Shown here piece by piece: positions 1 to 64,000 of a stretch of 64,000 nt of DNA. The notes under the pieces were generated by a model, which worked only from the letters and a program-made list of their open reading frames with translations, did no database searches and was not told where the DNA came from. How positions within the stretch are numbered: the stretch's first letter is position 1; the number at the start of each line of letters is the position of its first letter. The translations under genes were made by a program, and so were the position numbers. Source of the DNA: an uncultured Candidatus Rokubacteria bacterium (GTDB lineage: Bacteria > Methylomirabilota > Methylomirabilia > Rokubacteriales > DASRDR01); contig CAVPSB010000032.1 of NCBI GenBank assembly GCA_963708025.1, positions 224,001 through 288,000 of the forward strand, in the 5' to 3' direction.

Positions 1-2765
<2,765 letters not shown>

Positions 2766-2841
2766 ACGGATCCCTCCGTGGTCCGCCGAATGACTTCCGT
2801 CTCGTGTAGACGCTCTGGCTACTCGAGGTTCTCGTATGCGG

Positions 2842-2853
2842 TTGTCAAAGAGC
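2842..2853 (-). promoter_or_regulatory. boxA antitermination element in 16S-23S ITS
   Basis: GCTCTTTGACAA-type boxA on the minus strand; a second copy lies in the 16S leader at about 4581-4592. Confidence 0.75.
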
Positions 2854-2954
2854 TGCGCGCCGGCCCGAAAGCCGGCGCGGTGAAAAATGCTACTGGCTCG
2901 CGCGAGTGGTGATCGACCCAGTCGATCGGGCAGTGGGTCACCCCACCCCCCCGA

Positions 2955-4522
<1,568 letters not shown>

Positions 4523-4692
4523 ACCTCTCTCGGACCTCAAGGGCATGCACACCGTCTCGGTGAGCCAGTAGCATATTCAGCTGTCAAAGAGCCGAGGAAA
4601 CTTCTCTGAGAACGTAACCGGTGATTCGGTATCAGCCGGGCGGGTCTTTCGAACCCAACTGCTCGGGAACCAAAGGCCCCGAGCAACACCTA

Positions 4693-4722
4693 ACGGTACC
4701 AGCGGCTCCGCCGCCCTGTCAA
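4693..4722 (-). promoter_or_regulatory. rrn promoter (sigma70-type)
   Basis: TTGACA-N18-TACCGT with extended -10 TG, upstream of 16S leader and boxA. Confidence 0.7.
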
Positions 4723-4739
4723 GTGCGAATTCGGGTGAC

Positions 4740-5996
4740 CTACCCTTCGCCGGCCACGACCCGCACGCGGCGGAACTCGCGCCGGCCCTTCTGAACGAGG
4801 AGCTCGTCGCCCGGCCGGAGCCGGCGGGTCCCGTACGGGTCCTCGACCCGCTGGTCGTCGATGCGGATGCCACCCTGCTGGATCAGCCGCTTCGCCTCGC
4901 TGGCCGAGCCGGCGACACCGCTCCGGACCACGAGCTGGTCCATTCGCAGCTCGGCGCCTCCCCCCGGGACCGGCAGACGCACCTCGAGGACATCCTCCGG
5001 CACCTCGCGCGCCCGGAACTGCTGCACGAAGCCCCGGTGAGCGGTCTCTGCTTCCGCACCACCGTGGAACTGCGCCACGATCCTGGCGGCAAGCTCGAGC
5101 TTGGCCTCCATCGGGTGTTTCGTCCCGTCGCGGATCCCGGCCTCGAGGGCATCGACCTCCGCCGATGGGTAGCCGCTCACGAGGCGATAGTAGGTGATCA
5201 TCACCTCGTCCGAGACCGACATCAGCTTGCCGAACATCTGGGCGGGCGGCTCCGTGATCCCCACGTAGTTTCCCAGGCTCTTCGACATCTTCTGCACGCC
5301 GTCGGTGCCGACCAGCAGCGGCATCGTGATCGAGATCTGGGGCTCCTGGCCGAACGCGCGCTGCAAGTCCCGGCCGACCAGGAGGTTGAACGTCTGGTCC
5401 GTCCCGCCCATCTCGACGTCCGCCCGGAGCGCCACGGAGTCCTGGGCCTGGAAGAGCGGATAGAGGAACTCGTGGAGGTGGATCGGCCGTTCGGCTTCGT
5501 AGCGCTGGGCGAAGTCCTCGCGGGAGAGGAGACGGGCCACCGTCACCTGCGCGGTCATCCGGATGACGTCCTCGGCCCGCAACGGTGACAGCCACTCGGA
5601 GTTGAAGGCCACGCGCGTCGCCACCGGATCCAGGATCTTGAACACCTGGGTCTTGTACGTCTGGGCGTTCGCCTCGATCTCCTCTCGCGAGAGAGGCTTG
5701 CGCGTCTCCGACTTCCCGGTGGGATCGCCGATCATCCCCGTGAAGTCCCCGATGACGAAGTAGATCGCGTGGCCAAGCTCCTGAAGTTGCCGCATCTTCT
5801 GGATGACCACGGTGTGCCCCAAGTGGAGATCGGGCGCGGTCGGATCGAACCCGACCTTCACCACCATCGGGATGCCCGTCCGCACTGACCGCTCCAGCTT
5901 GGCCCGCAGCTCGTCCTCCTGGACGATGGCCGCGGTCCCCCGTCGGATCAGCGCGAGCTGCTCCGCGGCCGCAATGGACTCGCCAGGGCGCAACAT
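4740..5996 (-). CDS. tyrS: tyrosine--tRNA ligase
   Basis: [13 protein letters not shown] and KMSKS motifs, C-terminal S4-like domain (QKGRREF). Confidence 0.97.
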
Positions 5997-6136
5997 GGCG
6001 CCGTTTGTATCACGGCCGGCGCGCGGCTGCAAGCGAAGGGAATCCGGTTCGCCGCGGCTGGCGCCGCCTGGCAGTATAATTGACGCGACTCAGGTGGCCG
6101 CGCCGATTGGAAAGGACGACCGGAGAGCACTCCCCC

Positions 6137-8239
6137 GTGCCATCACGCCTTCGCGCCCGACGTTCCAGCGCCATGCTCCGGCGGGGCAAGAGCCCCCGAC
6201 TGCCCCGGTGGTTGGCGTCCTCGGGCCGCTGGCGCTTCCGGCTCCGCCGATTGCTGCCGTCCTGGCGCCTGGTCCGCTGGCTCCTGGTGGCCGTGGTCGC
6301 CACCCTCCTGCTGACCTCGGCCGCGGTCGCGCTCGCCGCCTATCTCTACTGGCCCACCGACCTTCCCTCCGTCAAGGCGCTGGAGGAGTTCGCCCCCACC
6401 CCCGGCACCAAGGTCTATGCCGACGACGACGAGCTGCTGACCGAGTTCCAGGCCGAGCGCCGGATCTTCGTGCCCCTCCGGGAGATCCCGCGGACGCTCC
6501 GGGACGCGGTCATCGCCATCGAGGACACCCGATTCTACTCCCACTTCGGCGTCGACCTGCGTGGCATCGCACGGGCCGCCTACGCCAACTTCCGGCGAAA
6601 CCGCATCGTCGAGGGGGGGAGCACCATCACGCAGCAGCTCGCCAAGGTGCTCTTCCTCACGCCCGATCGAAGCCTCGACCGGAAGGTCAAGGAAGCCCTG
6701 CTCGCGCTGGAGCTGGAGAAGCGGTACTCGAAGGACCGGCTGCTCGAGATCTATCTGAACCAGATCTACCTCGGGCACGGCGCTTACGGCGTCGAGGCGG
6801 CGGCCAAGACGTACTTCGGGGCGTCGGTGCAGGAGTTGAACCTCTCCCAGGCCGCGCTCCTGGCCGCTCTCCCGCGCGCGCCGGGGAACTACTCGCCCTT
6901 CGAGCACCCCGAGGAAGCGCGGAAGCGTCGCCGACTCGTCCTCAACCGCATGGTCGAGCAGGAGTTCATCACGGCGGACCAGGCCAAGCGGGCGAGCGCG
7001 GCGCCCCTCGGCCTGGTGGCGCCCGAGCGCCGGCGTGGCACCGGGCAGTACTTCCTCGAATACCTGCAGCAGGGGCTCGAGGCCAAGTTCGGCACGGACC
7101 TGGTCTTCAAGGGTGGCCTGTCCGTCTACACGACCCTGAACCCGGTCATGCAGCGGACCGCCGAGCAGGCGCTGCGCGAGGGGCTGCAAGCGCTGGCGGC
7201 CCGGCAGGCCGCCCGCGTCGCCGGGAAGGGCGCCCCGGCGCCGCCCACCCCCGAGGGTGCGGTCCTCGTGATCGAGGCGCAGACCGGATACATCAAGGCG
7301 CTGGTGGGGGGCTCGGACTTCGCGCGGAGCGAGTTCAACCGGGCGGTGAACGCACACCGCCAGCCGGGGTCGGCCTTCAAGCCCTTCGTCTACCTGGCCG
7401 CGCTCGAAGGCGGCCGGACGCCGGCCGACCTTCTCGAGGACAGCCCCCTCAGCTACACCTTCGGGGGGAAGACCTGGGCGCCCGAGAACTACGACGGCAA
7501 GTTCCGGGGCCAGATCACCGCCCAGCAGGCGCTGGAGGAATCGGTCAACGTGCCCACCATCCGGCTCGCCGAGCAGGTGGGGGTGCACCGGGTGATCGAC
7601 GCCGCCAAGCGCCTCGGTATCCAGAGCCCGCTCCAGGCCAATCTCGCGCTCGCCCTCGGGGCCTCCGACGTCACCCTCCTCGAGCTGACCGCGGCCTACG
7701 CGGCCCTCGCCAACCAGGGGGTGCGGATGGAGCCGATCGTCATCCGCCACGTCACGGACGCGCAGGGGCGCCTCGTCGAGGAGAACATCCCGCAGGGCCG
7801 CGAGACGGTGAACCCCGCCGTCGCCTACGTGCTCACCCAGATGCTACGTGGCGCCGTCGAGCGCGGCACCGCGGTCAGCGCCCGAAGCCTCGGCCGCCCG
7901 ATCGCCGGCAAGACCGGCACCACCAACGACTTCTCGAACGCGTGGTTCGTCGGCTACACGCCCTCGATCACCGCGGCGGTGTGGGTGGGTCACGACCGCG
8001 TCAGGAGCCTCGGGCACGAGGAGACGGGCGCTCGGGCCGCCCTGCCCGTCTGGATCGCGCTCATGCGGGAGATCCTCAAGGATCGGCCGGGCGAGGACTT
8101 CACTCCACCGGAGAACGTGGCCATGGCTCGGGTTGACATGACTACCGGCTTCCTGGCCACGCCCAATTGTCCAAAGCCCGTCGTGATGGCATTCGTGGCC
8201 GGAACCGAGCCCACTCGCTTCTGTCCCGTTCACCCCTAA
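6137..8239 (+). CDS. class A penicillin-binding protein (PBP1A family); start uncertain
   Basis: TM anchor, transglycosylase motifs EDTRFYSHFG, GGSTITQQLAK, RKVKE; transpeptidase SAFK, SVN, KTGT. Confidence 0.95.
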   Translation: MPSRLRARRSSAMLRRGKSPRLPRWLASSGRWRFRLRRLLPSWRLVRWLLVAVVATLLLTSAAVALAAYLYWPTDLPSVKALEEFAPTPGTKVYADDDELLTEFQAERRIFVPLREIPRTLRDAVIAIEDTRFYSHFGVDLRGIARAAYANFRRNRIVEGGSTITQQLAKVLFLTPDRSLDRKVKEALLALELEKRYSKDRLLEIYLNQIYLGHGAYGVEAAAKTYFGASVQELNLSQAALLAALPRAPGNYSPFEHPEEARKRRRLVLNRMVEQEFITADQAKRASAAPLGLVAPERRRGTGQYFLEYLQQGLEAKFGTDLVFKGGLSVYTTLNPVMQRTAEQALREGLQALAARQAARVAGKGAPAPPTPEGAVLVIEAQTGYIKALVGGSDFARSEFNRAVNAHRQPGSAFKPFVYLAALEGGRTPADLLEDSPLSYTFGGKTWAPENYDGKFRGQITAQQALEESVNVPTIRLAEQVGVHRVIDAAKRLGIQSPLQANLALALGASDVTLLELTAAYAALANQGVRMEPIVIRHVTDAQGRLVEENIPQGRETVNPAVAYVLTQMLRGAVERGTAVSARSLGRPIAGKTGTTNDFSNAWFVGYTPSITAAVWVGHDRVRSLGHEETGARAALPVWIALMREILKDRPGEDFTPPENVAMARVDMTTGFLATPNCPKPVVMAFVAGTEPTRFCPVHP

Positions 8240-8385
8240 GCCCTTCGGGGGGGTCTCGGAAGACTGCGCCGATTCCCCCCTTCGGAGGCCGCGGCAAGCC
8301 GCCGGCCTGAGTGGAACGCCGGGACCGCGAGACCAGAACCAGACCGTGTGGAGAAACCGACGCGCGGCGGGGACCAGAAGAACCG
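8240..8385 (+). repeat. interspersed palindromic repeat, family A copy 1
   Basis: CTTCGGGGGGGTCTCGGAAGAC...CGGAGGCCGCGGC..GCCG...GTGGAACGCC; aligns by eye with 9190-9336, 11850-11992, 22920-23010 and 29274-29306. Confidence 0.85.
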
Positions 8386-8410
8386 ACATCTCCGGCCGGC
8401 GGAGCGACGG

Positions 8411-9166
8411 TCAGTCGGGGGGCGCGGGGACGGTCCGGGCGAGGAATCGGGGCGTCCGGAGCGCGGCGCCGCTCAAGGCGGCGAGGTAGTCGTCCAGGAC
8501 CGAGGCCGCCTCCTGCTCGACGCTCGGCGCGATCCGAGCGTGGAGCCGCGCCTCCCACGACGCGGCCTGGAGGCCGCGGAGCGCCCCGAGCGCCCGCGGC
8601 GAGACCCGCGGGACTCCCGCAGCCCGGCACCCGTCGCAGGCGACGCCGCCCTGACCCGGATCGAACACGACGCCGACCGTGCCGAGCGGACGCCCGCACC
8701 CGGCGCATCGGTCCAGGCGCGGCCGATGGCCGAGGAGATCCAGCAGCCGGAGCGTGAAGGCGAGCTGCACCCGAGCCGGGGAACCGCTCTCGAGGGCTTG
8801 AAAGGCTCGGAGCAGCAGGGCGAAGCAGGCCGGTTGAGTGTCACGCTCGCCGGTGAGCCGGAGGATGGCCTCCACCATGCGGGCACCCTGTCCAAGCCGC
8901 TCGAGATCTTCCCGGAGTGCGCGGAACGATCGGTGGATGTCGAAGTGATCGAGTCGCAGCAGGTCCCGCCCCGGACGCTCGAACCCCACGGCCTCTCCGC
9001 AGGTGAACAGCTCGAGGGCCCCGCCGAATCGCGACCGGAGCCGACGGGCACCCTGCGCGACGGCGGTGAACCGGCCGAAGTCGCGCGTGTACAGCGTGAC
9101 GAGACGATCGTACTCTCCGAGATCACGCGTCCGGAGAACGACGCCCGGGGTCCGGAGAAGTGGCAC
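8411..9166 (-). CDS. recO: DNA repair protein RecO
   Basis: GVVLRTRDLGEYDRLVTLYTRDFG N-terminus, Zn-finger CAGC...CDGC; downstream of era. Confidence 0.93.
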   Translation of the reverse strand: MPLLRTPGVVLRTRDLGEYDRLVTLYTRDFGRFTAVAQGARRLRSRFGGALELFTCGEAVGFERPGRDLLRLDHFDIHRSFRALREDLERLGQGARMVEAILRLTGERDTQPACFALLLRAFQALESGSPARVQLAFTLRLLDLLGHRPRLDRCAGCGRPLGTVGVVFDPGQGGVACDGCRAAGVPRVSPRALGALRGLQAASWEARLHARIAPSVEQEAASVLDDYLAALSGAALRTPRFLARTVPAPPD

Positions 9167-9189
9167 GCCGCCCTCAGGACCTCTGACGA

Positions 9190-9336
9190 GACCCGGCAAC
9201 TCCCATTTCAATCGCTCCTTTGGCCTTCGCGACGCTCGGGCGCCCGGCCTCGCGGCCAAGGCGTTCCACTCCGAGCCGCGGCTCCGCCGCGGCCTCCGAG
9301 GGGGGCATCGGGGGTCTTCCGAGACCCCCGAAGATC
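9190..9336 (-). repeat. family A repeat copy 2
   Basis: Minus strand GATCTTCGGGGGTCTCGGAAGACCCCCGA...TCGGAGGCCGCGGCGGAGCCGCGGCTCGGAGTGGAACGCC directly after the era stop. Confidence 0.85.
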
Positions 9337-10290
9337 TCAGGAGGTCAGGCGGTAGCCCAGCTCGCGGAGGGCCGTCTCGTTCCGCCGCCAGTGCCGGCGC
9401 ACCTGGACCCAGAGTTCGAGGTAGACGCGAACGCCGAAGAAGGCCTCCAGCTCGCGCCGCGCCGCCTGGCCGATCCGCTTGAGCATGGCGCCCCCCTCTC
9501 CGATGACGATCGCCTTCTGGGACGGCTGCTCGACGAAGATCACCGCCCGGATGTAGAGCTGCCCGCTCTCGCGCTCCACCAGCTCCTCCACGCGCACCGC
9601 AGCGGCGTACGGGATCTCCTGACGAGTCAGCAGGAAGATCTTCTCCCGGATGGTCTCGGCCACGAAGAAGGTCTCGGGCTGATCGGTGAGCTGATCGGGT
9701 GGATAGAAGGCCGGACCGGGTGGCAAGAGCGCGAGGATGATCGCCTCCAGTTGACTGACGCCCTCCCCGGTGCTCGCCGAAATCGGGATCAGCTCCCGGA
9801 ACGGGTATCGGGCCGCCCAGGCCTCCAGCCGCGGCAGGAGCTGCCGCTTGTCCGGCATCAGGTCGACCTTGTTGAGCGCGAGCAGGACGGGGGCCTTCAC
9901 CTCGCGCAGCGAGGCCAAAGCGCCCTCGTCGAGCGCGATCCGACTCTCGGGCGCCTCGGCCACGAACACGACCCCGTCGACCTCCTCCAGAGCCTGGCTG
10001 ATCGTCGCCGCCATGAACTCGCCCAGCTTTCCCCGCGGCTGGTGGAGGCCCGGCGTGTCGACGTAGATGATCTGGGCGCGCGGGAGAGTTCGGATCCCCG
10101 TGATCCGGTTGCGCGTCGTCTGAGGCTTCGGGGAGACGATCGCGATCTTCTGGCCGAGGAGTCGATTGAGGAGGGTGGACTTCCCGACGTTGGGGCGGCC
10201 CACGATGGCGACGAATCCCGACCGGTGGTCCTCCGGGACCGCCCCCACCACTCGACGACCCTCGGCCTTCGGCTCGCCCTCGCCGCTCAC
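9337..10290 (-). CDS. era: GTPase Era
   Basis: GRPNVGKSTL, QTTR, DTPG, NKVD and KH domain (VIGEGG). Confidence 0.97.
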   Translation of the reverse strand: MSGEGEPKAEGRRVVGAVPEDHRSGFVAIVGRPNVGKSTLLNRLLGQKIAIVSPKPQTTRNRITGIRTLPRAQIIYVDTPGLHQPRGKLGEFMAATISQALEEVDGVVFVAEAPESRIALDEGALASLREVKAPVLLALNKVDLMPDKRQLLPRLEAWAARYPFRELIPISASTGEGVSQLEAIILALLPPGPAFYPPDQLTDQPETFFVAETIREKIFLLTRQEIPYAAAVRVEELVERESGQLYIRAVIFVEQPSQKAIVIGEGGAMLKRIGQAARRELEAFFGVRVYLELWVQVRRHWRRNETALRELGYRLTS

Positions 10291-10293
10291 GGC

Positions 10294-10734
10294 TCAGACG
10301 ACGACGTGGAGCGTTGGAGCGGGGCGCTCGTGGAGCCGGCCGAGCAGGTCCATCTCCCGGCCGTGCATGACCCGGGCCTCGAGGCGCTCCCGGTCGTCGT
10401 ATCCCACGAGGTGCAGGCACGCGTGGCAGCAGAGGAGGTCCAGCTCTTCCCCGAGCGAGTGCCTGAGGGTCCGGGCCTGCCGGCGGGCGGTCTCCACCGA
10501 GATGATCGCCTCGCCCAGGACCGCCGCCGGGCCGGCGAGCGGGAACGCCAGCACGTCGGTGGCGCGGCGGACACCGCGATAGCGGGCGTTGAGGGCCCGG
10601 ATCTCGCGATCGCCCACCAGCGTCAGGCTCACCTCGTGGTCCCAGACCCCGAGGGCCTCGAGGGCCAGACGGATGGTCCGGCGGACGCGGTCGAGGTCGA
10701 CGGCAATGCTTTGACGGTTCTGGACGTCGATCAC
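10294..10734 (-). CDS. ybeY: rRNA maturation RNase YbeY
   Basis: LNARYRG..ATDVLAF and HACLHLVGYDD (H3xH5xH motif with last His replaced by Asp). Confidence 0.9.
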   Translation of the reverse strand: MIDVQNRQSIAVDLDRVRRTIRLALEALGVWDHEVSLTLVGDREIRALNARYRGVRRATDVLAFPLAGPAAVLGEAIISVETARRQARTLRHSLGEELDLLCCHACLHLVGYDDRERLEARVMHGREMDLLGRLHERPAPTLHVVV

Positions 10735-10762
10735 GACCGCTCGGTCCTCGGAGAGGAACCGA

Positions 10763-11758
10763 TCAGGGGGAGCGCGGCTGGCCTCCGGGTGCGTCTCGCC
10801 GCTGCCCCCAATCGTCGTAGGCCCGAATGATCTCGGAGACGAGCTCGTGCCGGACGACGTCCTTCTCGGTGAAGTAGACGAACTCGATACCCGGCACCTG
10901 CTTGAGCACCGACTGGACCTCGATGAGCCCGGAGGCGCGGGTCGAGGGGAGGTCGACCTGCGTGATGTCCCCGGTGATCACCATGCGGGAGTTGAACCCG
11001 AGCCGCGTCAGAAACATCTTCATTTGCTCGGAGGTTGTGTTCTGCGCCTCGTCGAGCACGATGAAGGCGTCGTTCAGCGTCCGGCCGCGCATGTAGGCCA
11101 GCGGCGCGATCTCGATCGCGCCCCGCTCGGTCAGGGTCGCGACCTTGTCGGGCTCCATCATGTCGTAGAGCGCGTCGTAGAGCGGCCGCAGGTAGGGGTG
11201 CACCTTCTCGTACATGTCACCGGGCAGGAACCCGAGCCGCTCGCCCGCCTCGACCGCCGGCCGGGTGAGGATGATCCGGGCCACCTCGCGTCGGGTCATG
11301 GCCGACACCGCCATGGCCATCGCCAGGTAGGACTTCCCGGTCCCGGCCGGTCCGATCCCGATGACGACGTCGCGGGTGCGGATGGCGTCCACGTAGCGCT
11401 TCTGCATCACCGTCTTGGGAGTGATGGACTTCTTGCGCGAGGGCACCGCGATGGCGTCCAGGAGGACCCCGCGCAGATCCGCCCCGGCGTCGTCGGTGAC
11501 CAGTCGGAGGGCGGCCCGAACGTCCGGCGCCTGGACCGGCAGGCCGGCCTCGACCCGCGCCTGCAGCTCCTCGATCACACGGGCGCCGCGGGCCACCTGC
11601 TGCTCCGTTCCCTTCAACGTGATCTCGGCGCCCCGGGCGACGATGCGGAGATCCAGATGGGACTCCAGCAGTCGCAGATGTTCATCGTTCCGCCCCGAGA
11701 GGGGCAGGAGGTCGGTGTCGGAGGCGAGGGTGATGCGGTGGGTGATCGATTCAGGCAC
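10763..11758 (-). CDS. phoH: PhoH family ATPase
   Basis: GPAGTGKS, RPAVEAGERLGFLPGD, YMRGRTL, DEAQN, GDITQVDL. Confidence 0.95.
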   Translation of the reverse strand: MPESITHRITLASDTDLLPLSGRNDEHLRLLESHLDLRIVARGAEITLKGTEQQVARGARVIEELQARVEAGLPVQAPDVRAALRLVTDDAGADLRGVLLDAIAVPSRKKSITPKTVMQKRYVDAIRTRDVVIGIGPAGTGKSYLAMAMAVSAMTRREVARIILTRPAVEAGERLGFLPGDMYEKVHPYLRPLYDALYDMMEPDKVATLTERGAIEIAPLAYMRGRTLNDAFIVLDEAQNTTSEQMKMFLTRLGFNSRMVITGDITQVDLPSTRASGLIEVQSVLKQVPGIEFVYFTEKDVVRHELVSEIIRAYDDWGQRRDAPGGQPRSP

Positions 11759-11849
11759 GCTCGAGCGTCTCGCCCTCCATCCGGACCTCAGTATAACAGA
11801 CGCGGCCCGCCGGGACGAACCGCCCCTCAGGGTCTGTGAGCCATCGCCG

Positions 11850-11992
11850 GCGGCCCTCGAATCCCACCGCCCGTCGGCCTCTCGCAACCCTCTGACTCTG
11901 GCCACGCGGCCGTGGCGTTCCGCTTCGAGCTGCGGCTTCGCCGCGGCCTCCGCGGGGGGCCTCGGCGGGCTTCCGAGACCCCCCCGAGGATC
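11850..11992 (-). repeat. family A repeat copy 3
   Basis: Minus strand GATCCTCGGGGGGGTCTCGGAAGCCC...GGAGGCCGCGGCGAAGCCGCAGCTCGAAGCGGAACGCC directly after the aspS stop. Confidence 0.85.
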
Positions 11993-13789
<1,797 letters not shown>

Positions 13790-13793
<4 letters not shown>

Positions 13794-15061
13794 CGCGCGC
13801 CCCCGACCTCTCGGATCTCGAGGTCCGGCCACTCGACGATGCTGTCGAACCCCTGCCCCGCCAGCGCCGCGCGCTGGGGTCCCCGCCGTTTCGCGCTCAG
13901 CTCCAGGGACACCGCCCATCCCTCCTGGCGTCGCTTGTGCGCGTATTCCAGGATCGGTGCGAGATCGGCGGTCTCCTCGAAGACGAGCGCGAGGCGCTTC
14001 GAGCCGTCCGCTCGTCCGCCCTTGCGGTCCATGAGGATCGAGATGACCCGCTCGAACCCGATGGAGAAGCCCGTCGCCGGCACGTCCTGACCGAGGATCT
14101 TGCCGATCAGCCGATCGTAGCGTCCGCCGCCGGCGATCGACGACGAGAAGCCTTCGGCGGCGATCTCGAAGATCGGCCCGGTGTAGTAGGACATGCCCCG
14201 CACGAGGGTCGCGTCGAAGCTGACCGACGTCTGGGTGCGCGCCGCTTCGATGATCTCCTTCAGGCCGTGAATCGCCGCCTGCGTCTCGGCATCCTTGACG
14301 TACGCGCTGAGGGGCTCCAACCCGCCGCCGCCCTTGAGCTTGGTGAACACGTCCAGCATTCGCTCGATCGCGGGCGCCGGGTGGCCGGCCTGCCTCAGCT
14401 CGTCGGCGATCGCGGACGGCTCCAGCTTGTCCCACTTGTCGAGGGCGATGAAGACGCTATCGTGGCGAGCCTCGTCGAATCCGCACCAGCGTGCCATGGC
14501 GGTGAGAACGCGACGGTCGTTGATGCGCACCGTCAGGCCTTCCAGCCCCAGCGCGGTCAGCGCCTCCGTCGTGGCGAGGATCAGCTCGATCTCGGCCACC
14601 TCCGACGTGACCCCGAGGATGTCGATGTCGCACTGCGTGAACTGCCGGAAGCGCCCCTTCTGGGGGCGCTCGGCCCGCCACACCGGGCCGATCTGGACGG
14701 CCTTCAGCGGCTTCGGCAGCTTCGCATGGTTGTTCGCGTAGTACCGGGCCAGCGGGACGGTGAGGTCGAACCGAAGGCCCAGGTCGACCAGATCGGCCTC
14801 GCTCGTCGCTCCCGCGATGTCGAGTCGGTCCCCGCGCTTGAGGACCTTGAAGATGAGCTTCTCGTTCTCGCCGCCCTCGCCCCCGGTCAGGAGCTGGATG
14901 CTCTCCAGCGCCGGGGTCTCGATCCGCCGGAAGCCGTGCGTCCGGTACACGCCGAGGATCGTCTGCGCGGTCCGATCCCGCAGCTCGGCCTCCTCGGGCA
15001 GGATGTCCCGCATCCCGCGCGGGGGTTCGGTGCCTGGCCGGCCCTGGCCGGGCGCGCTCAC
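13790..15061 (-). CDS. hisS: histidine--tRNA ligase
   Basis: PRGMRD, LRFDLTVPLARY, RAERPQKGRFRQFTQCDID, RGMSYYTG, GGGRYD. Confidence 0.95.
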
Positions 15062-15576
15062 CCCTGCTTGTCCTCCCGGTACTGCCCGGCGAGCCGTACG
15101 TAGTTGTTGGTGGGCCGGTGGATCAGCCCCAGGTCCGCGTCGGTCAGGGCGCGCCGAGGCTTGGCCGGGGCGCCCATCATCAGCGTCCGGCGCGGGATGT
15201 GGGTGCCGGGGGACACGATCGACCCGGCCGCGACGATCGACTCCTCCTCCATCACCACGCCGTTCAGCACGATGGCACCGATGCCGACGAGACAGTGCGG
15301 GCCGATCCGCGCGCCGTGGAGCCGGACCGCGTGTCCCAGGGTGACGTGGTCCGCGATCTCGACCGGGTGGCCGCCCGAGTCCACGTGAATCACGGTGCCG
15401 TCCTGGATGTTGGTGTGGGACCCGATCCGGATGTAGTTGACGTCGCCCCGGATGACCGTCTGGAACCAGACGCTCGAGTGCTCACCGAGCTCGACGTCGC
15501 CGATCACGTCGGCGGTGTCGGCGACGAAGGCCGTGTCGTGGATGCGGGGCAGCTTTCCCTGGAAGGCGCGGATCAT
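15058..15576 (-). CDS. gamma carbonic anhydrase family protein
   Basis: Hexapeptide repeats, RGDVNYIRIG..NIQDG..H, GHAVRLHG. Confidence 0.92.
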   Translation of the reverse strand: MIRAFQGKLPRIHDTAFVADTADVIGDVELGEHSSVWFQTVIRGDVNYIRIGSHTNIQDGTVIHVDSGGHPVEIADHVTLGHAVRLHGARIGPHCLVGIGAIVLNGVVMEEESIVAAGSIVSPGTHIPRRTLMMGAPAKPRRALTDADLGLIHRPTNNYVRLAGQYREDKQG

Positions 15577-15662
15577 GGCTCCTCCACCCGGCGGTGAAAC
15601 ACTCGAATGGTAACAGGCCCACGCAAACCTCGCAATTGAAAAGCCTTTCCACGGCCGCCACC

Positions 15663-15692
15663 TTGACAGGTGCCCGACCCGGATGCTATACA
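15663..15692 (+). promoter_or_regulatory. sigma70-type promoter of fmdB-like gene
   Basis: TTGACA-N18-TATACA with extended TG. Confidence 0.7.
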
Positions 15693-15756
15693 AGGAGCAG
15701 GACGTGGGGACCGAAAGTAGGGAGCGTCAGCTCCCTTTTTGGTCGAGGGGGACGGG

Positions 15757-16128
15757 GTGCCGACTTACGACTATCAGTGCGACGACTGCGGGCGTACCTA
15801 CGAGGTGCGGCAGCCGATCTCGGCCTCCCCGCTGACCTCCTGCCAGTTCTGCGGGGGCGGCATCCGCCGGCTCCTGTCCGCGACGCCCTTCATCCTCAAG
15901 GGCGGCGGCTGGTACGTCACCGACTACCCCTCGGAATCCCGCAAGAAGGCGATGGCGGACGAGAAGAAGTCGGTCGAGCCGGCCACGAGCGCCAAGGCGG
16001 CGTCTAGCGGGTCCGACGGCTCGTCGAGCGCGACCTCGACCCCCGCGCCGTCCTCCTCGGGGACCTCGTCCTCGGAGACCTCGTCCTCGAAGACCCCGTC
16101 CTCGAAGACCCCGTCGACCACAAGCTGA
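15757..16128 (+). CDS. FmdB family zinc-ribbon protein with Ser/Thr-rich tail
   Basis: PTYDYQCDDCG...CQFCGG...FILKGGGWYVTDY; 15-bp tandem repeats in the tail (about 16048-16118). Confidence 0.9.
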   Translation: MPTYDYQCDDCGRTYEVRQPISASPLTSCQFCGGGIRRLLSATPFILKGGGWYVTDYPSESRKKAMADEKKSVEPATSAKAASSGSDGSSSATSTPAPSSSGTSSSETSSSKTPSSKTPSTTS

Positions 16129-16929
16129 CCACGGCTCCGGGACCCACCCCCAGCCGGTCCCGCGCGCTCCCTTCCCGCGCGAAGATCTCGACGCGTCCCG
16201 AGCTGTCCACCACGCTGCCCAGCGCACGGAGCGGTCGCTCGCGGTAAGTCCCCACGATCCCCTCGATCCGCTGACCGCCGATCTCCAGCACGCAGTCCGC
16301 CCGGGGGCCCGGCAGATCGATCGGCCGCAGGTTGGTGAGCAAGTTGCCGAACCGGTCGGCGAGCAGGACCTGGCCGATCAGCCGCCGGCCCCGGCGCGAT
16401 GGCCGGGGCCAGTCGAGGCAGACGGGGTGGCGGGCCGGCGGCCCGAAGCGCTCGAGCGGCACCCCGAGTGAGCAGTGCGCGGCGGCCGGGGCGAAGACGT
16501 CCCTCGCGTGGAAGGTCCGGCTCACGGCGCCGCCGATCCGATGGTACGCGGAATTCGCGAGCCTCACCACCCGGAGGCGTGGGGCGGTCAGAAGGAAGCC
16601 GAAGAGCCCGTTGTCGGGGCCGACGAAGTAGTGCCCGTCGGCCGCGAGGGCCAGCGCGGGCCGGGGTCCCCCGACCCCGGGATCCACCACCGCCAGGTGG
16701 ACCGTGCCGCGGGGAAAGAACCGGTAGGCGGCGTCCAGCACGAGGGCCCCGCGAAGCACGTCCTGGGGGGGACGGCGTGGGTCAGGTCCACGAGGCGGGC
16801 GGCCGGGTTGATCGCCAGGATCACGCCCTTCACGATCCCGACGTAGGCATCGTCGAGCCCGAAGTCCGTGACGAGCGTCACGATCCCGCTGGGCGCCGGC
16901 CCCCGGCGTCCCGGCCCCACCCTGGGCAT
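16004..16929 (-). CDS. SAM hydroxide adenosyltransferase / chlorinase-like (DUF62); frameshift in G-run near 16765
   Basis: TLVTDFG..D.YVG..KGVI, then VHLAVVDPGVG, GPDNG, TFHARDVFAP, DRFGN in a second frame. Confidence 0.88.
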
Positions 16930-17948
16930 TACCGGTCGCGCTGGATGACGTACTCCGCGATGAGCCTCAGCACCTCGCGCTCACCCGACGGCGGGAACCG
17001 GTCCAGCCGCTCGGTGGCCTCCCTCGCGTACGCCGCGGCCCGGGCGACCGCGTACCCGACGCCGTCGTACATCTTCACCAGGCGGTGGACGTCGGCGACG
17101 TCCCGCTCCGCCCGGGCAGAGTCGGGCTCGGGCCGCGCCGAGCGGCCCAGCGCCTCCAGGATCCGCGCCTGCTCGGCAGGGGTCGCCCGCTCCAGGGTGG
17201 CGATGAGCGGCAGCGTCCGCTTCCCCTCGCGGAGGTCGGTGCCGATCGCCTTGCCGAACCGCGCCTCGTCGGCCTCGAAATCGAGCGAGTCGTCGATGAT
17301 CTGGAACGCGATCCCCAGCCCCTCCCCGAAAGCCGCCAGCGCCTCGATCGACGCCGGGTCGAGCCGCCCGAGGACGCCGCCGATCCGGCAGCAGGCCGAC
17401 ATGAACGTCGCCGTCTTCTGCCGGATGATCCGGAGGTAGTCGACCTCGGTCAGCCCGGCGTCGCGCTTGCGCTCGAGCTGGAAGACCTCGGCCTCGGTCA
17501 TCGACACCATCGCCGTCGCCAGGGACTCCATGACGCCCAGGTCCCCGTCGGCCACCAGGAGCGCCATGCAGCGGGAATAGAGGTGGTCCCCGACCAGGAT
17601 CGCCGCGTCGTCGCCCCACCGGGCGTTCGCCGAGGCGCGCCCGCGTCGCAGCGGCGCCCGATCGACGACGTCGTCGTGGATGAGCGTGGCCGTATGGAGC
17701 AGCTCGACGACGCACCCCAGCCGAGCCGCGCGCGCCGCCGATCCGCGGGCCAGCCGCGCGCACAGCAGCACCAGGATCGGCCGGAGGCGCTTCCCGCCGG
17801 CGAGCGCGACGTACTCGGTGAGGTCGCGGATGAGCGCGACCGGAGACCCGGCCAGTTCGCGGCGGATCTCGGCCTCGCAGGCGCCCAGCTCCGCGCCGAC
17901 CAGCTCGTCGAGGCGCGCCCGGAGCGTCCCCTCGAGGGGAACGGTCAC
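16929..17948 (-). CDS. polyprenyl diphosphate synthase (IspB-like)
   Basis: GGKRLRP, LIHDDVVD..RRG, FQIIDD, DLREGK. Confidence 0.93.
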   Translation of the reverse strand: MTVPLEGTLRARLDELVGAELGACEAEIRRELAGSPVALIRDLTEYVALAGGKRLRPILVLLCARLARGSAARAARLGCVVELLHTATLIHDDVVDRAPLRRGRASANARWGDDAAILVGDHLYSRCMALLVADGDLGVMESLATAMVSMTEAEVFQLERKRDAGLTEVDYLRIIRQKTATFMSACCRIGGVLGRLDPASIEALAAFGEGLGIAFQIIDDSLDFEADEARFGKAIGTDLREGKRTLPLIATLERATPAEQARILEALGRSARPEPDSARAERDVADVHRLVKMYDGVGYAVARAAAYAREATERLDRFPPSGEREVLRLIAEYVIQRDR

Positions 17949-17996
17949 GCCGGGCTCGTGGGAGTGGGCACCCGTCGGTCGGTCACGGGGGCGGGG

Positions 17997-18872
17997 TCAG
18001 CGAGCGCGCGGCAGCTCGAGGCGGCTCCGCCGCATGTCGAACTGGCCGCCATCCGGATCGGGCTTGAGCACGCGGTCCTTCCAGACCAGTACGAGGCCCG
18101 GGGTGCCGCCCTGGAAGGCCGCGGCCGGCACGCGGATGAAGACCCGGTCGGCCTCGCGCCAGTCGCCCACGTTGGTGGTCGCCCGGTCCGCCGGCCCCAG
18201 CGTCGTCGTGTCCCCGTTCGTGAGGCTCTCGATCAGGCTCCGGGCCACCAGGAACTCGAGGCTGCCGACGCGGCCGAACGCGGTGGGAGGCACGGCGGGG
18301 GGGAGCCCGAACTGCGTGGCGATCACCGGGATCCCGACGCCCTGGATGATGGCTCGCCGGGCGAGTGCCACCGACTGGATCGGCCCGTCCGGCGGCACGA
18401 GCAACACCGTCTCCAGGACCTGGGTGATCGTGTTCAGCTCGCCGCCCAGCTCCAGCACGGCGACGTCACCGCCACGCGGGATCACGTCGATCTGGGTCCA
18501 CGCCGAGGCGCCGGCCGCCGGGCGGACGCTCAGGTCGAAGGCCCCGCGGCCCCCCAGCGGAGCCGCCTCCTCGGGCGACAGCACACGGATCGACTTCAGG
18601 ACCAGCGAAGATCGCTGGATCAGGCCCCGCTGCCACCAGAAGACCGCCCGGTCCACGACGCCTCCGTCGAGGGCCTGGCGAAGCTCGGGGGTCACCGCCG
18701 ACTGGACCGACCAAGAGCTGCGGTGCTGGTTCACCGACCACTGGGGCACCAGCGCGAGCCGGAGCGTGAGGGGGGCGGTCTGGGCCCCCACGGCCAGCGG
18801 CCCGACGGCGAGCAGCCCCAGCACGGACAGCAGGACGATCGGCGTGGCGGCGGAGCGGAAAAGCGTTGGCAT
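17997..18872 (-). CDS. hypothetical exported protein
   Basis: Signal-peptide-like N-terminus (..LAVGA-Q), normal GC3 codon bias, no recognisable motif. Confidence 0.75.
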   Translation of the reverse strand: MPTLFRSAATPIVLLSVLGLLAVGPLAVGAQTAPLTLRLALVPQWSVNQHRSSWSVQSAVTPELRQALDGGVVDRAVFWWQRGLIQRSSLVLKSIRVLSPEEAAPLGGRGAFDLSVRPAAGASAWTQIDVIPRGGDVAVLELGGELNTITQVLETVLLVPPDGPIQSVALARRAIIQGVGIPVIATQFGLPPAVPPTAFGRVGSLEFLVARSLIESLTNGDTTTLGPADRATTNVGDWREADRVFIRVPAAAFQGGTPGLVLVWKDRVLKPDPDGGQFDMRRSRLELPRAR

Positions 18873-18994
18873 GGCGCGCACCCCCGCACCATTGTCGCTC
18901 CCCGCTCCGGGGAATCAAGCGGAAAAGCGGCGCGGTGGCGTGGCCCGTTGCCCGGGCGTCGGGAGCCCCGACGCCGGCTCGAGCCCTCGCCACG

Positions 18995-19031
18995 AAACAA
19001 AGACGCCCCGGGGGTGGCCCCCCGGGGCGTC
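18995..19031 (-). terminator. intrinsic terminator of porin copy 1 (identical copy at about 20977-21013)
   Basis: GACGCCCCGGGG-loop-CCCCGGGGCGTC followed by TTTGTTT on the minus strand. Confidence 0.8.
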
Positions 19032-19047
19032 GGTGAAACGGCGGGAG

Positions 19048-20595
19048 CTAGAAGGAGAACTGCGTCCGGAAGGTCAAACCCCACGCAGTGTCGCCCTGGT
19101 CCGGGACGGCCACACCGCCGATGAGCGAGAGCGTGAGGTTCGGGTTGTAGCGATAGACCGCGCCGGCGTCGAACTCGACGACCCAGTCGCCGTACACGCC
19201 ACCGCCGCACGGAGACAGGTTGGAGACCCCAGCCACGGCCGCGATGCAGCTCCCGGAGTCTTCCACGGCGCCCAGGTAGCCGGCGCCGCCGCCGACCGAG
19301 AAGGCCGGGGTGATGGAGTAGATGGCCGATCCGCCGAAGCCATACGTGCCGGTCGAGTCCGAGTAATGCGTGGAGCCGAAGCCCGGGGCGCCGATCGACG
19401 CCAGGCCGCGAATGAACTCCATGACGTACGGCACGCTGGACCACGAGGCCTGGGTGATCGGGAGAGGCAGCCGGTCCGAGTCCTGGATCAGCTTGGTCGA
19501 GTTGTTGTTGGTGGTGAAGTCGATCCCCGGAACCAGGCTGGTGCAGGCGGGGTGCGCCGTCACGTCCTCGCAGCCCCCACCCGCGATCCGGGTCTTGTCG
19601 CCGCTCTCGTACCAGGCGTGCCACCAGGTGGCCAGGGGCCCGAGGGGCACCTGGCCGACGAACTGGAAGCCGTACCCGGTCTCCTCGATCGTTTCACTGA
19701 GGCCGGCCGCTGACCGGGGCGCCGAAAACAGCGTGCGCTGGCCGTACACGGCCGAGAAGTGCAGGCCGAAGGCACCGATCTTCGTCGCGGCGGTGGCGCC
19801 GATCCAGAAGTTGTCCCCGAAGTCCGTCGACACGCACGTCCCGGTCCCCCCCGCGGCCGCCGGCGCCCGACGGGCCATGCACTGGGTGTTGACGAGCATG
19901 AACTCACCGGTGACCCGGGTTTCCGGCGTGATGTTGAAGCCGAGACGCGCCGCATACATGTCGTTGTCGTCGGCGCTGGCCCGGGTGTTCTCGTCGATCT
20001 TGACCGTGTAGAGCTGGAGATCGACGGGATCCCACCTGAAGTTGAGCTGGATGCCCCACCCGTCGTCATCCATGAACGCGCCGGCCGGGCTCGTCATGAA
20101 GACGATGTTGTGCGCACCCAGCAGGATGTTCGAGTTCGGCATGCCCGGGATGTTGAACTGCAGGTAGAGGTTCTTGGTCTCGACGTTCGCGCCGTCCGAG
20201 CCGAGCCCACCGCCCTGGCTGGTGCCGTTCCGGGCGTTGGTGCCGGTGCCGTACTCGTCGCCGGAGGCGCCGCCCCCGAGCCCGTACGTGATGTCGCCGA
20301 CCTCGATCGCCCATACCACCTTGGCGTTCTTGTCGGCCGACTCCACCGTGGTGTACAGCCGCCAGCGCTGGAAGTAGTAGGACTCGCTGTCCTTGGCGCG
20401 ACCGATGTTCGTTTGCGGGAAGATATCGCTCGCCTTGCCGGTGTCGTTGAAGTCCGTGAAGTTGTCCCAGACCAGGCCGAATACCCGCATCTGGCCGCCG
20501 AACGTCACGGTGAAGTTCGGCTGCTGCGCTGTGGCGGGCAGAGCAGTCGTCAGGATCACGACCGCCGCCGCGACTAGCATCCCCAGTCGCTTCAT
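19048..20595 (-). CDS. outer-membrane beta-barrel / homotrimeric porin-like protein, copy 1
   Basis: GGAGG RBS, signal peptide (ATA-Q), QRWRL..EVGDITYG..GGGLGSDGANVETKNLYL resembling deltaproteobacterial porins, C-terminal Phe beta-signal (TQFSF). Confidence 0.8.
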   Translation of the reverse strand: MKRLGMLVAAAVVILTTALPATAQQPNFTVTFGGQMRVFGLVWDNFTDFNDTGKASDIFPQTNIGRAKDSESYYFQRWRLYTTVESADKNAKVVWAIEVGDITYGLGGGASGDEYGTGTNARNGTSQGGGLGSDGANVETKNLYLQFNIPGMPNSNILLGAHNIVFMTSPAGAFMDDDGWGIQLNFRWDPVDLQLYTVKIDENTRASADDNDMYAARLGFNITPETRVTGEFMLVNTQCMARRAPAAAGGTGTCVSTDFGDNFWIGATAATKIGAFGLHFSAVYGQRTLFSAPRSAAGLSETIEETGYGFQFVGQVPLGPLATWWHAWYESGDKTRIAGGGCEDVTAHPACTSLVPGIDFTTNNNSTKLIQDSDRLPLPITQASWSSVPYVMEFIRGLASIGAPGFGSTHYSDSTGTYGFGGSAIYSITPAFSVGGGAGYLGAVEDSGSCIAAVAGVSNLSPCGGGVYGDWVVEFDAGAVYRYNPNLTLSLIGGVAVPDQGDTAWGLTFRTQFSF

Positions 20596-21029
20596 CCTGC
20601 ACCTCCGTCGCCACTCCCGAGAAGTGGCCGATCCGCATCCGAAACCGTGCACTGCTGGAACGAGGTCATGATGAGATCCGTCGGTCTGCGGAACCGTCCG
20701 GCAGGTTAGTGCCCGCCCACCACCCCCTTCGAACTGCTGTAGTCAGGAACGAACATGGTGCCGCTACGGATACAAAGCCGCCGACACTATAGCACCGCCA
20801 AGGGGGAGGGGGCGTCAACATAATGCCCCCTTCTCGGCCCCGGGGGGCGTCTCCTCCCCCCCGGGGGGCACCACTGTCGCTCCCCGCTCCGGGGAATCAA
20901 GCGGAAAAGCGGCGCGGTGGCGTGGCCCGTTGCCCGGGCGTCGGGAGCCCCGACGCCGGCTCGAGCCCTCGCCACGAAACAAAGACGCCCCGGGGGTGGC
21001 CCCCCGGGGCGTCGGTGAAACGGCGGGAG

Positions 21030-22577
21030 CTAGAAGGAGAACTGCGTCCGGAAGGTCAAACCCCACGCAGTGTCGCCCTGGTCCGGGACGGCCACACCGC
21101 CGATGAGCGAGAGCGTGAGGTTCGGGTTGTAGCGATAGACCGCGCCGGCGTCGAACTCGACGACCCAGTCGCCGTACACGCCACCGCCGCACGGAGACAG
21201 GTTGGAGACCCCAGCCACGGCCGCGATGCAGCTCCCGGAGTCTTCCACGGCGCCCAGGTAGCCGGCGCCGCCGCCGACCGAGAAGGCCGGGGTGATGGAG
21301 TAGATGGCCGATCCGCCGAAGCCATACGTGCCGGTCGAGTCCGAGTAATGCGTGGAGCCGAAGCCCGGGGCGCCGATCGACGCCAGGCCGCGAATGAACT
21401 CCATGACGTACGGCACGCTGGACCACGAGGCCTGGGTGATCGGGAGAGGCAGCCGGTCCGAGTCCTGGATCAGCTTGGTCGAGTTGTTGTTGGTGGTGAA
21501 GTCGATCCCCGGAACCAGGCTGGTGCAGGCGGGGTGCGCCGTCACGTCCTCGCAGCCCCCACCCGCGATCCGGGTCTTGTCGCCGCTCTCGTACCAGGCG
21601 TGCCACCAGGTGGCCAGGGGCCCGAGGGGCACCTGGCCGACGAACTGGAAGCCGTACCCGGTCTCCTCGATCGTTTCACTGAGGCCGGCCGCTGACCGGG
21701 GCGCCGAAAACAGCGTGCGCTGGCCGTACACGGCCGAGAAGTGCAGGCCGAAGGCACCGATCTTCGTCGCGGCGGTGGCGCCGATCCAGAAGTTGTCCCC
21801 GAAGTCCGTCGACACGCACGTCCCGGTCCCCCCCGCGGCCGCCGGCGCCCGACGGGCCATGCACTGGGTGTTGACGACCATGAACTCACCGGTGACCCGG
21901 GTTTCCGGCGTGATGTTGAAGCCGAGACGCGCCGCATACATGTCGTTGTCGTCGGCGCTGGCCCGGGTGTTCTCGTCGATCTTGACCGTGTAGAGCTGGA
22001 GATCGACGGGATCCCACCTGAAGTTGAGCTGGATGCCCCACCCGTCGTCATCCATGAACGCGCCGGCCGGGCTCGTCATGAAGACGATGTTGTGCGCACC
22101 CAGCAGGATGTTCGAGTTCGGCATGCCCGGGATGTTGAACTGCAGGTAGAGGTTCTTGGTCTCGACGTTCGCGCCGTCCGAGCCGAGCCCACCGCCCTGG
22201 CTGGTGCCGTTCCGGGCGTTGGTGCCGGTGCCGTACTCGTCGCCGGAGGCGCCGCCCCCGAGCCCGTACGTGATGTCGCCGACCTCGATCGCCCATACCA
22301 CCTTGGCGTTCTTGTCGGCCGACTCCACCGTGGTGTACAGCCGCCAGCGCTGGAAGTAGTAGGACTCGCTGTCCTTGGCGCGACCGATGTTCGTTTGCGG
22401 GAAGATATCGCTCGCCTTGTCGGTGTCGTTGAAGTCCGTGAAGTTGTCCCAGACCAGGCCGAATACCCGCATCTGGCCGCCGAACGTCACGGTGAAGTTC
22501 GGCTGCTGCGCTGTGGCGGGCAGAGCAGTCGTCAGGATCACGACCGCCGCCGCGACTAGCATCCCCAGTCGCTTCAT
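21030..22577 (-). CDS. outer-membrane porin-like protein, copy 2
   Basis: Identical to copy 1 except G>D (22420) and L>V (21878). Confidence 0.8.
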   Translation of the reverse strand: MKRLGMLVAAAVVILTTALPATAQQPNFTVTFGGQMRVFGLVWDNFTDFNDTDKASDIFPQTNIGRAKDSESYYFQRWRLYTTVESADKNAKVVWAIEVGDITYGLGGGASGDEYGTGTNARNGTSQGGGLGSDGANVETKNLYLQFNIPGMPNSNILLGAHNIVFMTSPAGAFMDDDGWGIQLNFRWDPVDLQLYTVKIDENTRASADDNDMYAARLGFNITPETRVTGEFMVVNTQCMARRAPAAAGGTGTCVSTDFGDNFWIGATAATKIGAFGLHFSAVYGQRTLFSAPRSAAGLSETIEETGYGFQFVGQVPLGPLATWWHAWYESGDKTRIAGGGCEDVTAHPACTSLVPGIDFTTNNNSTKLIQDSDRLPLPITQASWSSVPYVMEFIRGLASIGAPGFGSTHYSDSTGTYGFGGSAIYSITPAFSVGGGAGYLGAVEDSGSCIAAVAGVSNLSPCGGGVYGDWVVEFDAGAVYRYNPNLTLSLIGGVAVPDQGDTAWGLTFRTQFSF

Positions 22578-22767
22578 CCTGCACCTCCGTCGCCACTCCC
22601 GAGAAGTGGCCGATCCGCATCCGAAACCGTGCACTGCTGGAACGAGGTCATGATGAGATCCGTCGGTCTGCGGAACCGTCCGGCAGGTTGGTGCCCGCCC
22701 ACCACCCCCTTCGAACTGCTGTGGTCAGGAACGAACATGGTACCGCTATGGATACGAAGCCGCCGGC

Positions 22768-22797
22768 ACTATAGCATCGGCAAAAAAAATGTGTCAA
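22768..22797 (-). promoter_or_regulatory. near-consensus promoter of porin copy 2
   Basis: TTGACA-N18-TATAGT, extended TG, T8 tract in spacer. Confidence 0.75.
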
Positions 22798-22919
22798 GGC
22801 CAAAACTTGCCGGGGTGGATCCTCGTGAGACCCCATCCCTGGGGGTCCGGAAGCCCCGCCCGCCACTCTCCAGGGGAGGTGGCCGGAGTCCGGCGCAGCC
22901 CCCTCCCCCGTTCTCGAAG

Positions 22920-23010
22920 TGCCGGCAGTTCCCATTCGGACCGCCTGCTGGCTTCTCGCAACCCCTCTGGCTCTGGCCGCACGGCCCTGGTGGTCCGCTC
23001 CGAGCCGCCT
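22920..23010 (-). repeat. family A repeat copy 4 (internal/3' part)
   Basis: CCGCCTGCTGGCTTCTCGCAACCCCTCTGGCTCTGGCCGCACGGCC aligns with 11866-11912; CCGGCAGTTCCCATT aligns with 9193-9207. Confidence 0.7.
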
Positions 23011-24825
23011 TCAGGGCAACTCGTACAGGACGAGGTGGGCCTTTCTCTGCACCAGGCCCAGGAACCGCGGCACCACCCCGACAACCACCTCGGGGGTGCC
23101 GTCCCCGTCGAGGTCGCCGTAGGCGAAGTCGGTGATGAAGCCCTCGGTGACCTGGCTCTGCCATACCCGATGGAACCCGCCGTCCCGCCACCGGAGGCGA
23201 TGCATCCGCCCCTCGGTGAAGGCGATGGGAGCGAGCCTCGGCAGCAGGGTGCGGAACTGCGAGCCCAGCGGGAGGAGGTTCTCCCACACCAGGACATCCA
23301 GCTCGTCGCCGGTCGTGCCCGCCACCGGGATCACGCGCCCGTAGATGCGTCCGATGGGCTCGATTCGATCGCGCGCCTCGCCCGAGGGCGCGTAGGCGAA
23401 GGTGACGGCCGCCCCGCCATAAGGATCGCCGCTCGTCCACAGCCTTTGCCCCTTCGCCGTCCAGACGGCCAGCCGGTCCTCGGGCAGAAGGGCGACGACC
23501 TCGGGGTCGGGGCTGCCGGTCAGCCGCATCAGGGCCAGCCCGTAGATGTTGACCCCGCTGGGCAGCTTGAGCCGCGTCGCTTCCTTGTAGGTGCCGTCCC
23601 GCCAGACGAGGCGCCGGACGCTCGAGTCGAACGGGAACGGCTCGCTCTGCCCGGCCGACTGCTCGAGGAGCCACCGCTCACGGCCGACGGACACGATGCG
23701 CAGGTAGCGACGGGTCGTCTCGTAGATCGGCTTGAACCGCTCGCCGTCCAGCTCCAGCACCGTCGAGGTGATCGGCAGGCCCTCGCCGCGATACTCGACG
23801 ACGACGAGCTGGGCGCGCCCGGTCCCGTTCAGGTCGGCCGCATCGACGGACAGCACCTGACCCTGGGTCGGCCTCCGCAGCTCCGCGCCACTCGGGGACG
23901 GGCCGACGTTCTCCTGCCACCGGTAGACCGTGAGCACCCGCTCGTCCGCCACCACCAGCTCGGCCCGGCCGTCGCCGTCCAGATCCGCCAGCGCCACCCC
24001 GCGCACCCCGCCCTCGAGGGGATGGCGGCGCTCGAGCTCGGGGGTCGTCTCCCAGGCGAAGCGCGGCTGGAAGTTCGCGCGAGCCAGCGGCAGGCTGCGC
24101 TCGATGAGGATCGCCCCGGTCCGCCCCGAGATCCAGACGATCTCCAGGGAGCGCGCCTTGCCGTCCTGGACCAGTCGCGAGGCCAGGACCGCGGGAGCCC
24201 GCAGCCGGCGAGCCGCCTCCAGCGGCGCCAGGGTCGCGCCGCCAGCCGCCGGCGTCACCGTCTCCAGCACCCGGCGCGGCTCCGCCGCAAGGAAGCGCCC
24301 CGTCTTTTCGAGGAGCGCCGAGAGGCGGGAGACGAGCAGGAGCGACGTCTGCGCGGCGGTCTCTCCCGGGACGTTCACGCCGAGCGTGGGCAGGACGGCC
24401 ACCGGGATGCGCCCCGCTGTGATCCGCGCCCCGTCCCCGACGACCGGCGCCAACGCGCCTTCCGTCACCGCCACACGGGCGGTGGCCTGGGTCCCCGAGA
24501 CGCCGGTCACGACGAGCACGCCGACCTCGTCCTCGGACTGTCCCAGTGGCTGGTTCGTGATGGGGTGCCGGAACGGCTCCCCCTTGCGGTAGGCCATCAG
24601 CTCGAGGCCGGGGCGGAGCGCGCCGACACCGGTCCCTTCCAGCCGCACCGTGTCGCCCTCCACGGCGACGACCCGGCTCTCGACTTTCGGGAAGGCGTCC
24701 CGCAGCTCCTGCGCGACCTGCTCGAAGGTGGCGCCCAGGTCCTGGAGCACGTCGGCCCGGGTCGCGCCCGGCACGGCGAGCGCGAGCAGCACGAGGGCGG
24801 CGAGAAGCGGTCGGCGCGCGCTCAA
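23011..24825 (-). CDS. exported FG-GAP/VCBS repeat protein
   Basis: Signal peptide, repeats [36 protein letters not shown] start overlaps the mcm stop. Confidence 0.85.
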
Positions 24826-26489
24826 AAGGCCACCGAGGGGTGGTGGACGCCGAATACCACCCGGAGCCGGTCGCAGATCTCGCCCAGCGTCGCCTGGGCG
24901 CGAACGGCGTCGAGCAGGCGGGGGAGCAGGTTCTCCGTCCCACGGGCGGCGTGCTCGACGGCGTCGAGCGCGCGGGCCGCGCCATCCCGGTCGCGGGCGG
25001 CCCGCAGGACGGCCAGCCGCTCGGCCAGGGCCGCCTCGACCCCCGGGTCCGGATGGAAGAGTCGGGTCGCCGGGGACTCCTCGCTGACGAACTCGTTCAC
25101 GCCTACCACCACGCGGCCCCCCGTCTCGACCGCCTGCTGGTAGCGGTAGGCTGCATCCTGGATCTCCCGCTGCATGAAGGGGATGGCCGCCACCGCCCCG
25201 CCCATGCCCTCGATCTTGTCGAGGTATGCCGTCGCGGCCTCCTCGATGTCGGTGGTGAGCCGCTCGACGTGGTAGGCGCCGCCGAGCGGGTCGACCGTCT
25301 CGGCGACACCCGACTCGTGGGCCAGGATCTGCTGCGTCCGGAGCGCGATGCGGACGGCCGCTTCCGACGGGAGGGCCAGGGCCTCGTCCATCGAGTTGGT
25401 GTGGAGCGACTGGCAGCCACCGAGGATGGCGGCCAGCGCCTGGACGGCCACCCGGACGATGTTGTTCTCGGGCTGCTGGGCGGTCAGCATCGAGCCGGCC
25501 GTCTGGGCGTGGAAGCGCAGCATGGCCGAGCGCGGGTCGCGGGCGCCGAAGCGCTCGCGCATGAGCCGGCCCCACAGGCGGCGGGCTGCCCGGAACTTCG
25601 CGACCTCCTCCAGCAGGTTGTTGTGGGCGTTGAAGAAGAAGGAGAGCTGGGGCGCGAACTCGTCGACCCGGAGACCGGCGGCCAGCGCCGCCTCCACGTA
25701 GGCGATCGCGTTGGCGAAGGTGAAGGCGACCTCCTGGACGGCGGTGGCGCCCGCCTCGCGCATGTGGTACCCGGAGATCGAGATCGTGTTCCAGCGCGGG
25801 ACCCGGTTCTTGCACCAGGCGAAGCTGTCGGTCACCAGGCGCATCGACGGAGCCGGCGGGAAGATGTAGGTGCCGCGGGCGATGTACTCCTTGAGGATGT
25901 CGTTCTGCACGGTGCCCCCGAGCCCGGCCGCCGGGACGCCGTGCCGCTCGGCGATGGCGACGTACAGCGCGAGCAGGATGGCCGCCGTGGCGTTGATCGT
26001 CATCGACGTGGTGACCCGGTCGAGCGGGATCTCCGCGAAGAGATCCGCCATGTCGGCCAGGCTCGAGATCGACACCCCCACGCGCCCGACCTCGCTGCGG
26101 GCGGCCGGGGCGTCCGCATCGTAGCCCATCTGGGTGGGCAGGTCGAACGCCACCGAGAGCCCGGTCTGGCCCTGCTCCAGGAGGTAGTGGAAGCGCCGGT
26201 TGGTCTCGGCCGCGGTGCCGAAGCCGGCGTACTGGCGCATCGTCCAGAGCCGCCCCCGGTACATGGAGGGCTGGACGCCCCGGGTGAACGGCGGCTCGCC
26301 CGGGAAGCCGAGCTCCCGGAGATAGTCGAGCCCCGCGGTGTCGGCCGGGGTCGAGAGCCGGGGCACGGCGGCGCCCCACGAGGTCTCGATCGGGGCTCGC
26401 TCGGGCGCCCGGCCGAGCGCCGGCCCCAGCGTGGTGTCGGACCACTCCCGCTGCGCCGCCTCGATTCGCTTCCGCTCCTGCTCGTCCAT
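24822..26489 (-). CDS. methylmalonyl-CoA mutase, large (substrate-binding) subunit
   Basis: [18 protein letters not shown] (Tyr), [20 protein letters not shown] (Arg), ISISGYH, QSLHTN; no B12-binding domain. Confidence 0.93.
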
Positions 26490-26504
26490 CAGATCCACCC
26501 TCAC

Positions 26505-26580
26505 CGTTTGACGGCCTGCGGCCTTTGGCGCCCCCTCCCGACCGATCGGACGGCCTGCGGCCTCTGGCGGGGGAGGGGAG
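26505..26580 (-). repeat. family C repeat carrying two 20-bp hairpin modules
   Basis: CCCCTCCC/GGGAGGGG stem with CCAGAGGCCGCAGGCCGTCC and CCAAAGGCCGCAGGCCGTCA on the minus strand. Confidence 0.8.
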
Positions 26581-26651
26581 TCACGCCAGCCACGGGCGGC
26601 GCCCGCCGGCTGTAGGGCTTCCTCGATCCTGTTTCAGCTGGCCCGCCGGGG

Positions 26652-28201
26652 TCACAAGGGAATGTTCCCGTGCTTCTTCGGGGGATTCTGGTCGCGCTTG
26701 GTGTGCAGGGTCTCGAGCGCCTGGATCAGCCGGCGCCGCGTCTCTTTGGGCTCGATGACGTCATCGACGTAGCCGCGCTCGGCGGCCACGTAAGGATTGG
26801 CGAACTTCGCGCGGAACTCGGCCGTCCGCTCCTCGCGAAACCGCGCGGGGTCGCGCGCGTCGGCGAGCTCGCGCCGGTAGAGGACGTTGACGGCCCCTTC
26901 GGGCCCCATCACGGCGATCTCCGCCGTGGGGAAGGCGAAATTGGCGTCCCCTCGGATGTGCTTCGAGGACATCACGCAGTAGGCGCCGCCGTACGCCTTC
27001 CGCGTGATGACGGTGAGCTTGGGGACGGTGGCCTCCGCGAAGGCGAAGAGGAGCTTGGCCCCGTGCTTGATGATCCCGCCGAACTCCTGGGTCGTCCCCG
27101 GCAGGAAGCCCGGGACGTCCTCGAACGTGCAGAGCGGCAGGTTGAAGCAGTCGCAGAAGCGGACGAACCGGGCCCCCTTGAGCGACGCCGCGATGTCGAG
27201 GCACCCGGCCAGGTGGGCGGGCTGGTTGGCGACGACGCCGACCGGCCGGCCGCCGAGCCGCCCGAACCCGATCACGAGGTTCGGCGCGTAGTCCGGCTGC
27301 ACCTCGAAGAAATAGTGGTCGTCGAGGACCGTCTGGATCAGCTCCTTGATGTCGTAGGGCCGGGTCGGGTTGTCGGGCACCAGCGACTGGAGGGCCTCGT
27401 CCATGCGGTCCGGGGGATCGAGGGTGGGCCGGAGCGGCGGGTCCTCGAGGTTGTTCTGGGGGAGAAACGCCAGCAGCTCCCGGATGCCGGCCAGGCATTC
27501 CTCCTCGCTCTCGACCGCGAAGTGCGCCACCCCCGAGGTCCGAGCGTGGGTATCGGCCCCCCCAGCTCCTCGAAGGTCACCTCCTCGTGGGTCACCGACC
27601 GGATGACCTCCGGGCCCGTCACGAACATGTACGACGAGCCGCGCACCATGAAGACGAAGTCGGTGATCGCCGGGGAGTAGACGGCCCCGCCCGCGCAGGG
27701 ACCCATGACCGCCGAGATCTGGGGCACGACGCCGGAGGCCAGCGTGTTGCGGAGGAAGATGTCCGCGTACCCGGCCAGCGAGACGACGCCCTCCTGGATC
27801 CGCGCCCCGCCGGAGTCGTTGAGCCCGATGATCGGGACCCCGGTCTTGAGGGCCAGATCCATGATCTTGCAGATTTTCTGGGCGTAGGTGAGTGACAGCG
27901 AGCCCCCGAAGACGGTGAAGTCCTGGGCGAAGAGATAGGCGGGACGGCCGTGGATCCGGCCCGAGCCCGTGACGACGCCGTCCCCCGGGATCTTCTGCTC
28001 CGCCATCCCGAAGTCGGCGGCCTGGTGGACGACGAACCGGTCCATCTCGTCGAAGGAGCCCTTGTCCAGGAGAAGCTCGATCCGCTCCCGCGCCGTCCTC
28101 TTGCCCGCCTTGTGCTGGCGGGCGATGCGCTCCTCACCGCCGCCGACCTCGGCCTCCCGCCGCAGCCGGCGCAGCTCGGCGAAGCGCTCCTCGAGGGTCA
28201 C
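26652..28201 (-). CDS. pccB: propionyl-CoA/acyl-CoA carboxylase carboxyltransferase subunit; frameshift in C-run near 27560
   Basis: [39 protein letters not shown]; second frame [24 protein letters not shown]. Confidence 0.92.
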
Positions 28202-28209
28202 CTGTTCAA

Positions 28210-28299
28210 CAGGAGGGGGAGTCCCAACCACCGGATCGCCGGGACGCGCTCGGCCTGTGGCCTCGCGTCCGTCCCGTCCTTCCGGTGGTCCCCCTCCTG
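28210..28299. repeat. composite hairpin in pccB leader containing the 34-bp module also found in family B
   Basis: Outer arms CAGGAGGGGG..ACCACCGGA / TCCGGTGGT CCCCCTCCTG; 28243-28276 is the reverse complement of 32211-32244 with 2 mismatches. Confidence 0.75.
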
Positions 28300-28365
28300 G
28301 ACCTCCCCCACCTGGGGGTCGCTCGGTCAGCTCCGGGGCGGCATTGGAGTGAAACATCGGTTGGC

Positions 28366-28452
28366 ATTATACGGGCGACGTCGCCGGAGCGTCAAACCCG
28401 CTGGCCCGAAAAGGGCCGCCAATTTGACGGCGGAATGGCTGTCTGTTACGGT
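28366..28452. promoter_or_regulatory. divergent promoters (pccB; DUF948-ytxH)
   Basis: Minus: TTGACG-N18-TATAAT (28395-28366). Plus: TTGACG-N17-TACGGT with TG (28424-28452). Confidence 0.7.
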
Positions 28453-28503
28453 AAGGCACGGCCCGCACCGCGCACACCGGATTCGGGAAGAGGGGTCCAA
28501 CCC

Positions 28504-28890
28504 GTGCTCAGCGCCGCGGCACTCATCGCCAGCCTGGCCCTTCTCGGCCTCGTCCTGGCCGCCATTCCCGCGCTCCTTCAGCTCCGGCGGACGACCCAGG
28601 CCGCGGAGCAGACCCTGGCCACGCTCGAGCGCGAGGTGCGCCCCCTGATATCCCAGCTCCACGCCCTGCTGCAGGACCACCGGGAGCTGGCCCAGCGCGG
28701 GACGCGCGACCTCCGGGAGCTGGAAGGGCTGCTCCTCATGGCTCAGGAGGTGATCGGCCGGCTGATCAAGCTGACCGGGATCCTCGGTGGCATCGGCACG
28801 GTCAGGCGAGTGTACGGTCTGGCGCAGGGGCTGCGCAAGGGGCTCGACGTCTTCATCCAGCGACTGGGACACGGCAAGCGGTCCGGATAG
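28504..28890 (+). CDS. DUF948 family membrane-anchored coiled-coil protein
   Basis: N-terminal TM followed by a helical region; typical partner of YtxH. Confidence 0.75.
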   Translation: MLSAAALIASLALLGLVLAAIPALLQLRRTTQAAEQTLATLEREVRPLISQLHALLQDHRELAQRGTRDLRELEGLLLMAQEVIGRLIKLTGILGGIGTVRRVYGLAQGLRKGLDVFIQRLGHGKRSG

Positions 28891-28901
28891 GAGGGCACAC
28901 G

Positions 28902-29273
28902 ATGGCAGACGACCGACGGGACGACCTGAACTTCCTGGGCGCACTGGGGCTGATCACCGTGGGCGCCATCATCGGCGCCGGCGTCGCGCTGCTCCTGGCG
29001 CCGAAGACCGGCGAGGAGACGCGGGAGCTGCTGAAGGAGAAGGGGGTGGACTTCGCCCGGCGGGCCCAGGGTCGCGGCTCCGAGTTCGCCCGCCGAGCCC
29101 AGGAGACGGTGGGCGAGGCTCAGGTCAAGGCTCAAGAGGTCCTGGGACGCGGCAAGGAGGTCGTGGAGGAGAAGTCGGCTCAGCTCCGGGCGGCCTTCGA
29201 GGCCGGCCGCAGCGCCATGCGGGAGGAGATCTCGAAGCTCCGCGGTCGCGACGAGCCGATGGAGGGCGTCTAG
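28902..29273 (+). CDS. YtxH domain protein
   Basis: GAIIGAGVALLLAPKTGEETR motif; GGAGG RBS. Confidence 0.92.
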   Translation: MADDRRDDLNFLGALGLITVGAIIGAGVALLLAPKTGEETRELLKEKGVDFARRAQGRGSEFARRAQETVGEAQVKAQEVLGRGKEVVEEKSAQLRAAFEAGRSAMREEISKLRGRDEPMEGV

Positions 29274-29306
29274 ATCCTCGGGGGGGTCTCGGAAGACCCC
29301 CCCGAT
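29274..29306 (+). repeat. family A repeat copy 5 (5' hairpin only)
   Basis: TCGGGGGGGTCT-CGGA-AGACCCCCCCGA perfect stem right after the ytxH stop. Confidence 0.85.
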
Positions 29307-29427
29307 TCCGTACCTTACGGGTTGGGTGGGTGGGGCCGGCGGCAGAGCCGCCGCTCGAACCGCTCCCCAGGCTCGAACAGGCGACCTACCGTCCAGTCCT
29401 ACCTCGACAGGCTCTTCGCTCCGTGCG

Positions 29428-30498
29428 TCAGCGGGCCGGCTCGGCCCTCCTGAGCTGATCCTCCTCTACTTCGGGATCCCACTGGGTGGCGGCGGAGGGG
29501 CCGGCGGCCGCCATCCGGGTCAGCAGCCGCTCGTGGAGGGCGTGGGTCTTGGCGCTCCGACAGCCGTCCCGCTGGGCCAGCACCGGGTCGAGCGCCGCCC
29601 GCGCGCCCGCGATGTCGGCCGATCCCTCGCGCTCCTGGTCGATCAGCCGCCGGTAGATCCGCGTCAGCTCGCCGATGAGCGGGGCCGGATACTCCCGCCC
29701 CTGGATCTTCAGCGTGGTGACGCCCAGGGCCAGGTAGCGGGGGACGTCGTCGAGCAGGTTGTAGATCTCGTTGTTCGACCGCTCCAGGTAGTTCAGCACC
29801 CGGGCCGGGAACTTCTCGGCGATCTCGGGGACGTGATTGCCAAGACAGGGCCGGTAGCACACGCCACCCCGGTCCGGGTTGCCGATCAGCTTGATCCGGC
29901 GGCTCCCATCGGTGTCGTTCACCACCTGCTCCTCGAAGTACGGCGCGAAGTAGTCGTACAGGCGGCAGCCTCCCACCCCGGTGATGCAGCGGTTCGAGTG
30001 GATCAGCAGCTCGACGCCGATGCCGGCCTCGTCCGCCTCGCGCGTGAGGGCCGCGATGCGGTCGAAGCTCGACAGCGCGGTGGAGGCGACGAACTGGGTC
30101 GCCCCCGCCTCCCGGGCCCGCTCCATCGCCGCCCGGTCGCGGATGTTGCAGGCGACGCTGGCGTGGATGGTGATCTCGGGGAAGCGCGCGTGGACCTCTC
30201 GCATGGCGTCGTGGGACTTCATGATGAAGCCATCGACGCCGGCCGCGGCGTACCGCTCCACCTTCCGCATCAGCTCGGCGTGATCGGCGGGGTCGATGTC
30301 GACGTTGAGGGCCACCCGGAGCCGGGCTCCGTGGTCGTGGGCCCGCTCGGCCGATTCCAGGACCTCGTCGTGGGTCAGCTCGTAGGCCGCCTCCCGCCGA
30401 CTCCACCCCCGGGGCCCCACGTAGACCGAGTTCGCCCCGGCCGTCAGGGCGTCCCGGACCATCTCCATCGACCCGCCGGGCGCCAGTAACTCCGTCAT
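29428..30498 (-). CDS. U32 family Fe-S protein (UbiU/TrhP/RlhA-like)
   Basis: ELLAPGG, GANSVYVG, IHASV, CITGVGGC...GGVCYRPC, LKIQGR. Confidence 0.9.
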   Translation of the reverse strand: MTELLAPGGSMEMVRDALTAGANSVYVGPRGWSRREAAYELTHDEVLESAERAHDHGARLRVALNVDIDPADHAELMRKVERYAAAGVDGFIMKSHDAMREVHARFPEITIHASVACNIRDRAAMERAREAGATQFVASTALSSFDRIAALTREADEAGIGVELLIHSNRCITGVGGCRLYDYFAPYFEEQVVNDTDGSRRIKLIGNPDRGGVCYRPCLGNHVPEIAEKFPARVLNYLERSNNEIYNLLDDVPRYLALGVTTLKIQGREYPAPLIGELTRIYRRLIDQEREGSADIAGARAALDPVLAQRDGCRSAKTHALHERLLTRMAAAGPSAATQWDPEVEEDQLRRAEPAR

Positions 30499-30503
30499 TT
30501 GGT

Positions 30504-30570
30504 TCCTCCCGCCTACCCCCCCAGCCCCCCTCCCCCACCCACCGGGGGGAGGGGGGAGCCGGAGGCGTCG
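30504..30570 (-). repeat. family C repeat without module
   Basis: CCTCCCGCCTACCCCCCCAGCCCCCCTCCCCCACCCACCGGGGGGAGGGGGGAGCCGGAG; inverted near-identical copy at 58350-58423. Confidence 0.9.
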
Positions 30571-30609
30571 GTCGCATTGCATGCTCTCGGATCCGATTCA
30601 TTCGCGTGC

Positions 30610-32008
30610 TCACAGGTGGATCGCTTGCCCCATCGCGTCGAGGGCCGCCTCCATGACCGCCTCCGACAGCGTGGGGTGGGCATGGATCGTGTGGCCGACC
30701 TCCTCCACCGTGGCCTCCAGCGTCTTGCCGAGCCCGAACTCGGCGATCAGCTCGGTGGCCTCGGCGCCGAGGATGTGAACGCCGAGGATCTCCCCGGTGT
30801 CGGCAGCCGCGACGATCTTGACCAGGCCCTCGGGCTCGCCGAGCGCCTGGGCCTTGCCGTTGGCCAGGAACTGGTACCGGCCGACCCGCACCTCGCCCCC
30901 GCGCTCCCGGGCCTGGGCCTCGGTGAGCCCGAGACTGGCCACCTGGGGGTGGCAGTACGTGCAGCTCGGGACGGCCTGGTAGTTCACCCCGTGGGTCTCC
31001 CGCCCCGCGATCGTCTCGGCGGCCACGATGCCCTCCGCGCTCGCCTTGTGGGCGAGGAGCGGCGGGCCGGCCACGTCGCCGATCGCGTAGACGCCGGGAA
31101 CCGAGCTCTCCATGTGCGGGGTCACCTTCACGAAGCCGCGCTCCATCGCCACGCCGGCCCCCTCCAGCCCCACCCCGCGGCTCTTCGCGCCGCGCCCCAC
31201 CGCCATCAGGACCTGCTCGGCCGCCAGGCGGGCGGCCTTCCCCTCGTGCTCGATCTCCACCGTCACCCCGTCGCCCGTGGTCGTGACCGCCTGGACCCGG
31301 GCACCCGTCCGGACGTCGATCTGCCGCCGGGCGAAGCTCCGGGCGAGCAGTCGGGAGATCTCCTCGTCCTCGATCGGCAGGAGGCGGGGCAGCGCCTCGA
31401 CAATCGTGACCCGGGTGCCGTACGCGGCGAAGACGTCCGCGAACTCGACGCCCACCGCCCCGGCGCCGATCACGATGACCGACGCCGGCAGCCGCTCGAG
31501 GCGGAGGGCGTGGTCCGAGCTGATGACCCGGATGCCGTCGATGGCGACGCCGGGCAGGCTCTTTGGCTCGGCGCCGGTCGCCAGGAGCACCGCCGCGGGC
31601 CTCCAGCGTCCGGGCCGCCCCCTGGGCCGGATGGACGCGGACGGCGCCGGGACCGCTCAGCTCCCCGCGGCCGGGAATCAGGGTGATCCTGTTCTTCCGG
31701 AACAGGAACTCGACGCCCTTGGACATGCGGTCCGACACCTGGCGGCTCCGCCGATAGGCCACCGCGTAGTCGGCGCGCAGGTTGTCGAAGCTCACCCCGA
31801 AGTCCGCCGCCCGGTGGAGGAGCTGGAGCACCTCGGCGTTGCGCAGCAGCGCCTTGGTCGGGATGCAGCCCCAGTTCAGGCAGATGCCGCCCGGGCGCTC
31901 GGCCTCGACCACCGCCGTCCGGAGGCCGAGCTGAGCGGCGCGAATGGCGCCGACGTAACCGCCGGGGCCGGAGCCCACCACGACGACGTCGAACCGCTCG
32001 GTCGCCAC
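30610..32008 (-). CDS. lpdA: dihydrolipoyl dehydrogenase; frameshift near 31595
   Basis: GSGPGG, GGICLNWGCIPTK; second frame ATG, GAGAVG, AIGD, HAHPTLSE. Confidence 0.95.
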
Positions 32009-32063
32009 CGACTAGGGCCTAGGGCGTTGAAGCGACAAAGTCATGGCAGATGACTCAACTTCT

Positions 32064-32284
32064 CGGGCGGGGCCGAGGAGCGAGCAGCGCCCACAGGCCG
32101 AAGGCCGTCCGAGGGCCGCAGGGAGTCGCCGACCGCCAGCGGACTCCGAGTACGCCGAGGATCGGCGACGACCCCAAAGGCCGAAGGCCGTCCGAACGAC
32201 GACCATAGGTCGGGACGGACGCGAGGCCGTAGGCCGAGCGCGTCACGACCGAGATGAACATTGCGACGCTCATCGGCCCGCCCG
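32064..32284 (-). repeat. family B structured repeat copy 1
   Basis: Core GCAGGGAGTCGCCGACCG...ACTCCGAGTACGCCGAGGATCGGCGACGACC with pairing termini; copies at 41920, 51505, 63675. Confidence 0.9.
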
Positions 32285-33658
32285 CTAGACGAGCAGGCCG
32301 AGCGGCGCTTCCAGCAGCCCCTTGAGGTCCGCCAGGAAGCGGGCGCCCATCGCCCCGTCCATCACCCGGTGGTCGCACGAGATCGTGACCCGCATGCGCT
32401 TGCCGACGGCGAGCTGGCCGCCCACCACCACCGGCTTGTCGAGGATCGCGCCCACCGCCAGGATCGCCCCCTCCGGCGGGTTGATGATGGCGGAGAACTC
32501 ATCGACCGGGAACATCCCCAGGTTCGACACCGTGAAGGTGGCGCCGGAGAGCTCCTGGCCGCGCAGCTTGCGGCCCCGGGTGCGCTCCACGAGGTCACGG
32601 GCCTCGGCGGCGATCTGGAAGAGGCTCTTCTGGTCGGCGTCGCGGAGGACTGGGGTGATGAGGCCGTCGTCCAGGGCGACCGCGATCCCCATGTGCACCG
32701 CGCGGTAGCGCCGGACCGCCTGGCCCTGGAAGCTCGCGTTGACGCCGGGATGCTTCACGAGGGCGAGCGCGCAGGCCCGGACGATGAGGTCGGTGAAGGT
32801 GACCTTGGGGGCGTCCGGCAGGGCCTGGAGCTCCTCACGCAGCGCCACCGCCCGCTCCATCGCGATCTCGGTCGTCACGTAGAAGTGCGGGACCGGCGCC
32901 TTGGACTGCGTCATCTGCTTGGCGATCGCGGCCCGGATCGCCGTCAGCGGCTGGTCCTCGAATTCGGCTTCCGGCCGGACCTCCCGGAGCGGGGTCGGGC
33001 GCGGAGCCGCCGCCGGGCGCGTCGCGGCGGGAGCGGCCGGCGCCGGGGCGGCCCGGCCGGCGGCGACGAAGGCGTCCACGTCCCGCTGGATGACCCGTCC
33101 GCCGGGACCGCTTCCCTTGATCGCGCCGAGGTCCACCCCCGCCTTCTGGGCGAGCTTCCGGGCCAGCGGGGAGGCGCGGAGCCGCTGGCCGGGGACCGGC
33201 GGCCCCTCGTCCACCGGTGGGGCCTCGACCGCCGCCGCGACGGCGGTCGCCGCCGGGGCTCGCCGCACCTCGGCCGGCGAGGGCGACGGGGCGGTGGGCA
33301 CGATCCGCGCGCCCGCGGCCTGGGCGTCGGCGACCGTCGGCGTGGCCCGGGCCGGCTCGGGACGCGCGGGCGCGGATGGTGCACCCGCGCCGCCGACCAG
33401 GCTCGAGATGTCCTCGCCGGGCTCGGCGATGACGGCGATCAGGCTGCCGACCGGCACGCTCGCCCCGGGGGCGATGAGGACCTTCCTCAGGACCCCGGAG
33501 CCGAAGGCTTCGAGCTCGATGTCGGCCTTGTCGGTCTCGACCTCGGCGACGATATCACCGCCCGCGACTGGCTCGCCCTCCTGCTTGAGCCAGCGCAGGA
33601 GCTTGCCGGTCTCCATCGCCTCGGACAGCTTCGGCATCACGACCTTGGTCACCGCCAT
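32285..33658 (-). CDS. pdhC: pyruvate dehydrogenase E2
   Basis: Lipoyl domain ETDKA, E3-binding ASPLAR..GSGPGGR, catalytic DHRVMDG. Confidence 0.95.
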   Translation of the reverse strand: MAVTKVVMPKLSEAMETGKLLRWLKQEGEPVAGGDIVAEVETDKADIELEAFGSGVLRKVLIAPGASVPVGSLIAVIAEPGEDISSLVGGAGAPSAPARPEPARATPTVADAQAAGARIVPTAPSPSPAEVRRAPAATAVAAAVEAPPVDEGPPVPGQRLRASPLARKLAQKAGVDLGAIKGSGPGGRVIQRDVDAFVAAGRAAPAPAAPAATRPAAAPRPTPLREVRPEAEFEDQPLTAIRAAIAKQMTQSKAPVPHFYVTTEIAMERAVALREELQALPDAPKVTFTDLIVRACALALVKHPGVNASFQGQAVRRYRAVHMGIAVALDDGLITPVLRDADQKSLFQIAAEARDLVERTRGRKLRGQELSGATFTVSNLGMFPVDEFSAIINPPEGAILAVGAILDKPVVVGGQLAVGKRMRVTISCDHRVMDGAMGARFLADLKGLLEAPLGLLV

Positions 33659-33686
33659 GGTTCCTCCGGGTACCGGGCAGGAAGCG

Positions 33687-33793
33687 GGCTAGTGCCGTTC
33701 CAACTTGCTCCGGCTAGTGCTTTCGAATGCCGCAAGTCCGTGCTTCAAGAATCGCTTGCCCATTTGGCTCATGGAGTTGGAACGGCACTAGCC
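33687..33793. mobile_element. MITE-like element with 19-bp perfect terminal inverted repeat
   Basis: GGCTAGTGCCGTTCCAACT ... AGTTGGAACGGCACTAGCC; AT-richer interior; CTAG at both ends. Confidence 0.8.
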
Positions 33794-34774
33794 GACGGCG
33801 CAGACCTTGCGCAGCGCCTCGACGATCTTCTCCCTGGACGGCGTCTTCAGCCGCTCGAGGTTCTTCGCGTAGGGCATCGGGGCGTTGGCGCCGGTGATGC
33901 GCACGACCGGAGCGTCTAGATCGTCGAACGCGCTCTCGGTGATGAAGGCGGCGATCTCCGAGCCCATCCCGGCGAAGCCGGCGCCGGATTCGGCGACGAG
34001 CGCCCGGTGCGTCTTCCGCACCGAGGCCAGGATGGTGTCCGTGTCCATGGGTCGCAGGGTGCGGGGATCGACGATCTCCACCGAGATCCCGTCCGTCCGC
34101 TCGACCTCCTCCGCCGCCTCCAGCACCCGGTAGTACATCCCGGAGTACGCGACCGCCGTCACGTCCCGCCCTTCGCGCTTGACCTCGGCGACGCCGAGCG
34201 GGATCAGGAAGTCGGGGTCCTCGGGAACCTCCCCCTTCACGCCGTAGAGCGTCTCGGACTCGATGAAGATCACCGGGTTGTCGTCCCGGATCGCGCTCTT
34301 GAGCAGGCCCTTGGCGTCCCGGGGGGTGGTGGGCCGGACGACCTTGAGGCCCGGCACGTGGTAGAAATACGTCTCCATCGACTGCGAGTGCTGGGCGGCG
34401 AGTTGGTGGGCGGGGCCGCCGGGGCCGCGGACCACGATCGGGCAGCTGAACTGCCCCCCCGACATGTAGTGGAGCTTGGCGGCGTGGTTGACGATCTGGT
34501 CGAGGGCCACCAGCGCGAAGTTGAACGTCATCATCTCGATGATCGGCCGCAGGCCGACCATGGCCGACCCGATCCCGACGCCGGTGAAGCCGGATTCGCA
34601 GATCGGCGTGTCGATGACCCGGCGCTCCCCGAACTTCTCCAGGAGACCCTGGCTCACCTTGTAGGCGCCGCCGTAGATTCCAACCTCCTCGCCGATCAGG
34701 TAGACGCGCTCGTCCCGCTCCATCTCCTCCCGATGGGCGTGGTTGAGCGCTTCGCGGTAGGTTATCACCGCCAT
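33788..34774 (-). CDS. pdhB: pyruvate dehydrogenase E1 beta
   Basis: GEEVG.YGGAYKVS, DTPICE, AQHSQ, DPRTLRP. Confidence 0.96.
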   Translation of the reverse strand: MAVITYREALNHAHREEMERDERVYLIGEEVGIYGGAYKVSQGLLEKFGERRVIDTPICESGFTGVGIGSAMVGLRPIIEMMTFNFALVALDQIVNHAAKLHYMSGGQFSCPIVVRGPGGPAHQLAAQHSQSMETYFYHVPGLKVVRPTTPRDAKGLLKSAIRDDNPVIFIESETLYGVKGEVPEDPDFLIPLGVAEVKREGRDVTAVAYSGMYYRVLEAAEEVERTDGISVEIVDPRTLRPMDTDTILASVRKTHRALVAESGAGFAGMGSEIAAFITESAFDDLDAPVVRITGANAPMPYAKNLERLKTPSREKIVEALRKVCAVG

Positions 34775-34789
34775 CGCCGGCCTACCCCG

Positions 34790-35800
34790 CTACGCATACA
34801 CGTCCTCGTAGAGCCACTCGGGCGGAGGCTCCGGCGAGGCCTCGGCGAACGCCACCGCCTCGGCCACCCGCGCCTCGACCTCCTCGGTGATGGCCTTCCA
34901 GCCGGCCTCGTCGAGGTGACCCTCGCGGAGGAGCTGGTCGCGGAAGCCACTGATGGGGTCGCGCAGCTTCTCCTGCTCGACCTCCTCCTTGGTCCGGTAG
35001 ACCGCCGCCGACGGGTCTCGCATCGAGTGGCCCCGGAACCGATAGGTCCGCGCCTCGATCAGGCTCGGCGTCCGGGACTCCCGGGCCCGCACCACCGCCC
35101 GGCCCACACACTCGCGGACCGCCAGGACGTCCATCCCGTTGCAGGCCTCGCCGGGGATCTTGTACGACTCCGCGAAGCGGTAGATCTCGGTCTGGGCCAG
35201 CGCGCGGTGGATCGCCGTCCCCATCGCGTACCGGTTGTTCTCGCAGATGAAGACGACCGGCAGCTTCCAGAGCGCGGCGAGGTTGAGCGACTCGTGGAAC
35301 TCGCCCTGCGGGACCGAGCCGTCCCCGAAGAAGCACAGGATGACCCGGTCCTGCTCCTGGTACCGGATGGCGAAGCCGACCCCGGTCGCGATCGGCAGGT
35401 ACCCGCCGACGATGGCGTGGCCGCCGAGGAAGTTCACCGATCGATCGAAGAGGTGCATCGAGCCGCCCTTGCCCTTGGACACCCCGTCGCGCCGGCCGAA
35501 CAGCTCGGCCATCAGGCGCCGGGGATCCGAGCCCTTGCTCAGGGCGTGGCCGTGCTCCCGGTAGCCGGCGATGGCGTAGTCGTCCGGGCGGAGCGTCGAG
35601 ATGGCGCCCACCGCCACCGCTTCCTGGCCGATGTACAGGTGCAGGAACCCGCCGATCTTGCCGAGCGCGTACATCTCGGCCGCCTTCTCCTCGAAGCGGC
35701 GGATCAGCAGCATCTGGGCGAGGAGGTCGCGCCAGACCTTGCCGTTCTCGCGCGGCTCCTCTCGTCGAACCCCGGCGTCCTTCTTGTCCCTGGTTACCAC
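34790..35800 (-). CDS. pdhA: pyruvate dehydrogenase E1 alpha
   Basis: GFLHLYIGQEA, GGSMH, TPP motif GDG...NN, YRFRGHSMRD. Confidence 0.96.
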   Translation of the reverse strand: MVTRDKKDAGVRREEPRENGKVWRDLLAQMLLIRRFEEKAAEMYALGKIGGFLHLYIGQEAVAVGAISTLRPDDYAIAGYREHGHALSKGSDPRRLMAELFGRRDGVSKGKGGSMHLFDRSVNFLGGHAIVGGYLPIATGVGFAIRYQEQDRVILCFFGDGSVPQGEFHESLNLAALWKLPVVFICENNRYAMGTAIHRALAQTEIYRFAESYKIPGEACNGMDVLAVRECVGRAVVRARESRTPSLIEARTYRFRGHSMRDPSAAVYRTKEEVEQEKLRDPISGFRDQLLREGHLDEAGWKAITEEVEARVAEAVAFAEASPEPPPEWLYEDVYA

Positions 35801-35828
35801 GCTCAGCCTCCGAGGCGTTCCTCGCCCG

Positions 35829-36131
35829 TCACCAGCGCATCAGCGACAGGTCGTCCACGCTGATGCGGTACCGGGCCCGGAAGATCGCCACGATGATGGC
35901 GAGGCCGACCGCGACCTCGGCCGCCGCCACCGTCATGACGAAGAACACGATGATCTGACCATCGACCACGCCTCGCGAGCGCCCGAAGGCCACGAAGGCC
36001 AGGTTGGCGGCGTTCAGCATGAGCTCGATGGACATGAAGATGACCAGCGGATTGCGCCGCACCAGGACGCCGATCACCCCGATCGTGAAGAGCACGGCCG
36101 AGAGCGCCGCGTAGTAGCTCGGCGGCACCAT
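35829..36131 (-). CDS. nuoK: NADH-quinone oxidoreductase subunit K
   Basis: [20 protein letters not shown]. Confidence 0.96.
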
Positions 36132-36135
36132 GGGA

Positions 36136-36627
36136 TCAGCCCGACCGCCGCTTGGCCAGCGTCAAGGCGCCGACCAGCGCGGCCAGCAGGAGCACCGACG
36201 TCACCTCGAACGGGAACAGGTAGTCGGTGAAGAGCAGCTGCCCGATCCCGCGGGCGCCGACCGGGGCCATGGGACTCACGGCACGGGACCCCGCGTAGGG
36301 CAACACGAGCACGACCACCAGGCCGAGCATGGCGGCGAACGGCAGCGCCAGGAGCCGCTGGGGACCGAGCGGGTCGGGGCCGGTCTCGGAGCGACCCGGG
36401 ATCAGCATCATGATCGCGAAGATGAACAGCACCATGATCGCGCCAGCGTACACGATCACCTGGGCCAGCGCGAGGAACTCGGCGCGGAGCATGAGGTAGA
36501 GGATGGCGACGCAGAACAGGTTGCCGACCAGGAACAGGGCGCCGTGGAGCGGGTTCGGCCGGACGACCAGCCCGACCGCGGAGCCAATCGCGCAGCCGGC
36601 CACCACGAGGAAGACGACCCACTCCAT
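36136..36627 (-). CDS. nuoJ: NADH-quinone oxidoreductase subunit J
   Basis: [30 protein letters not shown]. Confidence 0.95.
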
Positions 36628-36628
36628 G

Positions 36629-37189
36629 CTATTCGAGCCCCTTCTTCCACAGCGACGCTGGCGGCGCCACGGTCGGCAGCCCGTCCGCCCCCGCCGGCTC
36701 CAGCGAAAGCAGGATCTCCTTGGAGTAGATCATCCCTTCCCGGCTGTAGGCCGAGAACTCCAGGATCCCGGTGTCCATCCGGATGGCGTCCTCCGGGCAC
36801 GCTTCCACGCAGTAGCCGCAGAAGATGCACTTGCCGACGTCGATGTCGAAGCGCTCGGGGTACTTCTCGATGTCCGGGTTCGGATGCTCGGCCGCCACGA
36901 TGTAGATGCAGTGGGCCGGACACACGGTCTCGCACATCATGCAGGCCACGCAGCGGGAGGAGCCGTCCTCCCGGCGGACCAGCCGGTGGAGGCCCCGGAG
37001 GCGGGTGGCCAGCGGCCGCCGCTCCTCCGGCCACTGGTAGGTGACCGCGCCCTTCCGCCCGGTCATCCAGAGGCCCATGTTGCGGAAGAAGTGCCCGGCC
37101 GTGATGCCGAGCCCGATGAGGACCTCGGCGAGGTAGAAGCGCTGGCGGACCGTCCGGGGCGTCTGCCGGCTGACCGGGAGCGTCTTCAA
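36629..37189 (-). CDS. nuoI: NADH-quinone oxidoreductase subunit I (RBS-linked ATG at 37199 is out of frame; probable indel)
   Basis: CVACMMCETVCP and CIFCGYCVEACP. Confidence 0.93.
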   Translation of the reverse strand: MKTLPVSRQTPRTVRQRFYLAEVLIGLGITAGHFFRNMGLWMTGRKGAVTYQWPEERRPLATRLRGLHRLVRREDGSSRCVACMMCETVCPAHCIYIVAAEHPNPDIEKYPERFDIDVGKCIFCGYCVEACPEDAIRMDTGILEFSAYSREGMIYSKEILLSLEPAGADGLPTVAPPASLWKKGLE

Positions 37190-37209
37190 GCGTGGCCATG
37201 GCCGCGCCT

Positions 37210-38292
37210 CTAGAGCAGCAGCACCGCGGCGGTCAGCACGATGTTCAGGATCGACAGCGGGAGCAGCGACAGCCACCCGAGCCGCATCGCCTGATCGTAG
37301 CGGAACCGCGGGAGCGTCCAGCGGACGAGCATGAGGAACCAGATCATGGCGCACACCTTGACGACGAAGGCGCCGACCTGGAGCAGGACCACCAGCAGGT
37401 GCGGCAGTGTCCACGTGAGGCCTCCCGGGAAGTGGAAGCCGTCCGCGAAGAGCCAGGGAACCTGCCAGCCGCCCAGGAACAGGGCGGTCGTCATCCCGGC
37501 GATCACCACGGTCTCCACGAAGTCGGCCATCAGGAACATGCCGAACTTCATCCCGCTGTACTCGACGAAGTAGCCGATGATCTCCGACTCGCCCTCCGGG
37601 AGGTCGAAGGGGATGCGCTTGCTGGACGCGATCCCCGCGGTGAGGAAGAGGACGAGCCCCAGCGGCTGGGTGAAGATCCCCCACTTGGGGATCACGCCGG
37701 CCCAGTACTCCCCCTGCCCTCGCGCGATCTCCTGGAGGTCGAGGGACCCGTAGACCATGCACACGCCCATGATCGAGGCGCCGATGGCGACCTCGGCCGA
37801 GATCATCAGGGCGGCGGCCCGCTGGCCGCCGAGGAGCGCGTAGTTGTTCGCCGAGGCCCAGCCGGCCAGCATGATCCCGTAGACGCCCATCGAGAGCATG
37901 GCGAAGACGTAGAGGATGCCGGCGTTGAGCTGGACCGCCTGGAGGGAGATCGTCTGCCCGCCCACTTGCAGGACGTCGCCGAACGGGATCGTCGCGAAGC
38001 CGGCCAGCGCGAAGAAGACGGACACGACCGGGGCCGCCACGAAGAGCAGGCGGTCGGCCCGGGCCGGGATGAAGTCCTCCTTCGTCAGCATCTTGAGGGC
38101 GTCGGCCATGATGTGGAAGAGCCCGATCACGCGGAACCCGAAGATGGAGGCCCGGTTGGCCCCCACCCGGTCCTGCATGACCGCCGACTGCTTCCGCTCG
38201 ACCCAGGTCAGGAGCCCGGCCAGGTTCAGGACGAAGCCCATGATGAACGCCACCTTCAGGAAGGCGACGCCGAGGGCGACCGCCGGGCTCAT
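37210..38292 (-). CDS. nuoH: NADH-quinone oxidoreductase subunit H
   Basis: ERK..A.MQDRVG, ADALKMLTKE, PFDLPEGESE, LPRFRYDQ. Confidence 0.96.
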   Translation of the reverse strand: MSPAVALGVAFLKVAFIMGFVLNLAGLLTWVERKQSAVMQDRVGANRASIFGFRVIGLFHIMADALKMLTKEDFIPARADRLLFVAAPVVSVFFALAGFATIPFGDVLQVGGQTISLQAVQLNAGILYVFAMLSMGVYGIMLAGWASANNYALLGGQRAAALMISAEVAIGASIMGVCMVYGSLDLQEIARGQGEYWAGVIPKWGIFTQPLGLVLFLTAGIASSKRIPFDLPEGESEIIGYFVEYSGMKFGMFLMADFVETVVIAGMTTALFLGGWQVPWLFADGFHFPGGLTWTLPHLLVVLLQVGAFVVKVCAMIWFLMLVRWTLPRFRYDQAMRLGWLSLLPLSILNIVLTAAVLLL

Positions 38293-39917
38293 CGGGGGGT
38301 GGCCGTGGGTGCGGGCGCCCCCGCCACCAGCACGCCGTGGTCGCGGAGGGTCCGGTAGCTCAGGCCGGCGAACGCCGGAACGGCCACCGCCAGCTCGCGG
38401 AAGAGCTGCTCCGCCCGCGTTGGGCGCCAGTCGTGGCCGAGCGCCCGGGCGACCTCGGCGAGGATCTCCCAGTCGGCCCACGCCTCCCCGACCGGCTCCA
38501 GGGCGGGCCAGAACCGCTGCACCCGCCCCTCGAAGTTCGTGAAGGTGCCTTCGCGCTCGGTGTAGGCCGCGCTCGGGAGCAGGAGGCGGGCGCGCTCGCT
38601 GGTGGCGTTCGCGTTGGGCCCCTGGAAGACCATGCACTCGACGCGGTCCAGCGCCGCCCGCACCTCGACTTCGGGCCACCGGGCAGCGAACAGGTCGTGC
38701 CCGAACACCCACAGGACCGACAGCCGCCCCGCCTCGGCCGCCGCCAGCACGTGGCCGCCGTCCTCCTCGCCGCCGCCCCCCAGCCCGATCAGCTCGGCAC
38801 CCCGCGTATTGGGGTTCTTGTCGGCACGGAGCAGGAAGTCGTCCTGGTGTCCGGGCGCGCGCGGCGGCACCCGGAAGTCGACCGACCCCGCCCCCCGGGC
38901 CTCCACGAAGAGCCGGCGGGCCAGCCAGAGGTCCTCGTTCGGCATCCGGGGCGAGAGCAGCACGCCGACCCGGTCGGGTCCGGCCGCCCGCAGCAGCTCG
39001 GCCAGAGTCCGCACCATGTCCGGCCACGTCACCGGCGCCAGCCCCTCCGTCGTGCGGCGCTGGGGAACGAGCAGGCGGGACGGCGCGTCGAGGTCGTGGA
39101 ATCCGTACCGGCCCTCGTCGCACATCCACCACCGGTTCACCTCGGCGTTGAACCGCGGCTTGAGCCGGGCCACCCGCCGACCCTTGGACTGGTGCAGGCG
39201 CCGGGTGTTGGTGTGGACCTCGATGTTACAGCCGCGGGCGCAGCCGGGGCAGACGGACTTCGCGCGGTCGAGGTACCACACCCGGACCCGGAAGCGGAAG
39301 TCCCGGTCGGTGAGGGCGCCCACCGGACAGATGTCGATCACGTTGCCCGAATAGGGATTTTCCAGGGTGGTCCCGGGGAACAGGCCGATCTCCGAGTGGT
39401 CGCCCCGGTTGAAGATGCCCAGCTCGCTGGTCTTGGTGATCTCGTCGCAGAAGCGGACGCAGCGGGAGCACAGGATGCAGCGCTCGGCGTCCAGCATCAC
39501 GTGGGGTCCGAGCGGGACCGCCTTGGGCTTGTGGACCTTGTCGTCGATCATCCGCGGCTCGTAGAGCCCGTGCTGCATGTAGTAGATCTGCAGCCAGCAC
39601 TCGCCGGCCTGGTCGCAGACCGGGCAGTCCAGCGGATGGTTGACGAGGTGCCACTCCATGACCGACCGCCGGGTCTCGAGCACCCGCTCGGTCTGGGTCA
39701 GCACCACCATCCCGTCGGCGGCGATGGTGTTGCACGCGATGGTCGGACGCGGGGCTTTCTCCAGATCGACCATGCAGAGCCGGCACTGGCCGGCGATCGA
39801 CAGCCCGGGGTGGTAGCAGTAGTGCGGGACCTCGACCCCGACCTGCCGGGCCGCCTCCACCAGGTTGGTCCCGGCGGGCACCTCGATCGGCTTGCCGTCG
39901 ATCGTCAGCTTGGGCAT
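38289..39917 (-). CDS. nuoG: NADH-quinone oxidoreductase subunit G (short, 542 aa)
   Basis: CYHPGL..GQCRLC, HPLDCPVCDQAGEC, CILCSRC, CPVGAL, CPGCARGC. Confidence 0.93.
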   Translation of the reverse strand: MPKLTIDGKPIEVPAGTNLVEAARQVGVEVPHYCYHPGLSIAGQCRLCMVDLEKAPRPTIACNTIAADGMVVLTQTERVLETRRSVMEWHLVNHPLDCPVCDQAGECWLQIYYMQHGLYEPRMIDDKVHKPKAVPLGPHVMLDAERCILCSRCVRFCDEITKTSELGIFNRGDHSEIGLFPGTTLENPYSGNVIDICPVGALTDRDFRFRVRVWYLDRAKSVCPGCARGCNIEVHTNTRRLHQSKGRRVARLKPRFNAEVNRWWMCDEGRYGFHDLDAPSRLLVPQRRTTEGLAPVTWPDMVRTLAELLRAAGPDRVGVLLSPRMPNEDLWLARRLFVEARGAGSVDFRVPPRAPGHQDDFLLRADKNPNTRGAELIGLGGGGEEDGGHVLAAAEAGRLSVLWVFGHDLFAARWPEVEVRAALDRVECMVFQGPNANATSERARLLLPSAAYTEREGTFTNFEGRVQRFWPALEPVGEAWADWEILAEVARALGHDWRPTRAEQLFRELAVAVPAFAGLSYRTLRDHGVLVAGAPAPTATPR

Positions 39918-39921
39918 CCGC

Positions 39922-41215
39922 TCAGTGGGCTCCGACCCGCACGGTCCGGCCCGGCCGGACGTCGCAGGCGCCGTGCTGGATGTGGTAGTCGAACTCCGCC
40001 CGGAACTTCTCGACGTAGGAGATGTACGGCGCGATGGCGCCGTCGTAGAAGGCGCAGATGGTCGTCCCGGCGCCCCGCTTGGCGACGTCCACGATGGTGT
40101 CCGGGTCCCCCGCCACGCCCTTGCCGGCCAGGATGCGGCCGACGATCTTGAAGATCCAGCCGGTGCACTCGCGGCACGGCGTGCACTGGCCGCACGACTC
40201 GTGGGCGTAGAAGCGGGCCAGGACGTAGAGCGCCTCGGGGATGCAGGTCGTGTCGTCCATGACGACCACGCCGGCCGAGCCGATGAACGACCCCGCCTGC
40301 TTGAGCCCGTCGACGTCGAGGGTCACGTCGATCTCGGCAGCCGTGAGGAGCACCGTCGAACGAGCCGCCGGGGACCACGCCCTTCAGCGCGCGGCCGTCG
40401 CGGATGCCGCCCGCCTGGTCGTAGATCAGCTCGCGCATCGTCGCCGTGACCGGCAGCTCGTAGACCCCGGGGCGATTGACGTGGCCGGAGACCGAGAACA
40501 TCCGCGTGCCGCCCTGGGTGGGGGTCCCGAGGCCGGCGAACCACGCCCCACCCCGGCTGACGATGGGCGGCAGGGCGCAGATCGTCTCCACGTTGTTGAC
40601 GACCGTCGGATGCCCGAAGGCGCCCTTCACCGCGGGGAACGGCGGCTTGATCTTCGGCCAGCCCTTCTTCCCCTCCAGCGACGACAGCAGCCCGGTCTCC
40701 TCCCCGCAGATGTAGGCGCCGGCGCCCCGGTGGACGACGATCCGATGGTCGAAGCCGGTCCCCATGATGTTCTGGCCGAGCAGGCCGGCCGCCTCCGCCT
40801 CCGCCACCGCCTCCGAGAAGATCCGCCACGGCCGGACGTACTCGCCGCGGATGTAGATGAAGGACGTCTGGCAGCCGATCGCGTAGGAGGCGATGAGCAT
40901 CCCCTCGATGAGGGCGTGGGGGTCGCGCTCGAGGAGATAGCGGTCCTTGAACGTGCCCGGCTCGCCCTCGTCGGCGTTGACCACCAGGTAGGCCGGCCCC
41001 GTTCGCTGCTTCGGCACGAAGCCCCACTTGGTGCCGGTGGGGAAGCCGGCACCGCCCAGGCCGCGCAGGTTCGACTTCTTCACCTCGCCATGGACCGCCT
41101 CCGGCCCCATCCCGACCGCCTTGCGGAACGCCTCGTACCCGCCGCTCGCCTGGTACGCGACGAGGGTGTGGGAGTCGGGTCGGTCGAAGTTCCGCATGAA
41201 CACGCGCTCGGCCAT
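39922..41215 (-). CDS. nuoF: NADH-quinone oxidoreductase subunit F; frameshift near 40360
   Basis: GLGGAGFPTG, NADEGEPG, GAGAYICGEET; second frame ESCGQCTPCRE...TIC. Confidence 0.94.
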
Positions 41216-41224
41216 TATTCGAGT

Positions 41225-41312
41225 CCGCCCCCATCCTTCGACGGCCTTCGGCCTGTGGCAACCCCTCCCGACTGTTGGACGGCCTCCGGCCTGTGGCCGG
41301 GGGGAGGGGGGC
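41225..41312 (-). repeat. family C repeat carrying two 20-bp hairpin modules
   Basis: Same architecture as 26505-26580; modules CCACAGGCCGGAGGCCGTCC and CCACAGGCCGAAGGCCGTCG. Confidence 0.8.
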
Positions 41313-41390
41313 CGGCCGCCGCCATTCCAAAGCAATCCGCGTGAGGCAAATCCCTCACCGTCCCTCGGCTGGCATCGCCCCGCGGCGTCA

Positions 41391-41879
41391 TCAGCGCAAA
41401 CCTTCCAGTACCTGATCAATGCGCTCGCGGGTCAGGGGGCCCACGTACTCGTCGTCCACCTGCATCATCGGCGCGACCTCGCAGGCGCAGAGGCACTCCA
41501 CCCGGAACAGCGTGACCCGGCCGTCGGGGGTCGTCTCCCCCGCCTCGATGCCGAGCTGCTCCTGGAGGTAGGCGATCACGTCCTCGGCCCCGAGCAGGGT
41601 GCACGAGAGGTTGTGGCAGACGGAGAGGGTGTGCCGCCCGACCGGCTTCTTGAGGAAGAGCGTGTAGAAGGTCACCACCTCGTGGACGTGGGCCGCCGAC
41701 AGGCCGAAGAGCCCGGCCACGTAGGTCTCGACCTCGGGCGAGACCCAGCCGAAGGTCTCCTGGGCGAAGTGCAGGACCGGCAGCAGGGCACCGCGGCGGT
41801 CCGGATAGAGCGCCTGCAGCTCCCGGACCCGGCGGAGCTGCGCGTCGGAGAAGACGATGGCCCCCACGGCCTCCGGCAT
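41391..41879 (-). CDS. nuoG-associated nuoE: NADH-quinone oxidoreductase subunit E
   Basis: VVTFYTLF, CHNLSC, ECLCAC..APMM. Confidence 0.94.
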   Translation of the reverse strand: MPEAVGAIVFSDAQLRRVRELQALYPDRRGALLPVLHFAQETFGWVSPEVETYVAGLFGLSAAHVHEVVTFYTLFLKKPVGRHTLSVCHNLSCTLLGAEDVIAYLQEQLGIEAGETTPDGRVTLFRVECLCACEVAPMMQVDDEYVGPLTRERIDQVLEGLR

Positions 41880-41919
41880 CAGCGCTCCACCTCCGACCGA
41901 CGCCCACAGAGCGTCCACA

Positions 41920-42137
41920 GCCCGGGTCGAGACCCGAGCAGCCCCCGCAGGCCGAAGGCCGTCCGACCGACGCAGGGAGTCGCCGACCGCAGGCGCACTC
42001 CGAGTACGCCGAGGATCAGCGACGACCCCAAAGGCCGAAGGCCATCCGAGGGACGCCCATAGGTCGGGACGGACGCCGAGCCGTAGGCGAGGCGCGTCAC
42101 GGCCGAGATGGGCGATGCGACGGGTATCGACCCGGGC
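41920..42137 (-). repeat. family B structured repeat copy 2
   Basis: Termini GCCCGGGTCGAGACCCG / CGGGTATCGACCCGGGC; same core as 32064. Confidence 0.9.
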
Positions 42138-42138
42138 A

Positions 42139-43533
42139 TCAGCGCTCCAGCTCGCCCGCGATCATGTTGACCGACCCGAAGGTCGGCACCATGTCGGCGA
42201 CCATGCGTCCCTCCAGCATGCGGTGGAGCGCGGCGGTCGGTGGGAGGCAGGGCGGGCGGCAGCGCACCCGGTAGGGCCGGTCCGTCCCGTCGGACACGAC
42301 GTAGAAGCCGAGCTCGCCGTTGGCGCCCTCCACCGCGAAGTAGGCCTCGCCCTTCGGCGGGCGGATGCCGAACCCCTCCATGATCAGCATGAAGTGGTTC
42401 ATCAGTCCCTCGATGGAGCCGTAGGTCTGCTCTTTCGGCGGCAGGACGGCGCGCCGGTTGGCGGCGTTGACGGCGTCGTGGAACGGCCGCTCCTGCCCGC
42501 GCAGGTTCGGTGAGAGCCGGAGCGGGGTCAGGAGGAGCCCGTCGGTCTTCCCGAGCTTGCCGCGGTCCACGAACTCGGCGGGGGTCGGCAGGGGTCGTCC
42601 CTCGAAGTCCACGTTGACCGGCCCCGCGGGCATGCGGGCCATCGCCTGCTCGGCGATCCGCATCGACTGCTCCATCTCGGCCATGCGGACGAGATACCGG
42701 TCGTAGTTGTCCCCGATCTCGCCCACGGGGATCTCGAAGTCCAGGCGGTCGTAGGCCCAGTACGGCGTCGCCCGCCGGACGTCGAATGGCACGCCGCAGG
42801 CCCGGAGCATGGGGCCGGTGATCGCGTAGGCGATCGTCTCGTCCCGGGAGAGGATCCCGATCCCCTTCATCCGGTCGATGAAGATCCGGTTCCCGGTCAG
42901 CAGCTTGTGGACCTCCTCCAGAACCTCCCGGGTCTCCTTGAAGGCCTGCCGGACGCCGGGCTCGAAGTCGGACGGCAAGTCGGCCTTGACGCCGCCCACC
43001 CGACCGTAGGAGATCGTCAGCCGCGCCCCGGTGACCTTCTCGATCACCTCCCACAGGAACTCGCGGGCCTTGATCATGTAAAGGAAGGCGGTGAACGCCC
43101 CCAGCTCCATGGCGGTGGCGCCGATGCAGGTGAGGTGGTCGCTGACCCGGGAGATCTCGCTCATGATCACCCGGATGTACTGGCAGCGCTCGGTGACCTC
43201 GATGTCCAGCAGCTTCTCGACCGCCGAGGCGTACCCGAAGTTGTTGATCAGGGGCGAGACGTAGTTCAGGCGGTCGGTGTACGGGATGGCGTTGTTGTAG
43301 GGCCCGGCCTCGCAGTGCTTCTCGAACCCCCGGTGGAGGTAGCCGATCTCCACGTCGGCCTTGACCAACGTCTCTCCGTCCAGTTCGGCGAAGATCCGGA
43401 TGACACCGTGCATCGCCGGATGGGACGGCCCGATGTTGACCAGCACGTTCTCGGTCGCCTCCGGCTGGGGGAACGTCCCCTCGCCGAGGAAGAACTCCTG
43501 GGTCCGTCGCGTCGCGCGCTCGGGCTCGGCCAT
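42139..43533 (-). CDS. nuoD: NADH-quinone oxidoreductase subunit D
   Basis: NIGPSHPAMHG, GYLHRGFEK, DRLNY, GELER; no NiFe CxxC motifs. Confidence 0.96.
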   Translation of the reverse strand: MAEPERATRRTQEFFLGEGTFPQPEATENVLVNIGPSHPAMHGVIRIFAELDGETLVKADVEIGYLHRGFEKHCEAGPYNNAIPYTDRLNYVSPLINNFGYASAVEKLLDIEVTERCQYIRVIMSEISRVSDHLTCIGATAMELGAFTAFLYMIKAREFLWEVIEKVTGARLTISYGRVGGVKADLPSDFEPGVRQAFKETREVLEEVHKLLTGNRIFIDRMKGIGILSRDETIAYAITGPMLRACGVPFDVRRATPYWAYDRLDFEIPVGEIGDNYDRYLVRMAEMEQSMRIAEQAMARMPAGPVNVDFEGRPLPTPAEFVDRGKLGKTDGLLLTPLRLSPNLRGQERPFHDAVNAANRRAVLPPKEQTYGSIEGLMNHFMLIMEGFGIRPPKGEAYFAVEGANGELGFYVVSDGTDRPYRVRCRPPCLPPTAALHRMLEGRMVADMVPTFGSVNMIAGELER

Positions 43534-43682
43534 CAGTCGGGCCGGGGGGGAGCTACGCGCTTCATCCGGATCGCCGCGACGCCTCGGGCCTGCGGCCCTC
43601 GGCGCGTCGCGCCCCTCCGGCGGCCCGGCTCACCCCTCCGCTCTCGTCGCTCCCGCATCCCGGGCGATGGCCGCACGGTCGC

Positions 43683-44180
43683 TCAGTTCTTGGGGCCGAT
43701 GAGGGGCTGGCGGCGGTTGATGAGGTAGTCCTTGCGGAGGGGATGTCCCACGAACTCCTCGTACATGAGCAGGCGCCGGAGGTCGGGATGGCCCTCGAAC
43801 CGGATCCCGTACATGTCCCAGACCTCCCGCTCGTACCAGTTCGCGATGGGCCACAGCGGCACCGCCGAGAACACGACGGGGTCGTCTTCCTCCACCGACA
43901 CCTTGACCCGCAGCCGGTGGTTTTCGGGGACGGAGTAGAGATGGTAGACCACCTCGAACCGCCCGCCTTCCTCCCGGCCCGGATACTTGAGCCAGTCCAC
44001 GGCGGTGAGGTCCATCAGCATGTCGAACCGCAGCGCCGGATCGTCGCGACAGAAGCGCAGCAGCTCCAGGGCCGTCGCCCGGTTGACCACCGCGGTGTGA
44101 TCGCCCCGGTGGGCGTGCGTCTCCCGGATGGCCGGGCCGAACCGCTCCTTCAGCCGCCCGAGAATCGCCTCGCCGTCCAT
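43683..44180 (-). CDS. nuoC: NADH-quinone oxidoreductase subunit C
   Basis: ANWYEREVWDMYGI.F.GHPDLRRLL, GHPLRKDY. Confidence 0.96.
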   Translation of the reverse strand: MDGEAILGRLKERFGPAIRETHAHRGDHTAVVNRATALELLRFCRDDPALRFDMLMDLTAVDWLKYPGREEGGRFEVVYHLYSVPENHRLRVKVSVEEDDPVVFSAVPLWPIANWYEREVWDMYGIRFEGHPDLRRLLMYEEFVGHPLRKDYLINRRQPLIGPKN

Positions 44181-44203
44181 GGTGTCGATCGCCGGCGGAC
44201 CCG

Positions 44204-44662
44204 CTACACGCGCGTCCGCTCGGCGGCGATCTTCTCTTGCAGCTTCATCAAGCCGTCGAGGACCGTTTCCGGACGGGGCGGGCAGCCCGGGATGTAGATG
44301 TCCACCGGAACGATGGTGTCGATCCCCTGGATCACCGCGTAGTTGTCGTAGAAGGCCCCGGTGCAGGTGCACTGCCCGAACGCCACCACCCACTTGGGCT
44401 CGGTCATCTGGTCGTACACCCGCCGGAGCACCGGGCCCATCTTCTGGTTGATGGTGCCCACCACGAACAGCACGTCGGCCTGGCGTGGCGAGAACCGGGG
44501 CAGCCCGGCGCCGAACCGGTCGATGTCGTAGTGGGAGCAGGCGGCCGCCATGAACTCCATCCCGCAGCAGGCGGTGACGAACGGGTAGGTGAAGATGGAG
44601 TACTTCCGCGCCCACGCGATGGCGTCGTCCAGCTTGGTGGTGAAGAATTCCCCTACTCCCAC
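44204..44662 (-). CDS. nuoB: NADH-quinone oxidoreductase subunit B
   Basis: ACCGMEF, SPRQAD, PGCPPRPE. Confidence 0.96.
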   Translation of the reverse strand: MGVGEFFTTKLDDAIAWARKYSIFTYPFVTACCGMEFMAAACSHYDIDRFGAGLPRFSPRQADVLFVVGTINQKMGPVLRRVYDQMTEPKWVVAFGQCTCTGAFYDNYAVIQGIDTIVPVDIYIPGCPPRPETVLDGLMKLQEKIAAERTRV

Positions 44663-45003
44663 TCGAGGCCCCCCTTGCGCCAGATATACAAGAGCCCCAG
44701 CATCAGGATGCCCAGGAACACCAGCATCTCGACGAAGCCGAACACCCCGAGTTGACGGTAGACGACGGTCCACGGGAACACGAACATCATCTCGATGTCG
44801 AAGATGATGAAGAAGATGGCCGTGGTCGAGAACTTGATCGCGAAGCGCCCCTCCGACACCGCGATCGGCGCCTTCCCGCACTCGAACGGCTCGAGCTTCA
44901 CCGCGGAGAGCCGCCGCGGCCCCAGCACGGTGGGCAGCCAGGCCAGGAGCAGGGCCACCCCGAGGCAGATCGCGAACACCATCAGGATGGGGACGTACTG
45001 CAT
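44653..45003 (-). CDS. nuoA: NADH-quinone oxidoreductase subunit A
   Basis: PFECG, FIIFDIE, WRKGGLEW. Confidence 0.95.
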   Translation of the reverse strand: MQYVPILMVFAICLGVALLLAWLPTVLGPRRLSAVKLEPFECGKAPIAVSEGRFAIKFSTTAIFFIIFDIEMMFVFPWTVVYRQLGVFGFVEMLVFLGILMLGLLYIWRKGGLEWE

Positions 45004-45006
45004 CGC

Positions 45007-45930
45007 TCAGGCCCCCGGCCGCCCGGCCGCCGCCGCGGCCTCGACCTGCCGCTTCGCGTGATACGACGACCGGACCAGCGGGCCGGCCTCGACGTGCCGG
45101 AAGCCGAGCCCCTCGCCGATCGCGGCCAGATCCCGAAACTCCGCCGGCGGGACGTAGCGGACCACCGGCAGGTGGGCAGGCGACGGCCGGAGGTACTGAC
45201 CGAGGGTGAGGAGCTGGACGCCAGCCGCCCGGAGATCCCCCATGGTCGCCGCCAGCTCTCCGGTCGTCTCGCCGAGGCCGAGCATCATGCCCGACTTGGT
45301 CACCGGCTCGGTCCGGTGCCCCCGGGCCCGCTCGAACAGCTCGAGGCTCCGCTCGTAGCGCGCTCCGGGGCGAACATCCCGATAGAGCCGGGGCACGGTC
45401 TCCACGTTGTGGTTCAGCACGTCCGGCCGGGCCGCCAGCACCGTCTCCAGCGCCGGCGCCGAGCCCTGGAAGTCCGGGATGAGGACCTCGACCCCGCAGC
45501 CCGGCGCCTCCCGGCGGATCGCCCGGATGGTCCGGGCGAAGATCTCCGCCCCGCCGTCGGCCAGGTCGTCGCGGTTCACGCTCGTCACCACCACGTGGGC
45601 CAGCCCCATCAGGGCCACCGTCCGGGCCACCCGGTCCGGCTCGCCCCAGTCTTCCCAGGTCGGGCGGCCGTGGGAGACGGCGCAGAAGCCGCAGCGGCGG
45701 GTGCAGACGTCACCCAGGATCATGAAGGTCGCCGTCCGGTCTTCCCAGCACTCGCCGATGTTCGGGCAGCGGGCTTCCTCGCACACCGTGTGGAGGTTCT
45801 GCTCGCGAAGGAGCGCCTGGAGGCGCATGTAGTTCGGGCTGCCCGGCGCGCGCACCTTGAGCCAGGACGGCTTGCGCCCCGGGACGCCGTGGGTAGAGTC
45901 GGGCTGGAGGACCGGAAGTGCAAGCTTCAT
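45007..45930 (-). CDS. lipA: lipoyl synthase
   Basis: [26 protein letters not shown]. Confidence 0.97.
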
Positions 45931-45988
45931 TCGTGAGAGACCGGCGTGACCTCGCTCATTATGCCACAGCCACGCACCAGGCAAGACC

Positions 45989-46019
45989 GTAACGGGGCTC
46001 CGGACCAGAGCCCCGTTAC
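45989..46019. terminator. perfect 12-bp hairpin downstream of tRNA-Leu
   Basis: GTAACGGGGCTC-CGGACCA-GAGCCCCGTTAC; no clear U-tract. Confidence 0.5.
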
Positions 46020-46079
46020 TCCGCCAGTCGCGGTCGCCCACGCTCCCGCAACGCCACGACCCGGCCACTACCCGGATGT

Positions 46080-46164
<85 letters not shown>

Positions 46165-46224
46165 GCACCGCGTATGATGCCGCGACGGCCGCGCCACTGT
46201 CAAGCGCGGCGACGGCGCGGCCCC

Positions 46225-47187
46225 TCACCGCTCGCGGAGCTTCGGGTTGAAGGCCTCCCGGAGCCCCTCCCCGAAGAGGTTGAAGGCGAGGACGACGACG
46301 AGGAGTGCCGTCCCGGGGATCAACGTCAGCCAGGACGCGTCCAGGATGTAGCGCTTGCCGTCGGAGAGGATGTTGCCCCAGCTCGCGTTGGGGGCCGGGA
46401 CGCCGAAGCCCAGGAACGAGAGGCCGGACTCGGTCAGGATCGCGCCAGCGACCCCGAGCGTCGCGGAGACGAGGACAGGCGCCATCGAGTTGGGAACGAG
46501 GTGGCGCCAGATGACGCGCGGGCCGGGGTTGCCGACGGCCTGGGCGGCATGGATGAACTCCTGTTCCCGGAGGGAGAAGATCTCGGCGCGGACGAAGCGG
46601 GCGGTGCCCTCCCAGCTCGTCAGCCCGATCACCACCATGATGTTCCAGATGGACGGCTTGAGCACCGCCACCACGGTCAGGATCAGGAAGAACTGGGGGA
46701 AGGAGAGCATCACGTCGATGAGCCCGGCGATGAGCGCGTCCACCGTGAAGAGGGACAGCGGTCCGATCCGGATCATCGACCGGCCGTAGTAGCCGGCGAT
46801 CCCACCCAGGGCGAGGCCGATCCCGGTGGCGATGCCGACGGCCACGAAGCCCACCGACAGCGACACGAAGCTGCCCTCCAGCATCCGGGCGAAGACGTCC
46901 CGGCCCAGCTCGTCGGTGCCGAGCAGGTAGAGGCCGAGCCGCGGCAGGCTGGCTGCCGGCACCGCCGCCCGGTTCGGCGTCGAGAACGGCGGTTTCAGCT
47001 TGTCCGGCAGCCGCACCTCGCGAGGGTTCAGGACCGGGTGCTCGCCCTTGGTCAGGGCGAGGCCGCCGAGGGCCAGGAGGAAGAACACCGCCACGATGGC
47101 CATGCCGATCACCGCGGTCCGGTTTTTCCGGAAGGCGCGCCAGGCCAGCTGCGAGGGCGAGACGGTCCGCTTGGTCGGCCCGGTCAC
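46225..47187 (-). CDS. peptide ABC transporter permease (OppC/DppC)
   Basis: [12 protein letters not shown] loop, [10 protein letters not shown]. Confidence 0.93.
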
Positions 47188-48143
47188 AGCCGGATCCGCG
47201 GGTCGACGACCATGTACAGGAGGTCCGACAGGAGCGTGCCCACCACGGTCAGGGCCGCCCCGATGAAGTTGATGGCGATCACCACCGGGTAGTCGCGCCC
47301 GAGGACCGCTTCGAAGGCGAGCCGGCCGATCCCCGGCCACGCGAAGATCGTCTCGAAAATCACGCTCCCGCCGATGAGCCCCGGGAGAAGGAGTCCCAGC
47401 ATGGTCACGAACGGGAGGAGCCCGTTCCGGAGGGCGTGGCGGTACAGCACCGCATCCTCGTCGAGCCCCTTGGCCCGGGCGGTCCGCACGTAATCGGAGC
47501 CGATGACCTCCAGCATCTGGGAGCGCACGTACCGGGAGAGGTATGCCACCCCTCCGGTCACCCCCAGCGCCGAGGGCAGCGCCAGGTGCCACACCCGGTC
47601 CATCATCCCGGAGAAGAGCCCGGCCCCTTCTCGCCCGAACGTTCGAAGCCCGATCACGTCCACCTGAAACGTTTGCACGACGAAGAGGATGCCGAGGTAC
47701 GAGAGATAGAACCCGGGGATCGAGATCAGGGCGAAGACGACGACGGTCGTCATCCGGTCGAAGAGCGAGTTCCGGCGGATGGCGCTGGCGATTCCGAGCG
47801 GAAACGCGTAACACCAGACGAGGATCGTCCCCACCACGAAGAGGGGGAGGCTGTTCCAGGCGCGCTCCACGATCTTGCCGAGCACCGGCTGGTTGTCCTT
47901 GAACGAGCGCAGCTGGCCGGTGAAGAGCCGCTGGTAGAAGAGCCCGTACTGCACGTAGAGCGGCTTGTCCAGGTCGAAGGCGGCCCGGTAGCGGACGAGC
48001 TGCTCCCGGGTGAAGCGCGGGTTCATGGGGTCGATCTGGCTCGGCTGCCCCGGAGCCAGATGGATCACCCCGAACGACACGATCGAGATGATCACGAGGG
48101 TCAGGAGCTTCCGCCAGAGAGCCCGAGCGACGAACGTGAACAT
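47184..48143 (-). CDS. peptide ABC transporter permease (OppB/DppB)
   Basis: [20 protein letters not shown]. Confidence 0.95.
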
Positions 48144-48169
48144 GGATCAGCGGGGCGACGGCCGGCGGA

Positions 48170-50300
48170 TCAACCCTGGCTGCGCTCGGGCCGGTAGGGC
48201 GGCAGCACGGGTACCGGCGTCTTGATCCACTCGTTGAAGTGGAAGCTGAGCTGGCCCAGCTTGTTCGGCGTGAACGCCAGATACCGGGGCTTCCCGTCGG
48301 GGCCTGGCACCATCCGGACGATCTTGGCGTCCATCAGCGCGAGCACCCGGCGGACGTACAGAAACGTGTAGGGCTGGTCCTCGGTGATCAGCCGGTGCAG
48401 CTCGCGAGCCATCTCGACCTGGCGTTGCTCGTCGTACTCGCGGCGGATGCGCACCATCAGCTCGTCGGCCCGCGGGTTCTTGTATCCGACGAAGTTGAGC
48501 TGGAAGTGCCCCGTCTGGCTCGAGTGGAAGATCTGGTAGAGATCGGCGTTCAGGTCCATGGACCAGCCCAGGACGACGGCGTCGAAGTCGCCTTTGTTGA
48601 CGCGCTGGTTGATGAACACCGCCCACTCGAGCGAGAGCGCCTCCACCTGCACGCCGAGCCGCCGCCAGGCGTTCTGGGCGATGACCATGATCGCCTGGCG
48701 CTCCTCGTTCCCCGAGTTCGTGATGATCGTGAACGCCAGTGGCGTCCCGTCCTTCTCGAGGATCCCCTGGCTGTTCCGCTTCCAGCCCGCCTCGGCCAGC
48801 AGCCGGGCGGCGCCGTCGGGGTCGTAGGGGAGGGGCTTCACCGAGGGATCGTAGTACTCGACCTGCTTCGGAAACGGACCGGTGATCGGCTCCCCCTCGC
48901 CGTAGAGCGCGTATCGGATGATCTCGTCGATGTTGATGGCCATGCCGAGTGCCCGGCGGACCCGCACGTCCTGGAAGATCGGCCGCCGCATGTTGTAGCC
49001 GATGTACGTGTAGCCGAGCCCCAGCCGCTGGGTCGTGTGGAAGCGGGGGTCGTTCCGCAGCCGGGCCACCTGGTGCGGCTGGGCGGCGTAGGCGTCGGCG
49101 GTGCCGGCGTAGAAGGCCAGCTCGGTGGTCAGCGTGTCGGGAATGATCCGGATGAGGTACTCCTTGAAGTTCGCCGGCCCTTCCCAGTACCCGTCGAAGC
49201 GCTCGAGCCGGATCGAGACGTCGGTCTTCCAGTCCACGAACCGGAACGGCCCGCTGCCGATCGGTCGCCGGTTGAAGCCTGAATCGCGGACGCCGAACTT
49301 GGCCGGATCCTTCCCGGCCGCGACCGCTTCCTCCCGGAGCTTCGTCGCGTTCAGCAGGTGCTCGGGCAGGATGCCCATCCCCCAGCTCTCGAAGCCGGGC
49401 TGGAAAAGCTCCTTGTAAGTCACCCGCACCGTGTACCGATCGACGGCCTCCACCGACTTCACCGGCTCGAAATCCGGAACCCGGGGGGAGAGGTTCCGCG
49501 GGTCCACGATCGTCTCGTAGGTGAAGCCCACGTCGGCCGCCGTGACCTCCACGCCGTCGTGGAAGCGGACGCCCGGACGGAGCTTGAAGACGATGACCGG
49601 GTTCGGCTCGGTGGCGGGCACCCGGCCCTGCCCCACCGCCCGGGCCAGCGTGGGATCCGGGGCCGTGACGAACCGGGCCGGGTCCAGCCCCTCCAGGCGC
49701 TTGACGTAGCCCCCCAGCACGCGGTCGAGCCCGGCGAAGAAGTCCTGGTCGACCTCCCGAAGCGTGAACTTGATGCGCGGCGGGCGCCGGATCGTCACCT
49801 CGACCGGAGCCGCCGGCTTGCCCTTCGCCTCGGCCGGGGGCGCCACGCGGTCGGTCACGGTCTCGGCCGGCACCACCTCCATCGTCTCGACGAGGCGGAG
49901 CGCCGGCGCCCCCGCCGCCTTGGCGGCGGTCAGCCGGTCCAGCAGGCCGCGGGCGGTGACCCGCGCGCCCTCACCCAGCGGGACCGACTCGTCGAACGAG
50001 CAGGTAGGCCTCCTCGGAGATCCGCCAGGACTCGGCCAGCCGCCCGCGGAACTTGAGGTCGAGGTCCCGGTCGATCAGCCCCTCGAAGACCAGGCCGTTC
50101 ACCTCGCTGGAGGCGGAGTCGGCCGAGAGCGTGGGATTCAGGATCGAGGCGTCGCCCGAGGAGGCGCTGATGTAACGGGTCAGCCGGCCCGGATCGCCCT
50201 TGGCCTGGTCCTTGAAGGTCGGCACCCAGAAATACGACTGGAGCAGCACCACGGTGACCAGCGTCGGCGCCGCAAGCAGCAACAGCTTGGTCGAGCGCAT
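48170..50300 (-). CDS. peptide ABC transporter substrate-binding protein with large N-terminal insert; frameshift near 49990
   Basis: LNP..SADSAS..FEGL..LAESW in the first frame; FKLRPGVRFHDG..TAADV, PIGSGPF in the second. Confidence 0.88.
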
Positions 50301-50384
50301 GGCTCAGTCGGGCCGGCGGGGCGCCGGGTTCTCAGGCGTCGGCGGCGATGCCTTCACGGTCTCTCGGACGGAGGACCTCCCCCG

Positions 50385-50690
50385 TCACTTCGGCGCCGGG
50401 GCTGGCGCGGCAGGGCCGGCCGGCGCCGCCGCCGGCGCGGTCGCGGGAACGACGGAGCTGTGACGCGACGAGAGGATCGCCAGCGAGAACGACGTCAGCA
50501 TGAAGAAGATCGCGACGGTGGTCGTGATCTTCCCCAGGATCGTCGGGGTCCCCATCGAGCCGAACACCGCCTGGCTCCCGCCGCCGCCGAAGGCGGAGCC
50601 GATGTCGGCGCCCTTGCCCGCCTGGAGGAGGACGATGGCGATGATCGCGAGACACATCAGCACGTGGACGATGACGATGGCGATGTACAC
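50385..50690 (-). CDS. secG: preprotein translocase subunit SecG
   Basis: VLLQAGKGADIGSAFGGG; follows tpiA. Confidence 0.96.
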   Translation of the reverse strand: MYIAIVIVHVLMCLAIIAIVLLQAGKGADIGSAFGGGGSQAVFGSMGTPTILGKITTTVAIFFMLTSFSLAILSSRHSSVVPATAPAAAPAGPAAPAPAPK

Positions 50691-50699
50691 GGGGTCTCC

Positions 50700-51488
50700 T
50701 TATCGGGTCGGGGCCGCGGCCCGCTTCTTCGCCTCGCGGAGGACCCGGACGATGGTGACGAAGTCGGCGGCTTTCAGGCTCGCCCCGCCGACCAGACCCC
50801 CGTCCAGCTCGACCTCGGCCATGAGGGCGGACAGGTTCTCGGGCTTGACACTGCCACCATAGAGGATCGGACAGGCGTCGGCCACGCCGTCGCCCGCCAG
50901 CTCGCGCAGGAGGCTCCGGATTCGCGCGTGGACCTCGCCGGCCTGGGCCGGCGTCGCCGTCTGCCCGGTCCCGATGGCCCACACCGGCTCGTAGGCGACC
51001 CAGCACGCCGCGATCTCGGCGGGGGTGAGCCCGGCCACGGCGCTCCGGAGCTGGCCGCTCACGACGGCCTCCGTCGTGCCCCCCGCGCGCTCGGCCGCCG
51101 TCTCCCCGACGCACACCACCGGGGTGAGCCCGTGGGCCAGCGCCCCGCGCACCTTCCGGTGCACGACCTCGTCGGTGTCGCCGAAGTACTGGCGGCGCTC
51201 CGAATGGCCCAGGATGACGACCCGGGCACCAGCGTCCGCGACCTGGACAGGAGAGATCGCGCCGGTGAAGGCGCCCTTGGCCTCCCAGTGCGCGTCCTGG
51301 GCGCCGGCCAGCAGGCCCGAGCCCGCCAGGACGCGGGCCACGGTGGCGAGCGCGGTGAACGGAGGGCACAGGACGACCTGGACGCCGTCCAGGCCGTGGC
51401 AGCCCTCGCGTACGGCCTGGGCCAGCGCGTGGGCCTCGGCCAGCGTGGTGTGCATCTTCCAGTTCCCGACCACCACCGGCTCCCGCAT
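50700..51488 (-). CDS. tpiA: triosephosphate isomerase
   Basis: GNWKM, GHSERR, AYEPVWAIGTG, YGGSV. Confidence 0.98.
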   Translation of the reverse strand: MREPVVVGNWKMHTTLAEAHALAQAVREGCHGLDGVQVVLCPPFTALATVARVLAGSGLLAGAQDAHWEAKGAFTGAISPVQVADAGARVVILGHSERRQYFGDTDEVVHRKVRGALAHGLTPVVCVGETAAERAGGTTEAVVSGQLRSAVAGLTPAEIAACWVAYEPVWAIGTGQTATPAQAGEVHARIRSLLRELAGDGVADACPILYGGSVKPENLSALMAEVELDGGLVGGASLKAADFVTIVRVLREAKKRAAAPTR

Positions 51489-51504
51489 CACGCGTTCCCC
51501 CCGA

Positions 51505-51680
51505 TGCCGGGCCGAGAACCGAGCAGCCCCCGTAGGCCGCAGGCCGTCCAGCCGACGCAGGGAGGAGGCGGGCCGAGACGTACGCCGCGATCGACCATCT
51601 GGTCGCGGCGCCTCGGGACGTCGCTCCCTTCCGGGAGGCCCGCCGGGATGATGAAGATGGCGAAGGTCATCGGCACGGCA
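51505..51680 (-). repeat. family B structured repeat copy 3 (diverged core)
   Basis: TGCCGGGCCGAGAACCGAGCAGCCC-module-GACGCAGGGAG ... GGTCATCGGCACGGCA. Confidence 0.75.
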
Positions 51681-52865
51681 TCACGCGTCGTCCAGCGCGG
51701 CCACGCCGGGCAGCGTCCGCCCTTCGAGGAATTCGAGGAAGGCGCCGCCACCGGTGGAGAGATACCCGATCCGCCGGGCGACGCCCGCCTGCTCGACGGC
51801 CGCCACCGTGTCTCCCCCGCCGACGACGGAGAGCCCGGGCGCCTCGGCGACCGCCCGCGCGACGCCGAGGGTGCCGGCCGCGAAGGGCGCCCGCTCGAAG
51901 ACGCCCATCGGGCCGTTCCACACCACCGTCCCGCCGTCCCGGATCGCCTCGCCGAACGCCGCCACCGTGCGGGGGCCGATGTCGAGGCCCATCCGGTCGG
52001 CCGGCATCGCGGTGACCGGGACGACCTCACCGGCGGTCGCCTCGACGGAGAGGGCGACGACGGAGTCCACCGGAAGCCGGATCTCGACACCGCGCGCCCG
52101 GGCCATCTCGGCGAGGCGGGCGGCGGCCGGGATCAGATCCGGCTCCAGGAGCGAGCGGCCCACCTCCCGGCCCTGTGCCTTGAGGAAAGTGAAGGCCATC
52201 CCGCCGCCGATCAGCAGCCGATCGACCTTGGTGAGGAGCGACTCGACGAGCTTCAGCTTGTCCGAGACCTTGGCCCCGCCCAGGATGGCGACCAGCGGGC
52301 GGGCCGGGGCGTCGAGGACCCGCCCCAGCGCCTCCAGCTCCTGCTTCATCAGCAACCCGGCGACGGCCGGGCGGAGAAAGCGCGTGATGCCCTCGGTCGA
52401 GGCGTGGGCCCGGTGGGCGGCGGCGAACGCGTCGTTGACGTAGACGTCGCCAAGCGCGGCCAGCGCCCGGGCGAAGGCCGGATCGTTCGCCTCCTCGCCG
52501 GCGTGGAAGCGGAGGTTCTCGAGCAGCAGGAGCCCGCCCGGAGTCAGGTCGCGGACCTGCGCCTCCACGGCGGGGCCGACGCAGTCGAGGGCGAGCGGCA
52601 CCTCGACGCCGACGAGCTGCCCGAGCCGGACCGCCACCGGGCGGAGCGAGTACCGGGGATCGGGCCCGCCCTTGGGCCGCCCGAAGTGGGAGGCGAGGGC
52701 GATCCGGGCGCCGGCCTTCCGGGCGCGGTCGATCGTCGGCAGCACGCCGCGGATGCGGGAGTCCTCGGCGACCTCGCCCGCCCGCGTCAACGGGACGTTG
52801 AAGTCGACGCGCAGGAAGACGCGGCGACCGGCCAGGTCCACGTCCTCGATGGTGCGCTTCTTCAC
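51681..52865 (-). CDS. pgk: phosphoglycerate kinase
   Basis: RVDFNVP, SHFGRP, LENLRF, STGGGA. Confidence 0.98.
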   Translation of the reverse strand: MKKRTIEDVDLAGRRVFLRVDFNVPLTRAGEVAEDSRIRGVLPTIDRARKAGARIALASHFGRPKGGPDPRYSLRPVAVRLGQLVGVEVPLALDCVGPAVEAQVRDLTPGGLLLLENLRFHAGEEANDPAFARALAALGDVYVNDAFAAAHRAHASTEGITRFLRPAVAGLLMKQELEALGRVLDAPARPLVAILGGAKVSDKLKLVESLLTKVDRLLIGGGMAFTFLKAQGREVGRSLLEPDLIPAAARLAEMARARGVEIRLPVDSVVALSVEATAGEVVPVTAMPADRMGLDIGPRTVAAFGEAIRDGGTVVWNGPMGVFERAPFAAGTLGVARAVAEAPGLSVVGGGDTVAAVEQAGVARRIGYLSTGGGAFLEFLEGRTLPGVAALDDA

Positions 52866-52866
52866 G

Positions 52867-54112
<1,246 letters not shown>

Positions 54113-54149
54113 CGTCGGCGTGCGCTCGCCGTGGGCCTCCGATCCCGCA

Positions 54150-54923
54150 TCAGGGATCGGCGACGCGGGCGAGGACGAGCACCCCGACCGACGCCGCCCC
54201 CGCGTCCCGGAGCGCCCGCGCCGCCGCCCGCGCGGTGGCCCCGGTGGTCAGGACGTCGTCGACGAGGAGGAGATGGCGCCCCACAACCTCGGCCGGGCGC
54301 CGCACCGCGAAGGCCCCGGCCACGTTCTCGCGGCGAGCGGCGGCGTCCAGGTCGGTCTGGGGGCGGGTCGGCCGGACGCGTACCAGGGCCCGGGTCAGGA
54401 GCGGTCGCCCCCAGGCGGCCGCGCAGGGGGCCGCGAGCAGCGCGGCCTGGTTGAACCCGCGCTCGGCCAGCCGGGCGGGATGAAGGGGCACGGGAACGAG
54501 GGCGTCGAGCACCGGCGGGAGGCCGACCGCATCGCCGAGCAGGCGCCCGCCCCGATCGGCGAGCAGCGCGGCCAGGGGAGCGGCCACCGCCGTCCGTCCC
54601 CGGTACTTCAGCGCGTGGATCGCGGCCCGCATGCCGTCCCGGTAGGCGGCTACCGCCCGGGCCCGGTCGAACGGCGGCGGCTGCCGGCGGCACGCGTCAC
54701 AGGCGAGTGGCGCCGGCAGCCCGACGAAGTAGCGGCCGCAGACCCGACAGCCGGGCTCCGTCAGGAGCGGCAGGTCCGCCCAGCAGGCCGCGCAGAAGGG
54801 ACGATGGCGCGGGTCGTCGGAACGCGCCTGACAGACCGGGCAGATGGCGGGGAAGAGGAGGCCGAGCACCGGGTCGAGCCACGGCGGGAGGCGACGGGAG
54901 AGCGGCAGCGTTCCCGAGTTCAC
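54150..54923 (-). CDS. comF: ComF family protein
   Basis: Double Zn ribbon, VPVPLH..RGFNQA, LLVDDVLTTGAT. Confidence 0.93.
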   Translation of the reverse strand: MNSGTLPLSRRLPPWLDPVLGLLFPAICPVCQARSDDPRHRPFCAACWADLPLLTEPGCRVCGRYFVGLPAPLACDACRRQPPPFDRARAVAAYRDGMRAAIHALKYRGRTAVAAPLAALLADRGGRLLGDAVGLPPVLDALVPVPLHPARLAERGFNQAALLAAPCAAAWGRPLLTRALVRVRPTRPQTDLDAAARRENVAGAFAVRRPAEVVGRHLLLVDDVLTTGATARAAARALRDAGAASVGVLVLARVADP

Positions 54924-54988
54924 GGGAGTGCGGGGCGGCCGATGACCCGAGAGGCCTGATCGGCGCGGGCGCCGGCGGGGTGGCCGGC

Positions 54989-55360
54989 CTAACCGGTCGC
55001 GGCCTTCTCCTCCTGCTCGATGGCCCGCTGGCAGCCGATGCAGTGGCGCGCGAATGGCAGCGCCTCCAGCCGTTTCTCGGCGATCGGCTCGCCGCACCGC
55101 TCGCACTCTCCGAAGCCGCCCTCGTCGAGCTTGCGCAGCGCGGTCACGACTTCCTTGAGGAGCCGGCGGTCGCCATTTCCCAGCTCGAAGAGGAACTCGC
55201 GGGTGTACGCGGTCGTGGCCTGGTCACCGAGATCCTTGATCGAGTCGTCTTCCTGGCCCTTCCCGTACAGCGCGCTCCGGCCGACCTCGTCCTCGAGCTG
55301 GCGACGCTTGTCGATGAGCGCTTTGCGGAAGTGAGCCAGCCGATCCTTCTTGATTTTCAT
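54989..55360 (-). CDS. DksA/TraR C4 zinc-finger protein
   Basis: DLGDQA tip, CERC...RLEALP.ARHCIGC. Confidence 0.93.
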   Translation of the reverse strand: MKIKKDRLAHFRKALIDKRRQLEDEVGRSALYGKGQEDDSIKDLGDQATTAYTREFLFELGNGDRRLLKEVVTALRKLDEGGFGECERCGEPIAEKRLEALPFARHCIGCQRAIEQEEKAATG

Positions 55361-55626
55361 GCGTCGGAGCCTCCCTTCGGGCGACGCTTGGCGAATCGAG
55401 TAGTCGGAAGTTAGCATGGGTCCCCAGGGGTGTCTAGCCGGAAAAAACGGATTCGCCCCGTCCCGGACAGGAGTCGCGATGGTCAACGCCGACGCGGCCG
55501 ATCAGGGGCCGGAACGTCCGCTCGATAGCGTGAGCGGTGCTTCGATCGACAGCTCGGGCGCATCGCCCCACCGCCGCTCAGGCGGCAAGTCAGGCTCTCG
55601 CGGGCAGGAACACGCGCGCCACCACG

Positions 55627-56355
55627 TCAGGGGGCGGCGACCCGATAGCGCGCCTCGACGGTGATCACGACCTCGAGCTGACCGGCCTCGACGGGACCGG
55701 GGGCAGCGGTGCCGAAGGCTCGGCCCGCCATGTAGGAGATCCGCGGCTCGGGCCCGGCTCCGCCCTCGGTCAGCGAAAGCAGTGGACCCAGTCCCACGCC
55801 GGCGGCCTCGGCAAGCTGGCGCGCGCGGGCGGCGGCGTCCCGGACCGCCCGAGCGCGAGCCTCCGCCTCCGCCGCCGCCGGTTCGCCGAGCGTGAAGTGG
55901 AGCGCGCGCACCACATTGGCCCCGGCCGCGACCGTGGCGTCCAGGATGGTGCCGACACCGTCGAGGCGGCGGACCCGCAGTTCCACGACGTTGACCACGT
56001 GGTAGCCGACGATCCGGGGAGGCTGCTGATCCCGCTGGGGGCTCATCACCGGCTCCACGGTGTACGTCACGGTCCGGATGTCACGCTCCTCCAAACCCAT
56101 CTCCCGGACTCGCGCCAGCACGGCGGTCGTCCGGCGGGCGACCTCGGCGCTCGCGTCGGCCAGGAGCGGCGCCCGCGCCTCGGCGCCGACCTGGACCAGC
56201 GCGGTGTCCGGAGGCACGGACACCCGGCCGGTGCCGGTCACGGTGATTCCGGTCGGTCGCCGGTCCGGCCCGCCTATCCGGCCGGGCCCACCCGCGCACC
56301 CGACGGCGACCACGGTGACACACGCCAGGCCAGCCACCAGAGCTCGTCGAGTCAT
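55627..56355 (-). CDS. SIMPL (DUF541) domain lipoprotein
   Basis: Lipobox-like VAVGC, ITVTGTG.VSVPPD, A.DA.ARA..LA. Confidence 0.9.
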   Translation of the reverse strand: MTRRALVAGLACVTVVAVGCAGGPGRIGGPDRRPTGITVTGTGRVSVPPDTALVQVGAEARAPLLADASAEVARRTTAVLARVREMGLEERDIRTVTYTVEPVMSPQRDQQPPRIVGYHVVNVVELRVRRLDGVGTILDATVAAGANVVRALHFTLGEPAAAEAEARARAVRDAAARARQLAEAAGVGLGPLLSLTEGGAGPEPRISYMAGRAFGTAAPGPVEAGQLEVVITVEARYRVAAP

Positions 56356-56383
56356 GCGCTACCTCCGGGGCCTCGGTTCGGGA

Positions 56384-56445
56384 CCTCCCGCCTACCCGAT
56401 CCTTCGACGGCCTTCGGCCTTTGGCCCCCTCCCCACCCCATTCCT
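56384..56445 (-). repeat. family C repeat carrying one 20-bp module
   Basis: CCTCCCGCCTACCC (as at 30505) + GACGGCCTTCGGCCTTTGG + CCCCCTCCCCACCCC. Confidence 0.75.
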
Positions 56446-56454
56446 CACACGCTC

Positions 56455-57171
56455 TCAGGCCGGCGGGCCGACCGTCAACCGCTCGTGGAGGGCGGTCAGC
56501 ATCTCGTCGACCGCGGCGCCCGCCCAGATGCGAAAGAAGGGCGAGCGCTGCAGCTCGACGAACTCGCCGTCGCCGCGCCGGCGCGTCTCCTCCGGGCTCT
56601 CCCCGGGCCGCGCCGCCAGCATGTGGCCCCGGATCCGGTCCTTGTGGTAGATCGCCGGGTACTCGGTGTAGTGGTACAGGTACCGGAGATCCCGCGTGTA
56701 GAAAACGGCGACCGGGATCGACTGCCACGTCTGCCCGTTCTTCTCGTTCAGGAACTCCGCCATGATGTCGGCGTTGCTGTCGGGCGCCTCGGCCAGGCTC
56801 GGCCGATCGCTCGCGCTGAAGCGCCGGCCGTCCCGCCGGAAGATCCGCAGCTCCCAGCCCGCCGCCTCCGCCATCCGGGCGAGCGCCGGCACGTCGCGCC
56901 GACAGTCGGACGACCACTCCTCGGAGATGGCCAGGATCTTCGCCGGCCCGTCGGGCCGGCTGGCCAGCCAGCGGAGCGCCGCCACCTGGGGCTCGGACAG
57001 GCGCGTCGCGTCGTACCACGCGCGGACCTCGGCGGTGCGGTCCGGACGCGGCGCCCCACCGCCAGACGCCTCGCGCGCCAGGTTCTCCGGCGTCCCGAGC
57101 GAGGCCAGGTACTGCTCGAACGTCATGCCGGAGGCGAACCGTCCCGGCGTCACCACGCTCTGTCGCGTCAT
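56455..57171 (-). CDS. thioredoxin-fold protein (Thioredoxin_9-like, SxxC)
   Basis: ILAISEEWSSDCRRDVP..L, RD, SIPV cis-Pro loop. Confidence 0.8.
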   Translation of the reverse strand: MTRQSVVTPGRFASGMTFEQYLASLGTPENLAREASGGGAPRPDRTAEVRAWYDATRLSEPQVAALRWLASRPDGPAKILAISEEWSSDCRRDVPALARMAEAAGWELRIFRRDGRRFSASDRPSLAEAPDSNADIMAEFLNEKNGQTWQSIPVAVFYTRDLRYLYHYTEYPAIYHKDRIRGHMLAARPGESPEETRRRGDGEFVELQRSPFFRIWAGAAVDEMLTALHERLTVGPPA

Positions 57172-57217
57172 GTGGGCCCTCCGTGAGGATTCGCCGGCGA
57201 TCCGGCGTCCCGTCCGC

Positions 57218-57550
57218 CTACGCGGCGGGGCGGCGGCGCTCGGCGCCGTCCGCGATGTCCCGGAGCGCCTCGCCGATCGCCGGGTCGGCGTAGGTGCCAT
57301 AGGCGTTGACCAGCACGCCCCGACTGCCGTCGGCGGCCTCGATCGCGTACGCCACGGACATGTCGCCGGGGTCCGACGCCCCCTCGAAGCGGTGGTGCTC
57401 GACGATCGTCAGCTCGTGAGCCCCGTAGATCCGGCCACCGTCCGGGAGGCGGAGCCCCCGGCCCGCGGGCTCGAAGCTCTGCCCGAAGCCCCGGCGGCGC
57501 AGGTCCTCGAGCGTGGCGGCCAGCGTGCGCGACTCGGTGGGATAGGTCAT
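57218..57550 (-). CDS. conserved hypothetical protein
   Basis: HRFEGASDPGD.S..YAIE...G.LVNAYG motif of a small widespread family; function unknown. Confidence 0.8.
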   Translation of the reverse strand: MTYPTESRTLAATLEDLRRRGFGQSFEPAGRGLRLPDGGRIYGAHELTIVEHHRFEGASDPGDMSVAYAIEAADGSRGVLVNAYGTYADPAIGEALRDIADGAERRRPAA

Positions 57551-57603
57551 GGTGGTCCTCCGTCTCCCATTGTGCCCGAGCCGGAAGGTCGGCGCCCGCG
57601 GCA

Positions 57604-58437
57604 TCAGCGGATCCGGGCGTAGTACTCCACGCGGCGCTCGAGGTAGCCGACCGCCTCCGACACCGCGAAGGCGAAGGCGAAGACGACGAGCACCAGGGCC
57701 CAGAACTCCTCCATCAGGAAGTACTGGGAGTACAGCTCGAACAGCTCGCCCACCCCGATGATGGCGACCAGGAGCTGGCCGATGACGACGCCCTTCACCC
57801 CCCGGATCGCGCCGAGGCGGACCCCGGCCAGCATCTCGGGGAGCGCGCTCCACAGGAGCACCTTGGAGTAGAGCTGATGGCGGCGGGCGCCGAAGGACCG
57901 GGCCATCTCGACGAGCGACCGGTCGGCCCGCTCCACGCCGACCCGGGTGTCGAGCACGATCACGAAGACGGCGAAGAGGAAGACGGTCACGACGACGGTC
58001 GTCTCGCCGATGCCGAGCACGGCCATGAGCATCGGCACCAGGGCCGAGACCGGCGCGCTGACGAAGACGTTGACCCACACCCCGAGGACTCGGGCCAGGC
58101 CAGCCATGCGGGCCATCAGCACCCCGAGCGGAATCCCGACCAGCAGTGCCAGCCCCATCCCGAGGGCGAACGAGCGGAGCGAGACGAGGGCGGCCGCCGC
58201 GAACTTCCCGGTGACCACGATCGCCATTCCCGAGGTCAGCACGCGGGAGATGGGCGGCACGATGCTGGAGAGCCCGGCCCACCCGACCGCCTCCCAGACG
58301 AGGAACCAGACCGCCAGCGAGGCCGCCGCCGGCAACCGTACGCTGTGCCCGACGCCCCGGGGCTCCGGCTCCCCCCTCCCCCCCGGTGGGTGGGGGAGGG
58401 GGGTTGGGGGGGTAGGCGGGAGGTTACGATCAGACAT
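57604..58437 (-). CDS. NitT/TauT ABC transporter permease
   Basis: Six TM segments, EMARSFGA EAA loop; ATG overlaps the ATPase stop. Confidence 0.9.
   Translation of the reverse strand: MSDRNLPPTPPTPLPHPPGGRGEPEPRGVGHSVRLPAAASLAVWFLVWEAVGWAGLSSIVPPISRVLTSGMAIVVTGKFAAAALVSLRSFALGMGLALLVGIPLGVLMARMAGLARVLGVWVNVFVSAPVSALVPMLMAVLGIGETTVVVTVFLFAVFVIVLDTRVGVERADRSLVEMARSFGARRHQLYSKVLLWSALPEMLAGVRLGAIRGVKGVVIGQLLVAIIGVGELFELYSQYFLMEEFWALVLVVFAFAFAVSEAVGYLERRVEYYARIR
58350..58423 (+). repeat. family C repeat inside permease 5' end
   Basis: Reverse complement of 30504-30570. Confidence 0.9.
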
Positions 58438-59194
58438 ATTGCCGGAGGATCTGCCAGATCTCGTCCACGGCGTCGAGGTAGTTCTTGTCGCGCCGGATCT
58501 CGTCGGCGCTCCGCCCGGCGCGCTCGATCCCCGGCTGGACCACCCGGGACACCGATCCGGGCCGCGCCGAGAGGAGGACCACCCGCTCCGACAGGTAGAC
58601 CGCCTCCTCGATGCTGTGAGTCACGAAGAGCACCGTCGTCTGCCGGTCCCGCAAGAGGACCAGCAAGTCCTCCTGGAACTTGCGCCGCGTCTGCTCGTCC
58701 ACCGACGAGAACGGCTCGTCCATCAGGATGATCTCGGCGTCCACCGCCAGCGCCCGGGCGAGACCGACGCGCTGCCGCATGCCGCCGGAGAGCTGGTGCG
58801 GATAGCTCGCCTCGAATCCGGCCAGGCCGACCTCCGCGATCCGCTGCCGGGCGACCGCCTCCCGCGCCTGACGGGCCACCCTCCGCAACTCGAGGCCGAA
58901 CGCGACGTTCCGCAGCACGGTGGCCCACGGGAGGAGCGCGAAGTCCTGGAACACGAAGGCCCGCTCCGGCCCCGGGCCCGAGACCGCCCGGCCTCCCACC
59001 CGGACCTCGCCGGTGGTCGGCTGGACGAGGCCGCCGATGATCTTGAGCAGCGTGGTCTTCCCGCAGCCGCTCGGCCCGAGGATCGCCGTGAGCCGGGCCC
59101 GGGGGAACGCCAGCGTCACGTCGCGGAGCGCCTCCACCCCGGTCTCGTAGGTCTTGCCAATGCCCCGGACCTCGACGATCCCGTCGTCGGCCAT
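58430..59194 (-). CDS. NitT/TauT ABC transporter ATPase
   Basis: GPSGCGKT, LSGGMRQR, MDEPF, VTH. Confidence 0.95.
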   Translation of the reverse strand: MADDGIVEVRGIGKTYETGVEALRDVTLAFPRARLTAILGPSGCGKTTLLKIIGGLVQPTTGEVRVGGRAVSGPGPERAFVFQDFALLPWATVLRNVAFGLELRRVARQAREAVARQRIAEVGLAGFEASYPHQLSGGMRQRVGLARALAVDAEIILMDEPFSSVDEQTRRKFQEDLLVLLRDRQTTVLFVTHSIEEAVYLSERVVLLSARPGSVSRVVQPGIERAGRSADEIRRDKNYLDAVDEIWQILRQYV

Positions 59195-59196
59195 CG

Positions 59197-59973
59197 TCAG
59201 GCTCCGCGGATCTCCGGCGGGAAGAGGCGTCGCTCCAGGCGCTCCAGGAGATGCACGGTGACGGCGCCGAGCGCGACGATCGAGGCGATCGCGGCGTACA
59301 TCTCGGCGTACTCGGCCACCGAGGAGTGATAGGTGATCAGGTCGCCGATCCCGGTGGGCGTGATCAAGAGCTCGGCGATGACGACGCCGATGAACCCCAT
59401 GGCCACGCCCAGGCGCAGGCCGGCGAAGATCAGCCCGGCGGCGTTGGGGAGGACGATCTTCACTACCGCCTGGGCGCGCGTCCCCAGGAAGGCCCGGCAC
59501 ATCTCCAGGAGCGACGGGTGGGTGTTCCGGATGCCCTGGTAGGAGTTCATGGTCACGACCGGGACCGCCAGGACGAGAACGGCCAGCACCTTGGCGGTGA
59601 GCCCGATGCCGTAGACGTAGGTGATCAGCGGGATGATCGCGGCCATCGGCGCGGCCTGGGCAATGACGACGACGGGCAGGCCCAGCCACTCGGCCGCGCG
59701 CGACAATCCCATGGCGATCCCCAGACCGACCCCGAGCCCCGCCGCCAGGACGACCCCGATGGCGAGGGGCTGCAGCGTGGAGGCGTAGGCGCGGACCAGG
59801 GTCCCGTCGGCCGCCAGGCGACCCAGCGCCAGCGCGGTGCGGCTGGCCGGGGGAAAGGCCAGGCTCACCGGCCAGCGCCCCGCCACCTCCCACGCCCCGA
59901 AGACCAGCGCGAACGACGCCGCCAGCCAGAGGGCCTGGGCCGCGGGGCGGCCGCGGGCGGCGCTCGCCGTCAG
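59197..59973 (-). CDS. NitT/TauT ABC transporter permease (probable CTG start)
   Basis: TM profile, LLEMCRAFLG, VIAEL..GIG; first TM extends upstream of the ORF-track start. Confidence 0.85.
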   Translation of the reverse strand: MTASAARGRPAAQALWLAASFALVFGAWEVAGRWPVSLAFPPASRTALALGRLAADGTLVRAYASTLQPLAIGVVLAAGLGVGLGIAMGLSRAAEWLGLPVVVIAQAAPMAAIIPLITYVYGIGLTAKVLAVLVLAVPVVTMNSYQGIRNTHPSLLEMCRAFLGTRAQAVVKIVLPNAAGLIFAGLRLGVAMGFIGVVIAELLITPTGIGDLITYHSSVAEYAEMYAAIASIVALGAVTVHLLERLERRLFPPEIRGA

Positions 59974-59992
59974 CGCCCTCGCTCCCCCCGGC

Positions 59993-60988
59993 CTAGTTGC
60001 CGACCCTAGCCAGGGCGCCCTTGAGCGGGCCGAAGGACCAGAAGTCCTCGACCTTGGCTGCGTCGCCCTGGATCTGACCGGCCAGGCGGAAGAACTCGAG
60101 GTCGGTCTTCGCCGCCCGCTCGCCGCCGCCGTCGGTCGGGAAGATCCCGCCCTGGACCGCCTCCTGGTAGAAGGGGAGGATCTCCGGCTCCAACTTGGCC
60201 GGCAGGTCCTTCAGGAGCCCGAGCCGCTTGCGCTCGTCCAGCACGATGGCGGGGTTCTTGTTGATGGCGCGGTTGACCTTGATCAGCTCCTCGAGGAACA
60301 CGGTGACGGCCGCCTGGTTCTTCTCGAGGAAGTCGGTGGTCGCGAACAGGGCCTCGTCGCTGGCCTTCAGCTCCCCGAGCGGCAGGATCACGAACCGGTC
60401 GGGCGCCTCCTTCATCACGTAGCTCTTGTTGGGGGCATCCAGGATGGTGGCCTTGATGTTGCCCTTGAGCAGCGCCAGCGCCCGGACCTGCGAGCCCGGC
60501 ACGTAGCTCATCGTCTTGTACTTGATCCCGTGCTGCTTGGCAGCCAGCGCCATGATGGCCTCGGTGCCCGAGCCCCGCCCCTGGACCGCGATGTCCTGCC
60601 CGTCCAGGTCCTTCCACGTCTTGTAGTGCTCCTTGCTGACCACCGGGAAGAACTGGAGGGTGCTGAGCTGGTAGAAGAACCGGATCGGCGCCCCCACCTT
60701 CTGGAGGGCGGCGTAGGGGGTTCCCTGGCCGACGTCCGCCTGGCCGTTGATGACCGCCTGGGTGGCGATCTCCTCGCTCTTGAACGCGGTGACCTCGACG
60801 TCCACGCCCCGCGCCTTGGCGCCTTCCACGGCGACGAGAAGCGGGATCTCGTCGATCGAGATCACGTCGCCCAACGCGTAGCGGATCTTAGGGCGGCTCT
60901 GGGCCGCCGGGTCACCCGCGAGCGCGCCAAGCAGGGCGACGACCGCGAACAGCGTGACGACGAGCGTCCATCGAGACCTTGCTCTCAT
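59993..60988 (-). CDS. NMT1/SsuA-like ABC substrate-binding protein
   Basis: Signal peptide, AVINGQAD, DLDGQDIAV, ALLKGNIKA. Confidence 0.88.
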   Translation of the reverse strand: MRARSRWTLVVTLFAVVALLGALAGDPAAQSRPKIRYALGDVISIDEIPLLVAVEGAKARGVDVEVTAFKSEEIATQAVINGQADVGQGTPYAALQKVGAPIRFFYQLSTLQFFPVVSKEHYKTWKDLDGQDIAVQGRGSGTEAIMALAAKQHGIKYKTMSYVPGSQVRALALLKGNIKATILDAPNKSYVMKEAPDRFVILPLGELKASDEALFATTDFLEKNQAAVTVFLEELIKVNRAINKNPAIVLDERKRLGLLKDLPAKLEPEILPFYQEAVQGGIFPTDGGGERAAKTDLEFFRLAGQIQGDAAKVEDFWSFGPLKGALARVGN

Positions 60989-61067
60989 GGGTGTCCTCCT
61001 GATCACGGGCGAGTGGTCCGGTCAGCCGGCCGGGTGGCCGCTCCCGGCGATCATAGCACCTCCGGAG

Positions 61068-61418
61068 CTACGCTTCGATCGGCAGCTCGGGAGCGTCGCC
61101 CCACAGCCGCTCGAGCGCGTAGAACTCGCGCGTCGCGGGCAGGAAGACGTGCACCACGACGTCGCCGTAGTCGAGCAGCATCCACCCCGACTCGGGCACG
61201 CCTTCCCGGTGAAAGACGCGGATCCCCTCGAGCTTCAGGCTCGCCTCGACGGCATCGGCGATGGTGCGAACCTGGGTAGTGGAGTTGCCGCAGCAGATGA
61301 CGAAGTAGTCGGCGATTCCCGAGATTCGCTCGAGGTCCAGCACCAGCAGCGACTCCGCCTTCTTGGCAAGGGCCGCGCGGGCCCCGATGCGGGCCTTCGC
61401 GGTAGCGCTCAGCGGCAT
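61068..61418 (-). CDS. rsfS: ribosome silencing factor
   Basis: DYFVIC, WMLLDYGDVVVHVF, REFYALERLW. Confidence 0.96.
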   Translation of the reverse strand: MPLSATAKARIGARAALAKKAESLLVLDLERISGIADYFVICCGNSTTQVRTIADAVEASLKLEGIRVFHREGVPESGWMLLDYGDVVVHVFLPATREFYALERLWGDAPELPIEA

Positions 61419-61449
61419 GCGGCGGGGGCTCCGGGGCGGCGGAGGCCGT

Positions 61450-62139
61450 TCATGGCTGGCGCGGCTCGGCGTACAGGCGGTGCTGCGCGATGTAGTCGGC
61501 GACGGCCGGCGGGACCAGGTAGCGCACGCTCCGGCCGGCGGTCAGCAGGGCCCGGATCTCCCGGGCCGAGACGGGCAGCGACCGCGTCTCGACCAGCAGG
61601 ACCTCGCCGGGAGCCACCGCCTCGACGACGTCGGCGGGACCCCCGACCGGCGCCACCCGCCGCCAGGCGCGCCGGCCCAGCCGAGCCAGGACCCCGCGGG
61701 CCGCGGCCGATTCGGGATCGAACGGGCTCCCGGCCCGGTAGCCGACCGCGAGCGTCGCCCACGTCGTCAGCCGCTCGGGCGTGTGCCAGGTGAGCAGATC
61801 GAGAAAGGTGTCGCTTCCCATCAGGAAGAAGAGCCGCTCACCCGGCCATTCGCCGGCCAGGGCTTCGAGGGTGTGGACCGAGTAGGACGGACCGCTTCGC
61901 CGGATCTCCACATCGGAGGTCGCGAAGGCCGGGTGGCCGGCCACGGCGAGCGCCGCCATCGCGTAGCGATCGACCGCCGGGGCGACGCCCGGCGCCGCCT
62001 TGTGCGGCGGCGTCCCGGCCGGCACGAACAGAACGCGGTCGAGGCCCAGGCTCTCGCGGAAGGACTCGGCGAGGACGAGGTGGCCGAGATGGATCGGGTT
62101 GAAGGTGCCGCCCAGGATGCCGAGCCGCGACTCCGCCAT
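61450..62139 (-). CDS. nadD: nicotinate-nucleotide adenylyltransferase
   Basis: GGTFNPIHLGH, PPHK, MGSD, SAREIR. Confidence 0.96.
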   Translation of the reverse strand: MAESRLGILGGTFNPIHLGHLVLAESFRESLGLDRVLFVPAGTPPHKAAPGVAPAVDRYAMAALAVAGHPAFATSDVEIRRSGPSYSVHTLEALAGEWPGERLFFLMGSDTFLDLLTWHTPERLTTWATLAVGYRAGSPFDPESAAARGVLARLGRRAWRRVAPVGGPADVVEAVAPGEVLLVETRSLPVSAREIRALLTAGRSVRYLVPPAVADYIAQHRLYAEPRQP

Positions 62140-62211
62140 GCGAGGGTCAGACGAGGACGGCGACCCGACGCGATTCCGTCACGGCCTCTCGGGCGAGACG
62201 CACTCGGCCGG

Positions 62212-63474
62212 CTACTCGCGGATCTGACCGGAGCCCAGCACCACGAACTTGGTGGTCGTCAACTCTACGACGCCGACCGGCCCGCGGGCGTGGAGCTTGG
62301 AGGTCGAGATCCCCAGCTCGGCGCCCATCCCGAATTGACTGCCGTCGCAGAGTCGGGTCGAGGCGTTGACCAGGACGCAGGCCGCGTCCACCTCGGCCAG
62401 GAAGCGGCGAGCGCGGCCGTAGTCACGGGTGACGATCGCCTCGGCGAGCCCGGACCCGTGCTCCCGGACGTGGGCCACCGCGGCGTCGAAGTCGTCCACG
62501 ACCCGCACGGCCAGGATCAGGTCGAGGTACTCGGTCCGCCAGTCCTCGTCGGTGGCGGGCTTGGCCCAGGGGATCAAGGCGCATGTCCGCGGGCAGCCGC
62601 GCAGCTCGACGCCCGCGTCGCGAAGCCGGGCCGCCGCCACGGCGAGGAACGCCTCGGCCACGCCCTGGTGGACGAGCAGGGTCTCCATGGCGTTGCACAC
62701 CCCGGGACGCTGGGCCTTGGCGTTGACCGCGATCTCGGTCGCCATGGCCAGGTCGGCGTCCGCGTCCACGTAGACGTGGCAGAGCCCCTTGTCGTGCTTG
62801 AGGACGGGAATGGTCGCCCGCTCGGCCACCATGCGGATGAACTCCTCCCCGCCCCGCGGGACGATGAGGTCGACGTAGCGGTCGAGGGTCAGGAGGACAT
62901 CGACCGCCTCGCGGTCCGGCACGTCGATGAAGCCGATGGCCTCCGCCGGCAACCCCACCTTCTCCAGCCCCTTGCCCAGGATCGCCGCGATGACCGCGTT
63001 CGACTCGAGCGCCTCCCGTCCACCCCGCAGCACGCAGGCGTTCCCCGCCTTCACGCAGAGGGCCGCCGCGTCGGCGGTGACGTTCGGGCGGCTCTCGTAG
63101 ATGATCGCCACCACGCCGAGGGGCACGCGCACGCGCCCGACTTCCATGCCGTTCGGCCGGCGCCACATCCCCACGGTCTCGCCGACCGGATCGGCCAGCG
63201 CCGCGATCTGGCGGATCCCGGCCGCCATCTCCGCCACCCGCTCGTCGGTCAGGGTCAGCCGGTCCAGGAACGCCCGGGGGTGGCCCTGGCCGCGGGCGCG
63301 CTGGAGGTCGGCGCGGTTGGCCCGGAGGACCGTCGAGACCTTTTCCTCGAGCCCTCGCGCCATCTGCGTCAGCGCGTCGTTCTTCACGCGGGACGAGGCG
63401 AGCGCCAGCGCCCGGGCGGCCTCCCGCGCGGCGCGCCCCCGGGTCTCCACCAGCTCGCGGATGTTGGTGGCCAT
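62212..63474 (-). CDS. proA: gamma-glutamyl phosphate reductase
   Basis: IYESRPNVT, PRGG, VCNAMETLL, ISTSKLHARGP. Confidence 0.97.
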   Translation of the reverse strand: MATNIRELVETRGRAAREAARALALASSRVKNDALTQMARGLEEKVSTVLRANRADLQRARGQGHPRAFLDRLTLTDERVAEMAAGIRQIAALADPVGETVGMWRRPNGMEVGRVRVPLGVVAIIYESRPNVTADAAALCVKAGNACVLRGGREALESNAVIAAILGKGLEKVGLPAEAIGFIDVPDREAVDVLLTLDRYVDLIVPRGGEEFIRMVAERATIPVLKHDKGLCHVYVDADADLAMATEIAVNAKAQRPGVCNAMETLLVHQGVAEAFLAVAAARLRDAGVELRGCPRTCALIPWAKPATDEDWRTEYLDLILAVRVVDDFDAAVAHVREHGSGLAEAIVTRDYGRARRFLAEVDAACVLVNASTRLCDGSQFGMGAELGISTSKLHARGPVGVVELTTTKFVVLGSGQIRE

Positions 63475-63538
63475 GAGCGCCCCTAGAGTATCACGAGGTG
63501 GTGGCCCACCCGGCCCCGCGTGGAGTCCGGGTAGTGTC

Positions 63539-63658
63539 TCAGTTTGAAAGCCAGCCGGTCAGGAGCCAAACGAGATCTCCTATGACGTAGACGGCGAGCA
63601 GGGCGGCGGCCGTGCCGCATGTGATAGCAGCGAGCGCAATGAGAAGGCGCCAATCCAG
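63539..63658 (-). other. possible 39-aa membrane peptide ORF (CTG start, atypical codons)
   Basis: My translation (L/M)DWRLLIALAAITCGTAAALLAVYVIGDLVWLLTGWLSN*; many A/T-ending codons. Confidence 0.35.
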
Positions 63659-63674
63659 CCGCCCACTGCACCCC

Positions 63675-63798
63675 GCGCCGGGCCGAGACCCGAGCAGCCC
63701 TAGGACGCAGGGAGTCGCCGACCGGAGGCGTACTCCGAGTACGCCGAGGATCGGCGACGACCGAGGACGACGGGATGCGACGGGTCTCGGCCCGGCGC
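63675..63798 (-). repeat. family B repeat copy 4 (minimal, module-free)
   Basis: Perfect 18-bp TIR GCGCCGGGCCGAGACCCG / CGGGTCTCGGCCCGGCGC around the family B core. Confidence 0.9.
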
Positions 63799-64000
63799 TA
63801 CAGGATCACGAGGTCGTCGCGGTGGATGACCTCGTCCACCACCCGGTAGCCGAGCAGGCGCTCGATGTGGCTCGTCTTCGCGCCCCGGAGCAGACCCACC
63901 TCGCGCGCGTCGTAGTTGACGATCCCCCGGGCGAACTCGCGCCCCTCGGCGTCGCGGACGGAGACCGCGTCCCCCGCCGAGAACTCGCCGTTGACCTTGA
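63798..64000 (-). CDS. proB: glutamate 5-kinase, C-terminal PUA domain (partial)
   Basis: My translation ..VNGEFSAGDAV..EFARGIVNY..LLGYRVVDEVIHRDDLVIL*; upstream of proA. Confidence 0.93.
   Translation of the reverse strand, partial: KVNGEFSAGDAVSVRDAEGREFARGIVNYDAREVGLLRGAKTSHIERLLGYRVVDEVIHRDDLVIL

What the first reader, a model, noticed from the sequence alone, without database searches (positions are those of the whole stretch)
26510..56424. A 20-bp GNA-triloop hairpin module that behaves like an insert within other repeats
Seen: ten intergenic copies of consensus CCNNAGGCC-GNA-GGCCGTCN at about 26510, 26548, 32091, 32174, 41240, 41277, 41945, 42028, 51530 and 56406. The loop varies only at the middle base (GAA, GCA, GGA). 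Every copy sits inside a larger repeat, and module-free versions of both hosts exist here (family B at 63675; family C at 30504 and 58350). Deleting 42028-42047 gives GACGACC|GAGGGACG, matching the empty site GACGACC|GAGGACG at about 63756-63769. Known: C(GNA)G triloops are exceptionally stable in single-stranded DNA, and HUH enzymes (RAYT, IS200/IS605 TnpA) act on ssDNA hairpins. Inference: a minimal non-autonomous element, or a modular REP-like system, that is gained and lost at defined sites. No candidate enzyme is encoded in this window.
Basis: partly seen in the sequence, partly recalled or inferred. Interest (0 to 1): 0.72.

Follow-up and report, generated by a model that had tools for sequence, protein, structure and literature searches.

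The report
Optional 21-base hairpin cassette in repeats
A tiny GGCC-GAA-GGCC hairpin of 21 bases, present about 530 times in this soil bacterium's genome, sits as an optional plug-in at fixed slots inside several larger intergenic repeat elements, which makes it an unusually small, REP-like building block whose mover is still unknown.

Summary
All ten copies lie at the stated coordinates. The hairpin core occurs 13 times in the window against 0.99 expected. Genome-wide, 540 copies fit CCNNAGGCC-NNN-GGCCGTC, and 527 of them have a GNA loop. The genome appears to be a Rokubacteria/Methylomirabilota relative.

The unit is 21 nt, not 20. Host-anchored counts show empty and filled slots differing by exactly 21 nt, or by 42 or 63, in three slots of two repeat families. 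The module occupies at least eight non-homologous slots here, always head-to-tail. In a sister genus it sits in a different host, a 50-nt element with a TGAGC duplication and an orthologous empty site.

The host elements are MITE-like palindromes inserted at gene junctions inside operons such as nuo, pdh and pgk-tpi. Related genomes have those junctions empty.

No Y1/RAYT gene exists in this genome. Those in the sister genus are not flanked by the module.

Verdict: this is a new REP-like variant of modular, nested intergenic repeats. Insert-like behaviour is supported, but the mechanism and the enzyme are unknown. REPs nested in palindromes are already described (PMC3733652).

The parts
26510..26528 (-). 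module core, GCA loop (tail slot of a family-A element)
   Evidence: exact match; sequence
26549..26567 (-). module core, GCA loop (loop slot of the same family-A element)
26494..26580 (-). family-A (C-arm/G-arm hairpin) host element ending at the ATG of the methylmalonyl-CoA mutase gene. The whole spacer 26491-26658 is replaced by 19 other letters in related strains.
   Evidence: repeated part is query 91-177; joint 26490->26659 in 4 of 4 runs
32065..32284 (+). family-B MITE-like element, long form, with ~26-nt terminal inverted repeats. It lies between the E2 and E3 genes of a 2-oxoacid dehydrogenase cluster, and its right end abuts the E2 stop codon.
32091..32109 (+). module core, GAA loop, family-B slot 1
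32174..32192 (+). module core, GAA loop, family-B slot 2
32218..32245 (+). native GTA hairpin of the long arm (slot 3 in its module-free state)
41221..41318 (-). family-A host element in the 175-nt nuoE-nuoF spacer. Relatives have overlapping stop and start codons here.
41240..41258 (-). module core, GAA loop (tail slot)
41278..41296 (-). module core, GGA loop (loop slot)
41890..42134 (+). family-B element (variant terminal repeats) between nuoD and nuoE, flanked by an exact 15-bp direct repeat at 41875-41889 and 42135-42149
   Evidence: read by eye
41945..41963 (+). module core, GAA loop, slot 1
42028..42046 (+). module core, GAA loop, slot 2, with one mismatch (ATC)
51530..51548 (+). module core, GCA loop, slot 1 of a family-B variant between pgk and tpi
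56406..56424 (-). module core, GAA loop, in a family-A-type element upstream of the SIMPL-domain gene
63680..63795 (+). family-B element with both slots empty
30504..30560 (-). family-A/C hairpin with an empty loop and an empty tail slot
58365..58425 (+). family-A/C hairpin with an empty loop and an empty tail slot

Best explanation
The module is a 21-nt REP-like hairpin cassette. It has 19 conserved bases, CC-N-N-A-GGCC-GNA-GGCC-GTC, followed by a short variable junction. It is specific to one lineage of Rokubacteria-type bacteria.

It entered at least eight different, non-homologous slots. These slots are apical loops or junctions of larger palindromic, MITE-like elements. Entry was through an orientation-specific insertion or replacement process. 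I think this process most likely acts on extruded or single-stranded hairpin loops, and that it is catalysed in trans by an enzyme I could not identify.

Once in a slot, copies multiply mainly as passengers. The host elements insert at stop/start junctions between co-transcribed genes and bring a Shine-Dalgarno-like tail with them. Local 21-nt tandem duplication adds further copies. Exchange between host copies, or recurrent loss, shuffles filled and empty slots.

Shown: the copy number, the 21-nt step, the multiple slots, the head-to-tail order, the decoupling from host variants, the empty orthologous junctions for whole host elements, and the duplication plus empty site for the 50-nt element in the sister genus.

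Inferred: that the 21-mer itself moves, that it moves through single-stranded DNA, and that a dedicated enzyme exists.
For: Abundance and specificity:
- There are 527 strict copies in the own genome and 8-73 copies in 14 of 15 genomes of one sister genus.
- There are 0 copies in 25 genomes of other genera and families of the order.
- The exact 20-mer was found in 72 public loci, 61 of them titled Rokubacteria or Methylomirabil*.

The 21-nt quantum:
- Family-B slot 1 segments measure 13 nt (63 copies), 34 nt (60) or 55 nt (4), out of 163.
- Family-B slot 2 segments measure 3 nt (86) or 24 nt (50), out of 150.
- Family-A loops measure 7 nt (234) or 27-29 nt (85). Loops of three tandem units measure 67 and 70 nt, about 7+63.

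Several distinct slots with different flanks: B1, B2, B3, A-loop, A-tail, two slots of a nested hairpin family, and one further family.

Decoupling from the host:
- Nearly every pair of characters examined shows all four combinations; the exception is terminal-repeat type versus form, where the variant repeat occurs only in short copies.
- Slot 1 and slot 2 occupancy are independent of the apex variant (odds ratios 1.2 and 1.15, p = 0.68 and 0.83).

Loop and sequence conservation:
- The stem, the outer loop bases and the immediate flanks each show 0-14 non-consensus copies out of about 530.
- The middle loop base shows 41.
- The C-G closing pair is the orientation reported as stable for d(GNA) loops (PMC3201870, abstract only).

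Sister genus:
- RTGA lies in register to the left of the module in 38 of 72 loci, against 4.5 expected.
- RTGA lies at +28 to +34 on the right in 20 of 72 loci, against 3.1 expected.
- G010 has ATGAGC-[50 nt]-GTGAGC where the G014 orthologue has a single GTGAGC.

Hosts are insertions:
- The nuoD-E junction (2 of 2 relatives' loci read) and the nuoE-F junction (3 of 3 read) have overlapping stop and start codons in relatives, against 259-nt and 175-nt spacers here.
- The spacer 26491-26658 is replaced by 19 letters in contigs from 4 of 4 runs.

Fold: family B folds as one long hairpin with the modules as side branches (z = -3.8).
Against: - I found no module in unique, non-repeat sequence in this genome, so there is no direct sign that the 21-mer moves by itself here.
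- Bases 3-4 are slot-specific (AC in slot 1, AA in slot 2, CC in slot 3). This fits one founding event per slot followed by host amplification.
- Filled and empty sites are not clean insert/no-insert pairs. One to three bases at the 3' junction differ: TAG against CGAAG, CAATG or CGATC. Those three positions are hypervariable (0.37-0.55 non-consensus).
- The host core is as conserved as the module (median 3% non-consensus per position). Conservation inside this genome therefore does not show special constraint on the module.
- Part of the middle-base variation is not independent. It comes from tandem arrays and one GGA subfamily.
- There is no enzyme candidate. PF01797, PF07282 and PF00078 have 0 matches. 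The 7 IS110-type and 3 weak Y2 matches all lie 2.4 kb or more from any module. Genes bracketed by inverted modules are housekeeping.
- Family B shows no consistent flanking duplication of 7 bp or more (observed about equal to shuffled).
- The genome is a 49-contig draft with 8% estimated contamination.
Confidence: 0.55

Rival explanations
1. The 21-mer is an actively and independently mobile single-strand DNA element. A HUH (RAYT or IS200-type) or similar enzyme cuts it at the hairpin and pastes it into single-stranded hairpin loops.
For: - The module has a GNA triloop with invariant asymmetric flanks.
- It occupies many unrelated slots.
- Sister-genus loci carry stacked half-units that look like nested self-insertion.
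- One locus (L022) shows a lone 20-mer between two GAGC (by eye).
- Y1_Tnp genes occur in 9 of 15 genomes of the only other genus that carries the module, and in 0 of 5 genomes of the five other genera of the family.
Against: - The genome with by far the most copies (527) has no PF01797 match.
- The Y1 genes of the sister genus sit at one shared location by eye, with their own unrelated inverted repeats and no module nearby, in 8 loci read.
- Module counts do not track Y1 presence. G016 has 45 copies without Y1, and G009 has 8 copies with it.
- There is no lone module in unique sequence here.
- Variants are slot-specific.
- The unit has a single hairpin, whereas IS200/IS605 ends have two.
Confidence: 0.2
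2. The module never moves. It is only an indel variant that arose once or a few times inside ancestral repeats. Its present pattern comes from subfamily amplification of the hosts, 21-nt slippage, hairpin-driven deletion, and recombination between the hundreds of host copies.
For: - Bases 3-4 are slot-specific.
- Tandem arrays share the same rare variants: 6 of 6 neighbour pairs in which both are variant are identical.
- Slot 1 and slot 2 states are positively linked (odds ratio 5.0, p = 3e-5). Slot 2 state is linked to the short or long form (odds ratio 6.7, p = 1e-5).
- Host and module are equally homogeneous.
- A whole-element indel is seen between strains, not a module indel.
Against: - The same 19-20 nt with the same orientation logic lies at eight or more slots whose flanks share no similarity. 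In another genus it lies in yet another host. Each of these needs at least one transfer of just this short piece.
- Empty sites cannot be derived from filled ones by simple deletion between the short repeats present. That deletion predicts GCGCCCACAGGACGC, but GCGCTAGGACGC is observed.
- Occupancy is independent of host apex variants.
Confidence: 0.15
3. The module is kept because it does a job at gene junctions. For example it could be a binding site for a nucleoid or processing protein, or an RNA hairpin that shapes decay or translation of polycistronic mRNAs. Its spread would then be by selection rather than selfish movement. This can hold together with any of the above.
For: - 492 of 527 copies lie between called genes.
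- All six module-bearing window elements lie between same-strand neighbouring genes, four of them inside the nuo, 2-oxoacid dehydrogenase or pgk-tpi clusters.
- Host tails carry GGAGG-like motifs. Of 260 family-A tails, 185 of 259 scored have a co-directional downstream gene, about 75 of them within 35 nt.
- The 19-mer is identical across two genera.
Against: - The module faces either way relative to transcription (240 against 167), so an RNA role would need both GAA and UUC forms to work.
- A 4-bp stem is weak: -3.4 kcal/mol by the nearest-neighbour model, which lacks any GNA bonus.
- Most host copies lack it.
- No RNA data were available. 0 of 21 runs listed were RNA.
- No Rfam family matches.
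Confidence: 0.2

Closest known systems
REP sequences and BIMEs (GTAG- and CGTC-tagged REP superfamilies; Di Nocera et al. 2013, PMC3733652: abstract, sections 6 and 7, and found passages read)
   Same: Short GC-rich intergenic hairpins in hundreds of copies. They have conserved unpaired bases next to the stem, they are combined into mosaic arrays, they are often close to stop codons, and they are lineage-specific.
   Different: - The stem here is 4 bp and the loop 3 nt, against 8-9 bp stems and 4-5 nt loops for CGTC REPs (section 6).
- There is no GTAG head.
- The letters CGTC and CCA occur, but on the opposite sides from the paper's head and tail. That orientation is my inference, because I did not see Figure 2.
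- Pairs are head-to-tail, which the paper calls absent or negligible in most REP families.
- There is no RAYT in the genome.
REPs nested inside other palindromic repeats: Thermomicrobium roseum GTAG-23 in CCGSSCC(n3,4)GGSSCGG, Anabaena variabilis GTAG-15 dimers, and Halothiobacillus neapolitanus CGTC-1 dimers (PMC3733652, section 7)
   Same: A small hairpin repeat is inserted in the loop of a larger palindrome. In T. roseum, hundreds of empty target palindromes also exist in a GC-rich genome. This is the same picture as the empty and filled C-arm/G-arm hairpins here.
   Different: Here a single unit, not a dimer, of only 21 nt is involved. It occupies many different hosts and slots, forms tandem and stacked arrays, and has a measured 21-nt step. 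The paper states that it did not study the association in detail.
Pneumococcal BOX elements with a variable number of internal boxB modules (PMC3049150 seen only as a search listing and abstract; the boxA-boxB(n)-boxC layout is recalled)
   Same: A modular intergenic repeat in which an internal module is present 0 to several times in tandem.
   Different: The BOX module belongs to one element family. Here the same module is shared by unrelated host families, and by a different host in another genus.
MITEs (Correia/NEMIS, ERIC, RUP, Nezha; listed in the PMC3733652 background)
   Same: The host elements have ~26-nt terminal inverted repeats (family B), fold into long hairpins, sit next to coding sequences and have no coding capacity. 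The 50-nt sister-genus element has a 5-6 bp flanking duplication.
   Different: - The module itself has no inverted termini.
- No parent IS with the family-B termini was found: of 148 facing terminal-repeat pairs, 147 lie within 400 bp and one is 5 kb or more apart.
- Family B has no consistent duplication of 7 bp or more.
IS200/IS605-type and REPtron single-strand transposition (recalled knowledge)
   Same: Recognition of a DNA hairpin plus adjacent unpaired bases. There are no inverted termini, and targets are single-stranded.
   Different: No Y1 transposase is present in this genome. The unit has one hairpin rather than two subterminal ones. No replication-strand or transcription-strand bias was seen. 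Flanking duplications are present in the sister-genus element, whereas IS200/IS605 make none.

Membership tests
REP / BIME | Short GC-rich palindrome, more than 100 copies, mostly intergenic | tested here: met
   527-540 copies; 492 of 527 lie between called genes (my own crude gene caller).
REP / BIME | Unpaired GTAG or CGTC head, 8-9 bp or longer stem, 4-5 nt loop (as in PMC3733652, sections 5-6) | tested here: not met
   The stem is 4 bp and the loop 3 nt, with no GTAG. The GTC(C) lies 3' of the stem and the CCA lies 5' of it.
REP / BIME | Units mostly paired in opposite orientation (HH or TT dimers, REPINs) | tested here: not met
   239 direct against 20 inverted neighbour pairs within 400 bp.
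REP / BIME | A RAYT (PF01797) gene in the genome, flanked by the repeat | tested here: not met
   0 matches in the own genome, which is 99.67% complete. In the sister genus 9 of 15 genomes have one, but none of the 8 loci read has the module nearby.
MITE (applied to host family B) | Terminal inverted repeats, small size, no coding capacity, many copies | tested here: met
   ~26-nt termini, 174 copies analysed of 179 core hits, lengths about 110-270 nt. Folds as one long hairpin.
MITE (applied to host family B) | Target-site duplication of fixed length | tested here: inconclusive
   One window copy has an exact 15-bp flanking repeat. Across 167 copies, repeats of 7 bp or more are no commoner than in shuffled pairings. 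Shorter duplications were not testable this way.
MITE (applied to host family B) | A parent insertion sequence with the same termini | tested here: not met
   Of 148 facing terminal-repeat pairs, 147 lie within 400 bp and one is 5 kb or more apart; none spans a coding-size interval. The draft assembly may lack collapsed IS copies.
MITE (applied to the 21-nt module) | Terminal inverted repeats and target-site duplication | tested here: not met
   The ends CCNNA and GTCC are not inverted copies of each other. No duplication is seen at the slots of this genome.
IS200/IS605-like non-autonomous element | Y1 transposase present; subterminal hairpins at both ends; no duplication; strand bias | tested here: not met
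   No PF01797 and no PF07282. The unit has a single hairpin. Orientation relative to genes is 240 against 167. Replication strand was not tested on this draft.
Known RNA families (Rfam 15) | Match at the gathering score | tested here: not met
   Only rRNA and tRNA hits in the window.

The most novel reading that the evidence does not exclude
The 21-nt GGCC-GNA-GGCC cassette is itself a mobile unit, which would make it the smallest known. On this reading it is inserted in one orientation into single-stranded hairpin loops, including its own loop, which would produce the stacked half-units seen in the sister genus. The enzyme would be of a kind not yet linked to REP-type repeats, since the genome with 527 copies has no Y1, TnpB or reverse transcriptase gene. 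Its hosts would be a set of operon-junction elements that restore the stop codon, the Shine-Dalgarno motif and the start codon when they split overlapping genes.
Probability: 0.25. Interest if true: 0.85.

Novelty: new variant of a known kind. Interest (0 to 1): 0.6.

Why it matters
REP-type repeats are abundant, but how they form and spread is known only for the RAYT-linked GTAG class. [quoted passage not shown]

This case offers a very small and sharply defined unit with three useful properties:
- It has a measurable 21-nt step.
- Hundreds of filled and empty slots exist in one genome.
- A related 50-nt form has a flanking duplication and an empty orthologous site.

That makes the question 'what moves a bare hairpin?' testable by comparing strains and by phyletic profiling in a little-studied soil phylum.

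The host elements are of interest in their own right. They sit between co-transcribed genes of core operons (nuo, pdh, pgk-tpi) exactly where relatives have overlapping stop and start codons, and they carry ribosome-binding-like tails.

Tried and rejected
- RAYT/Y1 as the mover. PF01797 is absent from the own genome. In the sister genus it is present in 9 of 15 genomes but not next to the module.
- Other enzyme families in the own genome. TnpB (PF07282) has 0 matches and reverse transcriptase (PF00078) has 0. IS110 (PF01548) has 7 matches, 6 over cut-off. Y2 (PF04986) has 3 weak partial matches. None lies within 2.4 kb of a module.
- Genes bracketed by inverted module pairs. There are 35 such pairs 300-4000 bp apart. 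The 12 single-gene cases are all housekeeping.
- Window proteins. None of the 40 scanned is a transposase or recombinase.
- A parent IS for family B was not found.
- A systematic flanking duplication for family B was not above the shuffled control.
- Special constraint on the module relative to its host. The host core is equally conserved, so I dropped that argument.
- Compensatory stem changes. Essentially none exist: 486 of the GAA-loop copies have GGCC/GGCC, and there is one lone GGGC/GCCC that may be chance. Covariation therefore cannot be used.
- Membership in the CGTC-REP superfamily was rejected on stem length, loop length and tag position.
- Strain polymorphism of single modules from public runs. 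Only contigs were available. Joints inside repeat copies (for example 32173->32262 and 32203->32262) cannot be told from paralogous copies. 388 further joints were not shown. This left nothing usable for module-level gain or loss.
- Literature. The exact core string appears in 10 papers, none about bacterial repeats. 'Rokubacteria' plus 'repeat' gave no paper on genomic repeats among the 15 listed of 184. Supplements of PMC3733652 were not opened.

Full report
**1. The observation**

The window is G000:C32:224001-288000 of an 8.17-Mb, 49-contig, 71% G+C genome. The core GGCCGNAGGCC occurs 13 times in the window against 0.99 expected; 0 of 100 shuffles reach 13.

With its flanks (CCNNAGGCCGNAGGCCGTC), the module is found at 26510, 26549, 32091, 32174, 41240, 41278, 41945, 51530 and 56406 without mismatch. 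At 42028 it has one mismatch.

The three other core hits are not modules:
- 32225 is the native GTA apex hairpin of a family-B arm.
- 43587 is a module-free hairpin element between nuoC and nuoD.
- 34545 lies in coding sequence.

**2. Genome-wide picture**

With the loop left free, 540 sites fit the flanks: GAA 486, GGA 28, GCA 11, GTA 2, and 13 others. I then freed one position at a time:
- Every stem, outer-loop and flank position shows 0-14 non-consensus copies.
- The middle loop base shows 41.
- Bases 3 and 4 show 81 and 244.
- The reversed-pattern control gives 5 hits in all.

Part of the middle-base variation is not independent, because it comes from tandem arrays and one GGA subfamily. 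Even so, GGA and GCA occur in most slots.

There are no compensatory stem variants. The C-G closing pair is the orientation reported as stable for d(GNA) loops (PMC3201870, abstract only). The nearest-neighbour fold gives only -3.4 kcal/mol for either strand and has no term for such loops.

**3. Who carries it**

- The own genome has 527 strict copies.
- 14 of 15 genomes of one sister genus have 8-73 copies.
- 25 genomes of five other genera of the family and of four other families of the order have none.
Of these, 61 are titled Candidatus Rokubacteria, Rokuibacteriota or Methylomirabil*.

**4. Context in this genome**

By my own crude gene caller (6808 genes), 492 of 527 modules lie between genes. 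Orientation relative to the neighbouring genes is 240 co-directional, 167 antisense, 59 between convergent genes and 26 between divergent genes.

Neighbouring modules are head-to-tail in 239 pairs against 20 inverted. Preferred spacings are 38, 83 and 21 nt. Flanks fall into a small number of classes.

I found no convincing lone module in unique sequence. The 36 copies left unclassified by clustering sit, by eye, in variant hairpin contexts.

**5. The hosts**

*Family B.* There are 179 core hits, of which 174 were analysed.
- It is MITE-like with ~26-nt terminal inverted repeats, an inner stem and an apex hairpin.
- The window copy folds as one long hairpin with the modules as side branches (z = -3.8).
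- In 146 of 167 copies the right terminus abuts the stop codon of the gene on that side. The median distance is 7 nt from an anchor that lies 6-7 nt inside the terminus.

*Family A/C.* It is a C-rich arm, loop and G-rich arm hairpin with a tail carrying GGGAGG.
- Of 260 tails found, 185 of 259 scored have a co-directional downstream gene.
- A further hairpin family is itself nested in family-A loops and has two module slots.
- One more family has a single slot.

All six module-bearing elements of the window lie between same-strand neighbouring genes. Four are inside operon-like clusters: nuoD-E, nuoE-F, the E2-E3 genes of a 2-oxoacid dehydrogenase cluster, and pgk-tpi. The other two lie between the mutase and carboxyltransferase genes and between two small genes. 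No transposase is among the 40 window proteins scanned.

**6. Insert-like behaviour**

I anchored on host sequence only, so the samples are not selected on the module.
- Family-B slot 1 segments measure 13 nt (63 copies), 34 nt (60) or 55 nt (4), of 163.
- Family-B slot 2 segments measure 3 nt (86) or 24 nt (50), of 150.
- Family-A loops measure 7 nt (234) or 27-29 nt (85). Loops holding three tandem units measure 67 and 70 nt, about 7+63.

The step is therefore 21 nt, not 20.

In family B, nearly every pair of characters shows all four combinations. The characters were terminal-repeat type, slot 1, apex variant, slot 2, short or long form, and slot 3. The exception is terminal-repeat type versus form: the variant repeat was found only in short copies.
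- Slot occupancy is independent of the apex variant (odds ratios 1.2 and 1.15; p = 0.68 and 0.83).
- Slot 1 and slot 2 are positively linked (odds ratio 5.0, p = 3e-5).
- Slot 2 is linked to the short form (odds ratio 6.7, p = 1e-5).

Several points count against repeated independent insertion:
- Bases 3-4 are slot-specific.
- The junctions are not clean. One to three bases are replaced, and the three positions just 3' of the module are hypervariable (0.37-0.55 non-consensus).
- The host core is as uniform as the module (median 3% per position).
- Both modules of the window element at 26510/26549 carry the rare GCA loop. In all 6 neighbour pairs where both are variant, the variants are identical. 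This points to local copying.

**7. Evidence that the hosts are insertions**

*nuoE-nuoF.* Here there is a 175-nt spacer with a family-A element. The three relatives' loci that my script framed correctly (L084, L086, L087, of 13 fetched) have overlapping stop and start codons, TGATG or GTGA.

*nuoD-nuoE.* Here there is a 259-nt spacer with a family-B element. An exact 15-bp direct repeat flanks it (41875-41889 and 42135-42149). The repeat duplicates the end of nuoD and the start of nuoE. The two relatives read (L084, L085) have a GTGA overlap.

*Spacer 26491-26658.* In contigs from 4 of 4 soil runs, one contig each joins 26490 to 26659 with 19 other letters in between. Flanks of up to 255 nt match at about 97%.

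So whole composite elements come and go between relatives. I could not show the same for single modules, because joints inside repeat copies cannot be told from paralogues.

**8. The sister genus**

There the same 20-mer heads a different element:

[A/G]TGAGC - module - GATCAACTCGCGCGGAGCCAGGGTAGCCCA - GTGAGC

- RTGA lies in register on the left in 38 of 72 loci (4.5 expected). It lies at +28 to +34 on the right in 20 of 72 (3.1 expected).
- At one locus, G010 has ATGAGC-[50 nt]-GTGAGC where the orthologous G014 site has a single GTGAGC, with stop and start overlapping.
- The 61-nt element recurs dozens of times per genome in that genus.
- Left half-units (10 nt) and right half-units (11-14 nt) are stacked in roughly matching numbers in several loci (by eye). 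I cannot explain this. Nested insertion is one reading.

**9. Enzyme search**

- PF01797 (Y1/RAYT) has 0 matches in the own genome.
- It matches in 9 of 15 sister-genus genomes and in 0 of 5 genomes of the other five genera.
- In the 8 loci read, the gene sits in one shared neighbourhood with its own inverted repeats and no module (by eye).
- TnpB and reverse transcriptase have 0 matches. IS110-type has 7 and Y2 has 3 weak ones. All lie 2.4 kb or more from any module.
- Genes bracketed by inverted modules are housekeeping.

**10. Comparison with what is known**

The closest description is in Di Nocera et al. 2013 (PMC3733652; I read the abstract, sections 6 and 7, and found passages). It describes REPs with unpaired tags, BIMEs, and, briefly, REPs inserted in other palindromes. 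For T. roseum it reports hundreds of empty targets.

This module fails the REP membership tests that I could run: stem and loop size, tag, inverted pairing, and RAYT. It works like a REP nested in palindromes and like the variable boxB module of BOX elements (recalled).

My searches found no description of this module or of Rokubacteria repeats.

**11. Verdict**

This is a real, abundant, lineage-specific, 21-nt REP-like hairpin cassette, and it is an optional part of several operon-junction palindromic elements. The 'insert' reading is supported at the level of slots and of the sister-genus element. The HUH link is not supported for this genome. The mechanism is open.

Noticed in passing
window 41216-43683: Three consecutive junctions of the nuo operon each hold a different repeat family. 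nuoC-D has a module-free hairpin element around 43545-43640, nuoD-E has family B, and nuoE-F has family A. Relatives have overlapping stop and start codons at the two junctions I read.
   Followed up: partly
window 41875-41889 and 42135-42149: An exact 15-bp direct repeat (GGCATCAGCGCTCCA) flanks the family-B copy. It duplicates the nuoD end and the nuoE start. Other family-B copies show no such long repeat above chance.
   Followed up: partly
loci L009, L036, L046, L053: In sister-genus MAGs, left half-units (about GCCACAGGCC, 10 nt) and right half-units (about GTCCGATCAAC, or 14 nt with GGCC) are stacked in similar numbers around one central hairpin. The origin is unexplained.
   Followed up: no
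loci L097-L104: A ~300-320 aa Y1_Tnp-like gene occurs in 9 of 15 sister-genus genomes, at what looks like one shared location. It is flanked by its own inverted repeats (GGGGTCAG.CCTT.ACTT type), which are unrelated to the module. The window's genome has none.
   Followed up: partly
family-B copies genome-wide, e.g. window 32130-32150: The apex hairpin has two forms that differ on both sides of the stem (GCGTACTCCGAGTACGC and GCGTATGCCGCATACGC). The left and right terminal repeats also change together (GAGGAGCG..CGCTCATC and GAGACCCG..CGGGTCTC). Pairing is therefore kept through change.
   Followed up: no
family-B slot 1, positions just 3' of the module: Three positions directly after the 19-nt core are hypervariable (0.37-0.55 non-consensus), while all neighbouring positions vary by 0-3%.
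   Followed up: no
G000 contig C31, about the first 200 kb: This stretch has no modules, and contig density is 5.8 per 100 kb against 8-19 elsewhere. It holds several of the IS110-type and Y2-like hits. It may be foreign DNA or contamination, given the 8% estimated contamination.
   Followed up: no
loci L024, L038, L048, L064: In four MAGs the module follows GTGAGC directly. By eye it would read in frame into the start of the same peptidase-like gene, so it may be translated there.
   Followed up: no
window 1-4523: There is an rRNA operon on the minus strand, with 23S cut by the window edge and 16S at 2964-4523. Only about 200 nt lie between them, and no tRNA was reported there.
   Followed up: no
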